The notes under the pieces: generated by a model
Database searches by the model: none
Seen by the model: only the letters and a program-made list of their open reading frames with translations
Told to the model about the DNA's origin: nothing
In this document: positions 1-64,000 of the stretch, in pieces
How the letters are laid out: every line of letters begins with the position of its first letter
Numbering within the stretch: the stretch's first letter is position 1
Assembly: GCA_004764695.1 (NCBI GenBank)
Contig: SMSO01000036.1
Span: 2,294,001 to 2,358,000, forward strand
Origin: Schizochytrium sp. TIO01
Taxonomy: Eukaryota; Protista; Bigyra: Labyrinthulomycetes
Direction of reading: 5' to 3'
Length of the DNA: 64,000 bases
Position numbers and translations under genes: made by a program

Positions 1-1298
1 AAGAATCATTTAGGGCAGGATACAGGAACTAATCAATTTCCAAACATGAACGTCATTAATCGGTACTTCCAATTATATTTCCGAGAACCATTAAGATTTG
101 GGAGCGTAACATCAAGTGCATACCGTGAGCATTAGAATGTTCATTGGCCTATGTATCTTTCTATCTTTCTTCATTGAAGCTCGGATTGATTATCCGCAAA
201 CATAGGTATGAAAGCAGCCATAGGATTCAATAGCTTCGCCATTTGCCCTGCAGTAGACAGAAAGCTAGAAATCTGGGTGTTTTTAGAAACAATTGTAGAA
301 AAAAAAGGAAACTGCTCAAAACAAAGTTCTTAAGCATACATCAGAGTTGCATTTTAGCAATGCTCAGCTGCGGCTATATTTCACTTTAAATTCTCACCCT
401 TTTTTCTTTAATTTGATGGCCATTACGCACAACAAAAGAGTATATATACTGCCTGCTTTCAAACTTTTTTTTCATAGATGTGTCGTACTTCAACTACCGT
501 GGAAGAAAATTACTGTTCATTTTAAAATTTTAAAAAAGAAAATGAAAAGAAAAGAAAAGAAGATAATATTAAATTGAAAGTCTTGAGAATCCTTATTTTT
601 GTTTCTTTGTTGATCATCCCCGTACTACTTAAAACTCGGGAAAGGTTCTAAACAGGGGAAACCTCAAAAGCCTTGGTAGGACTTAATTGACCATTGAGAA
701 CCAGGGAAGAGCGATCTTGACTAAAAGAATATAAAAACTATAGTCATCAAAAGATAATTTTCCTTTATGAACACATTTTTCATCACACCGAACTTTTGTA
801 AATGGCAAATTGTTTGTTGAATTCCCGTACATGTAAAGAATACCAAGCATGTTTTAGGAATAAATTACGAATCAGAGCGTGTTCAGATTTTGGTGTTAAA
901 GCGCCATGCATGCAGAGAGTCGCTCATTCACAATGCTTGAATTAGCATAACCCGCAAAGTGATTCTATATAATACTAGTGTTGAGCTTGGTAGTTTGATG
1001 GATTGATGGATTGATAGATTGAGGAAAATATTTGGTTTTAGGGCAGTTGTATCTACCCACTCGCTGAGAACTACCTATAGTTCAGGAATGGCTTCACTTA
1101 TTAAGAAACTGAAAATGCTTGAATTTAACTAAAATGGATATAGCGCAGCAGAGAGGAGGAGAACAGGACAAGCGTCCTTCACTGCTTACCTCAAGTGGAT
1201 ATCTGAAGAGTATGCTATATTTGGAAAATAAAATAAATGTTACAATAAAACAAAAACATCATGTTTTTTATTATTTTAAAAAATCGCATAAACTTTTC

Positions 1299-3359
1299 TT
1301 AGGTGTACATGACCTTCAAATCAAATCCTGACTTGGCCTTTTTGGAGTCTGTGCGGAAGTAAAGAATCACCTGCTGGGAATATGCAGTGAGCGTGCTCTT
1401 CTTAACTTTGCCTGAGTACTCCTCAACCAGCATAGTGTCAACCTCACCTGCCTGAAGTGAGGCGATATCAGCTAGAGAAGGTGACAGCACCTCATACACT
1501 TCTAGAATATCGACGTTCTTCTGAGTCTCGCCATTTACATACAGGGTAACAACACCATCCTCCGGGGCTTGGATGATCCAGCACTGGTCCATATTCGCGG
1601 CATATGTTTTGCTGTCTGGGTTTGTACCAAGCTCTACCCATTCTCCCTGAGTGTTGAGCTCCACAATCTGGTTTGCATCCGTATCATTGCATTTGTTGGA
1701 CCAAGAGTAAGATGCCAACTTTGGACAGCTGCTTGCTTTGGATACACATGTCCAACTTGCTTCATCAAGGATGTAGTTCTTGTCGCAGCGACAGTATGTC
1801 TTCAAGAACTCGGACTCCTCTTCGTACGTGTAGGTATCTTGAGGATCTGGGAGCGTGATGCACACTCGATTTGCTTTCTTAAAGCAAGAAGTGGAGACTA
1901 CCGAGTCGCTACACTTGGGCTCGCAATCCTCATAGTAGCACTGTGCTAAAATCATCGCATTTGGACACGCAGGATATTCGTCAACGTTGGATGGGATGGT
2001 ACTCAGCGTTGGTGCTGGGGTCGGCTTTGTCGGCCTTGATGTAGGCAAGGGAGTTGGGTTCTTAGTAGGCCTTTCTGTAGGGAAATTCGTTGGTCTTTGG
2101 GTGGGCTCTGGCGTAGGATAATTTGTTGGTTTAAGGGTCGGTGCCATGGTTGGGGATTTGGTAGGCTTGGTGGGTTCCATTGTCGGTGCTAGAGTCGGCT
2201 TAGAAGTTGACGGTGTTGTTGAATCCTCGATCGGACTAGGCGTGGGACTTTCCGTTGGGCTCTCTGAAGTTTCAGCAAGAACGTGATTGTTGCAGTTAGA
2301 GGAGACACGCAAATCAATACAGTACCTTACTGCATAAGTTTTATTAGTCTTTGTTTTCACAGGGTGGTCAGCGAACAGGCGACATAGTCCTGAAGACGTA
2401 GAATCTCCGAAGAAGTTATATGAGAAACAGTAACTACTAGCTTTACATTTGCTCAGACAGGAATCTTCACTAATTCCAGTATAATCCAAATAATCACCTT
2501 CGTAGGTTGTATCGGTAGCGTCTGCTGGATTTTCAAACAAGCATGAACCATAGCCAAGAAGATGGGAGCAAGTTTCTGTAGAAGTACTACGAGGGCTGAC
2601 GGGATACATGCATACAGGAGTTCTCTCTGCAGCATATTCTGACTCGGAGTATGCATTGTCAAGCGCGACGACAGAAATGGCACCACTTGACTTCATCATA
2701 ATTGGATAGTTGTAGAAGCAAGCGCGTAGCTCAGAACCATAAGGCTCATCATCATATGAGGAGGACTTATAGCTGCTGTAGGAGTCTGAGGTTGAAGAGG
2801 TGTACGTGAGAAAGTCGCTAGAGTATCCGTCAGAGACGTAAGAGCCTGACCATGGAGCATAGCCCGTACCATAATCACTCTTTTTACAGCTGCTTCCCCA
2901 ATAGATAGTTACACCAAGGTTATTAGCCAGCTTGGAGGAGAGAAGGACTTTGTCGCTTGTAGGGTCGACGACCTGCTTCACGGGACCAATTTGGTATTTT
3001 CTAGAAGGTTGCCAACCCGTATAAACATCAACACCAGCGGCCACAACGGCCTTCTTCATAGCCTTTACTTGCGCATTGTTACGAAGCACAGCTGGGATGA
3101 TGGCGCGACTGTCGGGGTACTTTCTGGAGCAATATGTTGTGCTCTTATTCTTGGAATCGTAGAATTGGCTTTTGTAGCTAATTTTCTTGTCCAAATCAGC
3201 GAATCCTACACAATATCCTCCATTACTGCTGGTCGACGCAAAGTAGTAGTTCTCCATACAATATGAAGAAGTAGAGCTTCCATGGCTTAGGGTCACCATT
3301 TGGCAGGTTGCCACAATCGCGAGCAGGGCTGCCGCAGAGGCAGGCATTTCCACCTTCAT
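1299..3359 (-). CDS. Secreted lectin-array protein A1 (SP - C-type-lectin-like - PAN/apple - Pro/Thr stalk - TIL-like - CUB), 686 aa
   Basis: Intact ATG ORF with hydrophobic signal peptide. CxxxxxxxxxxxxxxC start, YC...PAVLRNNAQV, YTGW and PVCMY frame a CTL-like fold. PAN motif SEDSCLSKCKASSYCFSYNF; PT repeats; 10-Cys TIL pattern; CUB motifs [17 protein letters not shown] and FRTD..SGF. No TM or GPI tail. Confidence 0.85.
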   Translation of the reverse strand: MKVEMPASAAALLAIVATCQMVTLSHGSSTSSYCMENYYFASTSSNGGYCVGFADLDKKISYKSQFYDSKNKSTTYCSRKYPDSRAIIPAVLRNNAQVKAMKKAVVAAGVDVYTGWQPSRKYQIGPVKQVVDPTSDKVLLSSKLANNLGVTIYWGSSCKKSDYGTGYAPWSGSYVSDGYSSDFLTYTSSTSDSYSSYKSSSYDDEPYGSELRACFYNYPIMMKSSGAISVVALDNAYSESEYAAERTPVCMYPVSPRSTSTETCSHLLGYGSCLFENPADATDTTYEGDYLDYTGISEDSCLSKCKASSYCFSYNFFGDSTSSGLCRLFADHPVKTKTNKTYAVRYCIDLRVSSNCNNHVLAETSESPTESPTPSPIEDSTTPSTSKPTLAPTMEPTKPTKSPTMAPTLKPTNYPTPEPTQRPTNFPTERPTKNPTPLPTSRPTKPTPAPTLSTIPSNVDEYPACPNAMILAQCYYEDCEPKCSDSVVSTSCFKKANRVCITLPDPQDTYTYEEESEFLKTYCRCDKNYILDEASWTCVSKASSCPKLASYSWSNKCNDTDANQIVELNTQGEWVELGTNPDSKTYAANMDQCWIIQAPEDGVVTLYVNGETQKNVDILEVYEVLSPSLADIASLQAGEVDTMLVEEYSGKVKKSTLTAYSQQVILYFRTDSKKAKSGFDLKVMYT
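1514..2071. repeat. ~560-bp near-identical block shared by A1 and A2 (partner 7025..7582)
   Basis: Direct comparison at offset 5511 shows only a handful of mismatches, with sharp edges inside both ORFs. Confidence 0.9.
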
Positions 3360-3408
3360 TTCTGCAGCAAGCCTATGATTAAGCTATCCGCGCAACACTG
3401 CTTTGGAG

Positions 3409-3422
3409 TTTCAGGTTTGCAA
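3409..3422 (-). promoter_or_regulatory. Conserved proximal motif TTGCAAACCTGAAA upstream of A1 (also 8937..8950 for A2; TTACAAACCTGAA at 21010..21022 and 25841..25853)
   Basis: Exact 14-mer 50 and 49 nt upstream of the A1 and A2 ATGs in otherwise dissimilar flanks. Confidence 0.5.
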
Positions 3423-6400
3423 TCTACTTCTGCTGCCTCTACTGATAGTTCAACAAGGCATGTGCTTGTGCTGTTCTCGCTAATTTAATGCAAAATTACA
3501 GGAGTGTATTAACCTTCGATAGATGGTACTATAACCAATAACAACTACATATTGGTAGGATTGGCGAGAAGGTGTGAGCACCTGTGGCAGCATTTTCTCT
3601 TCTTTCACAAGATCTTATCATTCTCATTATCGCCTACTTTGCCGACTCTTTTACATCCACGTACTACTGATCTTTTCAGTTCCTGGTAAGCTAATTTTCC
3701 TCTTGAACTTTTTCCCGTGCTCCTCAGTGAGTTGAAACTATCCATTGTAAGCGGCCTATCACCTACCGCACGACTATCAGGGCTTGGGCATAAGGTACCT
3801 AACTTAGTGTAGGGTACAAATTATAGGCCGCGAGTATAGGTGCGTAAACTCGATCGTAGTCAATCAACTTGAACAAGCCTTCGCTGCCAAGGTGTGTTTT
3901 GCTGTTCTTTTTGTATAGCTTTATTTCTAGTAGTGGTTCCCGTCACTGCTTAAAAAAGAAGAAAATAGAAATTAGTTTTTAAGAAAGCAAAAGGAAATAA
4001 TAAGCAAATTTATAAAACTGAGACACTGAACAATATCAATCTTGTACACCGCCCAAACGGAAACCCGCAAACTCCAGCCAACTAAACTTTTCAAAGCCGC
4101 AAGTACCGCGCCCGTGGTCCCAAAGTAAAATCTTACCCTGGTGACTCGGCCAGATAGTCAAGCTATATCGCACGTGCCCGCCGAACGAGTTACTCACAAC
4201 CCCCAGATCCCCTGCACGTGATGACGAAAAGCGGAAACCAATGACTTAACCCTCAACCTCAGAAGAAGCCACAGCAGAAAAGAGCGAGAGAGGGTTTATA
4301 ATCAGCGTTACCCTAATTGATCATAGAGGACCTCCAGGATCCTTCATGAATAACTGACTCTGCTAAAAATTGTAATGTTTGCGAAGGCCTGGCTTTATAG
4401 GCAGTCTTACGGTCCCCATATGTGACTCTTATGGTCTTCGGGCCGCGCCGACACCAGTATTTCAGGATTAACGCATTCGCGTGGCGGAGATGCCCGGTGG
4501 GCCGGCTGCCATGACTGGAGTATCAGAGCGGAGCCCACGCACCGCGGACCTTATAACTCTTCGGAACACATCAGCTCGGAGCACAGGCTCGTGTTGCCAA
4601 TAGCATGATGCAGAGGAAGAGGAGACGGGTTGCGTGGGTGTAAATTCTTTTCAATTTTTGCAAAGAAAAAATACACAACCTGGCTCTAGCGTTACTAGAT
4701 ATGGTTAGGGGCATAATTCTAATATCAATTCAATGGAGGGTGCTGACCGACCTACCCTCCTATAGGCTACCCACCGCCAACACCATAAGCAACACCAGTA
4801 AGAAGAAACTATAACAACGTTGTTTCATGGAGAGCGCGAATAGAAAAGAAAAAACGCGCTCTCGTGGAATATAAAAAACGCGCTAGTTTACATTAGACCT
4901 TGCTCGTTGCTTTTGCAAAAGCTGTAAATCATAATAATTATCATCTGTAATAGAATGGGTAAACGAATGGTTTCGGCATTTGATGGCTGAATGTTTTGCT
5001 TTGACTTTAGTTTTATTCACGAGAATGGATATTGCTACCTTGGAATACAGCTTCTCACCAGTGAGTGGCTCACTAAGTTGTTGGAACTATCTTACCTGGT
5101 ACGCGGACACGAGAGCAGGAAATGGTCAAAGAAAAGTTTGTCCCTGTCTCGAATCTTTTGCGTACACTGCTGCACAAGATTTTCACCCTGAGGTCGAATG
5201 AGTTGGAAAGAGGGATTGGAACTCTGTGCACCAGACGACAGAATTTTCCGCGTACCCGGTTTAGCTGCGTACACACTGCAGCCTATCAATTAGCTGCTCA
5301 ATACCAATATGATATTGTTCGAAACCTCTTGCGTCTGTGTCAAGGGTTTCCCTATATTTTATTGCTACACTTTTGTTGATCAATTTTTTCATGAAGTTCC
5401 TTGCAACTGCCTTTGATTTAACTTTGTTGAATTGGTAGTCCTCAAGAACGTCAAATAAGATAGCTACAAGTATTGTGCCAGTTCAGAATTTTGAACTCGA
5501 CAAAAACTTCAAAAAGCTGACAAAAACGATTGAAGCCACAGTATGCATGCTGATCCAAATTCACAACATTGTACCTTCTATAAGAATTTCCTTTTGTAAA
5601 CTATGATGATCACTTTCCTCGGAGTCCAATAATCTTTCGCTTCGTGAGCTGCGATGTCCTCAAGTTTTCGGTCAGGAAATCGCGACGTAAAAATGGTTTC
5701 ATTCAAGCTTTATCCGGGTCATGGTACCTATGGTGTTCGACCTGGCAGATTGATTATATTCTATAAACGATTTAGCTTTGCACAAGCAACATAGTAGTAT
5801 ATATGCTGACAACGTCAAGCATGACGAGTCTTTCTGAGGTACGAGCTCATGCCTCAGCTGTTAAACAGGAGCTCTAAATAATAAGCTCACATCAAAATGA
5901 AGTTCGCGAGGACCTCTCGCACTCCATTTCCCCGACACTCATCCTGTATTCTCAAGAAGGTCAAGTTGTTCAAGGGAGCAAACATTTAGTTATACAGAAG
6001 AAGCCAAAACGTGAGGAGCCGAAAGCGAGAGACGCGGAGGCGAAATTGAAAATAGTGTGTACCTCTACGCTAGTAGTTAAATACTACTAGATAATACCAG
6101 GTCAAAGGAAGAAAGTGGGGAAAACACTCGAAGGATAACAGAGGGTTACCGGCTCGCAGTCATGAGTAACTATGAACGCAGAATTGCGGTTGAATGGATG
6201 AGTCTTTCAGAAGCGAGTCAATTCGAAAGACCGCCTCCAGTACATGTGTTGTAGCGGTCATTGATAATGCTCATGTATTGATATGGGGGGTGGATCCAGT
6301 ATGATTCTCATAGAAGTACAAGAAGACAGCGTCTGTACGCGGGAACATGTTGGATTTTTTGTCTCCAATTGTCGCCCAAGGAGGCTTTTTGAGTCAAGTT

Positions 6401-6809
6401 TTCCAAAAAGAAAGCCTGGCTGAGGAGTATTAAAAGAAATTTTTTGTTTTTTTGTTTTCAAGTTATACTTTACGGGGGAGAGGGGAACAGGTAGCTTTCA
6501 CATGTACCGGGACGTTAGATAGCATTTCTGTATAATCAATATTGACTTAGTTAGCCTAATAGCTCGGTACGCTGGCAAACTCTGCGTTGTAGCATGATAT
6601 TACCTTGATATGCTCAGGTGATTTGAATGTTTATCTGGACTCTTCTCTCTTTCTTTCTTAAAATTTGAAATAATACTAATTTTTAATTTAATTATTTTAA
6701 AAATAACAAAACAAAAAACTGAAAACAAAACTGGACAAGAGTCATGAAGAATGCATCAAACCAAACTTAATAGTTTGATTATTTGATGGATCTCGTACCG
6801 TCGTTTCTC

Positions 6810-8888
6810 TTACGTGTACATGACCTTCAAATCGAATCCCGACTTGGCCATTTTGGGGTTTGTGCGGAAGTAAAGAATCATCTGCTCGGTCCCTCCATGG
6901 ACAGTCACACTTTTAACTTTGCCTGAGTAGACTTGTTTAAGCATAGTCCCAACATCACCTGCCTGAAGTGAGGAGATATCTGCAGGTTCAGGTGAAAGTA
7001 TATCATACACTTCTAGAACGTCAGCGTTCTTCTGAGTCTCGCCATTTACATACAGGGTAACAACACCATCCTCCGGGGCTTGGATGATCCAGCACTGGTC
7101 CATATTCGCGGCATATGTTTTGCTACCTGGGTTTGTACCAAGCTCTACCCATTCTCCCTGAGTGTTGAGCTCCACAATCTGGTTTGCATCCGTATCAGTG
7201 CATTTGTTGGACCAAGAGTAAGATGCCAACTTTGGACAGCTGCTTGATTTGGATACACATGTCCAACTTGCTTCATCAAGGATGTAGTTCTTGTCGCAGC
7301 GACAGTATGTCTTCAAGAACTCGGACTCCTCTTCGTACGTGTAGGTATCTTGAGGATCTGGGAGCGTGATGCACACTTGATTTGCTTTCTTAAAGCAAGA
7401 AGTGGAGACTACTGAGTCGCTACACTTGGGCTCGCAATCCTCATAGTAGCACTGTGCTAAAATCATCGCATTTGGACACGCAGGATATTCGTCAACGTTG
7501 GATGGGATGGTACTCAGCGTTGGTGCTGGGGTCGGCTTTGTCGGCCTTAATGTAGGCAAGGGAGTTGGGTTCTTAGTAGGCCATGGTGTAGGGTTACGTG
7601 TTGGAAATTTGGTAGGTTCGGTGGGCTTCATCGTCGGTGCAATTGTCGGGCGGGGCGTTGGAGCATTTGTAGGATTTGTCGGGCTGGCGGTGGGACTTTT
7701 TGTTGGTGTTTCTGTCGGGTTCGTTGGCTTAGCGGTAGGACTTATTGTTGGACTATTTGTGGGCGGGGCGACAAAGTGGTTGTTGCAGTTAGAGGACACA
7801 CGCAAATCAACACAGTATGCCACTGTGTAAGCGTCGGTGGCCTCAACCACAGAAGGGTGGTCAGGGAACAGACGGCATATTCCAGAAGACGTAGAATCTC
7901 CAAGGAAATTATACGAGAGACAATAGCTTGTAGCTCTGCATTTGCTTAGACAGCTCGTTTCACTAATTCCTGTGTATTCTTGGTAGTCGCCTTCATAGTA
8001 ATTGTAATCATATTCTTTTGGATCTTGATACAAACACACACCATTTGTAATAAGATGTGGGCAATTTTCTAAAGTGCTACGAGGAGTGATAGAATACATG
8101 CACAGAGGCGGTCTCTTTTTAGCATATAACTCCTCAGATTCGTGGTCATCAAGCTCAACAACAGAGATGGTACCATCAGACTTCATGATGATCGGGTAGT
8201 TGTAGTAGCAATCGCGCCATGAAGAATCATACGGGTCAACGTATTCCGGCAATGAACTATAAGTCGGGTGAGCTTTGTAACCACCATAGTAAGAGTACAC
8301 GCGAAAATCAGAAGAGTATTGCTGGTGTGTCTTATAATAATCATCCTTCCAAGGAGCATAGTTACCGCCATAGTAGTGATCTTTAGAACATTCCGTTCCC
8401 CAATAGATGTTGACGCCAAGAAGGTCATTCAGCTCTGAGGAAGTAAGAACAGTTGACTTTACTGGGTCCACAACCTGTGTTATAGGACCAATATTGTAAC
8501 GTCTAGAAGGCTGCCATCCGATAAAGACATCCTTACCGATTGCCGCAACAATCTTTCTCATAAGTTTTACTTGGGCTTTATTGCGAAGTACAGCTGGGAC
8601 AATGCGGCGACTAATGCCTTCATATAAGCCGTCACAATGAACCTTATTGTTCAAAGATGGTCTCCAACTTTTCCTATTATAGAATTGAAGTTTAAAGGTG
8701 ATTTCTTCCTTAAAAGAGTCGGTTAAACCTCCCATGCAATAGCCTCCATCCTCGGTAGTCGACGCAAAATAGTAGCCATCTAAGCAAAAGTCGTCAAGAG
8801 AAGGTTCTGCATGGCTCAGGGTTAACATCTGACACATTAACACAATCGCGGGCACAAAAGCTGCAGACATGGACTTATTCACCTTCAT
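6810..8888 (-). CDS. Secreted lectin-array protein A2, 692 aa
   Basis: Same architecture as A1. TIL and first half of CUB nearly identical to A1; N-terminal half clearly diverged. Confidence 0.85.
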
Positions 8889-10227
8889 TTTCGCCTGTTT
8901 ATATTAAAGGTTAGCCCACCACCCGATGTATATCTATTTCAGGTTTGCAAGTTGTCGTTCCCCTCCTTTCCCGAACTTTCATATTTTCAGTATGGTCTTC
9001 GTTGCAACTCTTCAAGTTATCTTACCAAATTGATACTTAAAACGTCCAAAAGCTACTTTTTCAGGTCAGAGAAGCAAAGAAATTAAAAACTAAGCAACCA
9101 GGTTCTTTTGTTTAATTTAAAAAAAAAAAAAACATAAAAAAACTTATTTTTTGAATATTAAAACTGCAAAGAGATCCTCACATATCAGATAATTTTCTGG
9201 ACAAAGTAGAAGCCAACATAGCGTGGTTTATAAATCAAGAGTTCAATAAGAAAGTGGAACTTGATCATCCATCAGATGTCCTTGATAAGTAAAGTATTTC
9301 CTCCCTGTTCTTTGTGCATTGCTCTTCCCTCACCTCTCTCTCACTAAGTAAGATATGCGTTTTTTAAAATTAAAACTTAAAATTAAATTAATGTTATAAA
9401 AAAACATAAAATAAAGGTGGAGATTTAAAAAAAAAAGCGGAGACGCTCACCAACTAAAGCAGACCCATCTGAGCATCTTGGTGTCTTACTTAAGCCTTAA
9501 ACCAAGCATAGAGGCCCTGAACATCATGACCTTTACAAGGCTTTAAATGGAAGCTGTACGTACTGATCGAAGATAATGAAGAGATTTTTAAACAACGGCA
9601 TTCTTCCCCTCAAAGACCACAGCAACAGAGCAACAAAGCAAGAAAGCAACAGTCAAAGCCCTTCTGCATGCAGATTCAGCCTATCTTCAACTCCTCTGGA
9701 GCATATATAGAAAACCCATCCGCTTTGATATTTTCAGAACAGCAGGTCGTTGAAAACAGCTGCCTTAGTGCGCTCAGCGATATTGACCGGTCTTAGTCGC
9801 AGCTATCTATTTGTAAAGTCCCAACGTACACGACCTGTATCATGACTCCGGTGGATCCTTCGTCACGGCTGACATGACAAAGAAAAGCAGCTTTTGGTAG
9901 TCATCTGAAACCAGGTCATGGCACAGGCTCATATCGTCACATCTTGGGCAGAGACGATGGCACCAGCGCATTTGCGGAGACGATGAATATCAAAACCGTT
10001 AACGTTTACACTGTGATAGGTAAAAAAGAAGAAGAAGAAAAGTAGAATAGCAGAAACGGCAAAAACAAAGCGCTTTGAAGAAAGAATATCACTGCCGGAA
10101 TAGCCAAAGACAAGTCTATGGTTTTGCAGATACCATCATGCAAGACTGACCTTGGATTCGATGTAGCCGGTGAGAAGACTTGTTCGTTTGTCCAGCGGGA
10201 TATAACATATAGAAAGCATTCGCGTGT

Positions 10228-10508
10228 GCTAGCCGGTGGTCATTTACGCTGAAATAAATCTATGATATGTGATTCGAACGTAATCTTCAGAGCTTCTATC
10301 TTCATAGAGGATTCACCTATCTAAGAAAGACTGTGGATTTGATAGAACTTGACGCATGGGACGTATGGTCGCGCAAGACTGAAACTGGACTCGAATTGGT
10401 CAGCCAGAAGAGTTGTTCACGTATCCAACAGAATACAGCATATAGATGGAATTCAAGCGCGCAAAACTGGCTAGCCGGTGGTCATTTACGCTGAAATAAA
10501 TCTATGAT
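10228..10508. repeat. Exact 39-bp direct repeat (10228..10266 and 10470..10508) with degenerate ~50-bp extension
   Basis: GCTAGCCGGTGGTCATTTACGCTGAAATAAATCTATGAT occurs twice, offset 242. Confidence 0.9.
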
Positions 10509-11243
10509 CTGTAACTCTAGTGTATTTTTAACAGCTTCTATCTGTCTGAAGGGTTCGCCTTTGTAGTGACTTATAAATATTGAATGTCTAGCAAGAACCA
10601 AAGGGACGACATAGTAAAATCAGCTACTACTATTAGCAAAAGAAACCTCCTTGCAGAACGATTGGTATTTTTGAAGTGAACTTTTGAAGGAAAGCTAGCG
10701 TTGGAGTGGGCTAAGTTTGATGCTTTGATATACAAATCAAACCGTTACAGTCGAAGCACGCCACTTCTATATCTGGTCTCAGTTTTAATAATTGACAAGA
10801 CCTTTCCAGAGGTTGGAGGATTCCATTGTAAAACCTCAAGAATGTATAACGAACATATGAATGAGAACAAGATACCACCATAGTGTGCATAAATCGCAAG
10901 AAACAAGTACGGATACACCTGAATTGATGGCTGTAGAGACAAGATAGCCTCACCTCGTCAATTATGCATAGCACGTACCAGCTATTTCTTGGACTCAGAT
11001 TCATAACATGACTCAGTCTGCCTTGAAATCCAACTTCAATTGAGCCTTCCTAAAGTCTTCATAAACATAGTTAAACTCAGGCTCATCAGATCTAGAGTTC
11101 ACTAGATATATACCATTTACCTTCCATCTTAAAATTCAATAGCACACTAAATTGTTTTGCACGATATAGATGGCATTTTCAGAATGATGATCCAGTTTCC
11201 TTTGAAAAGGTGCAAAGAAAAAGAAAAAAAGATTCATAAGTGT

Positions 11244-13316
11244 TTAGAAGTACGAAACTTCAAACCCAAGCCCAGACCTAACTTTGCGATCATCAGAATG
11301 AAAGTAAATCACCATGTCGCGTGACAACGGATCAAGTGTACTTGGCCGCTTTACCTTACCATCATATGTCGCGCGAAGTACAGTCTCGTATTCACCACCA
11401 CGCAAATTAGAAAAAAAGTTTTTCGTGTTCGACACAGTGCTCAGAACATCCCACGCCTCCAGGATATCCTTGTTTGCTTGTGTCGCGCCACCCACCATCT
11501 TAAACATTACAGTCTTGCCTTCCGGAGCACGCACCAGCCAGCATGCATCTTCGTTATTCTCGTACTGCTTGTCTGTCCCATTGTTCGTATCAAGAGTGAC
11601 CCACTCTCCAATCTGACTCAGCTCAACGATATTGTTGGCTTCAGGGTCCAAACATTTGGAAGCCCAATCAAGAGTGGCAGGAGGACATTCCTTCGCTTTC
11701 TTGACGCACTTTTGGGATGCACGGTCGTGAATCCAACCCTGAGGACAGCGACAATACGTGCCAAGAAATGCAGCTTCTTCTTCTTCAGAGTACGACGACT
11801 TGGGATCAGGAAGGTCAATGCAAATGCGGTTGGCATTCTTGGGACACCGCGTAGTGATCTTGTTCTGTCCGCACTGCGGTGAGCAGCTCGGATACCAGCA
11901 TTGCGCAAGTATCAAGTTGTTTGGACATTCTGGGTACGCATCGACATTAAGTGGGATAACAGGCTGTGTTGGTTGTGGAGTAGGTTTTGTAGGCCTTGGT
12001 GTGGGCTCGTTGGTTGGCGTTTTGGTTGGCTTGGGAGTTGGCTCACGTGTTGGTTTGTTCGTAGGTTGTGATGTTGGGCGTTTGGTGGGACGTCCTGTCG
12101 TGGGCTGAGGAGTAGGTTTTTTGGTGGGTACTTTGGTGGGACGCGGGGTTGGCTTTGGCGTGGGCTGGGGAGTAGCTGAAGCCACGACATGTTGATTGCA
12201 TGTAGAGGTAGTTCGCAAATCAACACAAAGTCTCACAGGGTATTTATTGTTGGAAGGCACATCAACTTTGACGGGGTTATTGGCATGGAGCTCACAGACA
12301 CCTTTGGCACCATCTGGCACGGCGTTGGTAGAGTAAAACTCATACGAGCGGCAGTATGCATCTTGAAGACAATTGTTGAAGCACTCAAGCTCAGATACAT
12401 CGTCGTATTTGACAAAGTCGCCATGGTAGTCAGTATTTGTTGCGTCGGTGGGCTTGACGAATCTACAATAGCCATGTGGAGCCATGAGGTTCGGGCATAG
12501 GGCGGTCGTTTCACGTTCAGGTACTGGGTATTTGCAGAATGGGATTCGTCGATGCAGAATGCGTCGCTGGTGTTTGTATCCGTTAAAGTCAGGATGAGCA
12601 TTTATGGTTCCATCTGCCATAATGAGAAGTTGATTGTTTGATTGACATCTTCGATTTATCGAGTAGTCAGAACCGTATGAACTAGTATATGGATTAGTGG
12701 ATTGGGCATTAGATGCATATGGTTTGATCCGAGAGTAATCCTCGTTTGTGTACTGCAGGTAAAAGTCAGTCTCATAATGGCCTGCGTTTGGTTCAGTTGT
12801 GTAGTCATCCCAAGGCTTTCTCCATTCATAGTAGTTGGATTGGTCGCACTCGGGGCCAAAATTTACAGTACCAAGCATACTCGTGAGTTGCTTCGACGTT
12901 TTCCTTAGTTGAGTAGTTGGATTGATGACATTTTTCACTGGACCAATAGTGTAATCAATGGGTTGCCATCCCGTAAATGCAGATGCTGCATTGGATGCTT
13001 TTAGAGCAAGTGTCATAGCTTTGACTTCTGCCTTATTTGTGAGTATAGCAGGTTGCACTGATGTATTGGGAAATTTTCGTTCGCAGTAAGTAGTATGCGT
13101 TTTATCAGAAGGATAGAACTGCCATGTGTAGCGACTCTTTGTAGTGGAGACTGCACCAATGCATACGCCTCCATTGAAGTAAAACCCCTCAACACATCGT
13201 GTGCTGGTGCTGCTGGCTGTTATAAGTGAGAAGCATTGCAAAAGCAACAAGAATAGAGCGAACATGGTGCCAAAACTAAGCAAAGGCGACCTCCAACTCA
13301 TTGGAGTACCAAACAT
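11244..13316 (-). CDS. Secreted lectin-array protein B1
   Basis: The ORF track starts at a non-ATG codon (13352). First ATG is 13316 (MFGTPMSWR), alternative 13301. Signal peptide followed by CTL-like/PAN/PT/TIL/CUB motifs. Confidence 0.85.
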   Translation of the reverse strand: MFGTPMSWRSPLLSFGTMFALFLLLLQCFSLITASSTSTRCVEGFYFNGGVCIGAVSTTKSRYTWQFYPSDKTHTTYCERKFPNTSVQPAILTNKAEVKAMTLALKASNAASAFTGWQPIDYTIGPVKNVINPTTQLRKTSKQLTSMLGTVNFGPECDQSNYYEWRKPWDDYTTEPNAGHYETDFYLQYTNEDYSRIKPYASNAQSTNPYTSSYGSDYSINRRCQSNNQLLIMADGTINAHPDFNGYKHQRRILHRRIPFCKYPVPERETTALCPNLMAPHGYCRFVKPTDATNTDYHGDFVKYDDVSELECFNNCLQDAYCRSYEFYSTNAVPDGAKGVCELHANNPVKVDVPSNNKYPVRLCVDLRTTSTCNQHVVASATPQPTPKPTPRPTKVPTKKPTPQPTTGRPTKRPTSQPTNKPTREPTPKPTKTPTNEPTPRPTKPTPQPTQPVIPLNVDAYPECPNNLILAQCWYPSCSPQCGQNKITTRCPKNANRICIDLPDPKSSYSEEEEAAFLGTYCRCPQGWIHDRASQKCVKKAKECPPATLDWASKCLDPEANNIVELSQIGEWVTLDTNNGTDKQYENNEDACWLVRAPEGKTVMFKMVGGATQANKDILEAWDVLSTVSNTKNFFSNLRGGEYETVLRATYDGKVKRPSTLDPLSRDMVIYFHSDDRKVRSGLGFEVSYF

Positions 13317-14836
13317 GAATCTAGTCGTCCTTGTTTTGATTTTGCTGATCACAGCTGATGCTTATACATCGGAAAAGAATATGATATTAGTGAGGTTAAT
13401 ATGGAGACTGAGGATTTAGCGATCAGCTCCAGAATTTGATGGTCAGGATATGTTGGATGATTCGGCCCTATTTTTGAAAATTATAATGATGGCATACAGA
13501 CATAATAATATATTACTAAGTCTAATAAATAGAATCGTAGTCTGGTTTGATGAGTAAGATAAAGTTAGTTAGACCTCTCGGCACATGAACAACACTCTAG
13601 CATGATATTACCTAATACATTAGCAGGTGCTATTCATTTGAGGGTTTGTCAGCCGTGATTAGGAAGAAGATGTCCCCGTGTCGTTCAGGTTACCAAGTTC
13701 ACGCTATTTATCTATAATGGAAATACAATAGGTATTATATACACATATACTAATAGTGCTGGAATTCAGGAGAAACAATATTAGTGGTATGGAAGGATCG
13801 GAATCCTTTAGTTATTCTGACACAGCAGCAGTAGTAGTGTACACGACTTTGTGATCTCGTGTTAATCCAAATGGTCCTATTATATATTGTGTGTTCTAGT
13901 ATGGACGGTGGCCATTCTGAGGCACAACTAGTATAGGCCTGGTTGTCTGTCACTCTCACTTGCCAGGAGGTGACGCTCGTCGATCCTTTCGCATTGATGA
14001 AAGTTAGAATATCCCTGTGGTGCTAATACAGCTGCTCTTTTACCATTTGTTGTGTCATCCATGGATTTATTACACTCAAACTATGAGGTTGATAGGTGTT
14101 GCAGTAGTGAAGGGATTGCTTCACCTGAACTCAAGTCTTCGTAGTAGGAATATATAGCAAGACCCGGCAAGGACCTACATGATGAGTGTCCTATATATTT
14201 TTAATTATTTTTTTAATACGCTTTTATTAAAGGAAAATATTGATAATAATATCAATGTTCATCTTTCAAGATTGCACAATTCATGGGTTTGGCTGAGCTT
14301 GCGTCTCTGCATATGTGATCACCTTAGGTTAGCCAACATATTACCTTCAATCCCTCCGTAGACAGTGAATAATTTGATAATTGAAGTTATTATTTTTTTA
14401 AATATTATTTTTTACTAAAACATATTGGCTTCTCCTCACTTTGTTTTTCTATATTGATTACAACATACCGAGCTTCTTACGCAGCTCTGGGCTCTCAAGA
14501 ACTAATTTTCCATATTTCTCTTGCAGTCTTGACCTTGGACTAGTCTGAAGGCTCCTGCGACTTGGGTTGTAAAGATACATACATTTATGAGACATCCTTT
14601 TTTAGCCCTGAACTGAAACTGGCGACGCAGACCATAAACAAAGCATAAATAGTAATAAAGCAAAATTATACATTTTCCTTGTAGGTAGTTGATTTTTATT
14701 TTATTCAAATTTCCATTAAAAATTAATCGAATCCTGTTAGGTAGGTATCTGTACACCTACCACTAGTGGTTCCCGGATTTAGACTTTCAAAAACAAATTA
14801 TTATTTAAAAAATTAGAATTAAAATTAAAATATTTG

Positions 14837-15215
14837 AATAGACTTGTCCGTACCAGCAGAACTATTCGATATGCACGAGACTAGCGTTCAAACTATGGAA
14901 GCCTGGGTACTGCCCTGCCGATAAGGGCTGGTTCGTGCAGGTGCACCAGGCTTAGGTTTATGCCAATTTCAATGCTCCACGGCCCAGTTAAAATTCCGAA
15001 CGTTTCGGTGCTGACCAACTTCAGAACTTTAAGTTGTCCTCTCAGAATGAGATCAAGAGGACTTTGTCCGCAGTTAAAAGCCCAAATTGGCCCTGTAAGG
15101 ATAGCCGGAAGCAAACGTGCCGTGGAACAGCCGGGGGACTGAGGCCTCCGGGTACTGTATATTTTGGGACTCAGATGATAACCTGGTGCAGCAGCCACTA
15201 CTGCACTAGTCTATT
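14837..15215. other. GC-richer, hairpin-dense island between B1 and B2 (structured RNA or small non-autonomous element)
   Basis: Multiple 6-9-bp stems read directly from the sequence; ends are the inverted octamers AATAGACT/AGTCTATT. Confidence 0.3.
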
Positions 15216-15901
15216 TTCAGTTTGGCCTCTCAGTTAAGATCCCCCGTACGCAATGTATTTAGCAGCATACTTGGCTGGTCTAGGGCAGGTGTAGGTACCT
15301 GCTTTAGCTAACGTGTTTGCATAATTAGATCATGCGTTTTGCAAATGATCTTGTTTCGTGATACACTTTTTTTCCTTACTCTTTTTTGGAGAGCCATAAC
15401 TTAACATATGAATATGCACAAGTTGGGGTAGTACATCAACGCTGCACACTTCTTTCTCTTTTTAATTTAAAAACAAAATGGATATACATAAAGTGATATG
15501 CATAGTAAGCACCTAGGTGTTAACGTAATACTCGTGAACAGGCACTGTTTCTATTAACGTTTGCACATATATATTAAGAGCTACTAATGTAAGTAATACG
15601 AAATCGAGCCCCTAAGCAAAGAACGCTGTTCCAAATATAGCCTGCAGTACCTTTTTCAAAAATGGGGAGCTTCACCTTCTTGAAAATTGTGAAGGCGAAT
15701 ATAACTCGAACTTAGAACATCAACTAATAGAGCGTTTGGCTGCAGACAATCACGATATCAAATATATTCCAAAGTAGGCCCGGATAGACTCCATTTTTGG
15801 CAGTAATCAAGTCATCAGAATTTCAATTTAAAAGGTGTATCAGATATAAAAAATGAGACAACTTGAGTGGTCCCTCAATATGTGCAAAATAGTGGCTTGT
15901 A

Positions 15902-15921
15902 TCTTCCTAATCACGGCTGAC
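15902..15921 (+). promoter_or_regulatory. Conserved distal motif TCTTCCTRATCAYGRCTGAC upstream of all four B genes (13648..13667 minus, 15902..15921, 20764..20783, 25600..25619)
   Basis: Identical 20-mer in B1/B2 and a 17/20 variant in B3/B4, always ~300-350 nt upstream and in gene orientation. Confidence 0.55.
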
Positions 15922-15930
15922 TAGTGGCAC

Positions 15931-15957
15931 TTTTTTTTTTTTTTTTTTTTTTTTTTT
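15931..15957. repeat. Poly(T)27 tract
   Basis: Direct reading. Confidence 0.95.
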
Positions 15958-16233
15958 CCGAACGAGCGAGTGACCTTTATTTTGTATTGTATTCAGTTAG
16001 TGACAATATAAGTAAGAACTGTAAAACCATGCAATCGTCTGCTAGTAAGTAGAAATGCAATTCGATACAACTCTTCCATTCAAAACTACACGTGACAGGT
16101 TGAAGTTATCTATTTACTACTTATACCTAGAGGTTTTTTTTAAGAAAAGAAAAGAGTATTAGCATAATCTGAATTATCTGGAAAGTGAAGCAATAATTCA
16201 GACAGCAAAACCGAAACAAGGACAATTGGATTC

Positions 16234-18318
16234 ATGATTTGTACTTCAATGAGTTGGAGGTCACCTTCCCTTAGCTTTGGCACCATGCTCGCTCTACTCC
16301 TGTTCCTGTTGCAATGCTTCTCACTTGCAACAGCCAGCAGCACCAGCACACGATGTGTTGAGGGGTTCTACTTCAATGGAGGCGTATGTATTGGTGCAGT
16401 CTCCACTACGAAGAGTCGCTACATATGGCAGTTTTACCACTCTTTTAAAAAACAAACTACTTACTGCGAACGCAAATTCCCCAATACATCAGTTCAACCT
16501 GCTATACTCACAAATAAGGCAGAGGTCAAAGCCATGACACTTGCCCTAAAGGCCACGAAAGCAGGATCTGCATTTATAGGCTGGGAGCCCTTTGACTATA
16601 CTATCGGTCCAGTGAAAAATGTCATTAGTCCAACAACCAGAGAGAAAAAGACATCGAAGCAACTCAAAAATATGCTTGGCCCTATTGATTTTGGTCCAGA
16701 ATGCGAAAGATCTTATTACAATTATGAATGGAGACAGCCTTGGTATGGCCGTTATTATGAATCAAATACTGATTCTGAATATTCATCCAGCTTTGAGACC
16801 TATACAACAGAAGAATATTCTCGAATTCGGCCGTACGAATCATCGGATAAACCAGATTATGATTCTCGGTGGTATGATACTTATCCCTCTGTTGATTATT
16901 CGGAATCACGAAGATGTCAATCAAACAATCAACTTCTCATTATGGCAGATGGAACCATCACTGCCAATCCTGACTTTAAAGGATTAGGCTTCAGGCGGCG
17001 AATTTTGAATCGGCGAATCCCATTCTGCAAATACCCAGTACCTGAACGTGAAACGACCGCCCTATGCCCGAACCTCATGGCTCCACATGGCTATTGTAGA
17101 TTCGTCAAGCCCACCGACGCAACAAATACTGACTACCATGGCGACTTTGTCAAATACGACGATGTATCTGAGCTTGAGTGCTTCAACAATTGTCTTCAAG
17201 ATGCATACTGCCGCTCGTATGAGTTTTACTCTACCAACGCCGTGCCAGATGGTGCCAAAGGTGTCTGTGAGCTCCATGCCAATAACCCCGTCAAAGTTGA
17301 TGTGCCTTCCAACAATAAATACCCTGTGAGACTTTGTGTTGATTTGCGAACTACCTCTACATGCAATCAGCATATCGTGGCTTCAGCTACTCCCCAGCCC
17401 ACGCCAAAGCCAACCCCGCGTCCCACCAAAGTACCGACCAAAAAACCTACTCCTCAGCCCACGACAGGACGTCCCACCAAACGCCCGACACCACAACCTA
17501 CGAACAAACCAACACGTGAGCCAACTCCCAAGCCAACCAAAACGCCAACCAACGAGCCCACACCAAGGCCTACAAAACCTACTCCACAACCAACAGAGCC
17601 TGTTATCCCTCTTAATGTCGATGCGTACCCAGAATGTCCAAACAACTTGATACTTGCGCAATGCTGGTATCCGAGCTGCTCACCGCAGTGCGGACAGAAC
17701 AAGATCACTACGCGGTGTCCCAAGAATGCCAATCGCATTTGCATTGACCTTCCTGATCCCAAGTCGTCGTACTCTGAAGAAGAAGAAGCTGCATTTCTTG
17801 GCACGTATTGTCGCTGTCCTCAGGGTTGGATTCACGACCGTGCATCCCAAAAGTGCGTCAAGAAAGCGAAGGAATGTCCTCCTGCCACTCTTGATTGGGC
17901 TTCCAAATGTTTGGACCCTGAAGCCAACAATATCGTTGAGCTGAGTCAGATTGGAGAGTGGGTCACTCTTGATACGAACAATGGGACAGACAAGCAGTAC
18001 GAGAATAACGAAGATGCATGCTGGCTGGTGCGTGCTCCGAAAGGCAAGACTGTAATGTTTAAGGTGATGGGTGGCGCGACACAAGCAAACAAGGATATCC
18101 TGGAGGTGTGGGATGTTCTAAGCACAGTGTCAAGCACGAAAAACTTTTTTTCTAATTTGCGTGGTGGTGAATACGAGACTGTACTCCGCGCGACATATGA
18201 TGGTAAGGTGAAGAGTCCGAATACACTTGACCCGTTGTCACGCGACATGGTGATTCATTTTCATTCTGATGATCGCAAAGTTAGCTCTGGGCTCGATTTT
18301 AGAGTTACATACTACTAA
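16234..18318 (+). CDS. Secreted lectin-array protein B2, 694 aa
   Basis: Intact ORF, head-to-head with B1. From RIPFCKYP onward almost identical to B1/B3/B4. Confidence 0.85.
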
Positions 18319-18379
18319 GAAGAGAATATATTATTTGTTTTAATTTTTAGTTGTTTTTAACTTTCAATTGTTTTAACAC

Positions 18380-19260
18380 GGACTTGGCGAATGAAGAATA
18401 CCCTGAAATCAGCAGATTTGGGCATGGCTGAAACCCCTATATGACATGGAGCAGGTTAATCAATTGGCCTCACCGAGTTTGCCCCGAGAAAAGACGTTTG
18501 TCGGTGTCTTCGTGGTTGAAAAGTCAAACAGAGACCTCGGGTGCGCTGCTTAAGATGGACAGGTAGCTGGCACATAGGATATACTACAGCATGGTTCTTA
18601 CATGCGCCTGTAAAGCCTTTATATGCCGATGGAATCGTTGTGGTTTGTGCTCACGTTGTGAATGCGAAAGAAGGGACAGATGAACAGCGCAAGGTCCACA
18701 AGGTCGGTAAACCTAAGAGAGTGAGGAAGATGAATGTTCAACGTCAAGCCTTCGGGAAGGCATGCAAGTCGATTCGATGGCAATAGAAATTTCTGACGCT
18801 CCACTGCTGCGAAAAGCTCGCAGACTTATTCGTGCTAAGCCTGCTGTTGTTGGCACGCCTGGCAAAGATGCAAATAGTCCTTTGGATGGAGATGCTGGGT
18901 TAGAACCAAACCTTTCAGAAAACACTAATGAAAGCGCCGAAAATATTGATGACCGAAGATCTAATGCAAAGGAACCAGGTTCTGAGGACATGCACCTTCG
19001 ACAAACCCAAACTAAAACTAAGGATGCGTCACCCGCCAGCCCATAGGAAATTGAGTTTGCCAACATTTGTCAATTCAACCCCCAAATTACAATAGTCGAT
19101 GATCTATTTACTGCTTTCCAGCTAACTCTGTACATTGGTACACTGATCTCACGATTTGCAGAACGAAGCTCATATGGACTTGAATCGTTCTCAACTGTGC
19201 AGCAATCTGCAATAAAGAGTGTCTTCACAACAATAGTCACCAATGTCCCGCGCATCATTC
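18380..19260 (+). pseudogene. Degenerate transposase-like fragment with SWIM zinc finger (probable Mutator/MULE relic), copy 1
   Basis: 18600-18660 reads TCACKAF[+1 nt]YADGIVVVCAHVV (CxC...CxH), followed by basic KVGKPKRVRK. Frameshifts and stops throughout. Confidence 0.4.
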
Positions 19261-20399
19261 ACCCGTGCAATCTCTTTTGTCGATGTTATTGTTATCTCTA
19301 ATATCGCTATTATAGTAATAGATTCTTGTTTTTTGTTTGTTTGATGTTGTATTTTGTTATCGTTGGTTGACTAAAATTGCCTCTAGACTATCTTCGCACC
19401 ATTACAACTTTGAATTAATTGTGATGAATGTTAGTGTCATGAAATAATAAGAGAGTTCTAGACTCAGTTGAGCAAGTCCAACTATCTAAAGAAGGCTTAC
19501 GTGATGAATACCTTCATCTCTATTATCTTCTGACATGAGGCTTGCCGCTCTTTGAAACTGGAAACTGCATTGTAGCCCCGTAGCCTGGAGTTTTTTATTC
19601 AGAGTATATCTTCTTTAAAAAAATCAAAAATAGCACTACTGGTATGCATACTTTATTAGCACTGAAAACTGGTTTTGCCTTAGCTAGTCAGATTATTCAC
19701 TTCATTCGTAATCTGTATATTTTTATTACTTGGATTTAAATATTAATTAAAATCAATATTGTTATTTATGAACGATTTAATTCAGAAAAGCCTTTTGCAA
19801 CTCGGATTGAAAGTACCTTATCGGCTTGGCAGTAGACTGAACATTATATTACCTTCAAGTGCTCAACCACCTGAAAGAATTCAGATGTCTTCCGGCAACC
19901 ACGATTTACAATATTCTCCCTGATATTTCTTGAATGGAGACAATAATTATTTGATGAACATTAAAAGGACTATTACCACCACCACCAACCCATTTATTCT
20001 TACTGATAATCAAAATAAATCACACAATGGAACCGCCCGGACACCTGAGGGAATGTAAGTTTTGGGCTTCGCTTGATAAGTTTAGTTGTAGGCAGCGGTA
20101 TTCACTATTTATGTACGATTAAACTGATTTTTTATTCAGAGTCTGAAATCAAGCCAGCTTGTATTGGCACTAACAACTGATTAATCATTGCAAATCTCAT
20201 TGCCAGTCATAGGCGTCTGCAAAATTTGAGCACAACATGAGGATAAGACCACTCCAAATGCCTCTATTATCTAGTTAAAGAGCTATATTGCTCTTTTCTG
20301 AGAGCCATGTTATCGCACATGAAAATGCACAAAGTCCATCAACGCGTGCACACTTTAAAATATTTAAAAACTCAAAACTTATTCTTAATAAAATGTTTG

Positions 20400-20434
<35 letters not shown>
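20400..20434. repeat. Poly(A)35 tract (shorter and interrupted in the duplicate at ~25245-25265)
   Basis: Direct reading. Confidence 0.95.
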
Positions 20435-20440
<6 letters not shown>

Positions 20441-21096
20441 GAGGCAGACACAAGTTTGCGCGTTTCTTCTTCTTTATTTAATATATATATTTTACACAAC
20501 TCCGCATCTATCCCAATACAAATAAATCACTGGCCAACCATAGATGAAGACTGTAGTGTCATTGTCACGGTACTCTAAACGACCAAACGTAAGTCGGAAA
20601 AAAGTTGAGTGTTAAATACGACGAGGCTATGCATCGGCTACCATAGCAGCAGGATATGGATTCCTATTCAAAATAGCCTAGGTGACGATGAAACTCTAAT
20701 CAGTAGTCATATAAGTATTCAGAAATAAGTGTCCCTACAAAATGAGCACAACAATAGCCCGATTCTTCCTGATCATGACTGACCAGTCCTAAAATATTAA
20801 AATAAGGCAACTTTTCTATTTTTTTTAATTGAATGTTTTTAATTAATTAGCACCATTAATATATCTACAGATCGGCAATATAGAGAACGTAGTATTGCCT
20901 TATTAAGTTTTAATTCTTAGATAACGCTTTATTCAAGATATTTTTATTTATTTATTTATTGAATATCTATTTGCAGTTCCTTAATAGACTACAACTTAGA
21001 AGTTTGGTATTACAAACCTGAATTATCTGGAAAGAGAAGCTATAATTCAGACAGCAAAACCGAAACAAGGACAGTACCATTTAGATTTGTACTTCA

Positions 21097-23163
21097 ATGA
21101 GTTGGAGGGTACCTTCTCATAATTTCGTCTCCATGTTTGCTCTATTGCTATTACTTTTGCAATGCTTCTCACTTACAATAGCCAGCAGCACCAGTACACG
21201 ATGTGTTGAGGGGTTTTACTTCAATGGAGGCGTCTGCATTGGTGCAGTCTCAACTACAAAGAGTCGCTACAAATGGCAATTCTATCCTTCTGATAAAACA
21301 CATACTACTTACTGCGAACGAAAATTTCCCAATACCTTAGTTCAACCTGCTGTACTCACGAATAAGGCAGAGGTCAAAGCCATGACACTTGCCCTAAAAG
21401 CCTCAAAAGCAGCGTCGGCATTTACTGGATGGCAACCCATTGATTACACTATTGGTCCAGTAAAAAATATCATCAATCCAACTACTCAACAAAGAAAAAC
21501 GTCGAAGCAACTCACGAGTATGCTTGGTACTGTAAATTTTGGCCCCGAGTGCGACCAATCCAACTACTATGAATGGAGAAAGCCTTGGGATGACTACACA
21601 ACTGAACCAAACGAAGGCCATTATGAGACTGACTTTTACCTGCAGTACACAAACGAGGATTACTCTACGATCAAACCATATGCATCTGTATATTCTAAAG
21701 ATCAATCTGCTGATCATTATAGTAGTCCATACGGCTCCGGTTATTACTCCTTATTTCGAGGATGCCAATCAAACAATCAACTTCTCATTATGGCAGATGG
21801 AACCATCACTGCCCACGTTGCTGGTGCCCCAAACCTCAGGCGGCGTATTTTGAAACGACGAATCCCATTCTGCAAATACCCAGTACCTGAACGTGAAACG
21901 ACCGCCCTATGCCCTAACCTCATGGCTCCGCATGGCTATTGTAGATTCGTCAAGCCCACCGACGCAACAAATACTGACTACCATGGCGACTTTGTCAAAT
22001 ACGACGATGTATCTGAGCTTGAGTGCTTCAACAATTGTCTTCAAGATGCATACTGCCGCTCGTATGAGTTTTACTCTACCAACGCCGTGCCAGATGGTGC
22101 CAAAGGTGTCTGTGAGCTCCATGCCAATAACCCCGTCAAAGTTGATGTGCCTTCCAACAATAAATATCCTGTGAGACTTTGTGTTGACTTGCGAACTACC
22201 TCTACATGCAATCAACATATCGTGGCTTCAGCTACTCCCCAGCCCACGCCAAAGCCAACCCCGCGTCCCACCAAAGTGCCCACCAAAAAACCTACTCCTC
22301 AGCCCACGACAGGACGTCCCACCAAACGCCCGACACCACAACCTACGAACAAACCAACACGTGAGCCAACTTCCAAGCCAACCAAAACGCCAACCAACGA
22401 GCCCACACCAAGGCCTACAAAACCTACTCCACAACCAACACAGCCTGTTATCCCACTTAATGTCGATGCGTACCCAGAATGTCCAAACAACTTGATACTT
22501 GCGCAATGCTGGTATCCGAGCTGCTCACCGCAGTGCGGACAGAACAAGATCACTACGCGGTGTCCCAAGAATGCCAACCGCATTTGCATTGACCTTCCTG
22601 ATCCCAAGTCGTCGTACTCTGAAGAAGAAGAAGCTGCATTTCTTGGCACGTATTGTCGCTGTCCTCAGGGTTGGATTCACGACCGTGCATCCCAAAAGTG
22701 CGTCAAGAAAGCGAAGGAATGTCCTCCTGCCACTCTTGATTGGGCTTCCAAATGTTTGGACCCTGAAGCCAACAATATCGTTGAGCTGAGTCAGATTGGA
22801 GAGTGGGTCACTCTTGATACGAACAATGGGACAGACAAGCAGTACGAGAATAACGAAGATGCATGCTGGCTGGTGCGTGCTCCGAAAGGCAAGACTGTAA
22901 TGTTTAAGGTGATGGGTGGCGCGACACAAGCAAACAAGGATATCCTGGAGGTGTGGGATGTTCTAAGCACAGTGTCAAGCACGAAAAACTTTTTCTCTAA
23001 TTTGCGTGGTGGTGAATACGAGACTGTACTCCGCGCGACATATGATGGTAAGGTGAAGACTCCGAATACACTTGACCCGTTGTCACGCGACATGGTGATT
23101 CATTTTCATTCTGATGATCGCAAAGTTAGCTCTGGGCTCGATTTTAGAGTTACATACTACTAA
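21097..23163 (+). CDS. Secreted lectin-array protein B3, 688 aa
   Basis: Intact ORF; tandem copy whose stop lies 4845 bp after the B2 stop. Confidence 0.85.
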
Positions 23164-23224
23164 GAAGAGAATATATTATTTGTTTTAATTTTTAGTTGTT
23201 TTTAACTTTCAATTGTTTTAAGAC

Positions 23225-24105
23225 GGACTTGGCGAATGAAGAATACCCTGAAATCAGCAGATTTGGGCATGGCTGAAACCCCTATATGACATGGAGCAGG
23301 TTAATCGATTGGCCTCACCGAGTTTGCCCCGAGAAAAGACGTTTGTCGGTGTCTTCGTGGTTGAAAAGTCAAACAGAGACCTCGGGCGCGCTGCTTAAGA
23401 TGGACAGGTAGCTGGCACATAGGATATACTACAGCATGGTTCTTACAAGCGCCTGTAAAGCCTTTATATGCCGATGGAATCGTTGTGGTTTGTGCTCACG
23501 TTGTGAGTGTGAAAGAAGGGACAGATGAACAGCGCAAGGTCCACAAGGTCGGTAAACCTAAGAGAGTGAGGAAGATGAATGTTCAACGTCAAGCCTTCGG
23601 GAAGGCATGCAAGTCGATTCGATGGCAATAGAAATTTCTGACGCTCCACTGCTGCGAAAAGCTCGCAGACTTATTCGTGCTAAGCCTGCTGTTGTTGGCA
23701 CGCCTGGCAAAGATGCAAATAGTCCCTTGGATGGAGATGCTGGGTTAGAACCAAACCTTTCAGAAAATACTAATGAAAACGCCGAAAATATTGATGACCG
23801 AAGATCTAATGCAAAGGAACCAGGTTCTGAGGACATGCACCTTCGACAAACCCAAACTAAAACTAAGGATGCGTCACCCGCCATCCCATAGGAAATTGAG
23901 TTTGCCAACATTTGTCAATTCAACCCCCCAATTACAATAGTCGATGATCTATTTACTGCTTTCCAGCTAACTCTGTACATTGGTACACTGATCTCACGAT
24001 TTGCAGAACGGAGCTCATATGGACTTGAATCGTTCTCAACTGTGCAGCAATCTGCAATAAAGAGTGTCTTCACAACAATAGTCACCAATGCCGCGCGCAT
24101 CATTC
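23225..24105 (+). pseudogene. Degenerate SWIM/MULE-like fragment, copy 2
   Basis: Duplicate of 18380-19260 with the same frameshift; the first Cys has become Ser (TSACKAF). Confidence 0.38.
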
Positions 24106-25964
24106 ACCCATCCAATCTCTTTTGTCGATGTTATTGTTATCTCTAATATCGCTATTATAGTAACAGATTCTTGTTTTTTGTTTGTTTGTTGTTGTATTTT
24201 CTCATCGTTGGTTGACTAAAATTGCCTCTAGACTATCTTCGCACCATTACAACTTTGAATTCATTGTGATGAATGTTAGTGTCATGAAATAAGAAGAGAG
24301 TTCTAGACTCAGTTGAGCAAGTCCAACTATCTAAAGAAGGCTTACGTGATGAATACCTTCATCTCTATTATCTTCTGACATGAGGCTTGCCGCTCTTTGA
24401 AACTGGAAACTGCATTGTAGCCCCGTAGCCTGGAGTTTTTATTCAGACTATATCTTCTTTAAAAAAATAAAAAATAGCACTACTGGTATGCATACTTTAT
24501 TAGCACTGAAAACTTGCTTTTGCTTAAGCTAGTCAGATTATTCACTTCATTCGTAATCTGTATATTTTTATTACTTGGATTTAAATTTTAATTAAAATCA
24601 ATATTGTTATTTATGAACGAGTTAATTCAGAAAAGCCTTTTACAACTCGGATTGAAAGTACCTTATCGGCTTGGCAGTAGACTGAACATTATATTGCCTT
24701 CAAGTGCTCAACCACCTGAAAGAATTCAGATGTCTTCCGGCAACCACGATTTACAATATTCTCCCTGATATTTCTTGAATGGAGACAATAATTATTTGAT
24801 GAACATTAAAAGGACTATTACCACCACCAACACATTTATTCTTACTGATAATCAAAATCGAAATCACACAATGGAACTGCCCGGACACCTGAGGGAATGT
24901 AAGTTTTGGGCTTCGCTTTATAAATTTAGTTGTAGGCAGCGGTATTCACTATTTATGGACGATTAAACTGATTTTTTATTCAGAGTCTGAAATCAAGCCA
25001 GCTTGTATTGGCACTAACAACTGATTAATCATTGCAAATCTCATTGCCAGTCATAGGCGTCTGCAAAATTTGAGCACAACATGAGGATAGGATCACTCCA
25101 AATGCCTCTATTATCTAGTTAAAGAGCTATATTGCTCTTTTCTGAGAGCCATTTTATCGCACATGAAAATGCACAAAGTCCATCAACGCATGCACACTTT
25201 AAAATATTTAAAAACTCAAAACTTATTCTTAATAAAATGTTTTGAAAAAAGATGAAAAAAAAAAAGAAAGAGAAAGAGGCAGACACAAGTTTGCGCGTTT
25301 CTTCTTCTTTATTTAATTACATATATATATATTTACACAACTCCGCATCTTTCCCAATACAAATAAATCACTGGCCAACAATAGATGAAGACTGTAGTAT
25401 CATTGTCACGGGATTCTAAACGACCACACCTAAGTTGGAGTGTTCAATACGACGAGGCTAGGCATCTGCTATCCTAGCAACAGAATATGGATTCCTATTC
25501 AAAATAGCCTAGGTGAGAATGGAACTCCAGTCAGTAGTTGTATAAGTATTCAGAAGTGAAGATTGGTGTCCCTACAAAATGTGCAAAAAAAAGCCCGATT
25601 CTTCCTGATCATGACTGACCAGTCCTAAAATATTTATTATTATTTTTTTAATTAAAAAAAAAGGCAACCATTTATTTTTAATTAAACACGCCATAAGAAA
25701 CATTCTCCAAATCCGCAACATAGTGAACTTAGTATTACTTTTTAAGTTGAATTTTTTAATAAACGCTATATTCATATTTATTTTTTTAATTAAATATCTA
25801 TTTCCAGTGTTTCGATAAACTGCAACATAGAAGTTTGGTATTACAAACCTGAATTATCTGAAAAGAGAAGCAATAATCAGACAGTAAAACCGAAATAAGG
25901 AGAATTGGGATTCATGACTTGTACTTCAATAGGTTAGAGATCATCTTTCTTAAGCCTTGGAACC

Positions 25965-27989
25965 ATGTTTTCTCTCTTCCTGTTGCTTTTACAATGGTTC
26001 TCACTTGCAACAGCCAGCAGCACCAGCACACGATGTGTTGAGGGGTTTTACTTTAATGAAGGCGTCTGCATTGGTGCAGTCTCAACTACAAAGAGTCGCT
26101 ACAAATGGCAATTCTATCCTTCTGATAAAATGCATACTACTTACTGCGAACGCAAATTCCCCAACACATCAGTTCAACCTGCTATACTCACAAATAAGGC
26201 AGAGGTCAAAGCCATGACACTTGCCCTAAAAGCCTCAAAAGCAGCGTCGGCATTTACTGGATGGCAACCCATTGATTACACTATTGGTCCAGTAAAAAAT
26301 GTCATCAATCCAACCACCAAAGAGACAAAAACAGCAAATCAACTCAAGGGTATGCTTGGTCCTGTTGATTTTGGCCCCAAGTGCGAAAGATCTCATTACT
26401 ATGATTGGGCGAAGCCATGGGGTGGTGGTGCACCATATGGAGATCATTACAACGGTGATTACACGACAGACTTCAGTATCTACACGGAGGAGGGTTATTC
26501 CACAGTTCGCCCTTACGAGTCATCTGAACGACCTGAAGGCTATTCAGGCTATTCTCGTGACTACGACTACTCCGTGTATCGAAATTGTCAATCAAACAAC
26601 AATTTACTAATCATGGCAGATGGAACCATCACTGCAAAAGCTGACATTAAAGGCCCAAGCCTCAGGCGGCGTATTTTGAAACGACGAATCCCATTCTGCA
26701 AATACCCAGTACCTGAACGTGAAACGACCGCCCTATGCCCTAACCTCATGGCTCCACATGGCTATTGTAGATTCGTCAAGCCCACCGACGCAACAAATAC
26801 TGACTACCATGGCGACTTTGTCAAATACGACGATGTATCTGAGCTTGAGTGCTTCAACAATTGTCTTCAAGATGCATACTGCCGCTCGTATGAGTTTTAC
26901 TCTACCAACGCCGTGCCAGATGGTGCCAAAGGTGTCTGTGAGCTCCATGCCAATAACCCCGTCAAAGTTGATGTGCCTTCCAACAATAAATACCCTGTGA
27001 GACTTTGTGTTGATTTGCGAACTACCTCTACATGCAATCAACATATCGTGGCTTCAGCTACTCCCCAGCCCACGCCAAAGCCAACCCCGCGTCCCACCAA
27101 AGTACCGACCAAAAAACCTACTCCTCAGCCCACGACAGGACGTCCCACCAAACGCCCAACACCACAACCTACGAACAAACCAACACGTGAGCCAACTCCC
27201 AAGCCAACCAAAACGCCAACCAACGAGCCCACACCAAGGCCTACAAAACCTACTCCACAACCAACACAGCCTGTTATCCCACTTAATGTCGATGCATACC
27301 CAGAATGTCCAAACAACTTGATACTTGCGCAATGCTGGTATCCGAGCTGCTCACCGCAGTGCGGACAGAACAAGATCACTACGCGGTGTCCCAAGAATGC
27401 CAACCGCATTTGCATTGACCTTCCTGATCCCAAGTCGTCGTACTCTGAAGAAGAAGAAGCTGCATTTCTTGGCACGTATTGTCGCTGTCCTCAGGGTTGG
27501 ATTCACGACCGTGCATCCCAGAAATGCGTCAAGAAAGCGAAGGAATGTCCTCCTGCCACTCTTGATTGGGCTTCCAAATGTTTGGACCCTGAAGCCAACA
27601 ATATCGTTGAGCTGAGTCAGATTGGAGAGTGGGTCACTCTTGATACGAACAATGGGACAGACAAGCAGTACGAGAATAACGAAGATGCATGCTGGCTGGT
27701 GCGTGCTCCGGAAGGCAAGACTGTAATGTTTAAGATGGTGGGTGGCGCGACACAAGCAAACAAGGATATCCTGGAGGCGTGGGATGTTCTAAGCACAGTG
27801 TCAAGCACGAAAAACTTTTTCTCTAATTTGCGTGGTGGTGAATACGAGACTGTACTTCGCGCGACATATGATGGTAAGGTGAAGAGTCCGAATACACTTG
27901 ACCCGTTGTCACGCGACATGGTGATTCATTTTCATTCTGATGATCTCAAAGTTAGCTCCGGGCTCGATTTTAGAGTTACATACTACTAA
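25965..27989 (+). CDS. Secreted lectin-array protein B4, 674 aa (N-terminally shortened start)
   Basis: Intact from the third ancestral Met ([10 protein letters not shown]). The upstream MSWR-equivalent codons read ATA GGT TAG. Confidence 0.8.
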
Positions 27990-28870
27990 CAATGTTCTAT
28001 CTTTCTTCTTTTCTTTTTTTTTTCTTGGGTTTCTGTCTATGCTTCTGGTTTTTCGTTTTTCAAAGGTTTCTAAACTCACGGTTTCCCTAATTGCCAGGAA
28101 AAGTAAGGTTTGAGTATAATTTTCGGAAATTCAAGATTGTTATTTTAGGCACGTTAATTGTCCACTGGATAACCCAGGAAGCCTTCAAGCTCTTCTAATA
28201 GCATTCATAAAGGTTTACCACAAAGATGCAAAATACACGCGGGATCTCCTAAGCTAGAGGTATAGGCATTTTCTTGAAAGAACCCATGAAGATAGTATTT
28301 ACAATAGAATAGAACTAGACAACCAGAAATACCTGGTTTAAAGACAAGATCCAAAAGTGTGCATAGCCCTTTCCTAGAATCAATTGTGGAGTCTGAACTG
28401 ATGATTAAAGAGACTGACCCCTTCAATTGTGTCTTAAACATTTCAAGTATGTCTTAGTCTTCTAATTACAACATAAAGCAGTATGCTTTGGAATTAGATT
28501 CCAAGGTTAGCGGATCTCTAACTCATAATCCACAGACTATCATGCCTTCTAAAATCCCCTCAGAGCTTCTATCTAGCCTCTTGCCTTCACCTTCATAATC
28601 ACCCTCAATTCATCTTTCAGCTTGCAATGAGCATTCTCATGACTCTGAACTACCAAGTTTGTTGAGCTGTAGAAGCACCGCTAAGCTCCTCATATATGCG
28701 ACTCTTCTCATCAGGGTTAATTTCCCATTGTCTCTCCAGTGGGCACTGTTAGTACTTTTGGTTGGTACATGATGCTGTATAGAGTCTCAAAGGAAAGCCC
28801 CAAAATTCTTTCTTCCTGTTAGATTTTGCAATTAGCAGGTTTGAATTATAATTCCCGCTGGCGCTTCAAA

Positions 28871-29850
28871 ATGGCAGAAATCATCAAGAGCGACCTGTCT
28901 TCCCTTGAACCCGAACAAATTGTGCTATATCTAAGAAAAGTCTCGCCACGAAGTCTGTCCTGAGAAAGGGCAAATCTGCATTATCTATTAGTAAACAGAA
29001 GAACCCGTACGGATAAAGTAGTGCATTCCATTCTGCAATAATAAAAGGCCTTCTCTATAAACTTGCATAAAAATAAATGCATCGCGAAGGACCCTAAGAC
29101 GAATCAAATCCTGAAATTCGAGAATGGTAATCTTAAAATGTTCCGCGATAAGTATGATGAGACGAAAGCACGTACGCATCTGCCTGGGTCTCTGAAGTAC
29201 CACGATCTGTGCGCTATTCATGAATAGATGATTTTCCAAAGCTCTCTATTCTGATCGGACCACAAGTGAGGAGCAAGCCGCCGAAAGGAACTCGGCATCC
29301 GCTCTTCTCGTGCAGAACGTGATAACCTAGATTTTCGAGGTTGGGTCACGCAATTGAAACAGAAGGAATGGGAAAGCTGCATTCCTTCTCCTGATGGTTT
29401 GGCCTCATCAGGAGAAGTTTATCGACCAAGTAACCGATGCTGTGTGAGTGTGTGCAAATGAATCGCCGGGGTCATGTTTAGTTCTGCTATAAGGTCCACT
29501 GAGAAGATAAGCATCCGACGCGCACCATTGCACCCTTGCCTTGGTCCGACAGTACGGCCATTTCAGACCGTGTAGAACTCTGATGGCCGAGCCGTTAAGT
29601 GGGACACAGGGATGACACAAAAACCATACTATACTTTCTCTGTCGTCGCGCCGACTAAATCCAAAAAATCTGTCTCAAAAAACAGGCGAAACTGCCTTAA
29701 GACGTACATTCCTCCGCACGGCCTCAAAATCAAGAACAAGACTACCGAGATTCTCGCAAGCTTGCACTTTGGCTCTGTGAAAATACCATGTTATCCTTTT
29801 GCCTAAATTTGCAGCGTCCCAGATGGTCACCAAATTAACAAGACGGTTCA
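28871..29850 (+). pseudogene. Possible decayed coding sequence of unknown origin
   Basis: Protein-like frame MAEIIKSDLSSLEPEQIVLYLRK...KDPKTNQILKFENGNLKMFRDKYDETK, broken by stops and frameshifts. No family recognised. Confidence 0.2.
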
Positions 29851-30471
29851 AAAGCAAGGCAGTTCGGATGGTGTGTCATTGAAGCCATTTTAAGAGCTCA
29901 GCCACAAGACTGAGCTTCGCCTCCTGGTGTAAACTTGTTATTCGTCAACATGATTACACTTCAAAAACATGCAATGAACGTGGTACCATCCACGATAAGT
30001 TCAAGGTTTTACAATGCTTCAAATCCGAACATGTAGCCGATGGTGATATCCACGCCACCAGAGGCATTCTTTTGCGCTGCCCATTGAGGTCATGATTTAT
30101 AAATTGTCTTTGAGTCGCGCGTTAGTTTTTTGACCCGCGATTGGGCCTCGGCCCCACGTTGCCACCGTAGGAAATGCAAAGTTTTGCGTGTATGTTAGTA
30201 TGAAAAATAAACCATTTAGTGCTTTCTTTTTTCTCAGTGAGAGAGGGACTCAGGTCTATGTATTACCATAGGACAGATGAGTAAAGAGGCCTAAAAAGGT
30301 AGATTGATATTGTGAACACTATTGTATACTCTTGGAGGACCACAACTCTTCACTCGCTCTGGGGCCAAGCAAAAGTTAGGCGAAAAAAGCCACGCCAAAG
30401 TAAACGCGGCAAAAGCTTCGAGGCCAGACCCCGAGCGGTAGAAAGCACGCGAGTACATATCAAAGATCAGA

Positions 30472-31434
30472 ATGGCCCGCGGGACGCCTGTATCCGCTGC
30501 GAAGTCTTCGAAGAAGCGTAAGACGCCCGCCAAGAGCTCTGGTGCGGCTGATGATGAAGAACTGGTGGATGTGAAGAAGGCCAAAACCCCCGTGAGCAAG
30601 AAATCCGCCACGGCCAAGAAAACCCCTGTTAAGAAAAAGGTTGTGGATCCGCTCGACGCCCTTCTTGCGAAACATGATTTTCTGGAACGCGTCTCCACAG
30701 AGTTTGGTGACAAAATTAAGTGCAATGTGACTGACCACGAAATGCCGCTCAAGGCGGAGGTGGTGGAGAAGCACCTCGAATCCAAGAGGTTCAAGCAGGC
30801 CCGCGAGAACTGGTGGTCCGAAGATCTCGCAGAGAAGTACGCCCCAGAAATTGTCCAGCACAAGCACAACGAGAAGAAGCTCTACTGTACCATTACAGAA
30901 CAGTCCCTCAACAAGATCCCTGCTGAGGTCGAGGCGCACGTGAACGGCAAGCGCTTCAAAAACCTGAAGAAGGTCAAGGAGGCCAAGGAGGCCAAGGCAG
31001 CAGCAGTGGAGGCAAAACGCAAGGAGAAGATCGCCAAGCGTATTGCTGCTCGCAAGGCAGCAGCAGCAGCCAAGGCTGGGACTACAGAGGAGAGTGCAGA
31101 GGAAGAGCAGAAGCCTAAAGCCCACGCCGTCGATGACTTCTTGGACCAATTGGAAGACTCCGATGAGGAGATGGACCTCGATGAGTCCGAGGAAGAAGAT
31201 GCTGAGGAAGACGAGGAGGATGATGAGGAGGAAGAGGAACCCACTCCACCTCCAAAGAAGAAGCGTCAAGCTACTTCAAAGAACGCTAGCGACAACAAGA
31301 CTAAGAAGAGCAACGCCAAACCTGCAGCCACCCCCAGCAAGAAGAAGCAGGCTACCAAGGAGACCAAACCCCAGTCCGCGAAGAAGACAACACCCAAAGG
31401 TAGCGCTAAGAAGAAGATTAATAAGAAGAAGTAA
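30472..31434 (+). CDS. SURF2: Surfeit locus protein 2-like, 320 aa
   Basis: Twin motifs KIKCNVTDHEMP...HLESKRF and KLYCTITEQSLNKIPAEVEAHVNGKRF; acidic tract and Lys-rich tails; strong GC3 codon bias. Confidence 0.85.
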   Translation: MARGTPVSAAKSSKKRKTPAKSSGAADDEELVDVKKAKTPVSKKSATAKKTPVKKKVVDPLDALLAKHDFLERVSTEFGDKIKCNVTDHEMPLKAEVVEKHLESKRFKQARENWWSEDLAEKYAPEIVQHKHNEKKLYCTITEQSLNKIPAEVEAHVNGKRFKNLKKVKEAKEAKAAAVEAKRKEKIAKRIAARKAAAAAKAGTTEESAEEEQKPKAHAVDDFLDQLEDSDEEMDLDESEEEDAEEDEEDDEEEEEPTPPPKKKRQATSKNASDNKTKKSNAKPAATPSKKKQATKETKPQSAKKTTPKGSAKKKINKKK

Positions 31435-33054
31435 AGACCAAACGTATATTTCCCTTTGCCTTGTGTAATTGCTGGTTCAAAGCTGTATTTGTATATATCT
31501 TGTCCAATTCACTATACACGCTACAGCTGCATGGATTTTTCGATATGACATGGTGCAAATTTCGTGCTGACAGGCTGAGAAATTAGATGATTAATTCAAT
31601 CAGCTCAGTTGCCTCTTCTAATTTATGCAGGAACACTGCTCAATACGTCATTCTTTTCTTTCGAATGACTTGATTGATTCTACTTGGCCAATCATTAATT
31701 TTTAGCAACTCAATATGTAAGACTGCTTTGAAGCAAGGACGTTTCAATAAATGGCCAACACGTGTAAAAACTATAATACTCAGCGCTGCATCAATTTGTC
31801 ATTGCCATAACTCCTGTGTGCCCTCTTTCTCTTTTAATAACTTAGTACGAAGGTGGGTAGTGCTTATAATGTTAAGTAGTTGTTATAAAATGCTCTCGTG
31901 TGTTAATTAACACGCCAACAATTCTCGCATTAACTTACTTTTTTCCTTCAACTGTCTAAGTATGCCCGCGCTTAACATTCAGTGAACAGGACTGATGTGT
32001 ATGGTTTTCGTTTCTTGCACTTCATGTCTATCTATCTATCTATCTATCTGTATATATATAGAAAGAGAAAGAGAAAGAGAGAAAGAAAGGTTTTCGCGAG
32101 TCGATATCTCGCTATTGAGAGTCACAGTTTGCTTGGCTAACCAGTTTTGTCTTCTGAAAACTAGCATTGGAGGGTACAAGTTCGATTAAGCCTTGCCATC
32201 TATGATGCTATCATTGTCACAGTAAAAGAATAGAAAATCACAACGCTGTAGCAAACACAATTGGGGTTTCATAGGCTCAAAGTATTTCACCTCTCCGCAG
32301 CTTTTGATATTTTTGTTTTCATTAATAAAAACTCACATGCTGTTTTTCTACTAAATAGCTCTTAATGTTTGGATGTTCCCTTCTGGACCCCCCAGAGGGA
32401 GGGGCGATTGCATAGTATAAAAGTCAGGATGCTGAGAGGTATCTATTGATCTGACGGGATGCAGAAAATACAGTTCCTTAAGAGAACTTTTAATAAAAAC
32501 CACTACGGAGGGACTATTCCTTGGTCGGAAAAGCGCGTCTCTGGTATGAGGTAGTCCTGTTTGCTTTCAATCTACACTATTAATCCGATATGCTGAACGT
32601 GGCAAACTCTATTCTTCTCGTCTTTCTCAACGGGGGCTTTCAGTCCCAATTGGAGCTGAAAGCCCCCAAAATCTCTCACTACTACGTCCCAGCTCAGCAT
32701 TCATATCAACCAGCAACTGTTAACATGGTCCTTTCCTCAAGTTTGGCCATCGATGAATCCGTTAAGATAGAGGTTTTTTAATTAAAATTTCCTCTTATTT
32801 TCTTCACTTCATATACAACTTGAAGGCGATTCTTGAAAGACAAAATATTCTAACCCTCATATGATAAAATCAATGAGATCAAGCAATTTAAAAAAGTAGA
32901 AGGAGAAATGATAAACCAGAATAAAGTCAATTAAGGAACCAGTCCTAAGTCAGTCAAGAGGAGACCCAAAAGTAAATCCAGCGAATACCAAAACCAATCC
33001 CCGAAGCAATTCCAAAACGCAGCTTTCGGTGATAACGCTGTGTTTAAGTCTATA

Positions 33055-34506
33055 ATGTCGGCTATCAAGACAACAATGCGCTTGTTATGGCTGCAGGTTC
33101 TTCTCTGTATGTCTCATCTTCATGGCGCAAAAGCAAGCCCGCAAAATTACTGTGTTGATAATTATTACTTCAACGATGGCTATTGTGTTGGACCTGCAAG
33201 CATGGAACTTATCTCTTTCAAGAGTCAGTTCTACCCATTGAGGCGAAAAGGAGCTCTGCATAATTCTACATTTTGCACACGCGCATACCCTCGTTCATCT
33301 GTAATTGAACCTGCTGTTGTTAGAAACAAAGCACAAGTGGAGGCTTTGAGACTTGCTTTGCGTGGTGAAAAGATTCGCATGGCCTATGTTGGATGGAAAC
33401 CATTTAACTACACTCTCGGACCTGTCACCAATGTAATTGATCTCACAACCAAGACAGAAGTAAGTATTCCAGAGCTGCGGAAAATGATTGGTAGTGTGTT
33501 TGCAGGACGCAAATGTGAATCTGGAGACAAAGAATATACCTCAACAAGCTACGACACTGAATCCTACTCCTCCAGCTCAAATGGATATACCTCTAGCTAT
33601 ACCAGCTCAAATGAATATACCTCTAGCTATACCAGCTCTAAAGACGACGATGAATACACCAGCTCTAAAGACGACGACGAATACACTAGCTCTAAAGATG
33701 GTGATTATACATCTAGTTCCATTGATGATGATAGTATTACCGACATGAATACACCTGCTGATCTCGGATATTCGTCTGAGACAATCGACTATTCTACGGA
33801 GTATTCCTCGTACACCACGACAGGCATGAATGTGTCACACCCAGACTATGATCCAAGTGACGACTATAACACTGAGTATTCATCCGGTACTTTTCTTTAC
33901 TCGCTTTATGCTTCAGAGGACAATGCATGTTTTTACAATTGGCCGCTCATTATGAAACGCTCTGGAATGGTCTCTGTGCTAGACCTTGCCCGAGTCAAGC
34001 GCGAATTTACGAAGTCGCAGGAGCTCGTTCCATTTTGCATGTACGAAATTGAAGAGCGCCCAGAGTCTACCGAGTGCGCCAACCTTGTCACTATGGACGG
34101 TGTATGCCAATATGCCAACCCCACAGACGACGCGATAATTGGCGATGGTCAGTTCCAAGTGATGGATAGTGTGGTTGAGTTTAGCTGCTTCCAGGCTTGC
34201 CGTGATGATAGCTTTTGTCTATCGTACCAATTTACTACAGAAATTGGGCAAGTTCTTGGTACGTGTAGGATGTATGCTGCTCATCCAGTGCGCACTGTGG
34301 AAAGCGAAAGTTCTAATGAAACAAACGTGTGCGTTGATTTACGTAATTCTTCCACAGAATCCTGCAATGATTACATGCCTAGTCTCCCAGAACTACCCGC
34401 CGAAACGCACAATACTGCTCCCTCAGATAATATTGTCCTGAAAACAAGTATGACTCCAACTGCTGCTCCAACTTCCCTCCCCACTCCGTTGCTTCGCAGG
34501 GTTTGA
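33055..34506 (+). CDS. Truncated lectin-array paralog C (SP - CTL-like with expanded S/T/Y/D loop - PAN; no TIL/CUB)
   Basis: First ATG is 33055 (track start 33040 is GTG). Shares YCVDNYYFNDGYCVG, PAVVRNKAQV, VGWKPFNYTLGPV, CFYNWPLIM, PFCMY and CVDLR with A/B. Stops at the start of the PT stalk. Confidence 0.8.
   Translation: MSAIKTTMRLLWLQVLLCMSHLHGAKASPQNYCVDNYYFNDGYCVGPASMELISFKSQFYPLRRKGALHNSTFCTRAYPRSSVIEPAVVRNKAQVEALRLALRGEKIRMAYVGWKPFNYTLGPVTNVIDLTTKTEVSIPELRKMIGSVFAGRKCESGDKEYTSTSYDTESYSSSSNGYTSSYTSSNEYTSSYTSSKDDDEYTSSKDDDEYTSSKDGDYTSSSIDDDSITDMNTPADLGYSSETIDYSTEYSSYTTTGMNVSHPDYDPSDDYNTEYSSGTFLYSLYASEDNACFYNWPLIMKRSGMVSVLDLARVKREFTKSQELVPFCMYEIEERPESTECANLVTMDGVCQYANPTDDAIIGDGQFQVMDSVVEFSCFQACRDDSFCLSYQFTTEIGQVLGTCRMYAAHPVRTVESESSNETNVCVDLRNSSTESCNDYMPSLPELPAETHNTAPSDNIVLKTSMTPTAAPTSLPTPLLRRV
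33572..33718 (+). repeat. Coding minisatellites (30-nt x2, 27-nt x~2.5) encoding YTSSYTSS / YTSSKDDDE in paralog C
   Basis: Direct reading. Confidence 0.9.
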
Positions 34507-35523
34507 AAATAGAAAATAGGAAATATAATGTATTGCATGCGAATTGAAAAGAATCTTTCACTTTGTGCATTTTGGCCGAAAAGTTGCAATTAAAATATTA
34601 CATAAACTCGTCATCAGCTCTCCCAAGAGCCAAGGCTATTTTGATATCATCTTTTACACGTGTTCTATAGCCTCGACTCAATTTTAGAAAATGGAACAGA
34701 GCATCGCCGAAGCACATAGCATGCATTAACCTTTGTTAATAACATTAAAGTTGATTGGGGCTTTCCGCATGCTATCAACATGAGTGTAAGGATGAAAATG
34801 TTGACGCTTCATTTCACAAATTGAATGCGCTTATAGCATTTTGGAGTAGACACTCTCAAGGTCTTGAATTCATGACTGATGGTAGTGAAACATCCGAGAA
34901 GATGCTTTCTATTCCTGTTCTCGGGCGCACAAACTTTAATTTTACGTTTGCCTTGCAGCTGTCTGAAGCTTTATCTGCATGGCACAGACTAGGCATCGAG
35001 CTAATGACTTGGCTTTGTTCAAACCAGTACACAATGCTCTGGCATTTCTCGAGCGTATGCTAGATTGTGCCTTTTTACCCATAGTTTTTGTTATTATTAA
35101 CAATTAAAATTTTTCACAGATCAAACGCGTAAAGCACTTTTTACTCACATATGATCAATGTTTGGCGTTCTGTAGCGTTTGCTCCTCATCGCTGTTCTAA
35201 AGATAGAATTCAATATCCAATTTTGGCAGCACGTAGGTTCTCTCATAAAGTACGAACGAACAATCATTTGATAGACAGAATAGGATGTTTTTTGTTGATC
35301 CTTTTAATTTAATTAAAGATTGAACCAATTAAAGATTACAAAATGGTACTCCTAGCAGTATTATCAATGCTACTACTACTACTACCACTACGAGTTGTTT
35401 ATAAAATGAAGTTGTGAAACGGTCAAGAGCGATAACCACTTTTCATCATCGCGTGAACGGCGATGCTCCAGACTGCGATAGTAGGTACGCTAGCTCTGAA
35501 GAGCAGTGAGTACTATTGCTGCG

Positions 35524-37764
35524 ATGGTGGAGGGCGGCGAGGAGGAGTTCGCCGCAAGGGTCCGTGCTGTGGGTTTGCGTGGACTCGAGCAGGCACTCAA
35601 GATGGCCTCAGATGCGGCAGCGTCTGTGGCAGAGCACCAGAACTCTAACTCAAAGAATGAAAGCGATCGAAGGGATTCTACAGATGCAACGCAAGGCTAT
35701 GCGAGGCAGATGGGTTCAAAGTCGCAGCTTGTGAAAGCGCAACTAGAAACTTCTGAAAAAATGGCATCTTCAGAAAAACTTGCGGATCGAGCTCGAAAAT
35801 ACCTTGAACGGAGGCAAGCTCGCGAGTCACAGCGGAAGTTAGAAATGGAGATCAAAGAAACTGAGGGATTGCAGCAAAAACCCACAATTAATCAGCGTAG
35901 TCAGAAACTGGCACAACAAAGAGGGCGCGAAAGTAATGTGGGACTTGCGCTGTACGCTGATGCAGAAGTACAACGCGTAAGTCGCGAAATTTTGACGGAA
36001 GAACACTACGAAGGTACCATGCATGCCAGACCTGCTATCACAAGGCAAGCGGCGGAGCTTGTTCGAGAGGGAAATGTTGCAGACAGGCTATACCAGCAAG
36101 CGAGGGTAAAGCAGGCACATCAAGCTGCATCAAATCAGACACATCCTGCAAATTCAGCATCAGCACCTTCACTGCATGCTAGCTCTGGCTCAGGTGCCTC
36201 CGGTGCTTCAACCACTGCTTCAGTTTCTGCTCAAAAGCAAAATATATCATCTCAACGACGACTTAGCACACCAGCTGGATTGCCTGTTTCGCAAAGCAAA
36301 TCTTCCCAAGATAATGCCGTAGATCTTGCTGGAGTTAACGAAAGATCTCGCGCGCGACGCGCCAGCGAAATGTCGCATGGGACGCAGGCTCTTAAGCATG
36401 CAGAAGGCCTGTACATGCGTGCACTCGAGGCTAAGCAAGCGCGCGAACGTGCAGTGCAGATGGAGAATGAAAAGTTTAGGAAACGAGCTAATCCAAAGCT
36501 TGGGTCTAAGACGAAGAAGATTGCGGCAGAACTCGGGCAATCATCTAAAGAACGTCTTCTTAATCCTAGTAAGGAAGTGCAAGTCAGGCGCCAGACACGA
36601 CGGGGCTCTGTACAAGAAGAAGACCTCACTTTTAAGCCACGGATTAATCCAACCTCGAAAAAGATTTTACGCAAGCAGCCAGGAGATACTAGTCTAGACG
36701 AAGATCCCAATGCCGTGAAGGCGTCTCCTTATGACCGTTTATACGCAGAATCTAATTCACGAAAAGCACGGCAAGCTTCACTTGAAGTAAAGGCTCAAAT
36801 CGAGCGTGAACAAAGTGAAGTACAAGAATGCACCTTCAAACCCCACATTACTCCATTCGAGCCTTTGGGTGACGAGCACAAATCAAAGCAGCAAGACGTT
36901 GTGGACCGTCTCAAAGATTGGGATACACGTCGGGCATGTCGACTCGAACAGGAGCGCCGAGCAAAGGAGGCTGCTAATGAGCTTGGTGAAGAATACACAT
37001 TTGCACCTAAAATCAATCGGGCACGTCGGCAATCTAATGTAAGCGTGGTCTCTCCCAAAGACACCGAGAAGAAGAAAGCACCAGGCGTCGATGCTTACAT
37101 TGAGCGCCAACGTCGTGCTCGGGAAGAGCGTGAGCGTAAGGAAAAAGCTCATGAAAATACCACAGTCAAATGGACAAATCGTGTAACTATACCCGTGGCC
37201 CCTAAACTCGGTGTCGCAAGTCATCGCGCTGCAAATCTTGATCCGAGCCTTATACATAGTAGCAATCTACCATCAGAATCGTCGAACTCACAGGACCAGC
37301 AGGACCTCTCCGTACCATTAAATCAAACCTCTGTTGAGCGGCAACGCAGGGTGAGCAGCATCGCATCACGTAAATCTATTAGCGGGGCCTCACGTCGTAA
37401 CTCCGAGGTTGACGCAGAAGGTATGCCCCGACGTGCTCCCCCCCCTCGTCCACCGTCCTTGTCACCTGGCCTATCTGATGTTGGAGATATGTCCACATCC
37501 TCGTTTTCAATGCCTTCGCCAGAATCTCTCAGCGGGATTCGTAACCCAGAGGAGGTCCTAGAGCAGGCTAAGCAACAGGTCGCTATAGCAACGAAAATGC
37601 TCAAGACAAGGAAGGCCGCCCAGCGGAAGCAGGATTCGTTACCGCCTTCAGCGAAAATGTCTGTAGAACAGACTAACGAAGGGTCAGTTCGACGTGGAAA
37701 GTTTGATGCATCTGCATCACTTGATCAGTTCCATGTATTAAAGTCTCTTCTTCAGCAGCAATAG
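35524..37764 (+). CDS. Coiled-coil protein with DRLY / TFKPxIN repeats (protist cytoskeletal or flagellar type, function unknown)
   Basis: Long intact ORF, first ATG 35524. Repeats KPTINQRS, LTFKPRINPTS, ECTFKPHI, YTFAPKIN, each paired with (D)RLY-type helices. Confidence 0.75.
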   Translation: MVEGGEEEFAARVRAVGLRGLEQALKMASDAAASVAEHQNSNSKNESDRRDSTDATQGYARQMGSKSQLVKAQLETSEKMASSEKLADRARKYLERRQARESQRKLEMEIKETEGLQQKPTINQRSQKLAQQRGRESNVGLALYADAEVQRVSREILTEEHYEGTMHARPAITRQAAELVREGNVADRLYQQARVKQAHQAASNQTHPANSASAPSLHASSGSGASGASTTASVSAQKQNISSQRRLSTPAGLPVSQSKSSQDNAVDLAGVNERSRARRASEMSHGTQALKHAEGLYMRALEAKQARERAVQMENEKFRKRANPKLGSKTKKIAAELGQSSKERLLNPSKEVQVRRQTRRGSVQEEDLTFKPRINPTSKKILRKQPGDTSLDEDPNAVKASPYDRLYAESNSRKARQASLEVKAQIEREQSEVQECTFKPHITPFEPLGDEHKSKQQDVVDRLKDWDTRRACRLEQERRAKEAANELGEEYTFAPKINRARRQSNVSVVSPKDTEKKKAPGVDAYIERQRRAREERERKEKAHENTTVKWTNRVTIPVAPKLGVASHRAANLDPSLIHSSNLPSESSNSQDQQDLSVPLNQTSVERQRRVSSIASRKSISGASRRNSEVDAEGMPRRAPPPRPPSLSPGLSDVGDMSTSSFSMPSPESLSGIRNPEEVLEQAKQQVAIATKMLKTRKAAQRKQDSLPPSAKMSVEQTNEGSVRRGKFDASASLDQFHVLKSLLQQQ

Positions 37765-38611
37765 TCGCTAGCCTGCGAGGCCTATTATTTTGAATTTTGC
37801 AAGGCACCCAATATCACAGGCATCCCCGTTACTGCCACCCTTGCACATATTGTTCCTGTCACCTTAATCATTTTGTTCCCTCTTCCAAAACTAATACTAT
37901 TACTACTTCACTTTCATTCTCTCTTTTATATCAGAACCCTTTGTGCTGAAAGATTTCTCCCGTTTCTTTTATTCTTCAGGCCACTTCATACAATTATGCT
38001 CATTTTCAGCATTGCAGAAAATCATGACCTTCGCAGCATGAAGAGAGTGGAGCAGCAGACGTCTTCACAATTTTGTTCTTTCTGCCGTCTCTTCCTTTCT
38101 AATTTGATAAATCACAACACTGCCGGACAAAAGGACGTCTATATATATGAGAGCTTTTTGTTTGACTTGCGCGGCTGCGACGTCACTCCTCTGATTGCGG
38201 TTCATTGAGGCTTTTCTGGCACTCTTTCAAAGCTTGCCAGCCTCTTCTGCTCCGCGCTAGGTACAGTAGGTTACATGTGACCAAAGCGCACGTGGCTACA
38301 TTACAAAGAGGAAAGTCTAACTCTTTTTATGTGAAGGCCTGCTTTGGTTCCATTGCCACTCCTCTTTGCGGCCAGCCGCGATAGTGCTGAGACACCCAAG
38401 AGCCTGTGCCTTGGCCAGCTGTACCTACCACGCTCGGCTTAACTCTTGAAGATTACTCTGGTCCTGTGGCGTAATAGGTGCACGCATTAGGATTGTCTAT
38501 TAGGTCCTATGAGCGGCAGTACCTAGTTAATAAAATCTTGGATTCGAGATCATCATCGACGAGCAAACTCACAACGCAGGCATTGACTAATCGCAACCTA
38601 TCGAATACACC

Positions 38612-39646
38612 ATGGATACGTCTGAATGTGAGAGTCCGCGCGTGCTCGTGAGTGACGTCCTTGCTGTGAGCGCTCAGCTCGCGCTAGATGCAGGTGCTGT
38701 AATTAGAGACATTCACGCTCGCGGACCAGCGGCACTTGGCACCGTGAACAAACTCGCTTCAGAAGAAGAAACGTCTGGCGTTGAAGAAGGAGCTGCCAAA
38801 ACAACCTTTGGTGAGGACTTTGACCCCCAAACTGCCGCAGATCGTGAGGCAGAACTGCTGCTGTTGAGAGGTCTGCGGAAATCATTCCCTGGGCTTCAGA
38901 TTGTGGGAGAAGAACACCATTCAGGGCTCTTGGAGAGTACACCCGCGAAGGAGGACGCAAATGCTACCACAAGCACTGTGGACTTTGCGCAATTTCTAAA
39001 CGGGTATGCTAAGGATCACGAGGGCGATGAAAAAATTGAACTTGAACGTGTTCTGGTGTTTGTTGATCCTCTCGATGGGACACGCTCTTTCATCAATGGT
39101 GCATTAGAGTATGTTACCACCCTGGTTGGCATTTGTGTAGATGGTGTTCCAGTCGCAGGTATAATTAGTATGGTTTTTGGAGGTACTATGCTTCTCGGGG
39201 GGCATTGTGTCGGTGGAGTTTTCCATTTCGATGTTGAAAAACCTGATGGCTTGGAACCGGTTCGAGGTGAAAGTAAGCGAAAGGCCGTTATATCGTCAAG
39301 TCGTTCAGAGGGAGTTGTTGCCAAGCTTGTAAAAGAACTTGTTGCTCTTGATATCATTGAGCCTGAGTGTGTCCAAGCCTCTGGAGCAGGCTACAAGTTT
39401 GCTCTTGTCGTAACAGGAGAGGCCGGGATTTATCCTTTCCCACGGCCTGGCACATGTCGATGGGACTCTTGTGCGGGTACTGCTCTTGTTTTAGCGCGTG
39501 GTGGTGCCGTGCTTGATGCTGATGGAAAACCAATTATCTACGACCAGACAAAAAGTGAAAATGACCGTGGTTTCGTAGCTTGCCAAGACCAAGAAGTTTG
39601 TAAACTAATCTGTCAACACATTGCCAATGAAACTAAAGAAGCTTAA
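38612..39646 (+). CDS. BPNT1: 3'(2'),5'-bisphosphate nucleotidase-like, inositol monophosphatase family
   Basis: Motifs DPQTAAD, IVGEE, VFVDPLDGT, GAGYK, WDSCAG. Confidence 0.85.
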   Translation: MDTSECESPRVLVSDVLAVSAQLALDAGAVIRDIHARGPAALGTVNKLASEEETSGVEEGAAKTTFGEDFDPQTAADREAELLLLRGLRKSFPGLQIVGEEHHSGLLESTPAKEDANATTSTVDFAQFLNGYAKDHEGDEKIELERVLVFVDPLDGTRSFINGALEYVTTLVGICVDGVPVAGIISMVFGGTMLLGGHCVGGVFHFDVEKPDGLEPVRGESKRKAVISSSRSEGVVAKLVKELVALDIIEPECVQASGAGYKFALVVTGEAGIYPFPRPGTCRWDSCAGTALVLARGGAVLDADGKPIIYDQTKSENDRGFVACQDQEVCKLICQHIANETKEA

Positions 39647-40461
39647 ATAATCATTTCCCTGCCATCTTTGTATTCATACTTTTAAGTTCGACTTCTATAC
39701 CGCGTTCCAAAGACGATTGGGAGTATCATTTACTCTATCCGGAGCGTTATCTGCTGTTCCGAAATACCTTTCTGAAAATATTGAAATATGGCAAAACTTT
39801 CATAACATGCAATGTTTGATGAAGTTTCGTGCCTCGTAAGATGTATCTTCGTTTATATTGCTGTCTACGGATAAAGGAGGACTTTGCGTCCAGGGTAGGA
39901 AAAGGTTCGTATTGTTTTTTTATATTATGAAAAAAGAAGAAGAAGAAGAAAAAAAGGTAAAGGAATGAAAGGTCTGGGATTGCTTGAGTGACACCATCAA
40001 GATCAAGATAAAACCAAAAATTAATAATGATTTTGAAAAAAGTAATCGATGATTAAATTGCAGAAGGAAGAAGTGCACATGCAGTTCTAATGGTGGATTT
40101 GCCTAAAAGGCTTTTTAGAAAAAAACAAACAGACATGGCTACACGTTTGGATAATGGTGAAGAACTGGCACTCCCTAAAAATGCAAAGGGTGAAAAACAA
40201 AAGAGTGAACTGGGTGGAAAGAAAACAAAAAACTTGGAAAGCCAAAAGAGGCAATCATGAACCGCGCATGCGAATACAGGTTGATGCGCGTATTGCAACA
40301 CCCCGATGACAGGAAGTTTTGTTTCTTATTTCTGGTCGCAGTCTAGTTATTTTTTGTTGTTTTTTTAATACGCAGATTGCACAAGTGCTTGTTGCGACCA
40401 GAATAAAGCTTGACATTAAATGTTCAAGGAAAAGAGGAGCAAGCAACGCTATGTAATTTGG

Positions 40462-41787
40462 TCATGGATCAGCCTTCTTGTTACCTTTTTTCTTGGCATT
40501 GAGAATATTCGTTGCCCAAACGGAGAATTCAGCCCTAGTGCCTGCCGTTTTAATGAACTCATCTTCGAGCAGAAGCTGCTCGCTAGACCATCTTTCCGCG
40601 GGGTCTTTGGCTAGACATCTGGCAAGAAACTGGTTATATTCATCGCTCCACCGACCGGGCTTTTTTAACTTAGGCCCCTCTTTCTGCGAGGCGATAAGCA
40701 TGAGTGCACGGTGAGGAACCTCGTCCATGAAGGGCGGGTCACCCTCGGCAAGCTCCATGGCAGTAATACCGAGACTCCAGACATCGACCTTTGCGTCATA
40801 ATCTTGCTGCTTAATGACCTCGGGTGCCATCCAGTATGGCGTGCCTACAAGACTCTTGCGCTTCGACTCTTCGCGTGTAACAGCAATTGCGAAACCAAAA
40901 TCGGCAAGCTTGACAATTCCATTGTAACCTACGAGGACATTATCACTCTTAATGTCGCGATGAAGCAGATGCTTGCGGTGCATATGGGCAAGCGCAATAA
41001 GAATTTGTTGGCAAACATAAGCCATAAGAGGCTCAGGCCACTTGGGTACGCCGTCACCAACCAAGTCATAGAGGTTTCCACCATCAATGTACTCCATCGA
41101 GATCCAGATTGAATCTTGGTAGGCAATCGCCTCACCGTACTGGACAACATTCGCATGTTCGGCCATAGCATGGATGGCAATTTCCTGCTTAATGTACGTA
41201 AGTTCTTCCATTGGTGCGATTTTAACAGCTTTGATCTCTCCAGTACGCAGGTCGGTGACCTTGTACACAACACCACCTGCACCTTCACCGAGTTTCTTTT
41301 CCTTGCGGAAAATCTTGTTTGGGTCCATCGTTTTGATTTCCCACTTCTCCATCATGAGCGCTTTAAGAACCTGCTTGCTTGGCAACTGAGGTTTCGGGCC
41401 CTGGAAGTGAAAGCGGAGAACGTCTAAGACAACATCAGGGTGTTCTTGGACATCATCCTTGGTAATTCCACTGTTCTTGAGCACAGTCTCCCATTCCGTA
41501 GGGAGTCCTTTGAATCCAGTTTCACTTGAAGGGTCCACCTCCACGTGGTCATGCTTCTTGAAATTGAAGGGCTTGCCAATTTCCATTGCGGCGTGGGAAG
41601 AGTGTCCGCTAATGCTACTGTGCCTTAAAAGGCCCTCGATTTTGCTCAAGCCGCTCTCCAAGCTCTTGGGCACCTTGAACTTCAGTTTCGTCGAGCGCTT
41701 CTTGAATGCCTTCGAGCGCGAGCTTGAGCCAGTGTCTTCTTCATAGCTCTCTTCCTCCTCGTACTCGCTGGGTCTGTATTTACTCAT
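40462..41787 (-). CDS. PAK: p21-activated / STE20-family kinase with CRIB domain
   Basis: CRIB IGKPFNFKKHDHV plus GLPTEW; kinase motifs GEGAGG, AVK, HRDIKSDN, DFG, GTPYWMAPE. Confidence 0.93.
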   Translation of the reverse strand: MSKYRPSEYEEEESYEEDTGSSSRSKAFKKRSTKLKFKVPKSLESGLSKIEGLLRHSSISGHSSHAAMEIGKPFNFKKHDHVEVDPSSETGFKGLPTEWETVLKNSGITKDDVQEHPDVVLDVLRFHFQGPKPQLPSKQVLKALMMEKWEIKTMDPNKIFRKEKKLGEGAGGVVYKVTDLRTGEIKAVKIAPMEELTYIKQEIAIHAMAEHANVVQYGEAIAYQDSIWISMEYIDGGNLYDLVGDGVPKWPEPLMAYVCQQILIALAHMHRKHLLHRDIKSDNVLVGYNGIVKLADFGFAIAVTREESKRKSLVGTPYWMAPEVIKQQDYDAKVDVWSLGITAMELAEGDPPFMDEVPHRALMLIASQKEGPKLKKPGRWSDEYNQFLARCLAKDPAERWSSEQLLLEDEFIKTAGTRAEFSVWATNILNAKKKGNKKADP

Positions 41788-41891
41788 TGTGGATGGTTTT
41801 GCAAGAGTTCTAGTCTGCAGTTTCTCCGCTAGTCGTTACTTTCAAGCAGCGTATACTCGCTGCTGATGCGTCTGCAAGTTATCTTGTATCC

Positions 41892-42674
41892 CTACAAGAG
41901 GCAACTAAGCACGTGCAAAAGTGCTTGAATGAATATTAAGTTTCTTCGCACAACACACCAAGCAATCTGTATACCTTGCTCAAATCCTAACTGTTCACGA
42001 ACACCACTCAGGTAGCAGTGGCAAGCGAATCTCCTACCGTTAAAATCAATGAAGTCTGTCTATGTCAAATTATCAGAGATGTTGCCAATGACAGAGAACA
42101 AGAGAGATTACCCTTCTGACTTCAATCAAGTCGCCAAAGCTATATATCAGAAATTGCAGCGCGCAGTGCTCTCAATCAATGGACCGATCGATCGCTCGCT
42201 CGCACACACCCCTGCTTCGCTGTATGTAAGTGCTGTCTCAAAATTGATGAGAGATGAGGTCCAAGAGCGATGTCGAGCTTTGCGGCGAGGACAAAGGTCT
42301 GCAGCGCCCTTTAGTGAAGAGCCAAACGAAGCTCTCGCAGCAAATATACTTCCAGACCAAGGTCTGACAAGAAGGGTGCGAAGGCGAGTTTGAGCGTGAA
42401 GAGAGAGAGGGAAGTCTCAACTCAACCTGAGGTGATTTACTTAATTCTACAGCGATCCCTCGCTCGCTCGATACGGCGCGCGATGTTGTTGACCGTGCAG
42501 GACCACCAGCGTAGAGGATTACCCGGGCAGTTGCGAAGCGGTATGAGTGGATACCAAAGCAAGTCCAGTGTCACGCAACTCGCGCGAGCACGACGAGCGT
42601 CGATAGACTGGCGGAGCACGCGCCGACTTTGTTTCTTTGTTTGCTTGTTTCTTTGTTTCTTACTTCTCGTTTCT

Positions 42675-42705
<31 letters not shown>

Positions 42706-43143
42706 ATTGAGAAAACAAAACAAACAAAAACTTTCTAATTCTTTTCTCTCTCTGTCTCTTTCCTTAAAAAGGTTCAAACTTATTGATTGTTTGTTTGTCT
42801 TTTGTTATCTCCGCCTTCTTTCTTTCTTGTCGCCTGAGGTCTCTTTCTTAGATTCCGTCTGTCTGTGAACCTCGTCTTCCCGCAAGAGAGCACCGCTGCT
42901 GCTGCTGCTGCTGCCGACAGGTTCCCGAAGACCGCGCTGAGCCGCTGCGAGAGGCCTGCCTGCCTGCCTGCCTGCCTGCCTGGGCTCGACAGCGGCGCGA
43001 GAGGATCAGAACGGCACTCAATGGACGAAAGGATTCGTGAGTGCGAAGAGATTCAAATCAATTCAATTCAATGCGCAAGTGAAAGAATCGAGCGATTGAA
43101 AACGAGGCCAACCAAAGAAAGAAAGAAAGAAAGACTCACGCAC
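41892..43143 (-). other. Possible 5'-UTR intron of the PAK gene, microsatellite-rich
   Basis: Minus-strand AG|GTGCGT at 43143 and CTCTTGTAG| at 41892. Contains (TTTC)n, (GCT)n and (CCTG)n. Unverified. Confidence 0.25.
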
Positions 43144-46100
43144 CTAGCTGCCTCCGAGCTGGCGAGCTGGGTGGCTGCGTGGGTGGCTCGCTGCCTCTCC
43201 GTCTCCAGCTAGGCGGCTGGCTAGCTAGATCGCAGCTCGCTCGCTCGCTCGCTCAATCGCCTTCCGAGTCTGCCTGGGCGCGGGACCCGGGCACGAGGCA
43301 TCCGTGGCCCTCTAAAACTTGTAGCATATATGTCCCCTGTGAGCAGCAAAATATTTGAGGAAACAGCCAGAATCTTGGAACGACCGCGGATTAACATGGC
43401 GCGTTCTTTTCGTTCTTTTGGAGCAAGCCTCGCCCCGCGCGTGCCGCAAGCGCAAACCCGGTGGCAACGGCGAACGGGCAGCACGAAGGCGGATTTGGGA
43501 GCAGGGAGGGGCCCCAGAGGTCTAAGGGACTGCACAGACCAAGTTTGGGCCCCCACAAGACAGCCCGTGCTGCGTATTCCGCTGGGGATGTGCTTGGCAC
43601 GCGTGGGTTGATACGAGTCGCGAAAGACCTCTATAAGCAAGGATATCCTAGGCTCTTTACATCCATGTGCACGCGTAGCACATGGATAGCTTAAAAGCTA
43701 GTAAACATTGCAGCGTGTGATCTGACCCCGTGTGCGAGCTGGGTAGAGTATCATTTACTGGGGGCACACGGGGGTAGAGAAGACGTTTTAGAGTATTGTG
43801 AGTGTGTGCTGCGAAACGAGGTGTCCGAAAGAGGATTCTGTGATGAGAGATCACTCACGGTGTCAGTCCACACAATCTGACACCATTTCAAGGACACGAA
43901 TGCAGAAGCTCAACATCAGCAGATCCAACCAACATCGGTTCACACAATTCAGCAATCACTACCACTGCCTGGCTAACCTATTTTGTATTTCGATTTTCAG
44001 TGAACTGATCGAGATGAGAAAACTATGGATGGATTGATTTTATTATTGTTTAAGGACAGTCCAACTGCAACCAAGGTATTGTATTGATTTCGACTGATGT
44101 GGCCAAAAAGGACACAGCCCAGAGATACTTATGAAGCAGGAAAAGCAGGTGCAGGTCTGCAGAAAGGCGCCCTGAAACGGAAAAGCTCACACGAGAAGAA
44201 TCGACATGTTTTTACTTGAATGCCGGTACCAGCAAAACAAGTACTGCTCGAGCAAAGGCTCTTCGGTCACCAAGAGTTCCAAACCGCGCAATAGTGACAA
44301 TGATGATGATGGGTGCGCAATGAAGAGAGAGGTTCAAGAGATACTGATGAGGTGGATGAAGCGGGACAAGAGCAGTCACGGTAGCTGCAGCTTCATTGCC
44401 AGACTGGTACAGGCAACTAACTAGGTACACAGATGGCTACAAATGCTGAAGAAACGATATCATCAGTCGCTTCTAGTAGACAGACACATGGTTAACATCG
44501 AGAGAAGCCACCGCAGGTGCCAAGATGGGTTCACCTGCTCTGTAATCAGGCAGATTCATCGCACGAGGTACCTTGAAAGCGCTCTGTTCGGTCAGAGGCA
44601 ATTCCTATGAAAACCTTCTACTTGGATTTTAACTCAAGTCAGCACACGTATAATATAACTTCCTATCTGAGTCTGGCCTCAAGACTCATCACCGAATACT
44701 GGCGGAGTCCACAGCTGATCGAGACAGCTTTTACCAAACTTTCTTAAGACCGAGTAGGCATGAAACCTAGTATGCGCAAGCAGCATCAGAAGAGTGTGCA
44801 CCATGAATTACTTCCTACTGCACTTTGACAGATGTCATCTGACACGAGGTCTACTCAACTACTCAACAGCAGGTTCTGCCTGCCAGTTGGTCTGTCGGAG
44901 TGCAAGAAGTGCAGGAAACTCCTCGCGTTCGTACGATTGGTTGCTAGGTAGGTAGACATTTATTTACTCATAAAGGTATCGAGATACAGAGTTCGTCGTT
45001 TTCTTTTCTTTTCGCTTCTTCCTCAATGTTTCTAGGTCACACTGTTGTACGTCTGTCGTGAACTCCGTTGACTGGTCAGAAGAACTTTAGGCGCTCACTT
45101 GCTACCAAGATTGCGCAGAAATTAGCACAGATGGGTGTACCATTCTAGTTCGAGGAGCCCGTGACTGGTCTCCAAGGCCCGTCAGTGCGTATCAAATGAT
45201 ACAGGCCGTGATCCTCCTAATTTGGAGTAGTACGGAAGCACCAGAGTAGTTTTAGATTTTCGCTATTTAATAAAACAAATCATTCATACAAATAGAAACG
45301 AAAAAACCCTGGTTTGTTGAACCACAAAGTCGAGCTGTGAGGTGCGAGCTTGCTGTTCAGTAACCCTTCAAAAGAATAAATAAGTAATAAAATAACTAGA
45401 ACGTGTGTCTGTATTCGCAGCTTGGTTGATTTAATTAGGGCTATCCACATAGGTAAAAAAAATGCTGGTGAGAGAAACTAAATAAAGTAAAAGCTCTGAT
45501 CAATCAGAGTACAACAATGGGAGAATTTAGTTATACGATCGCTAAAAACGAAATATTGATTGGTGAAAGATCTTTCGAAAGAATGGCAAATATCCCAATT
45601 GCAAAACCCATGCGGTATTACGTTCACAAAAGTCCATTTTCAATCATCTCTGTTGATCGAAAAAGTAAGTCCCTGGTGTTTTGTGGGTCGCTAGATTGTT
45701 CTTTTCAAAGAAATCTAGTTCTGCTCTAAAACTACGGAAGGCAGACGGCTCCCAATGCTTGGCGAGAAAGTTTCAAGAATTTACAATCTTGTCTGCAGTG
45801 CAGATTGCACGCTAGCTTGTTCACAACTACAAAGACAATGCCTGTGATGCGCATTGCACTGCCCTCAGGCTCCCTACTAATAATTCCATTAGTGTTTCCG
45901 CGCGACTTACTCAGTGTATGTTAAGGAACACCATTTTTTCCTTCACTGCAACACAATCATACGTTTTGTTTTTTTTACTGCCCACTGCCATGATACTTCC
46001 CTTGTGCATTTTATTCGCTCAAACGTTTAACGATTTATATCACTTCTCGAAAAGGATGTGGCATTCACTTCAACTGTAGGTTTCGGTGTAGGAGCAAGGT

Positions 46101-47083
46101 TACTTTATATATGCTAATTATATCAGGACTCTGTTTTTGCCTGCAATGCTCTATATCATTCGTTGTGCCTTCCAAAGTTCATGGCGCAAGACAAGGTTAT
46201 ATATACTGTTCAAAATGCAAAACCCACAGACAAATCAGCCATCTTTGCACATGTGGTGAGGTTGGAGCGTGTGCAAACCACACGCTCCAAAACTGCTCTG
46301 GCCTTCACACGCTCGCACATTTTCTTACCTCCCCTGACTACAAATCTTGCGCAAGTCCTAAAGTTATATACTACTAAACCTAGGCGAAAACTCCCAAACT
46401 TGTGTGTGTCGCGAGCACTGTGCTAGTGCCATGAGCGATCCAAAACACTGGGAAACACAAGTCTGCCGTGCTCATTTTCCGTTCAGTCTATGCACATTTA
46501 GTTTCTGTGTATGTATGGACATGTGTACAACTTTTCAGGGAGCTTTTAATTTTGAAAGTTATAGTTATAGTTTGTTAGTTTGGTTTTTTAGAGTTCTCTC
46601 CTACGTCATCACTACTCATAACTACTAGATGGTTACTCTTTCTTTTTCTTCTTTTGACAAGAAACGTTGAGACTTGCCAGGTCATGGCTCATTGTTCTCC
46701 ACCACGTCCCAGAATCTATATGGTCTCTTTACAACACATTGTCCTGGAAACTTACACCCTATCCTTATCCTAAGGTTGAATGAGAAAGGGTCACCTCTAT
46801 ATTTGCCTTTGCCTGATTCCAAGAAGTTATGTAGAGGCCAACTCATAAAATCTTTACGAAAATGAAAAGGAACTTTTAGTTCATTGAATACTTTTTTCCT
46901 CTCCGCATCTATGCTCATTTACCTATTACTTCAACGATCGATCCCTCCGTTACGTAGGTTGCAGAACATTATCGATCTACCATTGCTTTGACCGCTGTCG
47001 CGGGATCTCGCGAGGCGGGATAGGTGATAGACCTGGGCTCTGGAAACACCTTAGCTTATCTCAAAGAGGGTTTCTGGAGGACA

Positions 47084-50000
47084 ATGAAGACGGCCAAGAC
47101 TTGGGGCATAGCTCCATGGGCCACAACCGGGCTGCTAGCAGCACTTGCAGCTGGGCCTGTGCTGGAACTCTACGAAAGAAGCTCTGTATACCACGGATCA
47201 ATCGGAGTCCCTAGTTTAGACTCTGGCTGGATGTCATTTCCTGGCTCACCGAAGTCGCGAGATTCTGCAGATGTGCAGTACGTTTGGTGGCGTCAAAATG
47301 CGCACTTGACCATTTTGACGATTATGATCATGATTCTCTTCGCAAGAGGCATCGATTTTCTCATGGTCAGATCTGGAATCGTGAATGTTTTGTGGGCTCA
47401 GCGTATACATTTAGGAGTTGATTTGATCCTATCCTCATTATTTCTTTGGAAAATATATGGATTCTACTGGTGGGTCGTTGCGGCGCATGCTCTTAGCTGC
47501 TATGTTATTGTTGTGGTGGGACGCCGCTTCACGTCACGCCCAGCTAGGCTACTTTTCTTGGCGCTTCTCTGGGCAGTGAATGTCGGCTTTATTCTCAACT
47601 CAAGAAACGCTCAAAATCTGATTTCAGATTTCCTTGAACCATATGAGAAAATCGTGCGTGGCCATATTATTACTCGCCTGCTCTATCGCGTGATGTTGAA
47701 TCCGGGGCAGATGCAGTGGCATTCCAATATTCGCTTCGGCCTATTTAGAACTATCGACTTTGGCACGAGTGAACTTTTGCGAGACCCGGAACCACCTGCC
47801 TCTAACGGAAGATCAGAATCAGCCAGGAAGCGGGCAATTCCTGAATGGCTGTCTTTCTTACGCTATGCTACATATGCTCCTCTTGTATGGCAAGGACCGC
47901 TAATAGGATTTCGCACATTTAATATTCAATCACAACGACGCTATCGTGAAGTTGACGGTCGCCTGAGCGTGCTCCCCATACCATGGAGAAAAGTAGGCAA
48001 ACTCACAATCAAATTGGTCATTTCAATTTTTCTTCGGGAGCTATTGGATCATCACTTCTTTGCTAGCATGTTCTTAAAACGAGAGATCCACTTCCAGTTT
48101 CGGTCTGGAGAAATGATTGTCACTGCGTTTATCTATCTTACAAGTTCGTATACCCGAATGCTCATCACCTGGCGCGTCTTTCAGCTCTGGGCTCTCCTGG
48201 ACAACGTGGAGGTAATAGATAATTTCCCGCATTGCCTTTTTCGTAATACATCTGTGGGGGATATGTGGCGCAACACGAATGCTTCAGTCCATGTATGGAT
48301 TCTTGGTAATGTGTATGGGCCAATATGTGAAGTATTTAAGTTTCATCATCGATGGGGCGTTGTGGCCACTTTTGTGTTCATGGCTGTTTGGCATGGCCTT
48401 GATACCTCCTGGATTTATTTTGCAACATTGAATTGTGTAATCATTCTTCTTGAGCAAGCTTGCTCCGAGAGTGATCTTATTCAATCAATTATGCGCCGCT
48501 TCAATAGAGCTACACAACTTCTCATTACAAGCTTCTCCTGGACCCTCCGTGTCTTGCTATTGTGGTTCACATGGATGAATTTCAAGTCTATCCGTGATGA
48601 TCAAATATCATTTCTGCGCCCGCGCCAAATATTTGGTCGTGCATTTTTGGATGATACAGTGGAAAGTGAGATTGCCGAAAAGTTTAACATTGACAACCAT
48701 ATACGACTCTTGGACAGGGCTTTATTTGGAGGTCTTGTGCCTTACCCCACACAGGTACTAGTTGGCACAATCCTATGTTTCATGAGTATTCGTATTCTTG
48801 TTTATTTTTATGATGAATATCCCACTGCAAATCATTCCTCCGCAAACCTTAGAGAGAAAATCCATCAAAACTCTGACGATGAAATCGCTCACCATGCAGC
48901 AACAAGTTTTGACAACAGAATGCACAAAAGATTTCGCGAAATTGCTTCTCAAAATTCACAATCTCTCCGTATGCATGCTCAAACAATTTGTCAAGTTCTT
49001 ACGTGGCGGGCGGAGGATCACCCAGATGAGCCAGCAGCAGTTTGGCTGAAGGACGAAAAGGGTAAAAACACTCTTTCTTTTACTTTTGGAGATCTCTATC
49101 ATCATAGCGTTAATTTGGCTTGGGATCTCATCCATAAGTATGATGTTTTGCCTGGCGATCGTGTTGTACTTGTTTTTTCACCAGGTCTTGAATTTATGGT
49201 CGGTCTATTTGCCTGCATGTATGCTGGGGCAATTGCAGTCCCTGTATACCCTCCGAACCCGCAAGACACTTCTCGAGATTTGGTCTTTCAAGGAATTTTG
49301 AAAGACTGCGAACCAAAGATTATTCTGTCTGATAATAGTTATATGTTTGTCCGTCGCTTAGGCCAAGCTGTGAATGTTGCCAAGAAGATGTTGGCAGCAT
49401 TGCGGGTTCTTTTTGGCGTAGCAGTGCCCATGACAGTTGCTATGCTTTTACAGAGCATTAAGCTATCTATGAAACAAGTCTACCCACGCCGATATATATA
49501 TATCCCAGATGCTGAGTGGCGCGAGCCGGAGGAACCCAGTTTGCCTTCTCACCCGCTGGAATATGCTCTCGTTGTGGGTGCACTCGTGACTAGTATTTGG
49601 TGTGTCGATTTTCGAGATGTTATGGGCGACAAACGTGAACCAAAGGTCCCCATGTCATACGCAAGGATTCCATGGGTACAAGTACAGCCATTTTCCTTCT
49701 GGCACAAAATTAAAAATCATTTCAGCCATAGTAGAGGCAGTCAAGCAATGAAACGGGAACCCCCCGAGTGTACACCTGCTGATGACCCAAGTGCTGTAGC
49801 ATATCTACAGTATACCTCTGGCTCTACAGGTACACCAAAAGGTGTTTGTATTACTCACGAAAACATTATGGACCAAGGGCACTCCAACCAAGTTGCTTTT
49901 GGCTGCCTTGGCCGGGGAGAAACTGCAGTAAATTGGTGTCCTCAGTATCACGATCTCGGTCTTGTGGTTTGCACACTTAGTGGGTTGTATGCAGGAATTC

Positions 50001-51547
50001 GACTTGTAAGCTTCTCTCCATTGGTATTTCTCCGCAACCCACTTCTTTGGGTGCAGACTGTAAGCAAGTACTCTGCGAACTTTTCAGCAGCCCCAAATTT
50101 TGCATATGCCTATACAGCTCGCAAAGCTCGAGCTGCATTAGCTGCAGGCGAATCTCTCGAGGGCCTAAATTTATCATCTTGGCGGGTTGCCGGAAATGGG
50201 GGTGAGCCCGTTCGCGCTAAAGCTCTTGAAGAATTCGCTTCAGTATTTTCTCGCTTTGGTTTTGCCTCTGAGGCTGCATTTCCTTGCTTTGGGCTTGCTG
50301 AGCATACCATTATGGTGTCTGGGCGAAGAGATTTCCGCAAACCAACATATCTGAGCGTGAGCAATCATGCCCTTAGTATGCATCGTGTTGAAATCATTAG
50401 TGAAAGACAAGATGCCAACATGGATAGTGATGATTCATTGACTCTTGTCGGGTGTGGCGAGCCATACGAAAATGTTCAAGTGCTTATTGTTGACCCGAAG
50501 ACACAACTTATGTTGTCAGATCCAACGCGAGAGGTTGGTGAGATATGGCTTGCAAGTCCAAGCGTAGCAGCTGGGTATTGGGGTATGGCCGAGCACGAAA
50601 ATGCGAAAGTATTCGAGGCTCGCCCACATAACTACACATTTAATGCTTCGTTTCTTCGCACGGGTGATCTTGGATTTTTATGGAACGGCGAGCTCTATAT
50701 TTGCGGCCGTTGTAAAGATCTCATCATTATAGATGGTCGCAATATCTATCCTCAAGATATTGAGGCAACAGCTGAACAAGCTGTCTCTCTGCTTCGTCCA
50801 GGCTCTTCAGCTGCTTTCACACAAGACCAACGAGGCCTTTGCTTAGTCGTTGAGCTGCGGCGTGAGTCAAGTGAGGTTGGCATTCCAAAAATTAAGAAAA
50901 TATGCTCTATTGTTCATCAACATGTCCTCAAAGAGCAGCGTGTAAGTGTTTCTGAACTGATTGTCGTCAAATCAGGTACACTTCCGAAGACTTCAAGTGG
51001 GAAGATCCGGCGTCGTGCAGTGGCTGACATGGTGAACCAGCAAGACCCAAAGCTTTTTGGCTCTGTGAAATATCGCGGTTGCGCCAAGGACTTCATCGAC
51101 TCCGAGGGAGACAGCTCTGAAGCAGGTATGTATATAGTTGATGATTTGCTAGATGATCCCACTTACACGGCTATCGTTGAATGTATCTTATCATCAGCGC
51201 CAGAAGACGCACATTTTGTCGCCTCAAGGAGGCTGCAAAAAGAAGATGACGAGGATGAATGGTATGCAGCAGAGAAGGAACGCAGAATGAAAAAAATGAT
51301 TACTATCAAAGAAATTGAAGCAGCCTATAAGGAGTCAATTCTCCATAAAACGCTTGATGAGATTCTTAGTCCTTCCAGTGGTAAGAATTCATCTTCATTC
51401 TCATCGCTTGAAGCGGTTCAATTCGCAGCTACTTTGCAGAAAAAGTTAGAGCTCCGTGGCATTGATGTCAAGCTACCACCGGACGTCGCATTCTGTCATC
51501 CCAGTGTTGGGGCGCTAGCATTATATATTTACGACGCAGATGCTTAA
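47084..51547 (+). CDS. MBOAT (GUP1/HHAT-like) - fatty acyl-AMP ligase - acyl carrier domain fusion protein, ~1487 aa
   Basis: One uninterrupted ORF, first ATG 47084. MBOAT: DSADVQY, YAPLVWQGP, MWRNTNASVH..W, TFVFMAVWHG. FAAL: YLQYTSGSTGTPKG, WCPQYHDLGL, FGLAEHT plus insertion, RTGDLGF, GRNIYPQDIE, PKTSSGKIRR. Carrier: FSSLEAVQFAATL...FCHPSVGALA. Confidence 0.9.
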   Translation: MKTAKTWGIAPWATTGLLAALAAGPVLELYERSSVYHGSIGVPSLDSGWMSFPGSPKSRDSADVQYVWWRQNAHLTILTIMIMILFARGIDFLMVRSGIVNVLWAQRIHLGVDLILSSLFLWKIYGFYWWVVAAHALSCYVIVVVGRRFTSRPARLLFLALLWAVNVGFILNSRNAQNLISDFLEPYEKIVRGHIITRLLYRVMLNPGQMQWHSNIRFGLFRTIDFGTSELLRDPEPPASNGRSESARKRAIPEWLSFLRYATYAPLVWQGPLIGFRTFNIQSQRRYREVDGRLSVLPIPWRKVGKLTIKLVISIFLRELLDHHFFASMFLKREIHFQFRSGEMIVTAFIYLTSSYTRMLITWRVFQLWALLDNVEVIDNFPHCLFRNTSVGDMWRNTNASVHVWILGNVYGPICEVFKFHHRWGVVATFVFMAVWHGLDTSWIYFATLNCVIILLEQACSESDLIQSIMRRFNRATQLLITSFSWTLRVLLLWFTWMNFKSIRDDQISFLRPRQIFGRAFLDDTVESEIAEKFNIDNHIRLLDRALFGGLVPYPTQVLVGTILCFMSIRILVYFYDEYPTANHSSANLREKIHQNSDDEIAHHAATSFDNRMHKRFREIASQNSQSLRMHAQTICQVLTWRAEDHPDEPAAVWLKDEKGKNTLSFTFGDLYHHSVNLAWDLIHKYDVLPGDRVVLVFSPGLEFMVGLFACMYAGAIAVPVYPPNPQDTSRDLVFQGILKDCEPKIILSDNSYMFVRRLGQAVNVAKKMLAALRVLFGVAVPMTVAMLLQSIKLSMKQVYPRRYIYIPDAEWREPEEPSLPSHPLEYALVVGALVTSIWCVDFRDVMGDKREPKVPMSYARIPWVQVQPFSFWHKIKNHFSHSRGSQAMKREPPECTPADDPSAVAYLQYTSGSTGTPKGVCITHENIMDQGHSNQVAFGCLGRGETAVNWCPQYHDLGLVVCTLSGLYAGIRLVSFSPLVFLRNPLLWVQTVSKYSANFSAAPNFAYAYTARKARAALAAGESLEGLNLSSWRVAGNGGEPVRAKALEEFASVFSRFGFASEAAFPCFGLAEHTIMVSGRRDFRKPTYLSVSNHALSMHRVEIISERQDANMDSDDSLTLVGCGEPYENVQVLIVDPKTQLMLSDPTREVGEIWLASPSVAAGYWGMAEHENAKVFEARPHNYTFNASFLRTGDLGFLWNGELYICGRCKDLIIIDGRNIYPQDIEATAEQAVSLLRPGSSAAFTQDQRGLCLVVELRRESSEVGIPKIKKICSIVHQHVLKEQRVSVSELIVVKSGTLPKTSSGKIRRRAVADMVNQQDPKLFGSVKYRGCAKDFIDSEGDSSEAGMYIVDDLLDDPTYTAIVECILSSAPEDAHFVASRRLQKEDDEDEWYAAEKERRMKKMITIKEIEAAYKESILHKTLDEILSPSSGKNSSSFSSLEAVQFAATLQKKLELRGIDVKLPPDVAFCHPSVGALALYIYDADA

Positions 51548-52138
51548 AAGATCCTATTTAATAGTTGGAGCTACTTTTCTCGGTACAACTAAAGCAGAAT
51601 TAGACTTTGTGCAAACATGTAATGATTTTTTTTTTTTGTTTTTGTAAAAATATAATTGTTTCTAATTAGATCATGCGTGTTTTGTTGTCCGTGTATTTTT
51701 AATATAGTTGTTGCTAGACAGAGTGAGGATGGAAGAGCTGGAGTTAAAGTCACATGATATCTGATAATGATGATATAGAAAGGAGTGAAGAAAGTAGAAG
51801 TAGACGTGGTGGTTAAAAGAGGGGAGCGGTTGATCGCTTGCTAATCATAACAATCCTGGAAAGAATCTTTCTCAGGGAACGTGATTTTTCACTTTGCCAG
51901 ACTTCGAGAAGTGTTAAGCAGAGTTGATTGTAGAAATGTCGAAACCTGACAATTTCTAAGGACTCACCAGTAACCCAAACGAAACTCTCAAGGGCAGCGA
52001 TGTCAATCACGTTGCATATTCTTTCCTCAAATCGTGGCATGCTCGTAGCAAGCAAGCTGTTCCTTGCGTTGCGAGAGAGTTTCAGGCAGCCGGGCTCGCC
52101 TTGAAGGCGAATGAGCTTGCCTCGAGGATCAGTCTTCA

Positions 52139-52510
52139 TTAGAACCTCCTTGGGCCGCCGCGGCCACCCCGGCCACCGCGACCTCCTCGGCCCCGGCCTC
52201 TACCACGAGCTCCACCGCGAGCTCCACCAGTAGCTCCACGCGGGGTCTTCTGTTTTGGAGTATCATCCACGAGCAAGTTATCGAGCTGCAAGCTGTCAGG
52301 CAAGATGTAGTATCGAATAGTGTTGCCACGAATGCTGAGCGAGTCGAGAAGCACAGGCGTGCGGCCCTTGATAGTCATCTTGACGGACTTGAGGTGCGTA
52401 TTCATGCTCATGTCAACGCCAGTAATGGTCCCGGTTACCACGGTGCCGTTTTTGAGCTCAATAATCACCGTCTCATTCACGAGACGCATCAAAAACCGTA
52501 CGAGCTTCAT
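52139..52510 (-). CDS. SNRPD1: Small nuclear ribonucleoprotein Sm D1, 123 aa
   Basis: MKLVRFLM...[21 protein letters not shown]...[16 protein letters not shown], with RG-rich tail. ATG at 52510. Confidence 0.97.
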
Positions 52511-53794
52511 CTTAGCTGCAAATATCAAATACTTTCTACGCACGCGAGATCCACAGGTCTTCGAGGCGCCAAAGAAACTTCAAGAGAAAATGGCAGTCCA
52601 GGGTTTGTCACACTGGAAGCGACGCTGCTGACGCTGGACGAAGTTGGCAGGTAGCTTATAGATCGCGCGAGAGAACGTGACGAATCCACGAGGACGAACG
52701 AGCAGTGAAAGAGAAACGACCGCTGTGCTCGCACAGGAACCTCAACTAGACGGGCTGCAAGAACGACGCCACCGCACCGCAGACAGAGGCTAGAAACCGC
52801 TCCAGGGTCGGGGATCGATTGATTGAGATTTGGTTGCCTGATCGCCACGCTTTGGTCTTCAGATAGTCGTAGGTACTAAACAATTAAGAAGTCCTAGAAG
52901 ACACCATAAAGTTTTGGTTAGGCGATATTAGGAGTGTCCTATGCGATGGAAGGCTGAGGATTATTGCAAATGTAAATGCTGATGAAGGAGATTTTGGGAA
53001 TGAGATTGGGAACTCTGACAGAAAGCGTATAGCATGCATACACTCGTTGCAAAATATTAGAAACGATTAATGTACAGGGCTGCAAGTGGGAAATGTTATG
53101 ATTCGGTTAAGTCCTGAATGTGTTGTAGAATGTATAAGCGATGAGAAATTTGGGAACTTTGATAGCTGAAAAAATCTGCGGATGAGGATTTGATTGAAAT
53201 CTTAAGTCGATGCAGAATAGTCTAAATCCAAATTACAGGGCTTGATGGATATCGGAGATAGGTGAAGTCGTCATATGAAACTGTAAATAAATATGAAAAG
53301 AGATCCTGGAAACCACAAAATGAAAAAATACATTTTGATCAGAGATGTAACAATAGATTCTTCTACAACTTTCTATTGATTCGAGGTTATTTACTCAGAG
53401 ATAAATATATTGCTTCCTTTTCCAAAAGCACTATATATCTAAGCCTTAATAAATCCATATTTCCCTGAGCGCACATTGTACTTACTTTGATGAGAAAGTA
53501 ATATTGGCGAGGAAGTTTGATGATACCTTTAGAGTATAGGCCAACCCGTCAACTCTGTATAGATCCAAATTCAATCTACACGCTTGCCAAAAATAGAAAG
53601 CTAATAAAAAGATAAAGGTAATTGTAATTTAAATGACTAAATTCATTCACTTTGAACTCAGAGTGCAGGGCTGTAATATCGCTGGCCGCGTCGAGGCAGT
53701 CTTTCATGACACGCTGCTGAAAGGTGATACTGACGCTTCTCTCTCTACCATGCCCAATTCTGTTTTCCCACATTTACCTAAGTAGATAACGGAA

Positions 53795-54421
53795 TCAGCT
53801 AATCCCTTGGTTTAAGTTGGAAAGCTTTTTTATTTGGGTTTCAACAATACTCCCGTCACTCATGACAACACGGACTTTCACAGCCGCTTCAACGAAAGCG
53901 CTCTGAGCACCTGAAAAAACAATACTCAGCCGGTTCCGTCTTTCTCGACGCCGAATAACATTTACTCGACGAAAAATGATCTGCTGCGCATTTGGCAGTT
54001 GGAGGATTGAAAGGTTGTCTTCATCAATTTTAATCAGGAACTCCATCAATGTTCCTTTTAATTTTGACGTGCAGTCAATCAGTGCCAAGTGCATTGATGA
54101 AAGTGGTTTCTTGGTCTTGGTTTCAATTGCCATTGCATACACCGCTTCCATAGTGTCCAAATTCGGTTGACTTTGTTTGTCTAGCAAAGATTCTCTTGTA
54201 TGCAGGCTCTGCTTCGAAGTTTTGACCCGCTTGACAGCCTCATGGGCTTTGCTTTCGCAACACGAGTCAGAAATTCGAAGTCTTTTGCACCTAACGATCG
54301 ATGTCAGACACACATCTCGACAGTTTTGGAGGGAGTGAATGGCATGCTTCCAACTCTCCTCAATTTCACCAAGGTTCGGACACTCTTTGAAGGGAATGCT
54401 CAAGGTCGAAGTATTGGGCAT
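53795..54421 (-). CDS. Hypothetical protein, 208 aa
   Basis: ATG ORF of 627 nt in AT-rich surroundings; no recognisable motif. Confidence 0.45.
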   Translation of the reverse strand: MPNTSTLSIPFKECPNLGEIEESWKHAIHSLQNCRDVCLTSIVRCKRLRISDSCCESKAHEAVKRVKTSKQSLHTRESLLDKQSQPNLDTMEAVYAMAIETKTKKPLSSMHLALIDCTSKLKGTLMEFLIKIDEDNLSILQLPNAQQIIFRRVNVIRRRERRNRLSIVFSGAQSAFVEAAVKVRVVMSDGSIVETQIKKLSNLNQGIS

Positions 54422-55605
54422 TTAATTGCTAGAAATATTCAAGCGCACAAATATCTCACCTGTTAGCAACAAAAAAAAATCCAGGACTGATGATTAAAAT
54501 TGGGGTTCAACAAACAAACCAGATATAGAGCAGACACCTATATGAAAATTCACTTCACGGTATACGGGTTTGCTTCAATTGTCACCTACCTGGAAAATCA
54601 TTGAAGTAGATGGTGCGTGTTATTGCATTAAAGGGTGTAAGAGGGATAAAGAAAACCTCCCAATGGAGAAAACTATTCCTAACATACCTCCTAACAACCC
54701 CTACGCTATTTTTTTTTTTTCTTTCGATTAGTTCTCCGCTACACGTACCTAGGCAGACTCTATTCAGATGGGGGTCAGATGGAGGTCAGGTGAGAACAAA
54801 TCAAAACAAAGTCACACATGGCTTTTACTCAATATGTTCTCCATCAGTCGAATCCAATTACTAATCTCATCTACTTTTGGGTAAAGAAAAATATATGTTA
54901 CTTTTGTTAATTTGTTGGAGTTGGTTATCCCTGCTTCATGCTAATTCTCATCTCTCAATTTTGCTTGTCTATATGTCTCCGGTTTCATAAAGATATTCGT
55001 GGATACTTATGTAGCAGGATTGTACGAATTTTCGAGTACAGTGTTTTCAAGTCAAGGTGGAATTTTGACAAGTTTGATGTAGAAAATGAAAAGCTATAGC
55101 GAGAGTAGCGAGAGAATGGTCATTAAATAACCAAATGTAGTGAAATAGTATGAAGAGTTGAGTTTCAGGAGGAATCGGAAGAAGCGCTGTGCACAGTTTG
55201 TATAGCTACTCTCCTTACAAAAACAATCTCAGGTGTTAGTGCTATCATGTTGATAAGGAGAGTCATGAGCTATACCACTGATCAACTATAAAGCTGCTGA
55301 TTTCTCGATTGCCTGCGGGGATTGATACTTCGATGTGATACTTCATTATTCTTAAACCCAACAATCCAAGAAAACATATCGATCAGCCTAACAAAAGTTT
55401 TAATATTATTAACAAGACATGGCACTAGACCAAGGTCTTGGCTCAGTCTGGATCAAATTAGCATGTCCGTTAAAGGAACTCGAAGCAAGTAAGTACTCTA
55501 GAGTGCTTGCTGTTTCTTGACGCGATAGCTGAAATGTGTGAAGCACTAGAAATACAACCAGAGGTTTACGAATGTAAATTATTTCCGTCCAAATTTAGTT
55601 ATACG

Positions 55606-57432
55606 TCACGGCCGTGGAGCAAATGTACTGGAAGCTGATGTAGGTCGAGAAGTCGTTAATTTAACCATAAGTGGAGATGCTTCGCTGAGGTTTGATTGAC
55701 GTCCTGATAATGGTGGGTTCCAATCAAAAGATCCAATATCTTGCTGAGTTTGAGAGCTCGCAGAGCTGGGGCGACGACCTGACAATGGGCCGTGAGAGTC
55801 ACCATTATTCATGGTAGAAATCCCAAGGGGCACAACAGGCTGCATAGACATCATTCCAGGCAAAGGCCCACCAAGTGGGGAAAAGGTACCCATGAGGCTA
55901 CTTAGCCTGGCAAGGTCTGGACAAATTTGAAAAAAGACGGATAGCTTGCCCTGGTCATTAAGAGAATTCCATGCTGCGAGTGCCTGGTCTTCCAGCTCGT
56001 TCTGACGACGACGATCAGCCTGTTTCATTGATCCTCGCCGACTATGGCGATCTCCACTCCTATCTACACCCATTACAGCGCGGCTTAAGTGGTCATTTGG
56101 ACTGAGCGAAACATCGTCTGACATACTTGAGGAAGATCTACTCAAAGCTTTACTGCCAAGCATTGGGATTCCACGTGATGAAACATCATGCAAACCGTCC
56201 CCCATGCTTGTGTGTGGCCGTTTTACACCTCGGTTAAACTGTGGTGAAGAGTCCATAGAATGTGACGGCTCACGAGCAAGTGAGCGTAGAGGGTCTCCCT
56301 GGTCATCTGCCAATCCTCCAGAGAATGGATTTTCCTGCTTTTCTTGGGCCAGAACAAAAGCTTTCAGATCAACAGGCGTGAAGGGAGGGTAGTAGTTACC
56401 CGTAATGCCAAAGTTCTCAACTGCAAGTTTACGTTGGTCGCTATACCTCTTGTCATGGTCCTTGATAACATCCTTCCGACGATCGCCGCCACCCTTCACA
56501 AACTGATGATTAAATTTACTCAGAATTTTGAACGCACGTGTTCGTGCACAATTTTCTACGCGAGCAGGAGCCTCCAGAGCAGCTCTGCCTTGGGCATCTG
56601 CGCGTTCAAGAAGTTCTGCTGCCTGCTGTGCTGACTCAAGAGAGTCTGTAGCGGTTAAGTGAGCCTGGTTGTGGCGAATTGGGTCACGGAGACGGACGAC
56701 GGCGTGAAAGATGTTCATTTTGCGTGGAATGCTCGAATCGCGATCGCACTGCATTGTAACAAGAATTCGCAAAGGGCTACCAACTTTATAAGGACCTACC
56801 ATGGCGTTCACTTGCGCCACTGGGGAAGCCTTGGGCCCTTGGCGACCCAGGTCGACAAATTTAATGCGTTGATCTTGTGGCAATGGCCATCCCTGTGTGA
56901 CAAAGGTTTGAACCACTTGGTCTTGCCGCACGAGATCAATCGCAAGTCGTGCAAGCGTGAAGTGAAGCTCCTGATCCTTTGGCAAAATCAGCAAAAACGA
57001 AAACACAAGCCAGGACCGACCTGCCAGACTCTTAAAGACTTCATGAGGTGGCTCGTGCTCGATAAGCACATCAAGCGAGCGATCCTCAGGAGGCATCGAC
57101 TGTGCAATGACGCGAAGAAGCTGTTGGTCTCCGGGAAGATCAGTACTTACATCAAAACCTGCAGGCTCGTCGTCTTCATTGTGATTATTTTCGTCGCTGC
57201 TGGAGCATTCACCATCATTGTTGCGAGTCTCACCAACCTGTACAGCAACTGCTTCTTCAAGCTGATCACTCCCTTCAACATTGAACAGTCGCTGCATTGC
57301 AAGAGTCTGATCGAAGTCTTCCGCCTCGATGCCCATATGTTTGGCAGAGATATTGGGCTGCACGTCCAAGTTGGGCTGGATGGGGATATTCTCCTGTTGT
57401 GGTTGCATCATGGGATCCACATAAGACGCCAT
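55606..57432 (-). CDS. Hypothetical protein, 608 aa, possibly a transcription factor with an Ig-fold DNA-binding core
   Basis: Intact ORF. Disordered Q/acidic N-terminus and Ser-rich C-terminus flank a globular core from LIEHEPPHEVF to TRAFKILSK. Confidence 0.75.
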   Translation of the reverse strand: MASYVDPMMQPQQENIPIQPNLDVQPNISAKHMGIEAEDFDQTLAMQRLFNVEGSDQLEEAVAVQVGETRNNDGECSSSDENNHNEDDEPAGFDVSTDLPGDQQLLRVIAQSMPPEDRSLDVLIEHEPPHEVFKSLAGRSWLVFSFLLILPKDQELHFTLARLAIDLVRQDQVVQTFVTQGWPLPQDQRIKFVDLGRQGPKASPVAQVNAMVGPYKVGSPLRILVTMQCDRDSSIPRKMNIFHAVVRLRDPIRHNQAHLTATDSLESAQQAAELLERADAQGRAALEAPARVENCARTRAFKILSKFNHQFVKGGGDRRKDVIKDHDKRYSDQRKLAVENFGITGNYYPPFTPVDLKAFVLAQEKQENPFSGGLADDQGDPLRSLAREPSHSMDSSPQFNRGVKRPHTSMGDGLHDVSSRGIPMLGSKALSRSSSSMSDDVSLSPNDHLSRAVMGVDRSGDRHSRRGSMKQADRRRQNELEDQALAAWNSLNDQGKLSVFFQICPDLARLSSLMGTFSPLGGPLPGMMSMQPVVPLGISTMNNGDSHGPLSGRRPSSASSQTQQDIGSFDWNPPLSGRQSNLSEASPLMVKLTTSRPTSASSTFAPRP

Positions 57433-59680
57433 CGCGGCCAGAGCTGAGTTGACTAATCTACGCTAGCGTGTTTTGAGAATTCTTGCCTGTCCTGGGTAAA
57501 GGTCAGCAACAAATTCTTGTCTTTGCAACTAGCTTGGTCTTGAGCTGCTGTAGTGCCGTTATCAACCGTCGTCTTGGATTCCCGGTTTGCCCCAAAAGAA
57601 CTTTCAACAGACCCGATTCTCTCGTGGGCTTTGACTGATCAAGTCGAAACGAATGTGCTCGGTGTCGTACCAATTATACGTCCACTTTATGGGTAGTGTA
57701 TGCCTTCTTCTAAATTCGCCCAGTCTTTGGGGTCCGCAAAAATGTTTGTTATGCAAGTGAAAGCCAATTCGCAATCAACCGCCCAAATTTGCGTGTGCGC
57801 CTGCGTGGTGATATTGTCTCCGTCAGTGCAATCAATCAAAGGTCTTCGGGGCCCTCTCTCCAGATCCCCGAGACCACAACCAAATGCTCACTGCAGCTGG
57901 TTCGTACTTGGAGATAAGTTTTGGCGCTAACTCGAATCACGAAAGCGTTATCTCTATGATAATATAGTATATATAGATAAGAAGGGAAAGCAATGAAACA
58001 GAGAGAAAACAAAAACAACAAAAGAAACAACAACCTCAGCTTTGCCTGGCTTCGCGAGCGTCTGGACAGCGTTCGCAAGACACGGGGGGAGGCAGTCCGT
58101 GCAAAGAACCTGGCAGCCCGCAAGCGATCGATGGGGCCTGGTTGTGGCTAGCTCGCGATGGGCGTGCGTGGGACGCGGCTGCGGTCTCGATTCTCGATTC
58201 AAGTTCTCAAACACAACGTTCGCATGGGCGTACAAATGGCCCTCGCAGAGTTTACCCCAGTGGTCCTCAGAGGAGGCCTCCACAGTTCTCTCAATGACCT
58301 CTTCCTCTCAACAGGTAAACCTTGTATTCATCCAGAGGGAGGTTTTTGAGAGATGATGCCTTTTTAGGCCAGTGTGTCTCCGACACAGCCTCCACTGAGC
58401 TCAATTAAATACTTGTGAGACAGTTCTTTAAGTTTGGACGGTTTTGAAGTGAGAAGAGTGTGAGGGGGTAGATTTATAAAAAGTTTCAGAGGAGAGGCCT
58501 GCACACTGGGAGGGCTGTTCTGGGATTGCGAGGGTAAAAGAACGCCGCTCCTATAGTCCCTTAATCGAGGCGTTCCAAGTTATCTCGCCTCTTAGGCGTC
58601 GCTAAAGGAGTCCTACCGCCTGTTGCTGAGACGGAGGCGCCGCCAGTCTTGGAATTCGACGCTTTCTCGCACTCGTTGCGTTCTCGCCACGGAGGTTACT
58701 CTCAGGCCAAGGAAGGCCGGGCTGACACAAACCTCCCTGAAGCACACCGCCACTGACTTGCGGGAGTGGGATGCGTGCCACCTCCATTGGCGGGGGTGGG
58801 TAGGTTTGGCAGGGTCCCTCGAACTCCTTCACTCTGCAAGAACTGCACTGCCATTGGTTGGTTTACATTATTATGTAGTGTAAAACACATATGACCGTTG
58901 AACGGTCATATTTCCTGGAGTGCTTGACCTCAAGACCTACCGCGATTCGCAGGCTACGCTACGAAGAGCTCGCCCGCTTGCTTGCTTTCTTGCTTGCCTG
59001 CTTGCTTTCTTGAAACATCCTCCACGAAGATGGGCGCGAAGGCGGTGAGCGCGTCGAGCATCCATGTCTTCGGCTTCGGTCGAGCGAGATTGGACATCTG
59101 ATAACGAGGGACCAATAGGCAAGTACGCAGTAGAACTCCACTAGGCCACGGAGCAACCCCTCGCTTGCTACTTCTGCTTCTTGCTGCAGGTAGATAGATG
59201 GATAGATGGATAGATGGATAGAGAGATTCACGTCACTCCTCTCAGGCTCTCCGCCGTGTCACTCGCATGTGAGCAGAGCAGTTTAGTTCGGCTTGGAGAG
59301 GGCTCTTGGTGGCCCTACGCTTCTGCATGCAAGCCCTGACTTGCTTCACTCACGAGTGCGCTGCAGTGGGTGGAACAATTAGAACGCGGCGATTGCATGC
59401 TCAATGATTGGTGGCAGCTTCCCGCTTGGAGGACCTGATGCGTAACGGCAGCGAAGCGTATCTTAAGTGCTGTGATGGGATGAAGTCGCAGGCCGTCTTA
59501 GCGCTGGCTGGGCTGAAGAGCAGCGGGGTGACCGGGGCAGGCAGAGGCCACGATCAGTAATTCGGACATACATACCATGGTCCAACAATACCACCCAGCT
59601 TTTTATGGCAAGGGATTGTTTGATATATGACGAAGAAAGCGCAACGGAAGCGCCAGAGCAGCGGCTCTCGAGTGATCAGT

Positions 59681-59768
59681 GTTGAAGAGTATTGAAGAGT
59701 ATTGAAGAGTATTGAAGAGTATTGAAGAGTATTGCAGAGTATTGAAGAGTATTGAAGAGTATTGAAGA
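59681..59768. repeat. 10-bp minisatellite (ATTGAAGAGT) x ~9
   Basis: Direct reading; one unit is ATTGCAGAGT. Confidence 0.95.
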
Positions 59769-59948
59769 AGTGAGCTCCAACATGAAAACACGCGAGACAG
59801 CTAGGTTCTTCGAGCAAAGGCATCTGACACTAGATTGCCTGCTTTTGGTGCGAAGAACGGTGCTGCACCACTTATTACTAGTATGTATGCGATTATTATT
59901 ATTATTAATTTTGAAAATTTGTCTTCCATATTTAATAACCAATTCTTG

Positions 59949-61250
59949 AACGCTGAGAACATTATTGCGCCTACTAGGAATATGTAAAAAGTTTGTCTAG
60001 AACTTTTAAAGAATCGGCCATCCTATTTACAATAGCTAGTATTTCTTTGGCACGGAGAACATTAGGCAGTGCCATGAAATAAAACTTAAATAATATACAT
60101 ATATTGGGCGAATTCAGGTAGCTCAGGAACTATAGTATGCAATCTCCTCCTTTGGACTTTATCAATTTACCAGCACGTATTGCGCCAACATGATCAACGC
60201 GTCTCATGAAAAGACACAACTTATTTAAAAGCTCAAAATCACTCTCCTTTTTTACATGCTTGAGAAATTGACAAGATTTTGATTATAAACGAATTCGTTT
60301 GCGTCATCGTGATTCTTTCAAATTGTGCATCTTATTCGTTCAAGGCAAATGCGTGCGTCATGTGCTCGTGTCAACAGCACTAATTCATGTGATGAAAATG
60401 CGGGCCAGAATTATCTGTTCAGAATTATTTATTTTCACAAAACTAACTTGAATTCAATTGTTGCTCGGTTTAAAAAGATTCCAATTTGCTAATTTATCTC
60501 TCTATTGAAGAGAGGCTTTTGACACATATGTGAGGCCTCTACGATTATGTCCTAGCACAAACGCGGAGAACATTATTGCGCATACTAGGAATATGTAAAA
60601 AGTTTATTGACAACTTAGAGAATCCGCGATCCTATTTACAATAGCTAGTGTTTCTTTGGCACGGGCGGAGAACATTGTTGCTCTTACTAGGAATATGTAA
60701 AAAGTTTATTAGAGAATCTGCCATCCCATTTGCAATAGATGGTTCTTTGGCACGGAGAACATTAAGCATGCCATGAAATGAAACTTAAATAATATACATA
60801 TATTGGTAGAATTCAGGTATCTCAGGTAATATAGTTTGAAATCTCCTCCTTTGGACTTTATCAATTTACCAGCGCGTCAACATGATCAACACGTCTCATG
60901 AAAAGACACAACTTATTTAAAAGCTCAAAATCACTCTCCTTTTTTACATGCTTGAGAAATTGACAAGATTTTGATTATTATAAACAAATACGTTTGCGCC
61001 ATCGTGATGCTTTCAAATTGTGCATCTTATTCGTTCAAGGCAAATGCGTGCGTCATGTTCTCGTGTTAACAGCACTAATTCATGTGATGAAAATGCGGGA
61101 CAGAATTATCTGTTCAGAATTATTTATTTTCACAAAACTAACTTGAATTTAATTGTTGCTCTGTTCAAAAAGATTCCAATTTGCTAATTTATCTCTCTAT
61201 TGAAGGGAGGCTTTTGACACATATGTGAGGCCTCTGCGATAATGTCCTAG
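59949..61250. repeat. Tandem ~610-bp duplication (59949..60555; 60560..61250) with an extra ~100-bp sub-repeat in copy 2
   Basis: Structure a-b / a-a-b. Sub-units start at GAGAACATT; both copies end ATGTCCTAG. Confidence 0.9.
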
Positions 61251-61613
61251 AAATTTCCTCGCTTTTATCTTCTTCGCAGTCAGGGGTACCGTTTTGTCTT
61301 GGACGCTGAAAATTTACACTTTACACTTTTCAATGAACTGAATGGTAATTTTATAATTTAATCTTTACTTCAAAGATTTCCATAAAAACAATATCTAGAT
61401 CTCTTTTGCAACGCGCTTCTTCTCAAAGTAAGGCGCTTTGGCGGGTTGATATCAATAATCACAGTTGGCCGCGCCGCCGAGCCACTAGATGATTCGAGTA
61501 GCCACTTTGATTAACAACTCAGCCAAGGACATATCTTCCTCTGTGCAGGTGCGGGTTGTTCGTTGTGAACGCGCTGCCTCAAAGAGACAATACTGACACC
61601 GAACTCAAGTCTC

Positions 61614-61866
61614 TTGTTTGTTTGTTTGTTTGTTTGTTTGTTTGTTTGTTTGTTTGTTTGTTTGTTTGTTTGTTTGTTTGTTTGTTTGTTTGTTTGTTTG
61701 TTTGTTTGTTTGTTTGTTTGTTTGTTTGTTTGTTTGTTTGTTTGTTTGTTTGTTTGTTTGTTTGTTTGTTTGTTTGTTTGTTTGTTTGTTTGTTTGTTTG
61801 TTTGTTTGTTTGTTTGTTTGTTTGTTTGTTTGTTTGTTTGTTTGTTTGTTTGTTTGTTTGTTTGTT

Positions 61867-61926
<60 letters not shown>

Positions 61927-62002
61927 TTTCTTTTTCTTTTTCTTTTTCTTTTTCTTTTTCTTTTTTCTTTTTCTTTTTCTTTTTCTTTTTCTTTTTCTTT
62001 TC
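61614..62002. repeat. Compound microsatellite (TTTG)~63 - (TTTC)n - (TTTTTC)n
   Basis: Direct reading. Confidence 0.97.
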
Positions 62003-62865
62003 TCACCTGTTTGCGTACCCCACGCCGCGCTTCCTAACTACACCTACCAAATTTTCAAGTTAGTTAAGCATTTTGCAGCTTAAACTGCTGAAGGGAGAAA
62101 GGTCGGTAAGCTGGGCCCAAAATTGGGCCCGCCAATCTTTACGCCTAACCAACATGAGACATAGGCTTCCATGATCGATTCCTACGCACGTTCAAACAGG
62201 CTCCTTTTCTGCAGGTGCTATTATCCACTGCTTACGAGCGCTCCGAACTTTAAAAATGTTGCTTCTTTTTTTTTTAAGTCTCCTCAGACCCTTCAGCTTG
62301 ACGACCTTCAAATCCTCGGCTATCTAATAAAAGAAAAATTTGTTAAAATGGAACCAATTACTATTTAAATTTAATAAATAAAAAAAATCGAACTTTAGAA
62401 AAATCTTTATATCGAAGTGAAAAGGTGATTAGCAAGAGCGGTTGAAAGCAGTAGAAGATCCATGGGACCGCAATGAAGCAGCTCGTTCTCTAATGCAAGA
62501 TGCATCTTCATCAGGCACAGTGTAGCAAAAGACCATCAAGAACACCTTTCAGGAAATCTGAGAAGCAGGATTAGTTTGGTAGTTAAACTTTTTTTTTTTT
62601 TCCGAAAAGTTTCAGTTCATTTTGCAAACAATCTTGGCATTTCAAAAAAAAAAAAAAGCTTTAATAATAAAATCGAATTTGAAGAATATGAAAGCAATTC
62701 CCAAACGCTTGAACTGTCCTTTCCTAGATATTAAGCAAGAAGAGTACTGCTAGGCTTTACCTAGTATAATTCGGTGCGACCCCTTCGCATGCGAAACAGC
62801 GCGTACAGAGAATACATACATCTGAATAGTCACTGTTAAATCTCGTGAGTGTCTCTGGTACAATC

Positions 62866-63237
62866 ATGACAGATCAACGGCATAACCAACTAAATGCCCG
62901 CAGATCCGCTGATCCTCCTCAGCACCTGGGCTCACAGGGCTTGGGAGATTGTCCAACTTCAAGCCTTGGGAGAACCAATCTGTCCTTCGACCAAGGAAAC
63001 TATCAGCAGAAACCTTGGCCAAAAAGACAAGGGTACCTGTCTACGAACCAACAAGAACACCAGCAACAAAACCCCAGACTCCAGCCACTATCCTTCACGT
63101 GTTTTCGTTCGGAACCAGGTAGCTCCTGGAAAACTGCCGAAAGCACGTCTGACATGAATGAGTTCAACGGCGTGAAAGCTCCCCTGGTAGCTTCCCATAT
63201 TGACTGCTCTTCCCCCAACACTTCAACAATTTTCCCC

Positions 63238-63269
<32 letters not shown>

Positions 63270-64000
63270 TAATTTCACGGAACCGATTAACAACGTCTAT
63301 TTGGAAGGCATACTTCAGAGTACGGATGGTCAGCATGGATTCCCTGACCCGATTGAGTTAATTAATTTTGACGAAGATTTGCTCTTTCCAATTTCTGCTC
63401 CGACTTTTGAGGTTTCAAGTTCTGATTCACACCAATTCGAATTGGATTTCCTAAATATTTTGAATAGCACTCCAGATCAAATTTCAGAAGGAACACCAAT
63501 GCACTCTGATGTCCCTATCTGTAACCCACGCAACCCGAGACCACAAAATACTATCAAAACCAAGGCATCAGTACCTGAGGTTTCTGCAACCTACGATGTA
63601 AGATATACATTGGTAGAGGCAGGACAAAATCATAATCTCTCCCATACCACAATCCAAGTTCCCGGTGTTGTGGTACAACCTACATCAACAATGTGGTATG
63701 CGTTCCCTCGTAAAACAGGAGAAGGATTACGCACACAACTTGTAGTCATTATGCTTCATCCTGGTACCAAACTCAGTGACTATGTTCTTGACGTCGTTTC
63801 TGATCTATCAGCTACACCGCGTACCCGAGCAGCACCAGCAGTGCTCGTACAAGGAGAAGAAGAACAGCAAACCAGTACAACAGATGAAGCTGTACTGCAA
63901 CGTTTTACTTTTACGCAAAAGGAACATATTTTATCTGGAAGCGGGTCCAGTAGCACTTACGACAGCGACGCAACAGAAAATTCAGAACAAATGATAAACG
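62866..64000 (+). CDS. Hypothetical polyQ-containing protein, 5' part; runs off the window
   Basis: Frame from ATG 62866 (MTDQRHNQLN...) stays open for 378 codons to the window end. It has no stop in the window, so it is absent from the ORF track. Q10 tract at ~63238-63267. Confidence 0.75.

Follow-up and report, generated by a model that had tools for sequence, protein, structure and literature searches.

A tandem array of predicted lectin-headed proteins with variable loops and a homogenised constant part in a thraustochytrid

Canonical C-type-lectin-like domains (CTLDs), such as those of SP-A/SP-D, conglutinin, tetranectin, Reg/lithostathine and ovocleidin-17, form their ligand face in the long-loop/beta3-beta5 region, while DGR proteins (Mtd, TvpA), antibodies and VLR use a CTL-type fold or a variable/constant layout to display variation at defined solvent-exposed positions of a constant scaffold. 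The fungal adhesins Epa, Flo and Als carry an N-terminal lectin-type head on a Ser/Thr/Pro-rich glycosylated stalk, and they form tandem families with fast-diverging heads and recombination or conversion among paralogs. Within the SAR lineage, oomycete CBEL and apicomplexan MIC4 and SML-2 are secreted PAN/apple adhesion proteins. The apicomplexan oocyst-wall proteins GAM56/82, the CUB proteins of the sea-urchin fertilisation envelope and mussel foot proteins are extracellular, Tyr-rich, of low complexity and constrained in composition, some of them with CUB domains. Here we describe a gene array that shares features with each of these systems.

The window analysed is a stretch of 64,000 nucleotides from Schizochytrium sp. 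TIO01 (contig SMSO01000036.1), and it contains seven of the nine genes at the locus; two extra copies lie immediately upstream of it and three others elsewhere in the genome, for a total of 12. The array is flanked by housekeeping genes. All seven window ORFs are intact and without introns, and the loop lengths given by an earlier sequence-only reading proved exact, every interval starting and ending on the two invariant Cys that bound the loop. On the minus strand lie A1 (686 aa, 1299..3359; loop 2718-2888, 57 codons), A2 (692 aa, 6810..8888, with the architecture of A1; loop 8208-8390, 61 codons) and B1 (11244..13352; loop 12645-12848, 68 codons), the last being listed from a GTG with a likely ATG start at ~13316-13265. 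On the plus strand follow B2 (694 aa, 16234..18318; loop 16702..16917, 72 codons including both Cys), B3 (688 aa, 21097..23163; loop 21550-21765, 72 codons), B4 (674 aa, 25965..27989; loop 26382-26588, 69 codons) and C (33040..34506, likely ATG 33055; loop 33514-33930, 139 codons).

The earlier reading placed these genes in a unicellular eukaryote, in agreement with the matching MMETSP and Hondaea proteins, which point to a thraustochytrid. Outside Aurantiochytrium and Hondaea no homologues were found, relatives turning up only in Hondaea fermentalgiana, which carries a comparable tandem set. Public records label the family only as "hypothetical", "Apple domain-containing" or "CUB domain-containing" (the UniRef name of the Hondaea homologue is CUB domain-containing protein), and no proteome entry or experiment was found that links it with adhesion or the cell surface.

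Based on structure prediction and profile searches, with B2 as the reference copy, the domain order appears to run from a signal peptide through a highly divergent long-form CTLD, a PAN/apple domain, a mucin-like stalk rich in Pro/Thr and a TIL-like module with ten Cys to a C-terminal CUB, as likewise in A1. The head of B2 (aa 39-270, 16348..17043) was modelled by AlphaFold with pLDDT 80-96 outside the loop, and the model is a C-type-lectin-like domain at the fold level, as the sequence-only reading had anticipated. Every structural match of this head (model residues 1-232; VIA-align) is a CTLD, led by SP-A (1r13; Z 9.5, rmsd 2.9 A, 122 of 145 residues aligned) and including SP-D, conglutinin, CL-K1 and tetranectin; the top Foldseek matches are likewise all CTLDs, at TM 0.54-0.67 (target-length normalised) and E only ~1e-2, and Lectin_C clusters make up 26 of the 30 ESM-Atlas feature matches. 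At the sequence level, Pfam Lectin_C (PF00059) gave nothing against three heads even at E <= 10, and a profile search with the head recovered no PDB CTLD; the genome has four canonical PF00059 genes elsewhere. The EPN/QPD and WND calcium-site-2 motifs were not seen at the corresponding places of the 12-member alignment, judged by reading, and an IGW motif stands where canonical CTLDs have WIGL. The positions of the six invariant Cys would fit a long-form CTLD, a fold with conserved C0-C0', C1-C4 and C2-C3 pairs: C3 and C14 in the hairpin, C40 in the predicted alpha1, C190 at the start of beta3, C227 in beta5 and, in addition, C119 (model numbering). The canonical C3 partner of the usual C2-C3 disulfide is missing from the head alignment, and by elimination the loop-bounding C119 and C190 are left to pair with each other, which suggests a disulfide closing the loop.

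Directly behind the head, residues 239-338 of the B2 model (~17062-17361) form a PAN/apple domain that is supported by HMM and fold alike: PAN_1 scores 22.0-22.1 bits in B1-B3 against a Pfam cut-off of 21.4, the other members lying just under it, and the model matches plasminogen, the HGF N domain and a plant S-domain receptor PAN at Z 8.3-8.5. The earlier reading had overlooked this domain. Its mucin stalk on a TIL-CUB base survives in part: the Pro/Thr stalk is present (~17371-17604), and the C-terminal domain (~17911-18315) is clearly a CUB in the model, with 22 CUB chains at Z >= 10.9 (up to 14.1; neuropilin, PCPE, TSG-6, C1s and MASP CUBs at 13-14), the next best matches at Z 7.5 and Pfam CUB scores of 14.8-19.5 bits, under the 21.4 cut-off. 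The TIL assignment falls below threshold (PF01826, 18.2-19.0 bits against 24.5 in three of four members, the match being split by an acidic insert), although the module (~17605-17910) has its ten Cys, at a model pLDDT < 50. In gene C the head and PAN are followed only by a short Pro/Thr tail, with neither TIL-like nor CUB part. The N-termini are signal-peptide-like, which agrees with the proposed secretion of these proteins, and no transmembrane or GPI signal was seen in them.

The loop comprises 55-137 residues between its bounding Cys and lies in the model just before strand beta3, in the long-loop region to which the sequence-only reading had assigned it. It is acidic and rich in Tyr and Ser; Tyr, Ser, Asp and Gly together make up 41-68% of the loops as compared to 20-34% of the remaining head, which bears out the composition first noticed, and Tyr alone 11-23% as compared to 5-9%. 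All 12 paralogs and five Hondaea copies retain this composition and the Cys at the loop ends, but not the sequence itself. The B2 loop (model residues 123-188) has pLDDT 23-44, a confidence derived from a shallow 14-row alignment, and may thus be disordered in vivo, which speaks against a structured, CDR-like surface. Part of it may nevertheless be structured, since some positions are conserved throughout the family (Tyr anchors, a Pro-Trp and YS.DF..YT). Through the Tyr and Pro-Trp anchors the loops of B2, B3 and B4, once described as barely alignable, can in fact be aligned at 38-42% protein identity, as compared to 20.8 +/- 3.6% for shuffled loops, and the first halves of the B1 and B3 loops are 96-97% identical. 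In-frame tandem repeats occur in the C and F1 loops, those of C being 27- and 30-nt units at 33572-33698 on the plus strand. The second variable patch reported after ADGTI is present, spanning 11 codons between ADGTI and RRRIL in B2 (16960..16992); across B pairs its pN is 0.26-0.59 and its pS 0.16-0.68, pN being at or above pS in four of six pairs, although ratios of ~0.8-2.7 on 11 codons carry no statistical power. This analysis gave no sign of dityrosine, DOPA or sulfation in the array proteins; the genome has one Pfam tyrosinase match, with nothing linking it to the family.

The variable/constant layout noted in the sequence-only reading is real and unusual. In 100-nt windows the B units are 42-53% identical in the loop and 97-100% identical from ~17000 to 18215 (B2 coordinates), which confirms the near-identity claimed for the ~1.3 kb after the loop. 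This homogenised tract runs from PAN to CUB (16995..18318 in B2) and has counterparts at 21840-23163 in B3, ~26665-27989 in B4 and, as an inverted repeat 97% complementary to the matching B2-B4 part, at 11244-12567 in B1. The non-coding spacer, said to be more conserved than the loop, is so only in the two tandem cases, since B1 and B4 have unrelated flanks: the B2-to-B3 spacer (18319..20350, plus strand, without an ORF of note) and the B3-to-B4 spacer (~23164-25195) are mostly 93-100% identical over 18315-20350, dropping to 59-92% toward the promoter. Among the B genes dS is 0-0.05 in PAN and 0.03-0.08 in the C-terminal part and rises to 0.17-0.69 in the head scaffold; loop dS is saturated, and the pairwise dN/dS of the loop, read against it, is 0.27-0.60 and never > 1. 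Codons differ at 50-60% of identical-residue columns in the loop, at 10-30% in the scaffold and at 0-3% in PAN, and ts/tv falls from 2.78 in the C-terminal part through 1.44 in the scaffold to 0.71 in the loop, with no base-specific bias in the substitution spectrum. The older pairs A1/A2 and F1/F2 lack any part as strongly homogenised as that of the B genes, and here the structured domains are exceeded in dN by the loop by a factor of only ~1.6-3.7.

The heads of the B genes are mosaics of paralog segments (max-chi2 permutation p <= 0.001), that of B3 being B4-like, then B1-like, then B4-like again. With near-zero dS in one segment and mosaic breakpoints in another, the B genes undergo concerted evolution. 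As the constant part has almost no synonymous differences, its near-identity points to gene conversion and not to stronger purifying selection alone, and we attribute the layout mainly to this process. In each of the four B genes conversion stops sharply where head and PAN meet, a boundary that could itself be maintained by selection.

Data from other sources bear on how the loops change. The B2 and B3 loop regions were recovered in contigs from four runs in four studies, that of B2 with 0-2 differences and that of B3 with 0-3, each of these independent datasets yielding one single B2 loop and one single B3 loop, although contigs drop rare variants and so leave room for low-level somatic variation. 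Of 40 listed "other letters", 30 simply match the paralogous unit, so both units exist in those data. Between strains, F1 differs at 32 of 77 loop residues as compared to 10 of 501 elsewhere (Fisher p = 8e-23) and B2 at 9 of 71 as compared to 7 of 586 (p = 8e-6), while the loops of C and of E do not differ between strains and sources. F2, the neighbour of F1, differs at 1 of 597 residues; a purely "relaxed" loop does not readily account for F1 when set beside F2 and the rest of F1. In the recent duplicates D1/D2 there are one substitution and one indel in 79 loop codons as compared to 13 differences in 139 scaffold codons. B2-like, B4-like and E copies have MMETSP transcripts, a probable RNA run gave contigs that cover the B2-to-B3 spacer to ~19660, and several family members appear to be expressed together.

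What, then, is the loop for? We lean towards a family confined to this lineage, whose members would be secreted glycoproteins of the surface or matrix, or adhesins, with a lectin head on a stalk and a sticky loop constrained in its composition. In this view the loop is a multivalent "sticky" element that would attach the protein to substrates or matrix and might be modified or cross-linked via its Tyr residues, and it would not be a structured antigen-binding surface. Gene conversion, including that between inverted copies, keeps the PAN-to-CUB part and the tandem spacers almost without differences, and the 5' part that encodes the head is a mosaic of older segments. The loop would have escaped homogenisation longest and would change through substitution, slippage of repeats and, now and then, replacement of short tracts. 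The lack of a transmembrane or GPI signal, the pN of the second patch and the F1 loop speak against this reading. Alternatively, the loop might be a neutral by-product, a dispensable disordered insert that became too divergent for conversion after slippage and indels and now drifts without functional meaning. The saturated dS and ts/tv, the indels and in-frame repeats, the low pLDDT and the coincidence of conversion-tract edges with the most divergent DNA would all suit such drift; yet the Tyr/Ser/Asp composition, acidic charge, Cys pair and anchors persist in 12 paralogs and five Hondaea copies despite synonymous saturation, the B loops keep ~40% identity as compared to 21% when shuffled, and dN/dS < 1 indicates constraint, so we regard pure drift as unlikely. 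That the copies are artefacts of assembly or haplotypes, for which nothing speaks beyond the high similarity of their 3' halves, is scarcely credible given the distinct B2 and B3 loop contigs of four studies, the "other letters" traceable to the paralogous unit, the separate B2-like and B4-like transcripts and the tandem set in Hondaea.

A germline-encoded, diversified recognition repertoire is another reading, in which loop and second patch make up a ligand face that diversifying or balancing selection acts on and segmental gene conversion among paralogs or alleles shuffles variants directed at prey, substrate, virus or self/non-self. The confirmed CTLD fold with both variable elements around beta3-beta5, divergence that is highest at the loop and falls off to either side, as around a selected target, the significantly mosaic head, the strain differences concentrated in the F1 and B2 loops, the pN of the second patch and the seeming co-expression of several members are what such a repertoire would predict. 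We nevertheless consider it improbable: loop dN/dS stays below 1, the loop is of low complexity, modelled as disordered and repetitive in C and F1, C and E show no loop difference between sources and the D1/D2 pair hardly any, a genome search found only 12 genes without an archive of silent cassettes, and the family has no known ligand. More doubtful still is its specific form, a small germline CTLD repertoire whose loop and patch are kept diverse by selection and reshuffled by short-tract conversion, with the homogenised stalk and base as constant region. Targeted hypermutation or somatic diversification of the DGR or AID type, to which only the sharp local divergence peak and the very divergent F1 allele point, is highly improbable. 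The near-identical D1/D2 loops, in which changes are fewer than in the scaffold, and the same B2 and B3 loops in four datasets argue against it as they do against assembly artefacts; the C and E loops are unchanged between strains, the spectrum lacks a base-specific bias, and neither diversification machinery nor somatic variation was detected. On these data hypermutation is not ongoing in this family, and the antibody-like diversification proposed in the sequence-only reading is unsupported by anything found.

Thraustochytrids are major marine decomposers and industrial producers of DHA, and their surface proteins are little known. The array family joins CTLD, PAN, TIL-like and CUB domains, which are usually discussed for animal extracellular matrix, and its genes are concrete candidates for proteins of substrate attachment, the cell wall or the ectoplasmic net. 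The array is also a clean natural example of gene conversion creating an apparent variable/constant layout, in which selection and escape from conversion are separable with nucleotide data from strains. If the germline repertoire were true, it would be an innate CTLD-based counterpart, in a free-living protist, of variable-receptor systems, serving the recognition of substrates, microbes, viruses or self/non-self.

Set against the known systems, the array heads share with canonical CTLDs the predicted fold (~122 residues) and, by position, the long-form N-terminal hairpin Cys pair, the alpha1 Cys and the beta5 Cys, and their variable elements occupy what is there the ligand face; they differ in lacking a Lectin_C match, the calcium/sugar motifs and the usual C2-C3 partner, and in the new Cys that would close a long disordered insert. 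Unlike the variation of DGR proteins, antibodies and VLR, that of the array is germline and paralogous and resides in a long low-complexity loop. SML-2 was among the structural matches, as was AMA4, but CBEL, MIC4 and SML-2 are built of PAN repeats (with CBM1 in CBEL) and lack the CTLD head, the Tyr-rich loop, the stalk and the CUB. The likeness to GAM56/82, sea-urchin envelope and mussel foot proteins may serve as a lead only. The fungal adhesins differ in their PA14 or Ig-like head, as compared to the CTLD of the array, and in a wall anchor where the array has a TIL-like and CUB base and no GPI signal, and the array sits among housekeeping genes. By their head-on-stalk design, tandem organisation and exchange among paralogs, they are nonetheless the best analogy for how this family probably acts.

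The seven lectin-like genes of the window are all intact, intronless open reading frames at the places proposed by the sequence-only reading: A1 (1299-3359), A2 (6810-8888) and B1 (11244-13352) on the minus strand, and B2 (16234-18318), B3 (21097-23163), B4 (25965-27989) and C (33040-34506) on the plus strand. Scripted location of the two Cys flanking the Tyr-rich stretch of the head, here called the loop, likewise gave coordinates and lengths identical to those first proposed. Tyr, Ser, Asp and Gly together make up 41-68% of the loops as compared to 20-34% of the remaining head, and Tyr alone 11-23% as compared to 5-9%; the loops are net acidic, contain few hydrophobic residues and are almost devoid of N-glycosylation sites.

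Searched in six frames, the whole 64-Mb assembly yielded twelve family members: the seven in the window, D1 and D2 just upstream of it, E some 0.3 Mb off on the same contig, and F1 and F2 on another contig (L011:1492-3213 and L012:1417-3210; G000:C6:1.46 Mb). D1 and D2 (G000:C35:2288262-2293406; L005, L006) are near-identical copies, a very recent duplicate pair with dS of 0.03-0.07, and their heads contain an additional Cys-containing insert (GKGCTYNDCYES...). The local cluster comprises nine genes, five on the minus strand and then four on the plus strand. A SURF2 homologue (30472-31434, plus strand, Pfam E 7.5e-30) separates B4 from C within the array, and beyond C ordinary genes follow, an inositol monophosphatase (38612-39646) and then a PAK-type kinase with a p21-binding domain (40462-41787).

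Pfam reported PAN_1 near the cut-off, PT repeats and CUB slightly below the cut-off, with no match in the first ~230 residues. The structure of the B2 head and PAN domain, predicted from a 14-row family alignment, reached pLDDT ~80-96 outside the loop, as compared to 23-44 in the loop (model residues 123-188) and below 50 in patch 2 (model residues 211-219), the second short variable patch after ADGTI. When compared with 48,161 PDB representatives, all structural matches on model residues 1-232 were C-type lectin-like domains (CTLDs), the best being SP-A (Z 9.5, rmsd 2.9 A, 122 aligned residues), then SP-D, conglutinin, CL-K1, tetranectin and many more, and all those on residues 239-338 were PAN/apple domains (Z 8.3-8.5). 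The top Foldseek matches for the head were CTLDs throughout, though with E only ~1e-2, and 26 of its 30 ESM-Atlas feature matches were Lectin_C clusters. The C-type-lectin fold suggested for the N-terminal domain was thus borne out by the AlphaFold and Foldseek check. Lectin_C was undetected in the heads at the sequence level, and profile searches of the PDB, run for the head and for the C-terminal part, returned nothing meaningful. Four canonical Pfam Lectin_C domains are present elsewhere in the genome (G000:C34:629162, C30:7639075, C33:2390486 and C36:3631699), one of them in an open frame of 4400 aa.

Six invariant Cys residues fit a long-form CTLD: the N-terminal hairpin has a pair, alpha1 and beta5 have one apiece, and of the last two one stands where beta3 begins and the other opens the loop. 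The beta3 Cys lacks its usual partner and, by elimination, would pair with the loop-opening Cys. To judge from secondary-structure order, the loop is most likely an excursion, closed by this disulfide, where the long-loop region ends, and patch 2 would be the connection after beta4. The EPN/QPD and WND sugar-site motifs were not seen on reading the family alignment. The last 135 residues form a CUB domain (Z 14.1 to a neuropilin CUB; 22 CUB chains at Z of at least 10.9 as compared to 7.5 for the first non-CUB match). The 10-Cys module that precedes it was poorly modelled and scored 18-19 bits as Pfam TIL, against a threshold of 24.5, in three of four members. F1 and F2 are without this TIL-like module, so that the stalk runs straight into CUB, and C is without both the module and CUB. 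A hydrophobic signal-like segment is present at the N-termini of all members, and a hydrophobic C-terminal tail was found in none.

Identity along the B repeat unit, measured in 100-nt windows in B2 coordinates, is 71-98% between units in the first 400 nt of the gene, 42-53% in the loop and 97-100% from ~17000 to 18215; at 18315-20350 the B2-to-B3 and B3-to-B4 spacers are mostly 93-100% identical. By Nei-Gojobori estimates among the B genes, dS is 0-0.05 in PAN, 0.03-0.08 in the C-terminal part and 0.17-0.69 in the head scaffold (dN/dS 0.09-0.34), and it is saturated in the loop, where dN is 0.52-0.70 and dN/dS 0.27-0.60. Codons at same-residue columns, a restriction that lessens the effect of alignment error, differ in 50-60% of cases in the loop, 10-30% in the scaffold and 0-3% in PAN, and the transition/transversion ratio runs from 2.78 in the C-terminal part through 1.44 in the scaffold to 0.71 in the loop. 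The constancy of the conserved tract exceeds what stronger protein constraint alone gives. This low-dS tract is also present in the inverted copy B1. From these measures together we conclude that it was recently homogenised by gene conversion, a process needed to explain the inverted copy. Raised GC3 in the converted part (0.47-0.50 as compared to 0.24-0.42) weakly fits biased conversion.

The head, on this comparison, retains older sequence, with the loop the oldest or fastest part. The B3 head is a mosaic, B4-like, then B1-like through the first half of the loop, then B4-like again, with significant breakpoints (max-chi-square, permutation p <= 0.001). For the older pairs, which have no part homogenised to the extent seen in the B genes, loop dN is ~1.6-3.7 times that of the structured domains: 0.66 in the loop, 0.42 in the scaffold and 0.30 in PAN for A1/A2, and 0.46 as compared to 0.26 and 0.12 for F1/F2. 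In the closest pair from Hondaea, loop identity is 60% as compared to 77-93% elsewhere. We also note two homopolymer runs: T27 at 15931-15957, which precedes B2 by ~280 nt, and A35 at 20400-20434, in the spacer and ~660 nt upstream of B3, at the point where identity between units begins to fall.

The comparison between strains, made on protein sequences, gave a less regular picture. B2 differs from P0001 (MMETSP) at 9/71 loop positions and 7/586 elsewhere; B4 differs from P0003 (MMETSP) at 3/67 loop positions and three more in patch 2, with C-terminal changes towards B2/B3 residues. The loop of E is unchanged in P0008 (JGI/IMG, Logan, MMETSP; 0/124, one difference elsewhere), as is that of C in P0007 (Logan; 0/137, one elsewhere), and F2 differs from P0015 (Logan) at a single loop residue and nowhere else (1/597). 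F1 and P0009 (Logan), by comparison, differ at 32/77 loop positions, 8/122 in the scaffold and 2/358 in the remainder; P0009 and P0015 are both recorded on 15,781-nt contigs, and P0009 is therefore taken as the F1 allele adjoining the F2 allele. The F1 loop contains a perfect triple repeat, EGDYTTDQS, that is absent from this allele of the other strain. Loop divergence is heterogeneous across genes (p about 1e-29, with two sources mixed), a misfit with a uniform fast clock, and is thus episodic and uneven. Such unevenness fits the replacement of short tracts by those of a divergent allele or paralog, and it also fits selection on some loops.

Further comparisons speak against hypermutation of the loop and against artefactual copies. 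Over 79 loop codons D1 and D2 differ by a single substitution and a single-codon indel, as compared to 13 differences in 139 scaffold codons. Each of four public runs, from four studies, has contigs with a single B2 loop region (16521-16947; 0-2 differences) and a single B3 loop region (21439-21795; 0-3 differences). The gene copies are real and their loops are stable at the consensus level, as read from contigs, which can miss rare somatic variants. Thirty of the 40 listed differing letters in these runs are those of the paralogous unit, and therefore both units are present in the data. A spacer divergence of ~2% between strains was rejected on the same count, which points to contig collapse, and with it went the suggestion that strains differ less in the loop than in the spacer. 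The contig joints 21046 to 16228 and 21554 to 16942 are most simply explained by B4 and B1, outside the 5,901-nt stretch compared, and we do not regard them as rearrangements. One probable RNA run, its nature guessed from its record, has contigs over B2, B3 and 18318-19660 but none over 16000-16196 and 19743-20924, a pattern suggestive of transcription of B2 and B3. This first ~1.3 kb of the spacer after B2 (18319-19660) is 94-100% identical to the matching part after B3 (23164-24500) and has no notable ORF; it may represent a long 3' UTR or else a non-coding transcript.

Among 1.84 billion protein representatives the head profile found 8 matches, six of them family members and the other two probably low-complexity matches, and two metagenome scans (queries: family alignment A5 and protein P0005) returned no relatives. 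Hondaea fermentalgiana supplies the named relatives, in four consecutive records (FCC1311_069922 to _069952) annotated only as hypothetical, Apple-domain or CUB-domain proteins; two copies are fused in one of the four, which gives Hondaea a tandem set of at least five. In the public gene model of Hondaea P0006 (GBG30773.1, 1208 aa) a fucosyltransferase-like N-terminus is joined to two family copies, probably a merged annotation of three adjacent genes. The nearest transcripts are those of MMETSP0958, whose protein headers (P0002, P0004) carry TAXON_ID 87120, a fungus (Rhizopogon); because this resembles a digit transposition we read it as a slip for 87102, and MMETSP0958 as probably Aurantiochytrium limacinum, a strain close, not identical, to that of the window. 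A0A6S8AHQ2, the "micronemal adhesin" candidate of the A. limacinum settlement proteome (PMC12221091), is unrelated in sequence and not a member, and full-text literature searches found no description of the family.

What, then, might the loop do? It appears to be a low-complexity element with a function: the loop is long and acidic, rich in Tyr and Ser and probably disordered, and its composition and a few Tyr and Pro-Trp anchors are kept across two genera despite saturated synonymous change. Such an element would serve multivalent adhesion, possibly with modification of Tyr; the genome has one tyrosinase-family match, for which no link to the lectin-headed family was found. The main rival that we retain is the original "antibody-like" proposal of a variable/constant recognition repertoire. 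Its fold and layout stand, and the patchy yet extreme allelic differences and the sharp conversion boundary common to the B genes are also expected around a selected target; the loop dN/dS of 0.27-0.60 and pLDDT of 23-44 speak against selection and against a structured loop, and no diversification machinery was detected. We regard it as unlikely, and its strong form as a shade less likely again.

Our preferred reading is adhesion by a probably functional low-complexity loop. We see here a lectin-headed, adhesin-like multigene family under concerted evolution; unusual are a CTLD bearing a giant Cys-closed, Tyr-rich insert and the animal-style CTLD-PAN-TIL-CUB domain set in a stramenopile. With its N-terminal lectin-type head, Pro/Thr stalk, Cys-rich and CUB base, predicted secretion, tandem arrangement and recombining heads, the family would have its closest parallels, as to mode of working, in stalked fungal adhesins and in the PAN adhesins known from oomycetes and apicomplexans.

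What the first reader, a model, noticed from the sequence alone, without database searches (positions are those of the whole stretch)
47084..51547. Single-polypeptide MBOAT-FAAL-carrier protein: a candidate CoA-independent acylation machine
Seen: one stop-free ORF joins a multi-TM MBOAT (~47084-48810, WHG His at 48392, Asn at 48278), an adenylation domain (~48980-51020) with an FAAL-type insertion after FGLAEHT, and a terminal carrier-like domain (candidate Ser at 51404). Known: FAALs load fatty acids on carrier proteins rather than CoA. GUP1/HHAT-type MBOATs acylate GPI anchors or secreted proteins from acyl-CoA. Bacterial DltA/DltC/DltB use adenylation + carrier + MBOAT as three separate proteins. 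Inference: this fuses the Dlt-like logic into one eukaryotic protein that channels a free fatty acid (possibly a PUFA, if the host is a thraustochytrid) to a lumenal or surface acceptor. I do not recognise this architecture from characterised proteins.
Basis: partly seen in the sequence, partly recalled or inferred. Interest (0 to 1): 0.88.

Follow-up and report, generated by a model that had tools for sequence, protein, structure and literature searches.

The report
MBOAT–fatty-acyl-AMP-ligase–carrier fusion protein
A thraustochytrid (Aurantiochytrium) gene joins a Hedgehog-acyltransferase-like membrane acyltransferase to a fatty-acid-activating enzyme and a small carrier domain, so it probably attaches free fatty acids to a target across the membrane without coenzyme A; I found no paper describing or testing this layout.

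Summary
Window 47084-51547 (+) is one stop-free 1487-codon gene. It has three parts:
- An HHAT/GUP1-type MBOAT fold (residues 1-580) that keeps Asn399, His437 and Cys384.
- A fatty acyl-AMP ligase (FAAL, about 631-1320) with all core motifs, the FAAL insertion and the residues that block CoA.
- A divergent C-terminal carrier domain (1394-1487) whose Ser1441 lines up with the phosphopantetheine serine of 41 FAAL-ACP loading modules.

The genome is Aurantiochytrium. A transcriptome peptide that is 99.8% identical covers residues 498-1487, so an mRNA crosses the MBOAT/FAAL junction.

The same fusion occurs in Hondaea and in three metagenomic or unnamed orthologues. An all-eukaryotic ESM Atlas cluster of 110 members has the same domain set. 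Databases name these proteins only automatically ("4-coumarate-CoA ligase"), and full-text searches found no paper on the architecture.

Two features are new relative to known FAALs and HHAT-like MBOATs. One is a conserved insert of about 150 residues with two hydrophobic helices inside the FAAL. The other is loss of the MBOAT loop that binds the CoA nucleotide in HHAT.

Best reading (about 0.57): a cytosolic FAAL loads its own carrier, which feeds the MBOAT tunnel from the cytosolic face, and the acyl group passes to a lumenal or membrane acceptor. The function, fatty acid and acceptor are untested. I rate it a new variant of a known kind.

The parts
47084..51547 (+). Whole coding sequence, 1487 aa plus stop (the frame is open from GTG 47024). 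No introns.
   Evidence: homologous along its full length to P0003 (41% identity, 99% coverage)
47084..48823 (+). HHAT/GUP1-type MBOAT fold, residues 1-580
   Evidence: AlphaFold2 pLDDT 87.1, pTM 0.87. Best Foldseek hits are HHAT 7q1u/7urf, target-normalised TM-score 0.76-0.78. A profile of it and its relatives matches HHAT at 7.8e-46.
47813..48559 (+). Pfam MBOAT core, residues 244-492
   Evidence: 63.3 bits, cut-off 27
48233..48235 (+). Cys384, equivalent to the HHAT heme-binding Cys324
   Evidence: Alignment; present in at least 90% of relatives. HHAT role from PMC8693861.
48278..48280 (+). Asn399, equivalent to HHAT Asp339 (MBOAT active site)
48320..48337 (+). Residues 413-418 (PICEVF). 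This loop replaces the PLGGS motif of stand-alone relatives (HHAT P353-Q358, which contacts the CoA adenine and phosphates).
   Evidence: alignment; HHAT contacts from PMC8693861
48392..48394 (+). His437, equivalent to HHAT His379 (invariant MBOAT histidine)
   Evidence: Invariant in 60 sequences
48743..48817 (+). Last MBOAT transmembrane helix, residues 554-578
48824..48973 (+). Low-confidence linker, residues 581-630
   Evidence: pLDDT under 50 for residues 580-620
48974..51043 (+). Fatty acyl-AMP ligase domain, residues about 631-1320 (large N-terminal part plus small C-terminal subdomain)
   Evidence: NCBIfam FAAL models score best. PDB hits: 3kxw 1.8e-94, 7r7e-g, FadD32, FadD23, 3pbk. The 29 best-ranked Foldseek chains are all FAALs.
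49331..49789 (+). Clade-specific insert in the FAAL N-terminal part, residues about 750-902. Predicted long hydrophobic helix (751-789), beta hairpin carrying the invariant PDAE motif (792-812), and a second hydrophobic helix (824-840).
   Evidence: Split PDB match. AlphaFold2 secondary structure, pLDDT 81-91 over the two helices and the hairpin. Hydropathy peaks. Invariant P808-E811. Absent from 4 paralogues in the same genome. No other word-sharing relative.
49811..49843 (+). ATP-binding P-loop YTSGSTGTPKG (motif A3), residues 910-920
49934..50101 (+). CoA-pocket-blocking elements of FAALs: W951, P953, L958, the FAAL-specific helix region 979-986, and F1006
   Evidence: Gap-free alignments to solved FAALs, mapped onto EcFAAL W224/P226/M231/P259/F279 as described in PMC8460268
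50309..50533 (+). FAAL-specific insertion region between FGLAEHT and VGEIW, residues 1076-1150
51002..51004 (+). Lys1307 of the SGKIRR motif (A10 catalytic lysine)
   Evidence: Invariant
51263..51544 (+). Carrier (ACP-like) domain, residues 1394-1487
   Evidence: PP-binding 20.9 bits on the isolated domain. hhalign against FAAL-module ACPs: probability 79%, E 1.7e-5. Predicted helices 1394-1420, 1441-1457, 1468-1471, 1475-1486. 53% of the Atlas cluster carries PF00550.
51404..51406 (+). Ser1441, candidate phosphopantetheine attachment site (FSSL motif, first residue of predicted helix II)
   Evidence: Invariant in 47 sequences, aligned to the DSL serine

Best explanation
This is one membrane protein that probably carries out CoA-independent acylation from start to finish.

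1. The first 580 residues form an HHAT/GUP1-type MBOAT in an internal membrane, probably the ER. As in HHAT, its C-terminus should emerge in the cytosol.
2. There the FAAL domain uses ATP to turn a free fatty acid into an acyl-adenylate.
3. The FAAL passes the acyl group to the phosphopantetheine thiol on Ser1441 of the protein's own C-terminal carrier domain.
4. The acyl-pantetheine arm then enters the cytosolic donor tunnel of the MBOAT, the site where HHAT binds the pantetheine of palmitoyl-CoA.
5. His437 and Asn399 transfer the acyl group to a hydroxyl or amine of an acceptor that arrives from the lumenal side or from within the membrane.

The two conserved hydrophobic helices inserted in the FAAL probably hold the ligase on the membrane next to the MBOAT.

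Shown here: the domain identities, the intact catalytic motifs, conservation of the fusion, and partial mRNA coverage. Inferred: carrier loading, hand-over to the MBOAT, topology, fatty-acid chain length and the acceptor.
For: Single gene:
- One 1487-codon ORF.
- The fusion is kept in Hondaea fermentalgiana GBG31778.1 and three further orthologues at 38-53% identity, with the same domain order.
- An ESM Atlas cluster of 110 eukaryotic members carries AMP-binding in 100%, MBOAT in 72% and PP-binding in 53%.
- An Aurantiochytrium transcriptome peptide (988/990 identical) covers residues 498-1487. It starts inside the MBOAT fold and crosses into the FAAL.

MBOAT:
- High-confidence model, closest to HHAT.
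- His437, Asn399, Trp395/Arg396 and Cys384 are conserved.
- HHAT has both termini in the cytosol, binds palmitoyl-CoA from the cytosol and its substrate from the lumen (PMC8693861).
- The PLGGS loop is replaced by P[ILV][CVS][ED] in the fusion clade. In HHAT this loop contacts the CoA adenine and phosphates. Its loss fits a donor that lacks the nucleotide.

FAAL:
- FAAL HMMs score about 340 bits against about 138 for the best acyl-CoA-ligase model outside the FAAL group of models (PRK06187).
- The best sequence and structure matches are all FAALs.
- The FAAL-specific insertion is present.
- Four of the five EcFAAL residues mapped keep their identity: the pocket-base residues W224 and F279 and the prolines P226 and P259. 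The fifth, pocket-base M231, is a conservative Leu.
- Every FAAL characterised so far loads a holo-ACP (PMC12820801).

Carrier:
- Ser1441 is invariant and aligned with the DSL serine.
- It opens predicted helix II.
- Profile-profile E-value is 1.7e-5.
- Pfam is at threshold.

The genome encodes at least 3 phosphopantetheinyl-transferase domains and four other FAAL + PP-binding proteins, so this kind of module is in use in the organism.
Against: - There is no biochemical evidence for any step.
- Sequence support for the carrier domain is marginal: 19.2 bits in the full protein, under the Pfam cut-off; a simple ACP HMM gives only 2-5 bits; there is no BLAST similarity to the ACP of a paralogue.
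- The orthologues P0002-P0005 show no PP-binding hit at E <= 0.01.
- The only transcript evidence starts at Met498, so a shorter mRNA lacking most of the MBOAT is not excluded.
- Two apparently stand-alone MBOATs (P0130, P0132) share the altered donor-loop signature. The signature is therefore not proven to be tied to the fusion.
- NCBIfam FAAL models match well below their curated full-length cut-offs.
Confidence: 0.57

Rival explanations
1. Proximity only. The ligase domain makes acyl-CoA, or releases acyl-AMP, next to an ordinary acyl-CoA-dependent MBOAT. The C-terminal domain is a structural or regulatory helical tail, not a carrier.
For: PP-binding is only at or under the Pfam threshold, and independent HMM and BLAST tests are weak. 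Every characterised HHAT/GUP1-type MBOAT uses acyl-CoA (PMC8693861). Arg396, which matches the phosphate-binding Arg336 of HHAT, is kept.
Against: The FAAL elements that reject CoA are conserved. The best matches are all FAALs. Ser1441 is invariant and at the correct structural position. Half of the Atlas cluster passes Pfam PP-binding. The CoA-nucleotide loop of the MBOAT is lost.
Confidence: 0.15
2. Uncoupled modules. The FAAL and carrier are real, but they hand the acyl chain to another enzyme or directly to a lipid. The MBOAT serves mainly as a membrane anchor, or works independently with acyl-CoA.
For: The same genome has four other FAAL + PP-binding proteins with different partners, one with a hexapeptide transferase. 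Nothing tested here shows that the carrier reaches the MBOAT tunnel.
Against: The MBOAT catalytic residues are strictly conserved across the fusion clade. The three-domain order is kept at 38-53% identity. An anchor would not need an intact active site.
Confidence: 0.13
3. The expressed product is shorter than the ORF. An internal start near Met498 gives a membrane-anchored FAAL-carrier protein without a functional MBOAT, or the locus yields two products.
For: The only transcript-derived peptide starts exactly at Met498. The RNA-read tools could not be used.
Against: Met498 lies inside a helix of the MBOAT fold, which looks more like a 5'-truncated transcriptome contig. The upstream 497 codons are stop-free and conserved, with invariant catalytic residues in five species. 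Orthologues are called as single proteins of 1262-1623 aa.
Confidence: 0.08

Closest known systems
Hedgehog acyltransferase (HHAT) and the GUP1/HHAT-like branch of the MBOAT superfamily
   Same: Same fold (target-normalised TM-score 0.76-0.78; profile E 7.8e-46). It has equivalents of His379, Asp339 (here Asn), the gating Trp335, Arg336 and the heme-binding Cys324. The last transmembrane helix is shared, so the C-terminus should be cytosolic, with the donor entering from the cytosol and the acceptor from the lumen.
   Different: It carries a 900-residue FAAL-carrier extension. The conserved PLGGS loop that contacts the CoA nucleotide is replaced. Sequence identity to HHAT is only about 15%. 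The donor is predicted to be acyl-carrier rather than acyl-CoA, and the acceptor is unknown.
Bacterial Dlt system (DltA adenylation enzyme, DltC carrier, DltB MBOAT)
   Same: Same logic: an adenylating enzyme loads a phosphopantetheinyl carrier, and the carrier feeds an MBOAT that acylates a target on the other side of the membrane (established knowledge of the DltB-DltC structure, PDB 6bug).
   Different: Dlt is three separate proteins, activates D-alanine, and is bacterial. Here the MBOAT is closer to HHAT than to DltB (target-normalised TM-score 0.49-0.50 for DltB). The adenylation domain is a FAAL, not DltA-like, and everything is on one eukaryotic polypeptide.
FAAL-ACP loading didomains of bacterial PKS/NRPS (olefin synthase FAAL 7r7e, L. 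pneumophila FAAL 3kxw, FadD32)
   Same: 38-46% identity over the FAAL to the NRPS/PKS loading modules, and about 24-29% to the solved FAALs in Foldseek, which are the top sequence matches in the PDB. The FAAL insertion and the CoA-rejecting residues are present. A carrier follows the FAAL, and its serine aligns.
   Different: No condensation or ketosynthase domain lies downstream. The acceptor module is an MBOAT placed upstream. There is a membrane-type insert of about 150 residues between motifs A2 and A3. The carrier motif is SSL rather than DSL.
Aas and FAAL-lysophospholipid-acyltransferase fusions of bacteria
   Same: One protein combines fatty-acid adenylation with a membrane acyltransferase and uses a carrier-bound acyl intermediate. 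FAAL-LPLAT fusions are noted in PMC8460268 and PMC12820801.
   Different: Those use the PlsC/AGPAT-type acyltransferase fold, not MBOAT. Aas borrows the cell's free ACP. They act on the cytoplasmic leaflet, whereas an HHAT-like MBOAT can deliver across the membrane.
DIP2 (eukaryotic tandem FAAL-like protein)
   Same: Another eukaryotic use of FAAL-like domains outside PKS/NRPS. The C-terminal subdomain matches Pfam AMP-dom_DIP2-like.
   Different: DIP2 has a DMAP1-binding domain plus two FAAL-like domains and no MBOAT or carrier.

Membership tests
MBOAT superfamily (PF03062) | Pfam model above the gathering score | tested here: met
   63.3 bits against a cut-off of 27
MBOAT superfamily (PF03062) | Invariant histidine in a hydrophobic stretch, plus the conserved Asn/Asp about 35-40 residues upstream | tested here: met
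   His437 is invariant in 60 sequences. Asn399 aligns with HHAT Asp339. The spacing is 38 residues.
HHAT/GUP1 branch of MBOATs | Fold closest to HHAT, including the terminal helices | tested here: met
   Foldseek ranks 1-4 are HHAT, with TM-score 0.75-0.78 normalised by the target and 0.61-0.63 normalised by the model; PORCN and DltB score lower. Profile match to HHAT residues 6-494. The last helix aligns.
HHAT/GUP1 branch of MBOATs | Cysteine equivalent to the HHAT heme ligand Cys324 | tested here: met
   Cys384, present in at least 90% of relatives. P0004 lacks it.
HHAT/GUP1 branch of MBOATs | Conserved PLGGS loop (HHAT G355-Q358) that binds the CoA nucleotide | tested here: not met
   Replaced by PICEVF here and by P[ILV][CVS][ED] in all five fusion proteins and in P0130 and P0132
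HHAT/GUP1 branch of MBOATs | Uses acyl-CoA as the donor | not testable with these tools
   Needs an enzyme assay
Fatty acyl-AMP ligase (FAAL) | Adenylate-forming core motifs (P-loop A3, A5 GLAE, A7 TGD, A8 GRxKD, A10 lysine) | tested here: met
   YTSGSTGTPKG 910-920, FGLAEHT 1069, LRTGDLG 1191-1197, GRCKD 1208-1212, SGK 1305-1307. All are invariant.
Fatty acyl-AMP ligase (FAAL) | FAAL family models score above acyl-CoA ligase models | tested here: met
   PRK05850 340 bits, FadD32 295 bits. The best acyl-CoA-ligase model outside this top group, PRK06187, scores 138 bits; one model in the group, PRK07768, is named a CoA ligase and scores 299 bits. All are below the curated full-length cut-offs of those specific models.
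Fatty acyl-AMP ligase (FAAL) | FAAL-specific insertion between motifs A5 and A6 | tested here: met
   The stretch aligns with L. pneumophila FAAL 3kxw and is slightly longer. Glu1073 to Gly1152 is 79 residues.
Fatty acyl-AMP ligase (FAAL) | FAAL-specific helix and bulky residues that block the CoA pocket (EcFAAL W224, M231, F279; prolines P226, P259) | tested here: met
   W951, L958 (a conservative change), F1006, P953 and P986, by gap-free alignment to solved FAALs and the description in PMC8460268. A short helix is predicted at 979-984.
Fatty acyl-AMP ligase (FAAL) | Rejects CoA and acylates a holo-carrier | not testable with these tools
   Needs a radio-TLC or mass-spectrometry assay
Phosphopantetheine-binding carrier domain (PF00550) | Pfam model above the gathering score | tested here: inconclusive
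   19.2 bits in the full protein and 20.9 bits for the isolated 108 aa, against a cut-off of 20.8. No hit in the orthologues at E <= 0.01. 53% of the Atlas cluster carries it.
Phosphopantetheine-binding carrier domain (PF00550) | Conserved serine in a (D/S)S(L/I) motif at the start of helix II of a four-helix bundle | tested here: met
   Ser1441 is invariant in 47 sequences. Predicted helix II is 1441-1457, with helices before and after it. hhalign gives 79%, E 1.7e-5.
Phosphopantetheine-binding carrier domain (PF00550) | Modified by a phosphopantetheinyl transferase | not testable with these tools
   Three PF01648 loci exist in the genome. The modification itself is untested.
Dlt D-alanylation system | DltB-type MBOAT and a D-alanine-specific DltA ligase | tested here: not met
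   DltB ranks below HHAT and PORCN and is absent from the profile hits. The ligase is a FAAL.
Aas-type acyltransferase/acyl-ACP synthetase | PlsC/AGPAT-type acyltransferase domain | tested here: not met
   Pfam reports no such family

The most novel reading that the evidence does not exclude
This would be the first eukaryotic MBOAT whose acyl donor is a covalently attached carrier domain rather than acyl-CoA. An HHAT-like enzyme would have recruited a bacterial-style FAAL-ACP loading module, anchored by its own membrane hairpin, to move free fatty acids directly onto a lumenal or surface lipid or protein. It would define a CoA-independent lipidation route in labyrinthulomycetes and some other protists.
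Probability: 0.5. Interest if true: 0.8.

Novelty: new variant of a known kind. Interest (0 to 1): 0.63.

Why it matters
All characterised eukaryotic MBOATs (HHAT, PORCN, GOAT, GUP1, the lysophospholipid acyltransferases LPCAT3 and MBOAT7, DGAT1, ACAT) take their acyl group from acyl-CoA. Only bacterial DltB is known to take it from a carrier protein.

A natural fusion of an HHAT-like MBOAT with a FAAL and a carrier argues that the MBOAT donor tunnel can also be served by acyl-pantetheine on a protein in eukaryotes. It also offers a single-chain system for studying how a carrier docks on an MBOAT.

It widens the known uses of FAALs outside polyketide and peptide synthesis. In thraustochytrids, which are industrial lipid producers, it marks an unexplored route for directing free fatty acids to a specific membrane or secreted product.

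Tried and rejected
- **Word-index search with the N-terminal 620 aa** found nothing. The full HMMER search replaced it.
- **phmmer of the MBOAT part against the PDB** found nothing at E <= 1. A profile was needed.
- **Metagenome locus scan with the orthologue alignment** chose FAAL-generic patterns and returned only FAAL-only loci covering residues about 600-1390, probably bacterial.
- **Search restricted to the FAAL insert** found only the organism's own transcript.
- **Complex prediction of the MBOAT (1-600) with the carrier (1390-1487)** gave no verdict. It is not evidence either way.
- **A 60-position ACP HMM** built from bacterial modules gave only 2-5 bits on the fusion proteins.
- **BLASTP of the C-terminus against the ACP region of a paralogue** found nothing significant.
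- **My impression that the tail of P0130 resembles the start of a FAAL** was not supported by BLASTP. Whether P0130 and P0132 are truncated fusions stays open.
- **A functional gene cluster was considered and rejected.** The neighbours are an unrelated PAK-type kinase, an inositol monophosphatase, SURF2 and a PAN-domain family.
- **A DltB-type origin of the MBOAT was rejected**.

Full report
**Observation**

The window has a single open frame from 47024 (GTG; first ATG at 47084) to the stop at 51545-51547 on the + strand. It is 1487 codons from the ATG. No other ORF in the 64-kb window exceeds 752 aa.

Pfam places three or four domains on it:
- MBOAT on residues 244-492 (63.3 bits).
- AMP-binding on 640-1166 (188.8 bits).
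- The DIP2-like AMP C-terminal subdomain on 1212-1316.
- A sub-threshold PP-binding match on 1439-1482.

48278 is Asn399, 48392 is His437 and 51404 is Ser1441, and all three are invariant among orthologues.

**Organism and transcript**

The best database hit is an MMETSP0961 transcriptome peptide whose organism label begins "Auranti". It is 988/990 identical and covers residues 498-1487. The assembly is 64 Mb in 37 contigs. So the window is from Aurantiochytrium limacinum or a very close strain, a thraustochytrid.

The peptide starts at Met498. That residue lies inside a helix of the MBOAT fold and ahead of its last transmembrane helix. An mRNA therefore crosses the MBOAT/FAAL boundary. The 5' end of the message is not documented.

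**The fusion is conserved**

Four other proteins have the same order of domains:
- Hondaea fermentalgiana GBG31778.1, auto-named "4-coumarate-CoA ligase 4". Its model lacks the first half of the FAAL.
- P0003, 1461 aa, 41% identical over 99% of the query.
- P0004, 1623 aa.
- P0005, 1280 aa, seen in six metagenomes.

A complete HMMER pass over 1.84 billion representative proteins with the N-terminal 620 aa gave only 487 hits at E <= 0.001. Of the 7 proteins listed at about 1e-30 or better (the tool's own tally is 6):
- three are these fusions;
- one is the organism's own transcript peptide;
- three are short or apparently stand-alone MBOATs: P0130, P0131 and P0132.

The ESM Atlas holds a 110-member, all-eukaryotic cluster (representative 1459 aa). 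AMP-binding occurs in 100% of its members, MBOAT in 72% and PP-binding in 53%. The family is small but real and is not confined to this genome. In this genome it is single-copy.

**The MBOAT part**

AlphaFold2 on a 60-sequence alignment gave pLDDT 87.1 and pTM 0.87 for residues 1-620.

Foldseek ranks the four HHAT entries first, with target-normalised TM-scores of 0.75-0.78. PORCN follows at about 0.58-0.60 and DltB at 0.49-0.50. A profile of the domain with its nearest relatives matches HHAT at 7.8e-46 and does not retrieve DltB. That profile is dominated by eukaryotic GUP1/HHAT-like proteins from chytrids, stramenopile algae and others.

In these alignments:
- His437 equals HHAT His379.
- Asn399 equals Asp339.
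- Trp395/Arg396 equal the gating Trp335 and the phosphate-binding Arg336.
- Cys384 equals the heme-binding Cys324.

Helix 554-578 aligns with the last transmembrane helix of the stand-alone relatives, which end 10-40 residues later. The MBOAT fold therefore occupies residues 1-580.

The HHAT structure paper reports 12 transmembrane helices with both termini cytosolic, palmitoyl-CoA entering from the cytosol and the substrate from a lumenal cavity (PMC8693861). By homology, the FAAL and carrier of this protein hang from the cytosolic face, on the same side as the donor tunnel.

One difference stands out. Nearly all stand-alone relatives carry Y-x-P-L-G-G-S. This is the loop whose HHAT counterpart (Gly355, Ser357, Gln358) holds the adenine and phosphates of CoA. 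All five fusion proteins, and also P0130 and P0132, have P-[ILV]-[CVS]-[ED] instead. That fits a donor without a nucleotide, but it is only suggestive, because P0130 and P0132 look stand-alone.

**The ligase part**

- NCBIfam FAAL models score about 300-340 bits. The best acyl-CoA-ligase model outside that top group scores about 138 bits. One model within it, PRK07768, is named a CoA ligase.
- The best solved relatives by sequence are all FAALs: L. pneumophila FAAL 3kxw at 1.8e-94, the Synechococcus olefin-synthase FAAL 7r7e-g, FadD32, FadD23, E. coli FAAL 3pbk and FadD28.
- The 29 best-ranked structural matches to the AlphaFold2 model (pLDDT 83.1) are also all FAALs.
- The core motifs A3, A5, A7, A8 and A10 are intact and invariant.
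- The FAAL-specific insertion between FGLAEHT and VGEIW is present.
- Gap-free alignments to solved FAALs, together with the residue list in PMC8460268, let me map the elements that block the CoA pocket. EcFAAL W224, P226, M231, P259 and F279 correspond to W951, P953, L958, P986 and F1006, with a short helix predicted at 979-984.
- According to PMC12820801, every FAAL characterised so far transfers to a holo-ACP.

**An unusual insert**

The PDB matches come in two pieces. About 150 residues (roughly 750-902) sit between motif A2 and the P-loop, where solved FAALs have about 45. The model predicts, with pLDDT 81-91:
- a 39-residue helix containing a 24-residue hydrophobic run;
- a beta hairpin carrying the invariant P-D-A-E motif;
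- a second hydrophobic helix.

Hydropathy peaks match these helices. The insert is conserved in all five fusion proteins. It is absent from the four other FAAL genes of the same genome and from anything else sharing words with it. I read it as a membrane hairpin or monotopic anchor. This is inference.

**The carrier**

Sequence evidence alone is marginal:
- 19.2 bits in the whole protein.
- 20.9 bits on the isolated domain, against a 20.8 cut-off.
- A weak score against a small ACP HMM.
- No BLAST match to the ACP of a paralogue.

Other lines agree with a carrier:
- In a 47-sequence alignment with FAAL-ACP loading modules, Ser1441 is an invariant column aligned with the DSL serine.
- A profile-profile comparison gives 79% probability, E 1.7e-5.
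- The model starts helix II exactly at Ser1441, with a long helix I before it and two helices after it.
- Half of the Atlas cluster passes Pfam PP-binding.
- The genome has three phosphopantetheinyl-transferase domains and four more FAAL + PP-binding genes.

**Mechanism and rivals**

The most economical reading is a one-chain version of the adenylation, carrier and MBOAT relay known from Dlt, built from an HHAT-like MBOAT and a FAAL-ACP loading module. I put this at about 0.57.

The rivals are:
- a ligase that merely supplies acyl-CoA locally (0.15);
- real but uncoupled modules (0.13);
- a shorter expressed product (0.08).

The complex-prediction job gave no verdict and is not used. The fatty acid and the acceptor are unknown, and nothing here bears on the PUFA idea. 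The neighbouring genes are unrelated.

**Comparison and novelty**

Full-text searches found nothing relevant:
- MBOAT with "fatty acyl-AMP ligase": no paper.
- MBOAT with FAAL: one irrelevant paper.
- MBOAT with AMP-binding, carrier and fusion terms: no paper.
- Aurantiochytrium with MBOAT: no paper on this architecture.

Two surveys of FAAL diversity list fusions with lysophospholipid acyltransferases, PKS/NRPS modules, HemY/catalase and DIP2. Their main texts do not mention MBOAT, nor do the supplements held for PMC8460268; none are held for PMC12820801.

Each module and the relay logic are known. The combination, the membrane insert in the FAAL and the altered donor loop are not described. 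I therefore class it as a new variant of a known kind, of moderate-to-high interest, pending the transcript and biochemical tests listed under the next steps.

Noticed in passing
window 1299-27989: Six tandem ORFs of 674-702 aa, three on the - strand then three on the + strand. The two that I scanned have weak PAN-domain matches.
   Followed up: partly
G000:C33:2419829-2428855 (L094 2185-7572 -), G000:C3 (L095 2917-7131 -), G000:C32 (L096 3278-5710 +): The genome has four more FAAL ORFs of 810-1795 aa; the three I scanned also carry PP-binding. One of a tandem pair on C33 also carries a hexapeptide-repeat transferase match. None has the 150-residue insert of the MBOAT-fused copy.
   Followed up: partly
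proteins P0130 (718 aa) and P0132 (610 aa): These are the nearest apparently stand-alone MBOATs. They share the fusion clade's WRNxNxS and P-x-x-[ED] signature instead of WHxS and PLGGS. They may be truncated gene models or partners of a separate FAAL-ACP. BLASTP did not support a FAAL remnant in the tail of P0130.
   Followed up: partly
protein P0002 (Hondaea fermentalgiana GBG31778.1): The public model lacks the region corresponding to residues about 545-760 (last MBOAT helix, linker and first part of the FAAL). It is named 4-coumarate-CoA ligase 4. This is probably a gene-model gap and a misleading automatic name.
   Followed up: no
protein P0001 header: The MMETSP header gives TAXON_ID=87120, which NCBI taxonomy resolves to the fungus Rhizopogon burlinghamii. 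Aurantiochytrium limacinum is 87102, so the header number looks like a digit transposition.
   Followed up: yes
window 41788-47023: There is a 5.2-kb stretch upstream of the gene with no ORF of 150 aa or more, and GC rises to 0.52 at 42-44 kb. It was not examined for exons, RNA genes or repeats.
   Followed up: no
G000:C13:7033395-7033709: This is the only other match to the MBOAT part in the genome: a 955-aa open frame, 25% identical over residues 348-450. It is presumably an ordinary MBOAT.
   Followed up: no
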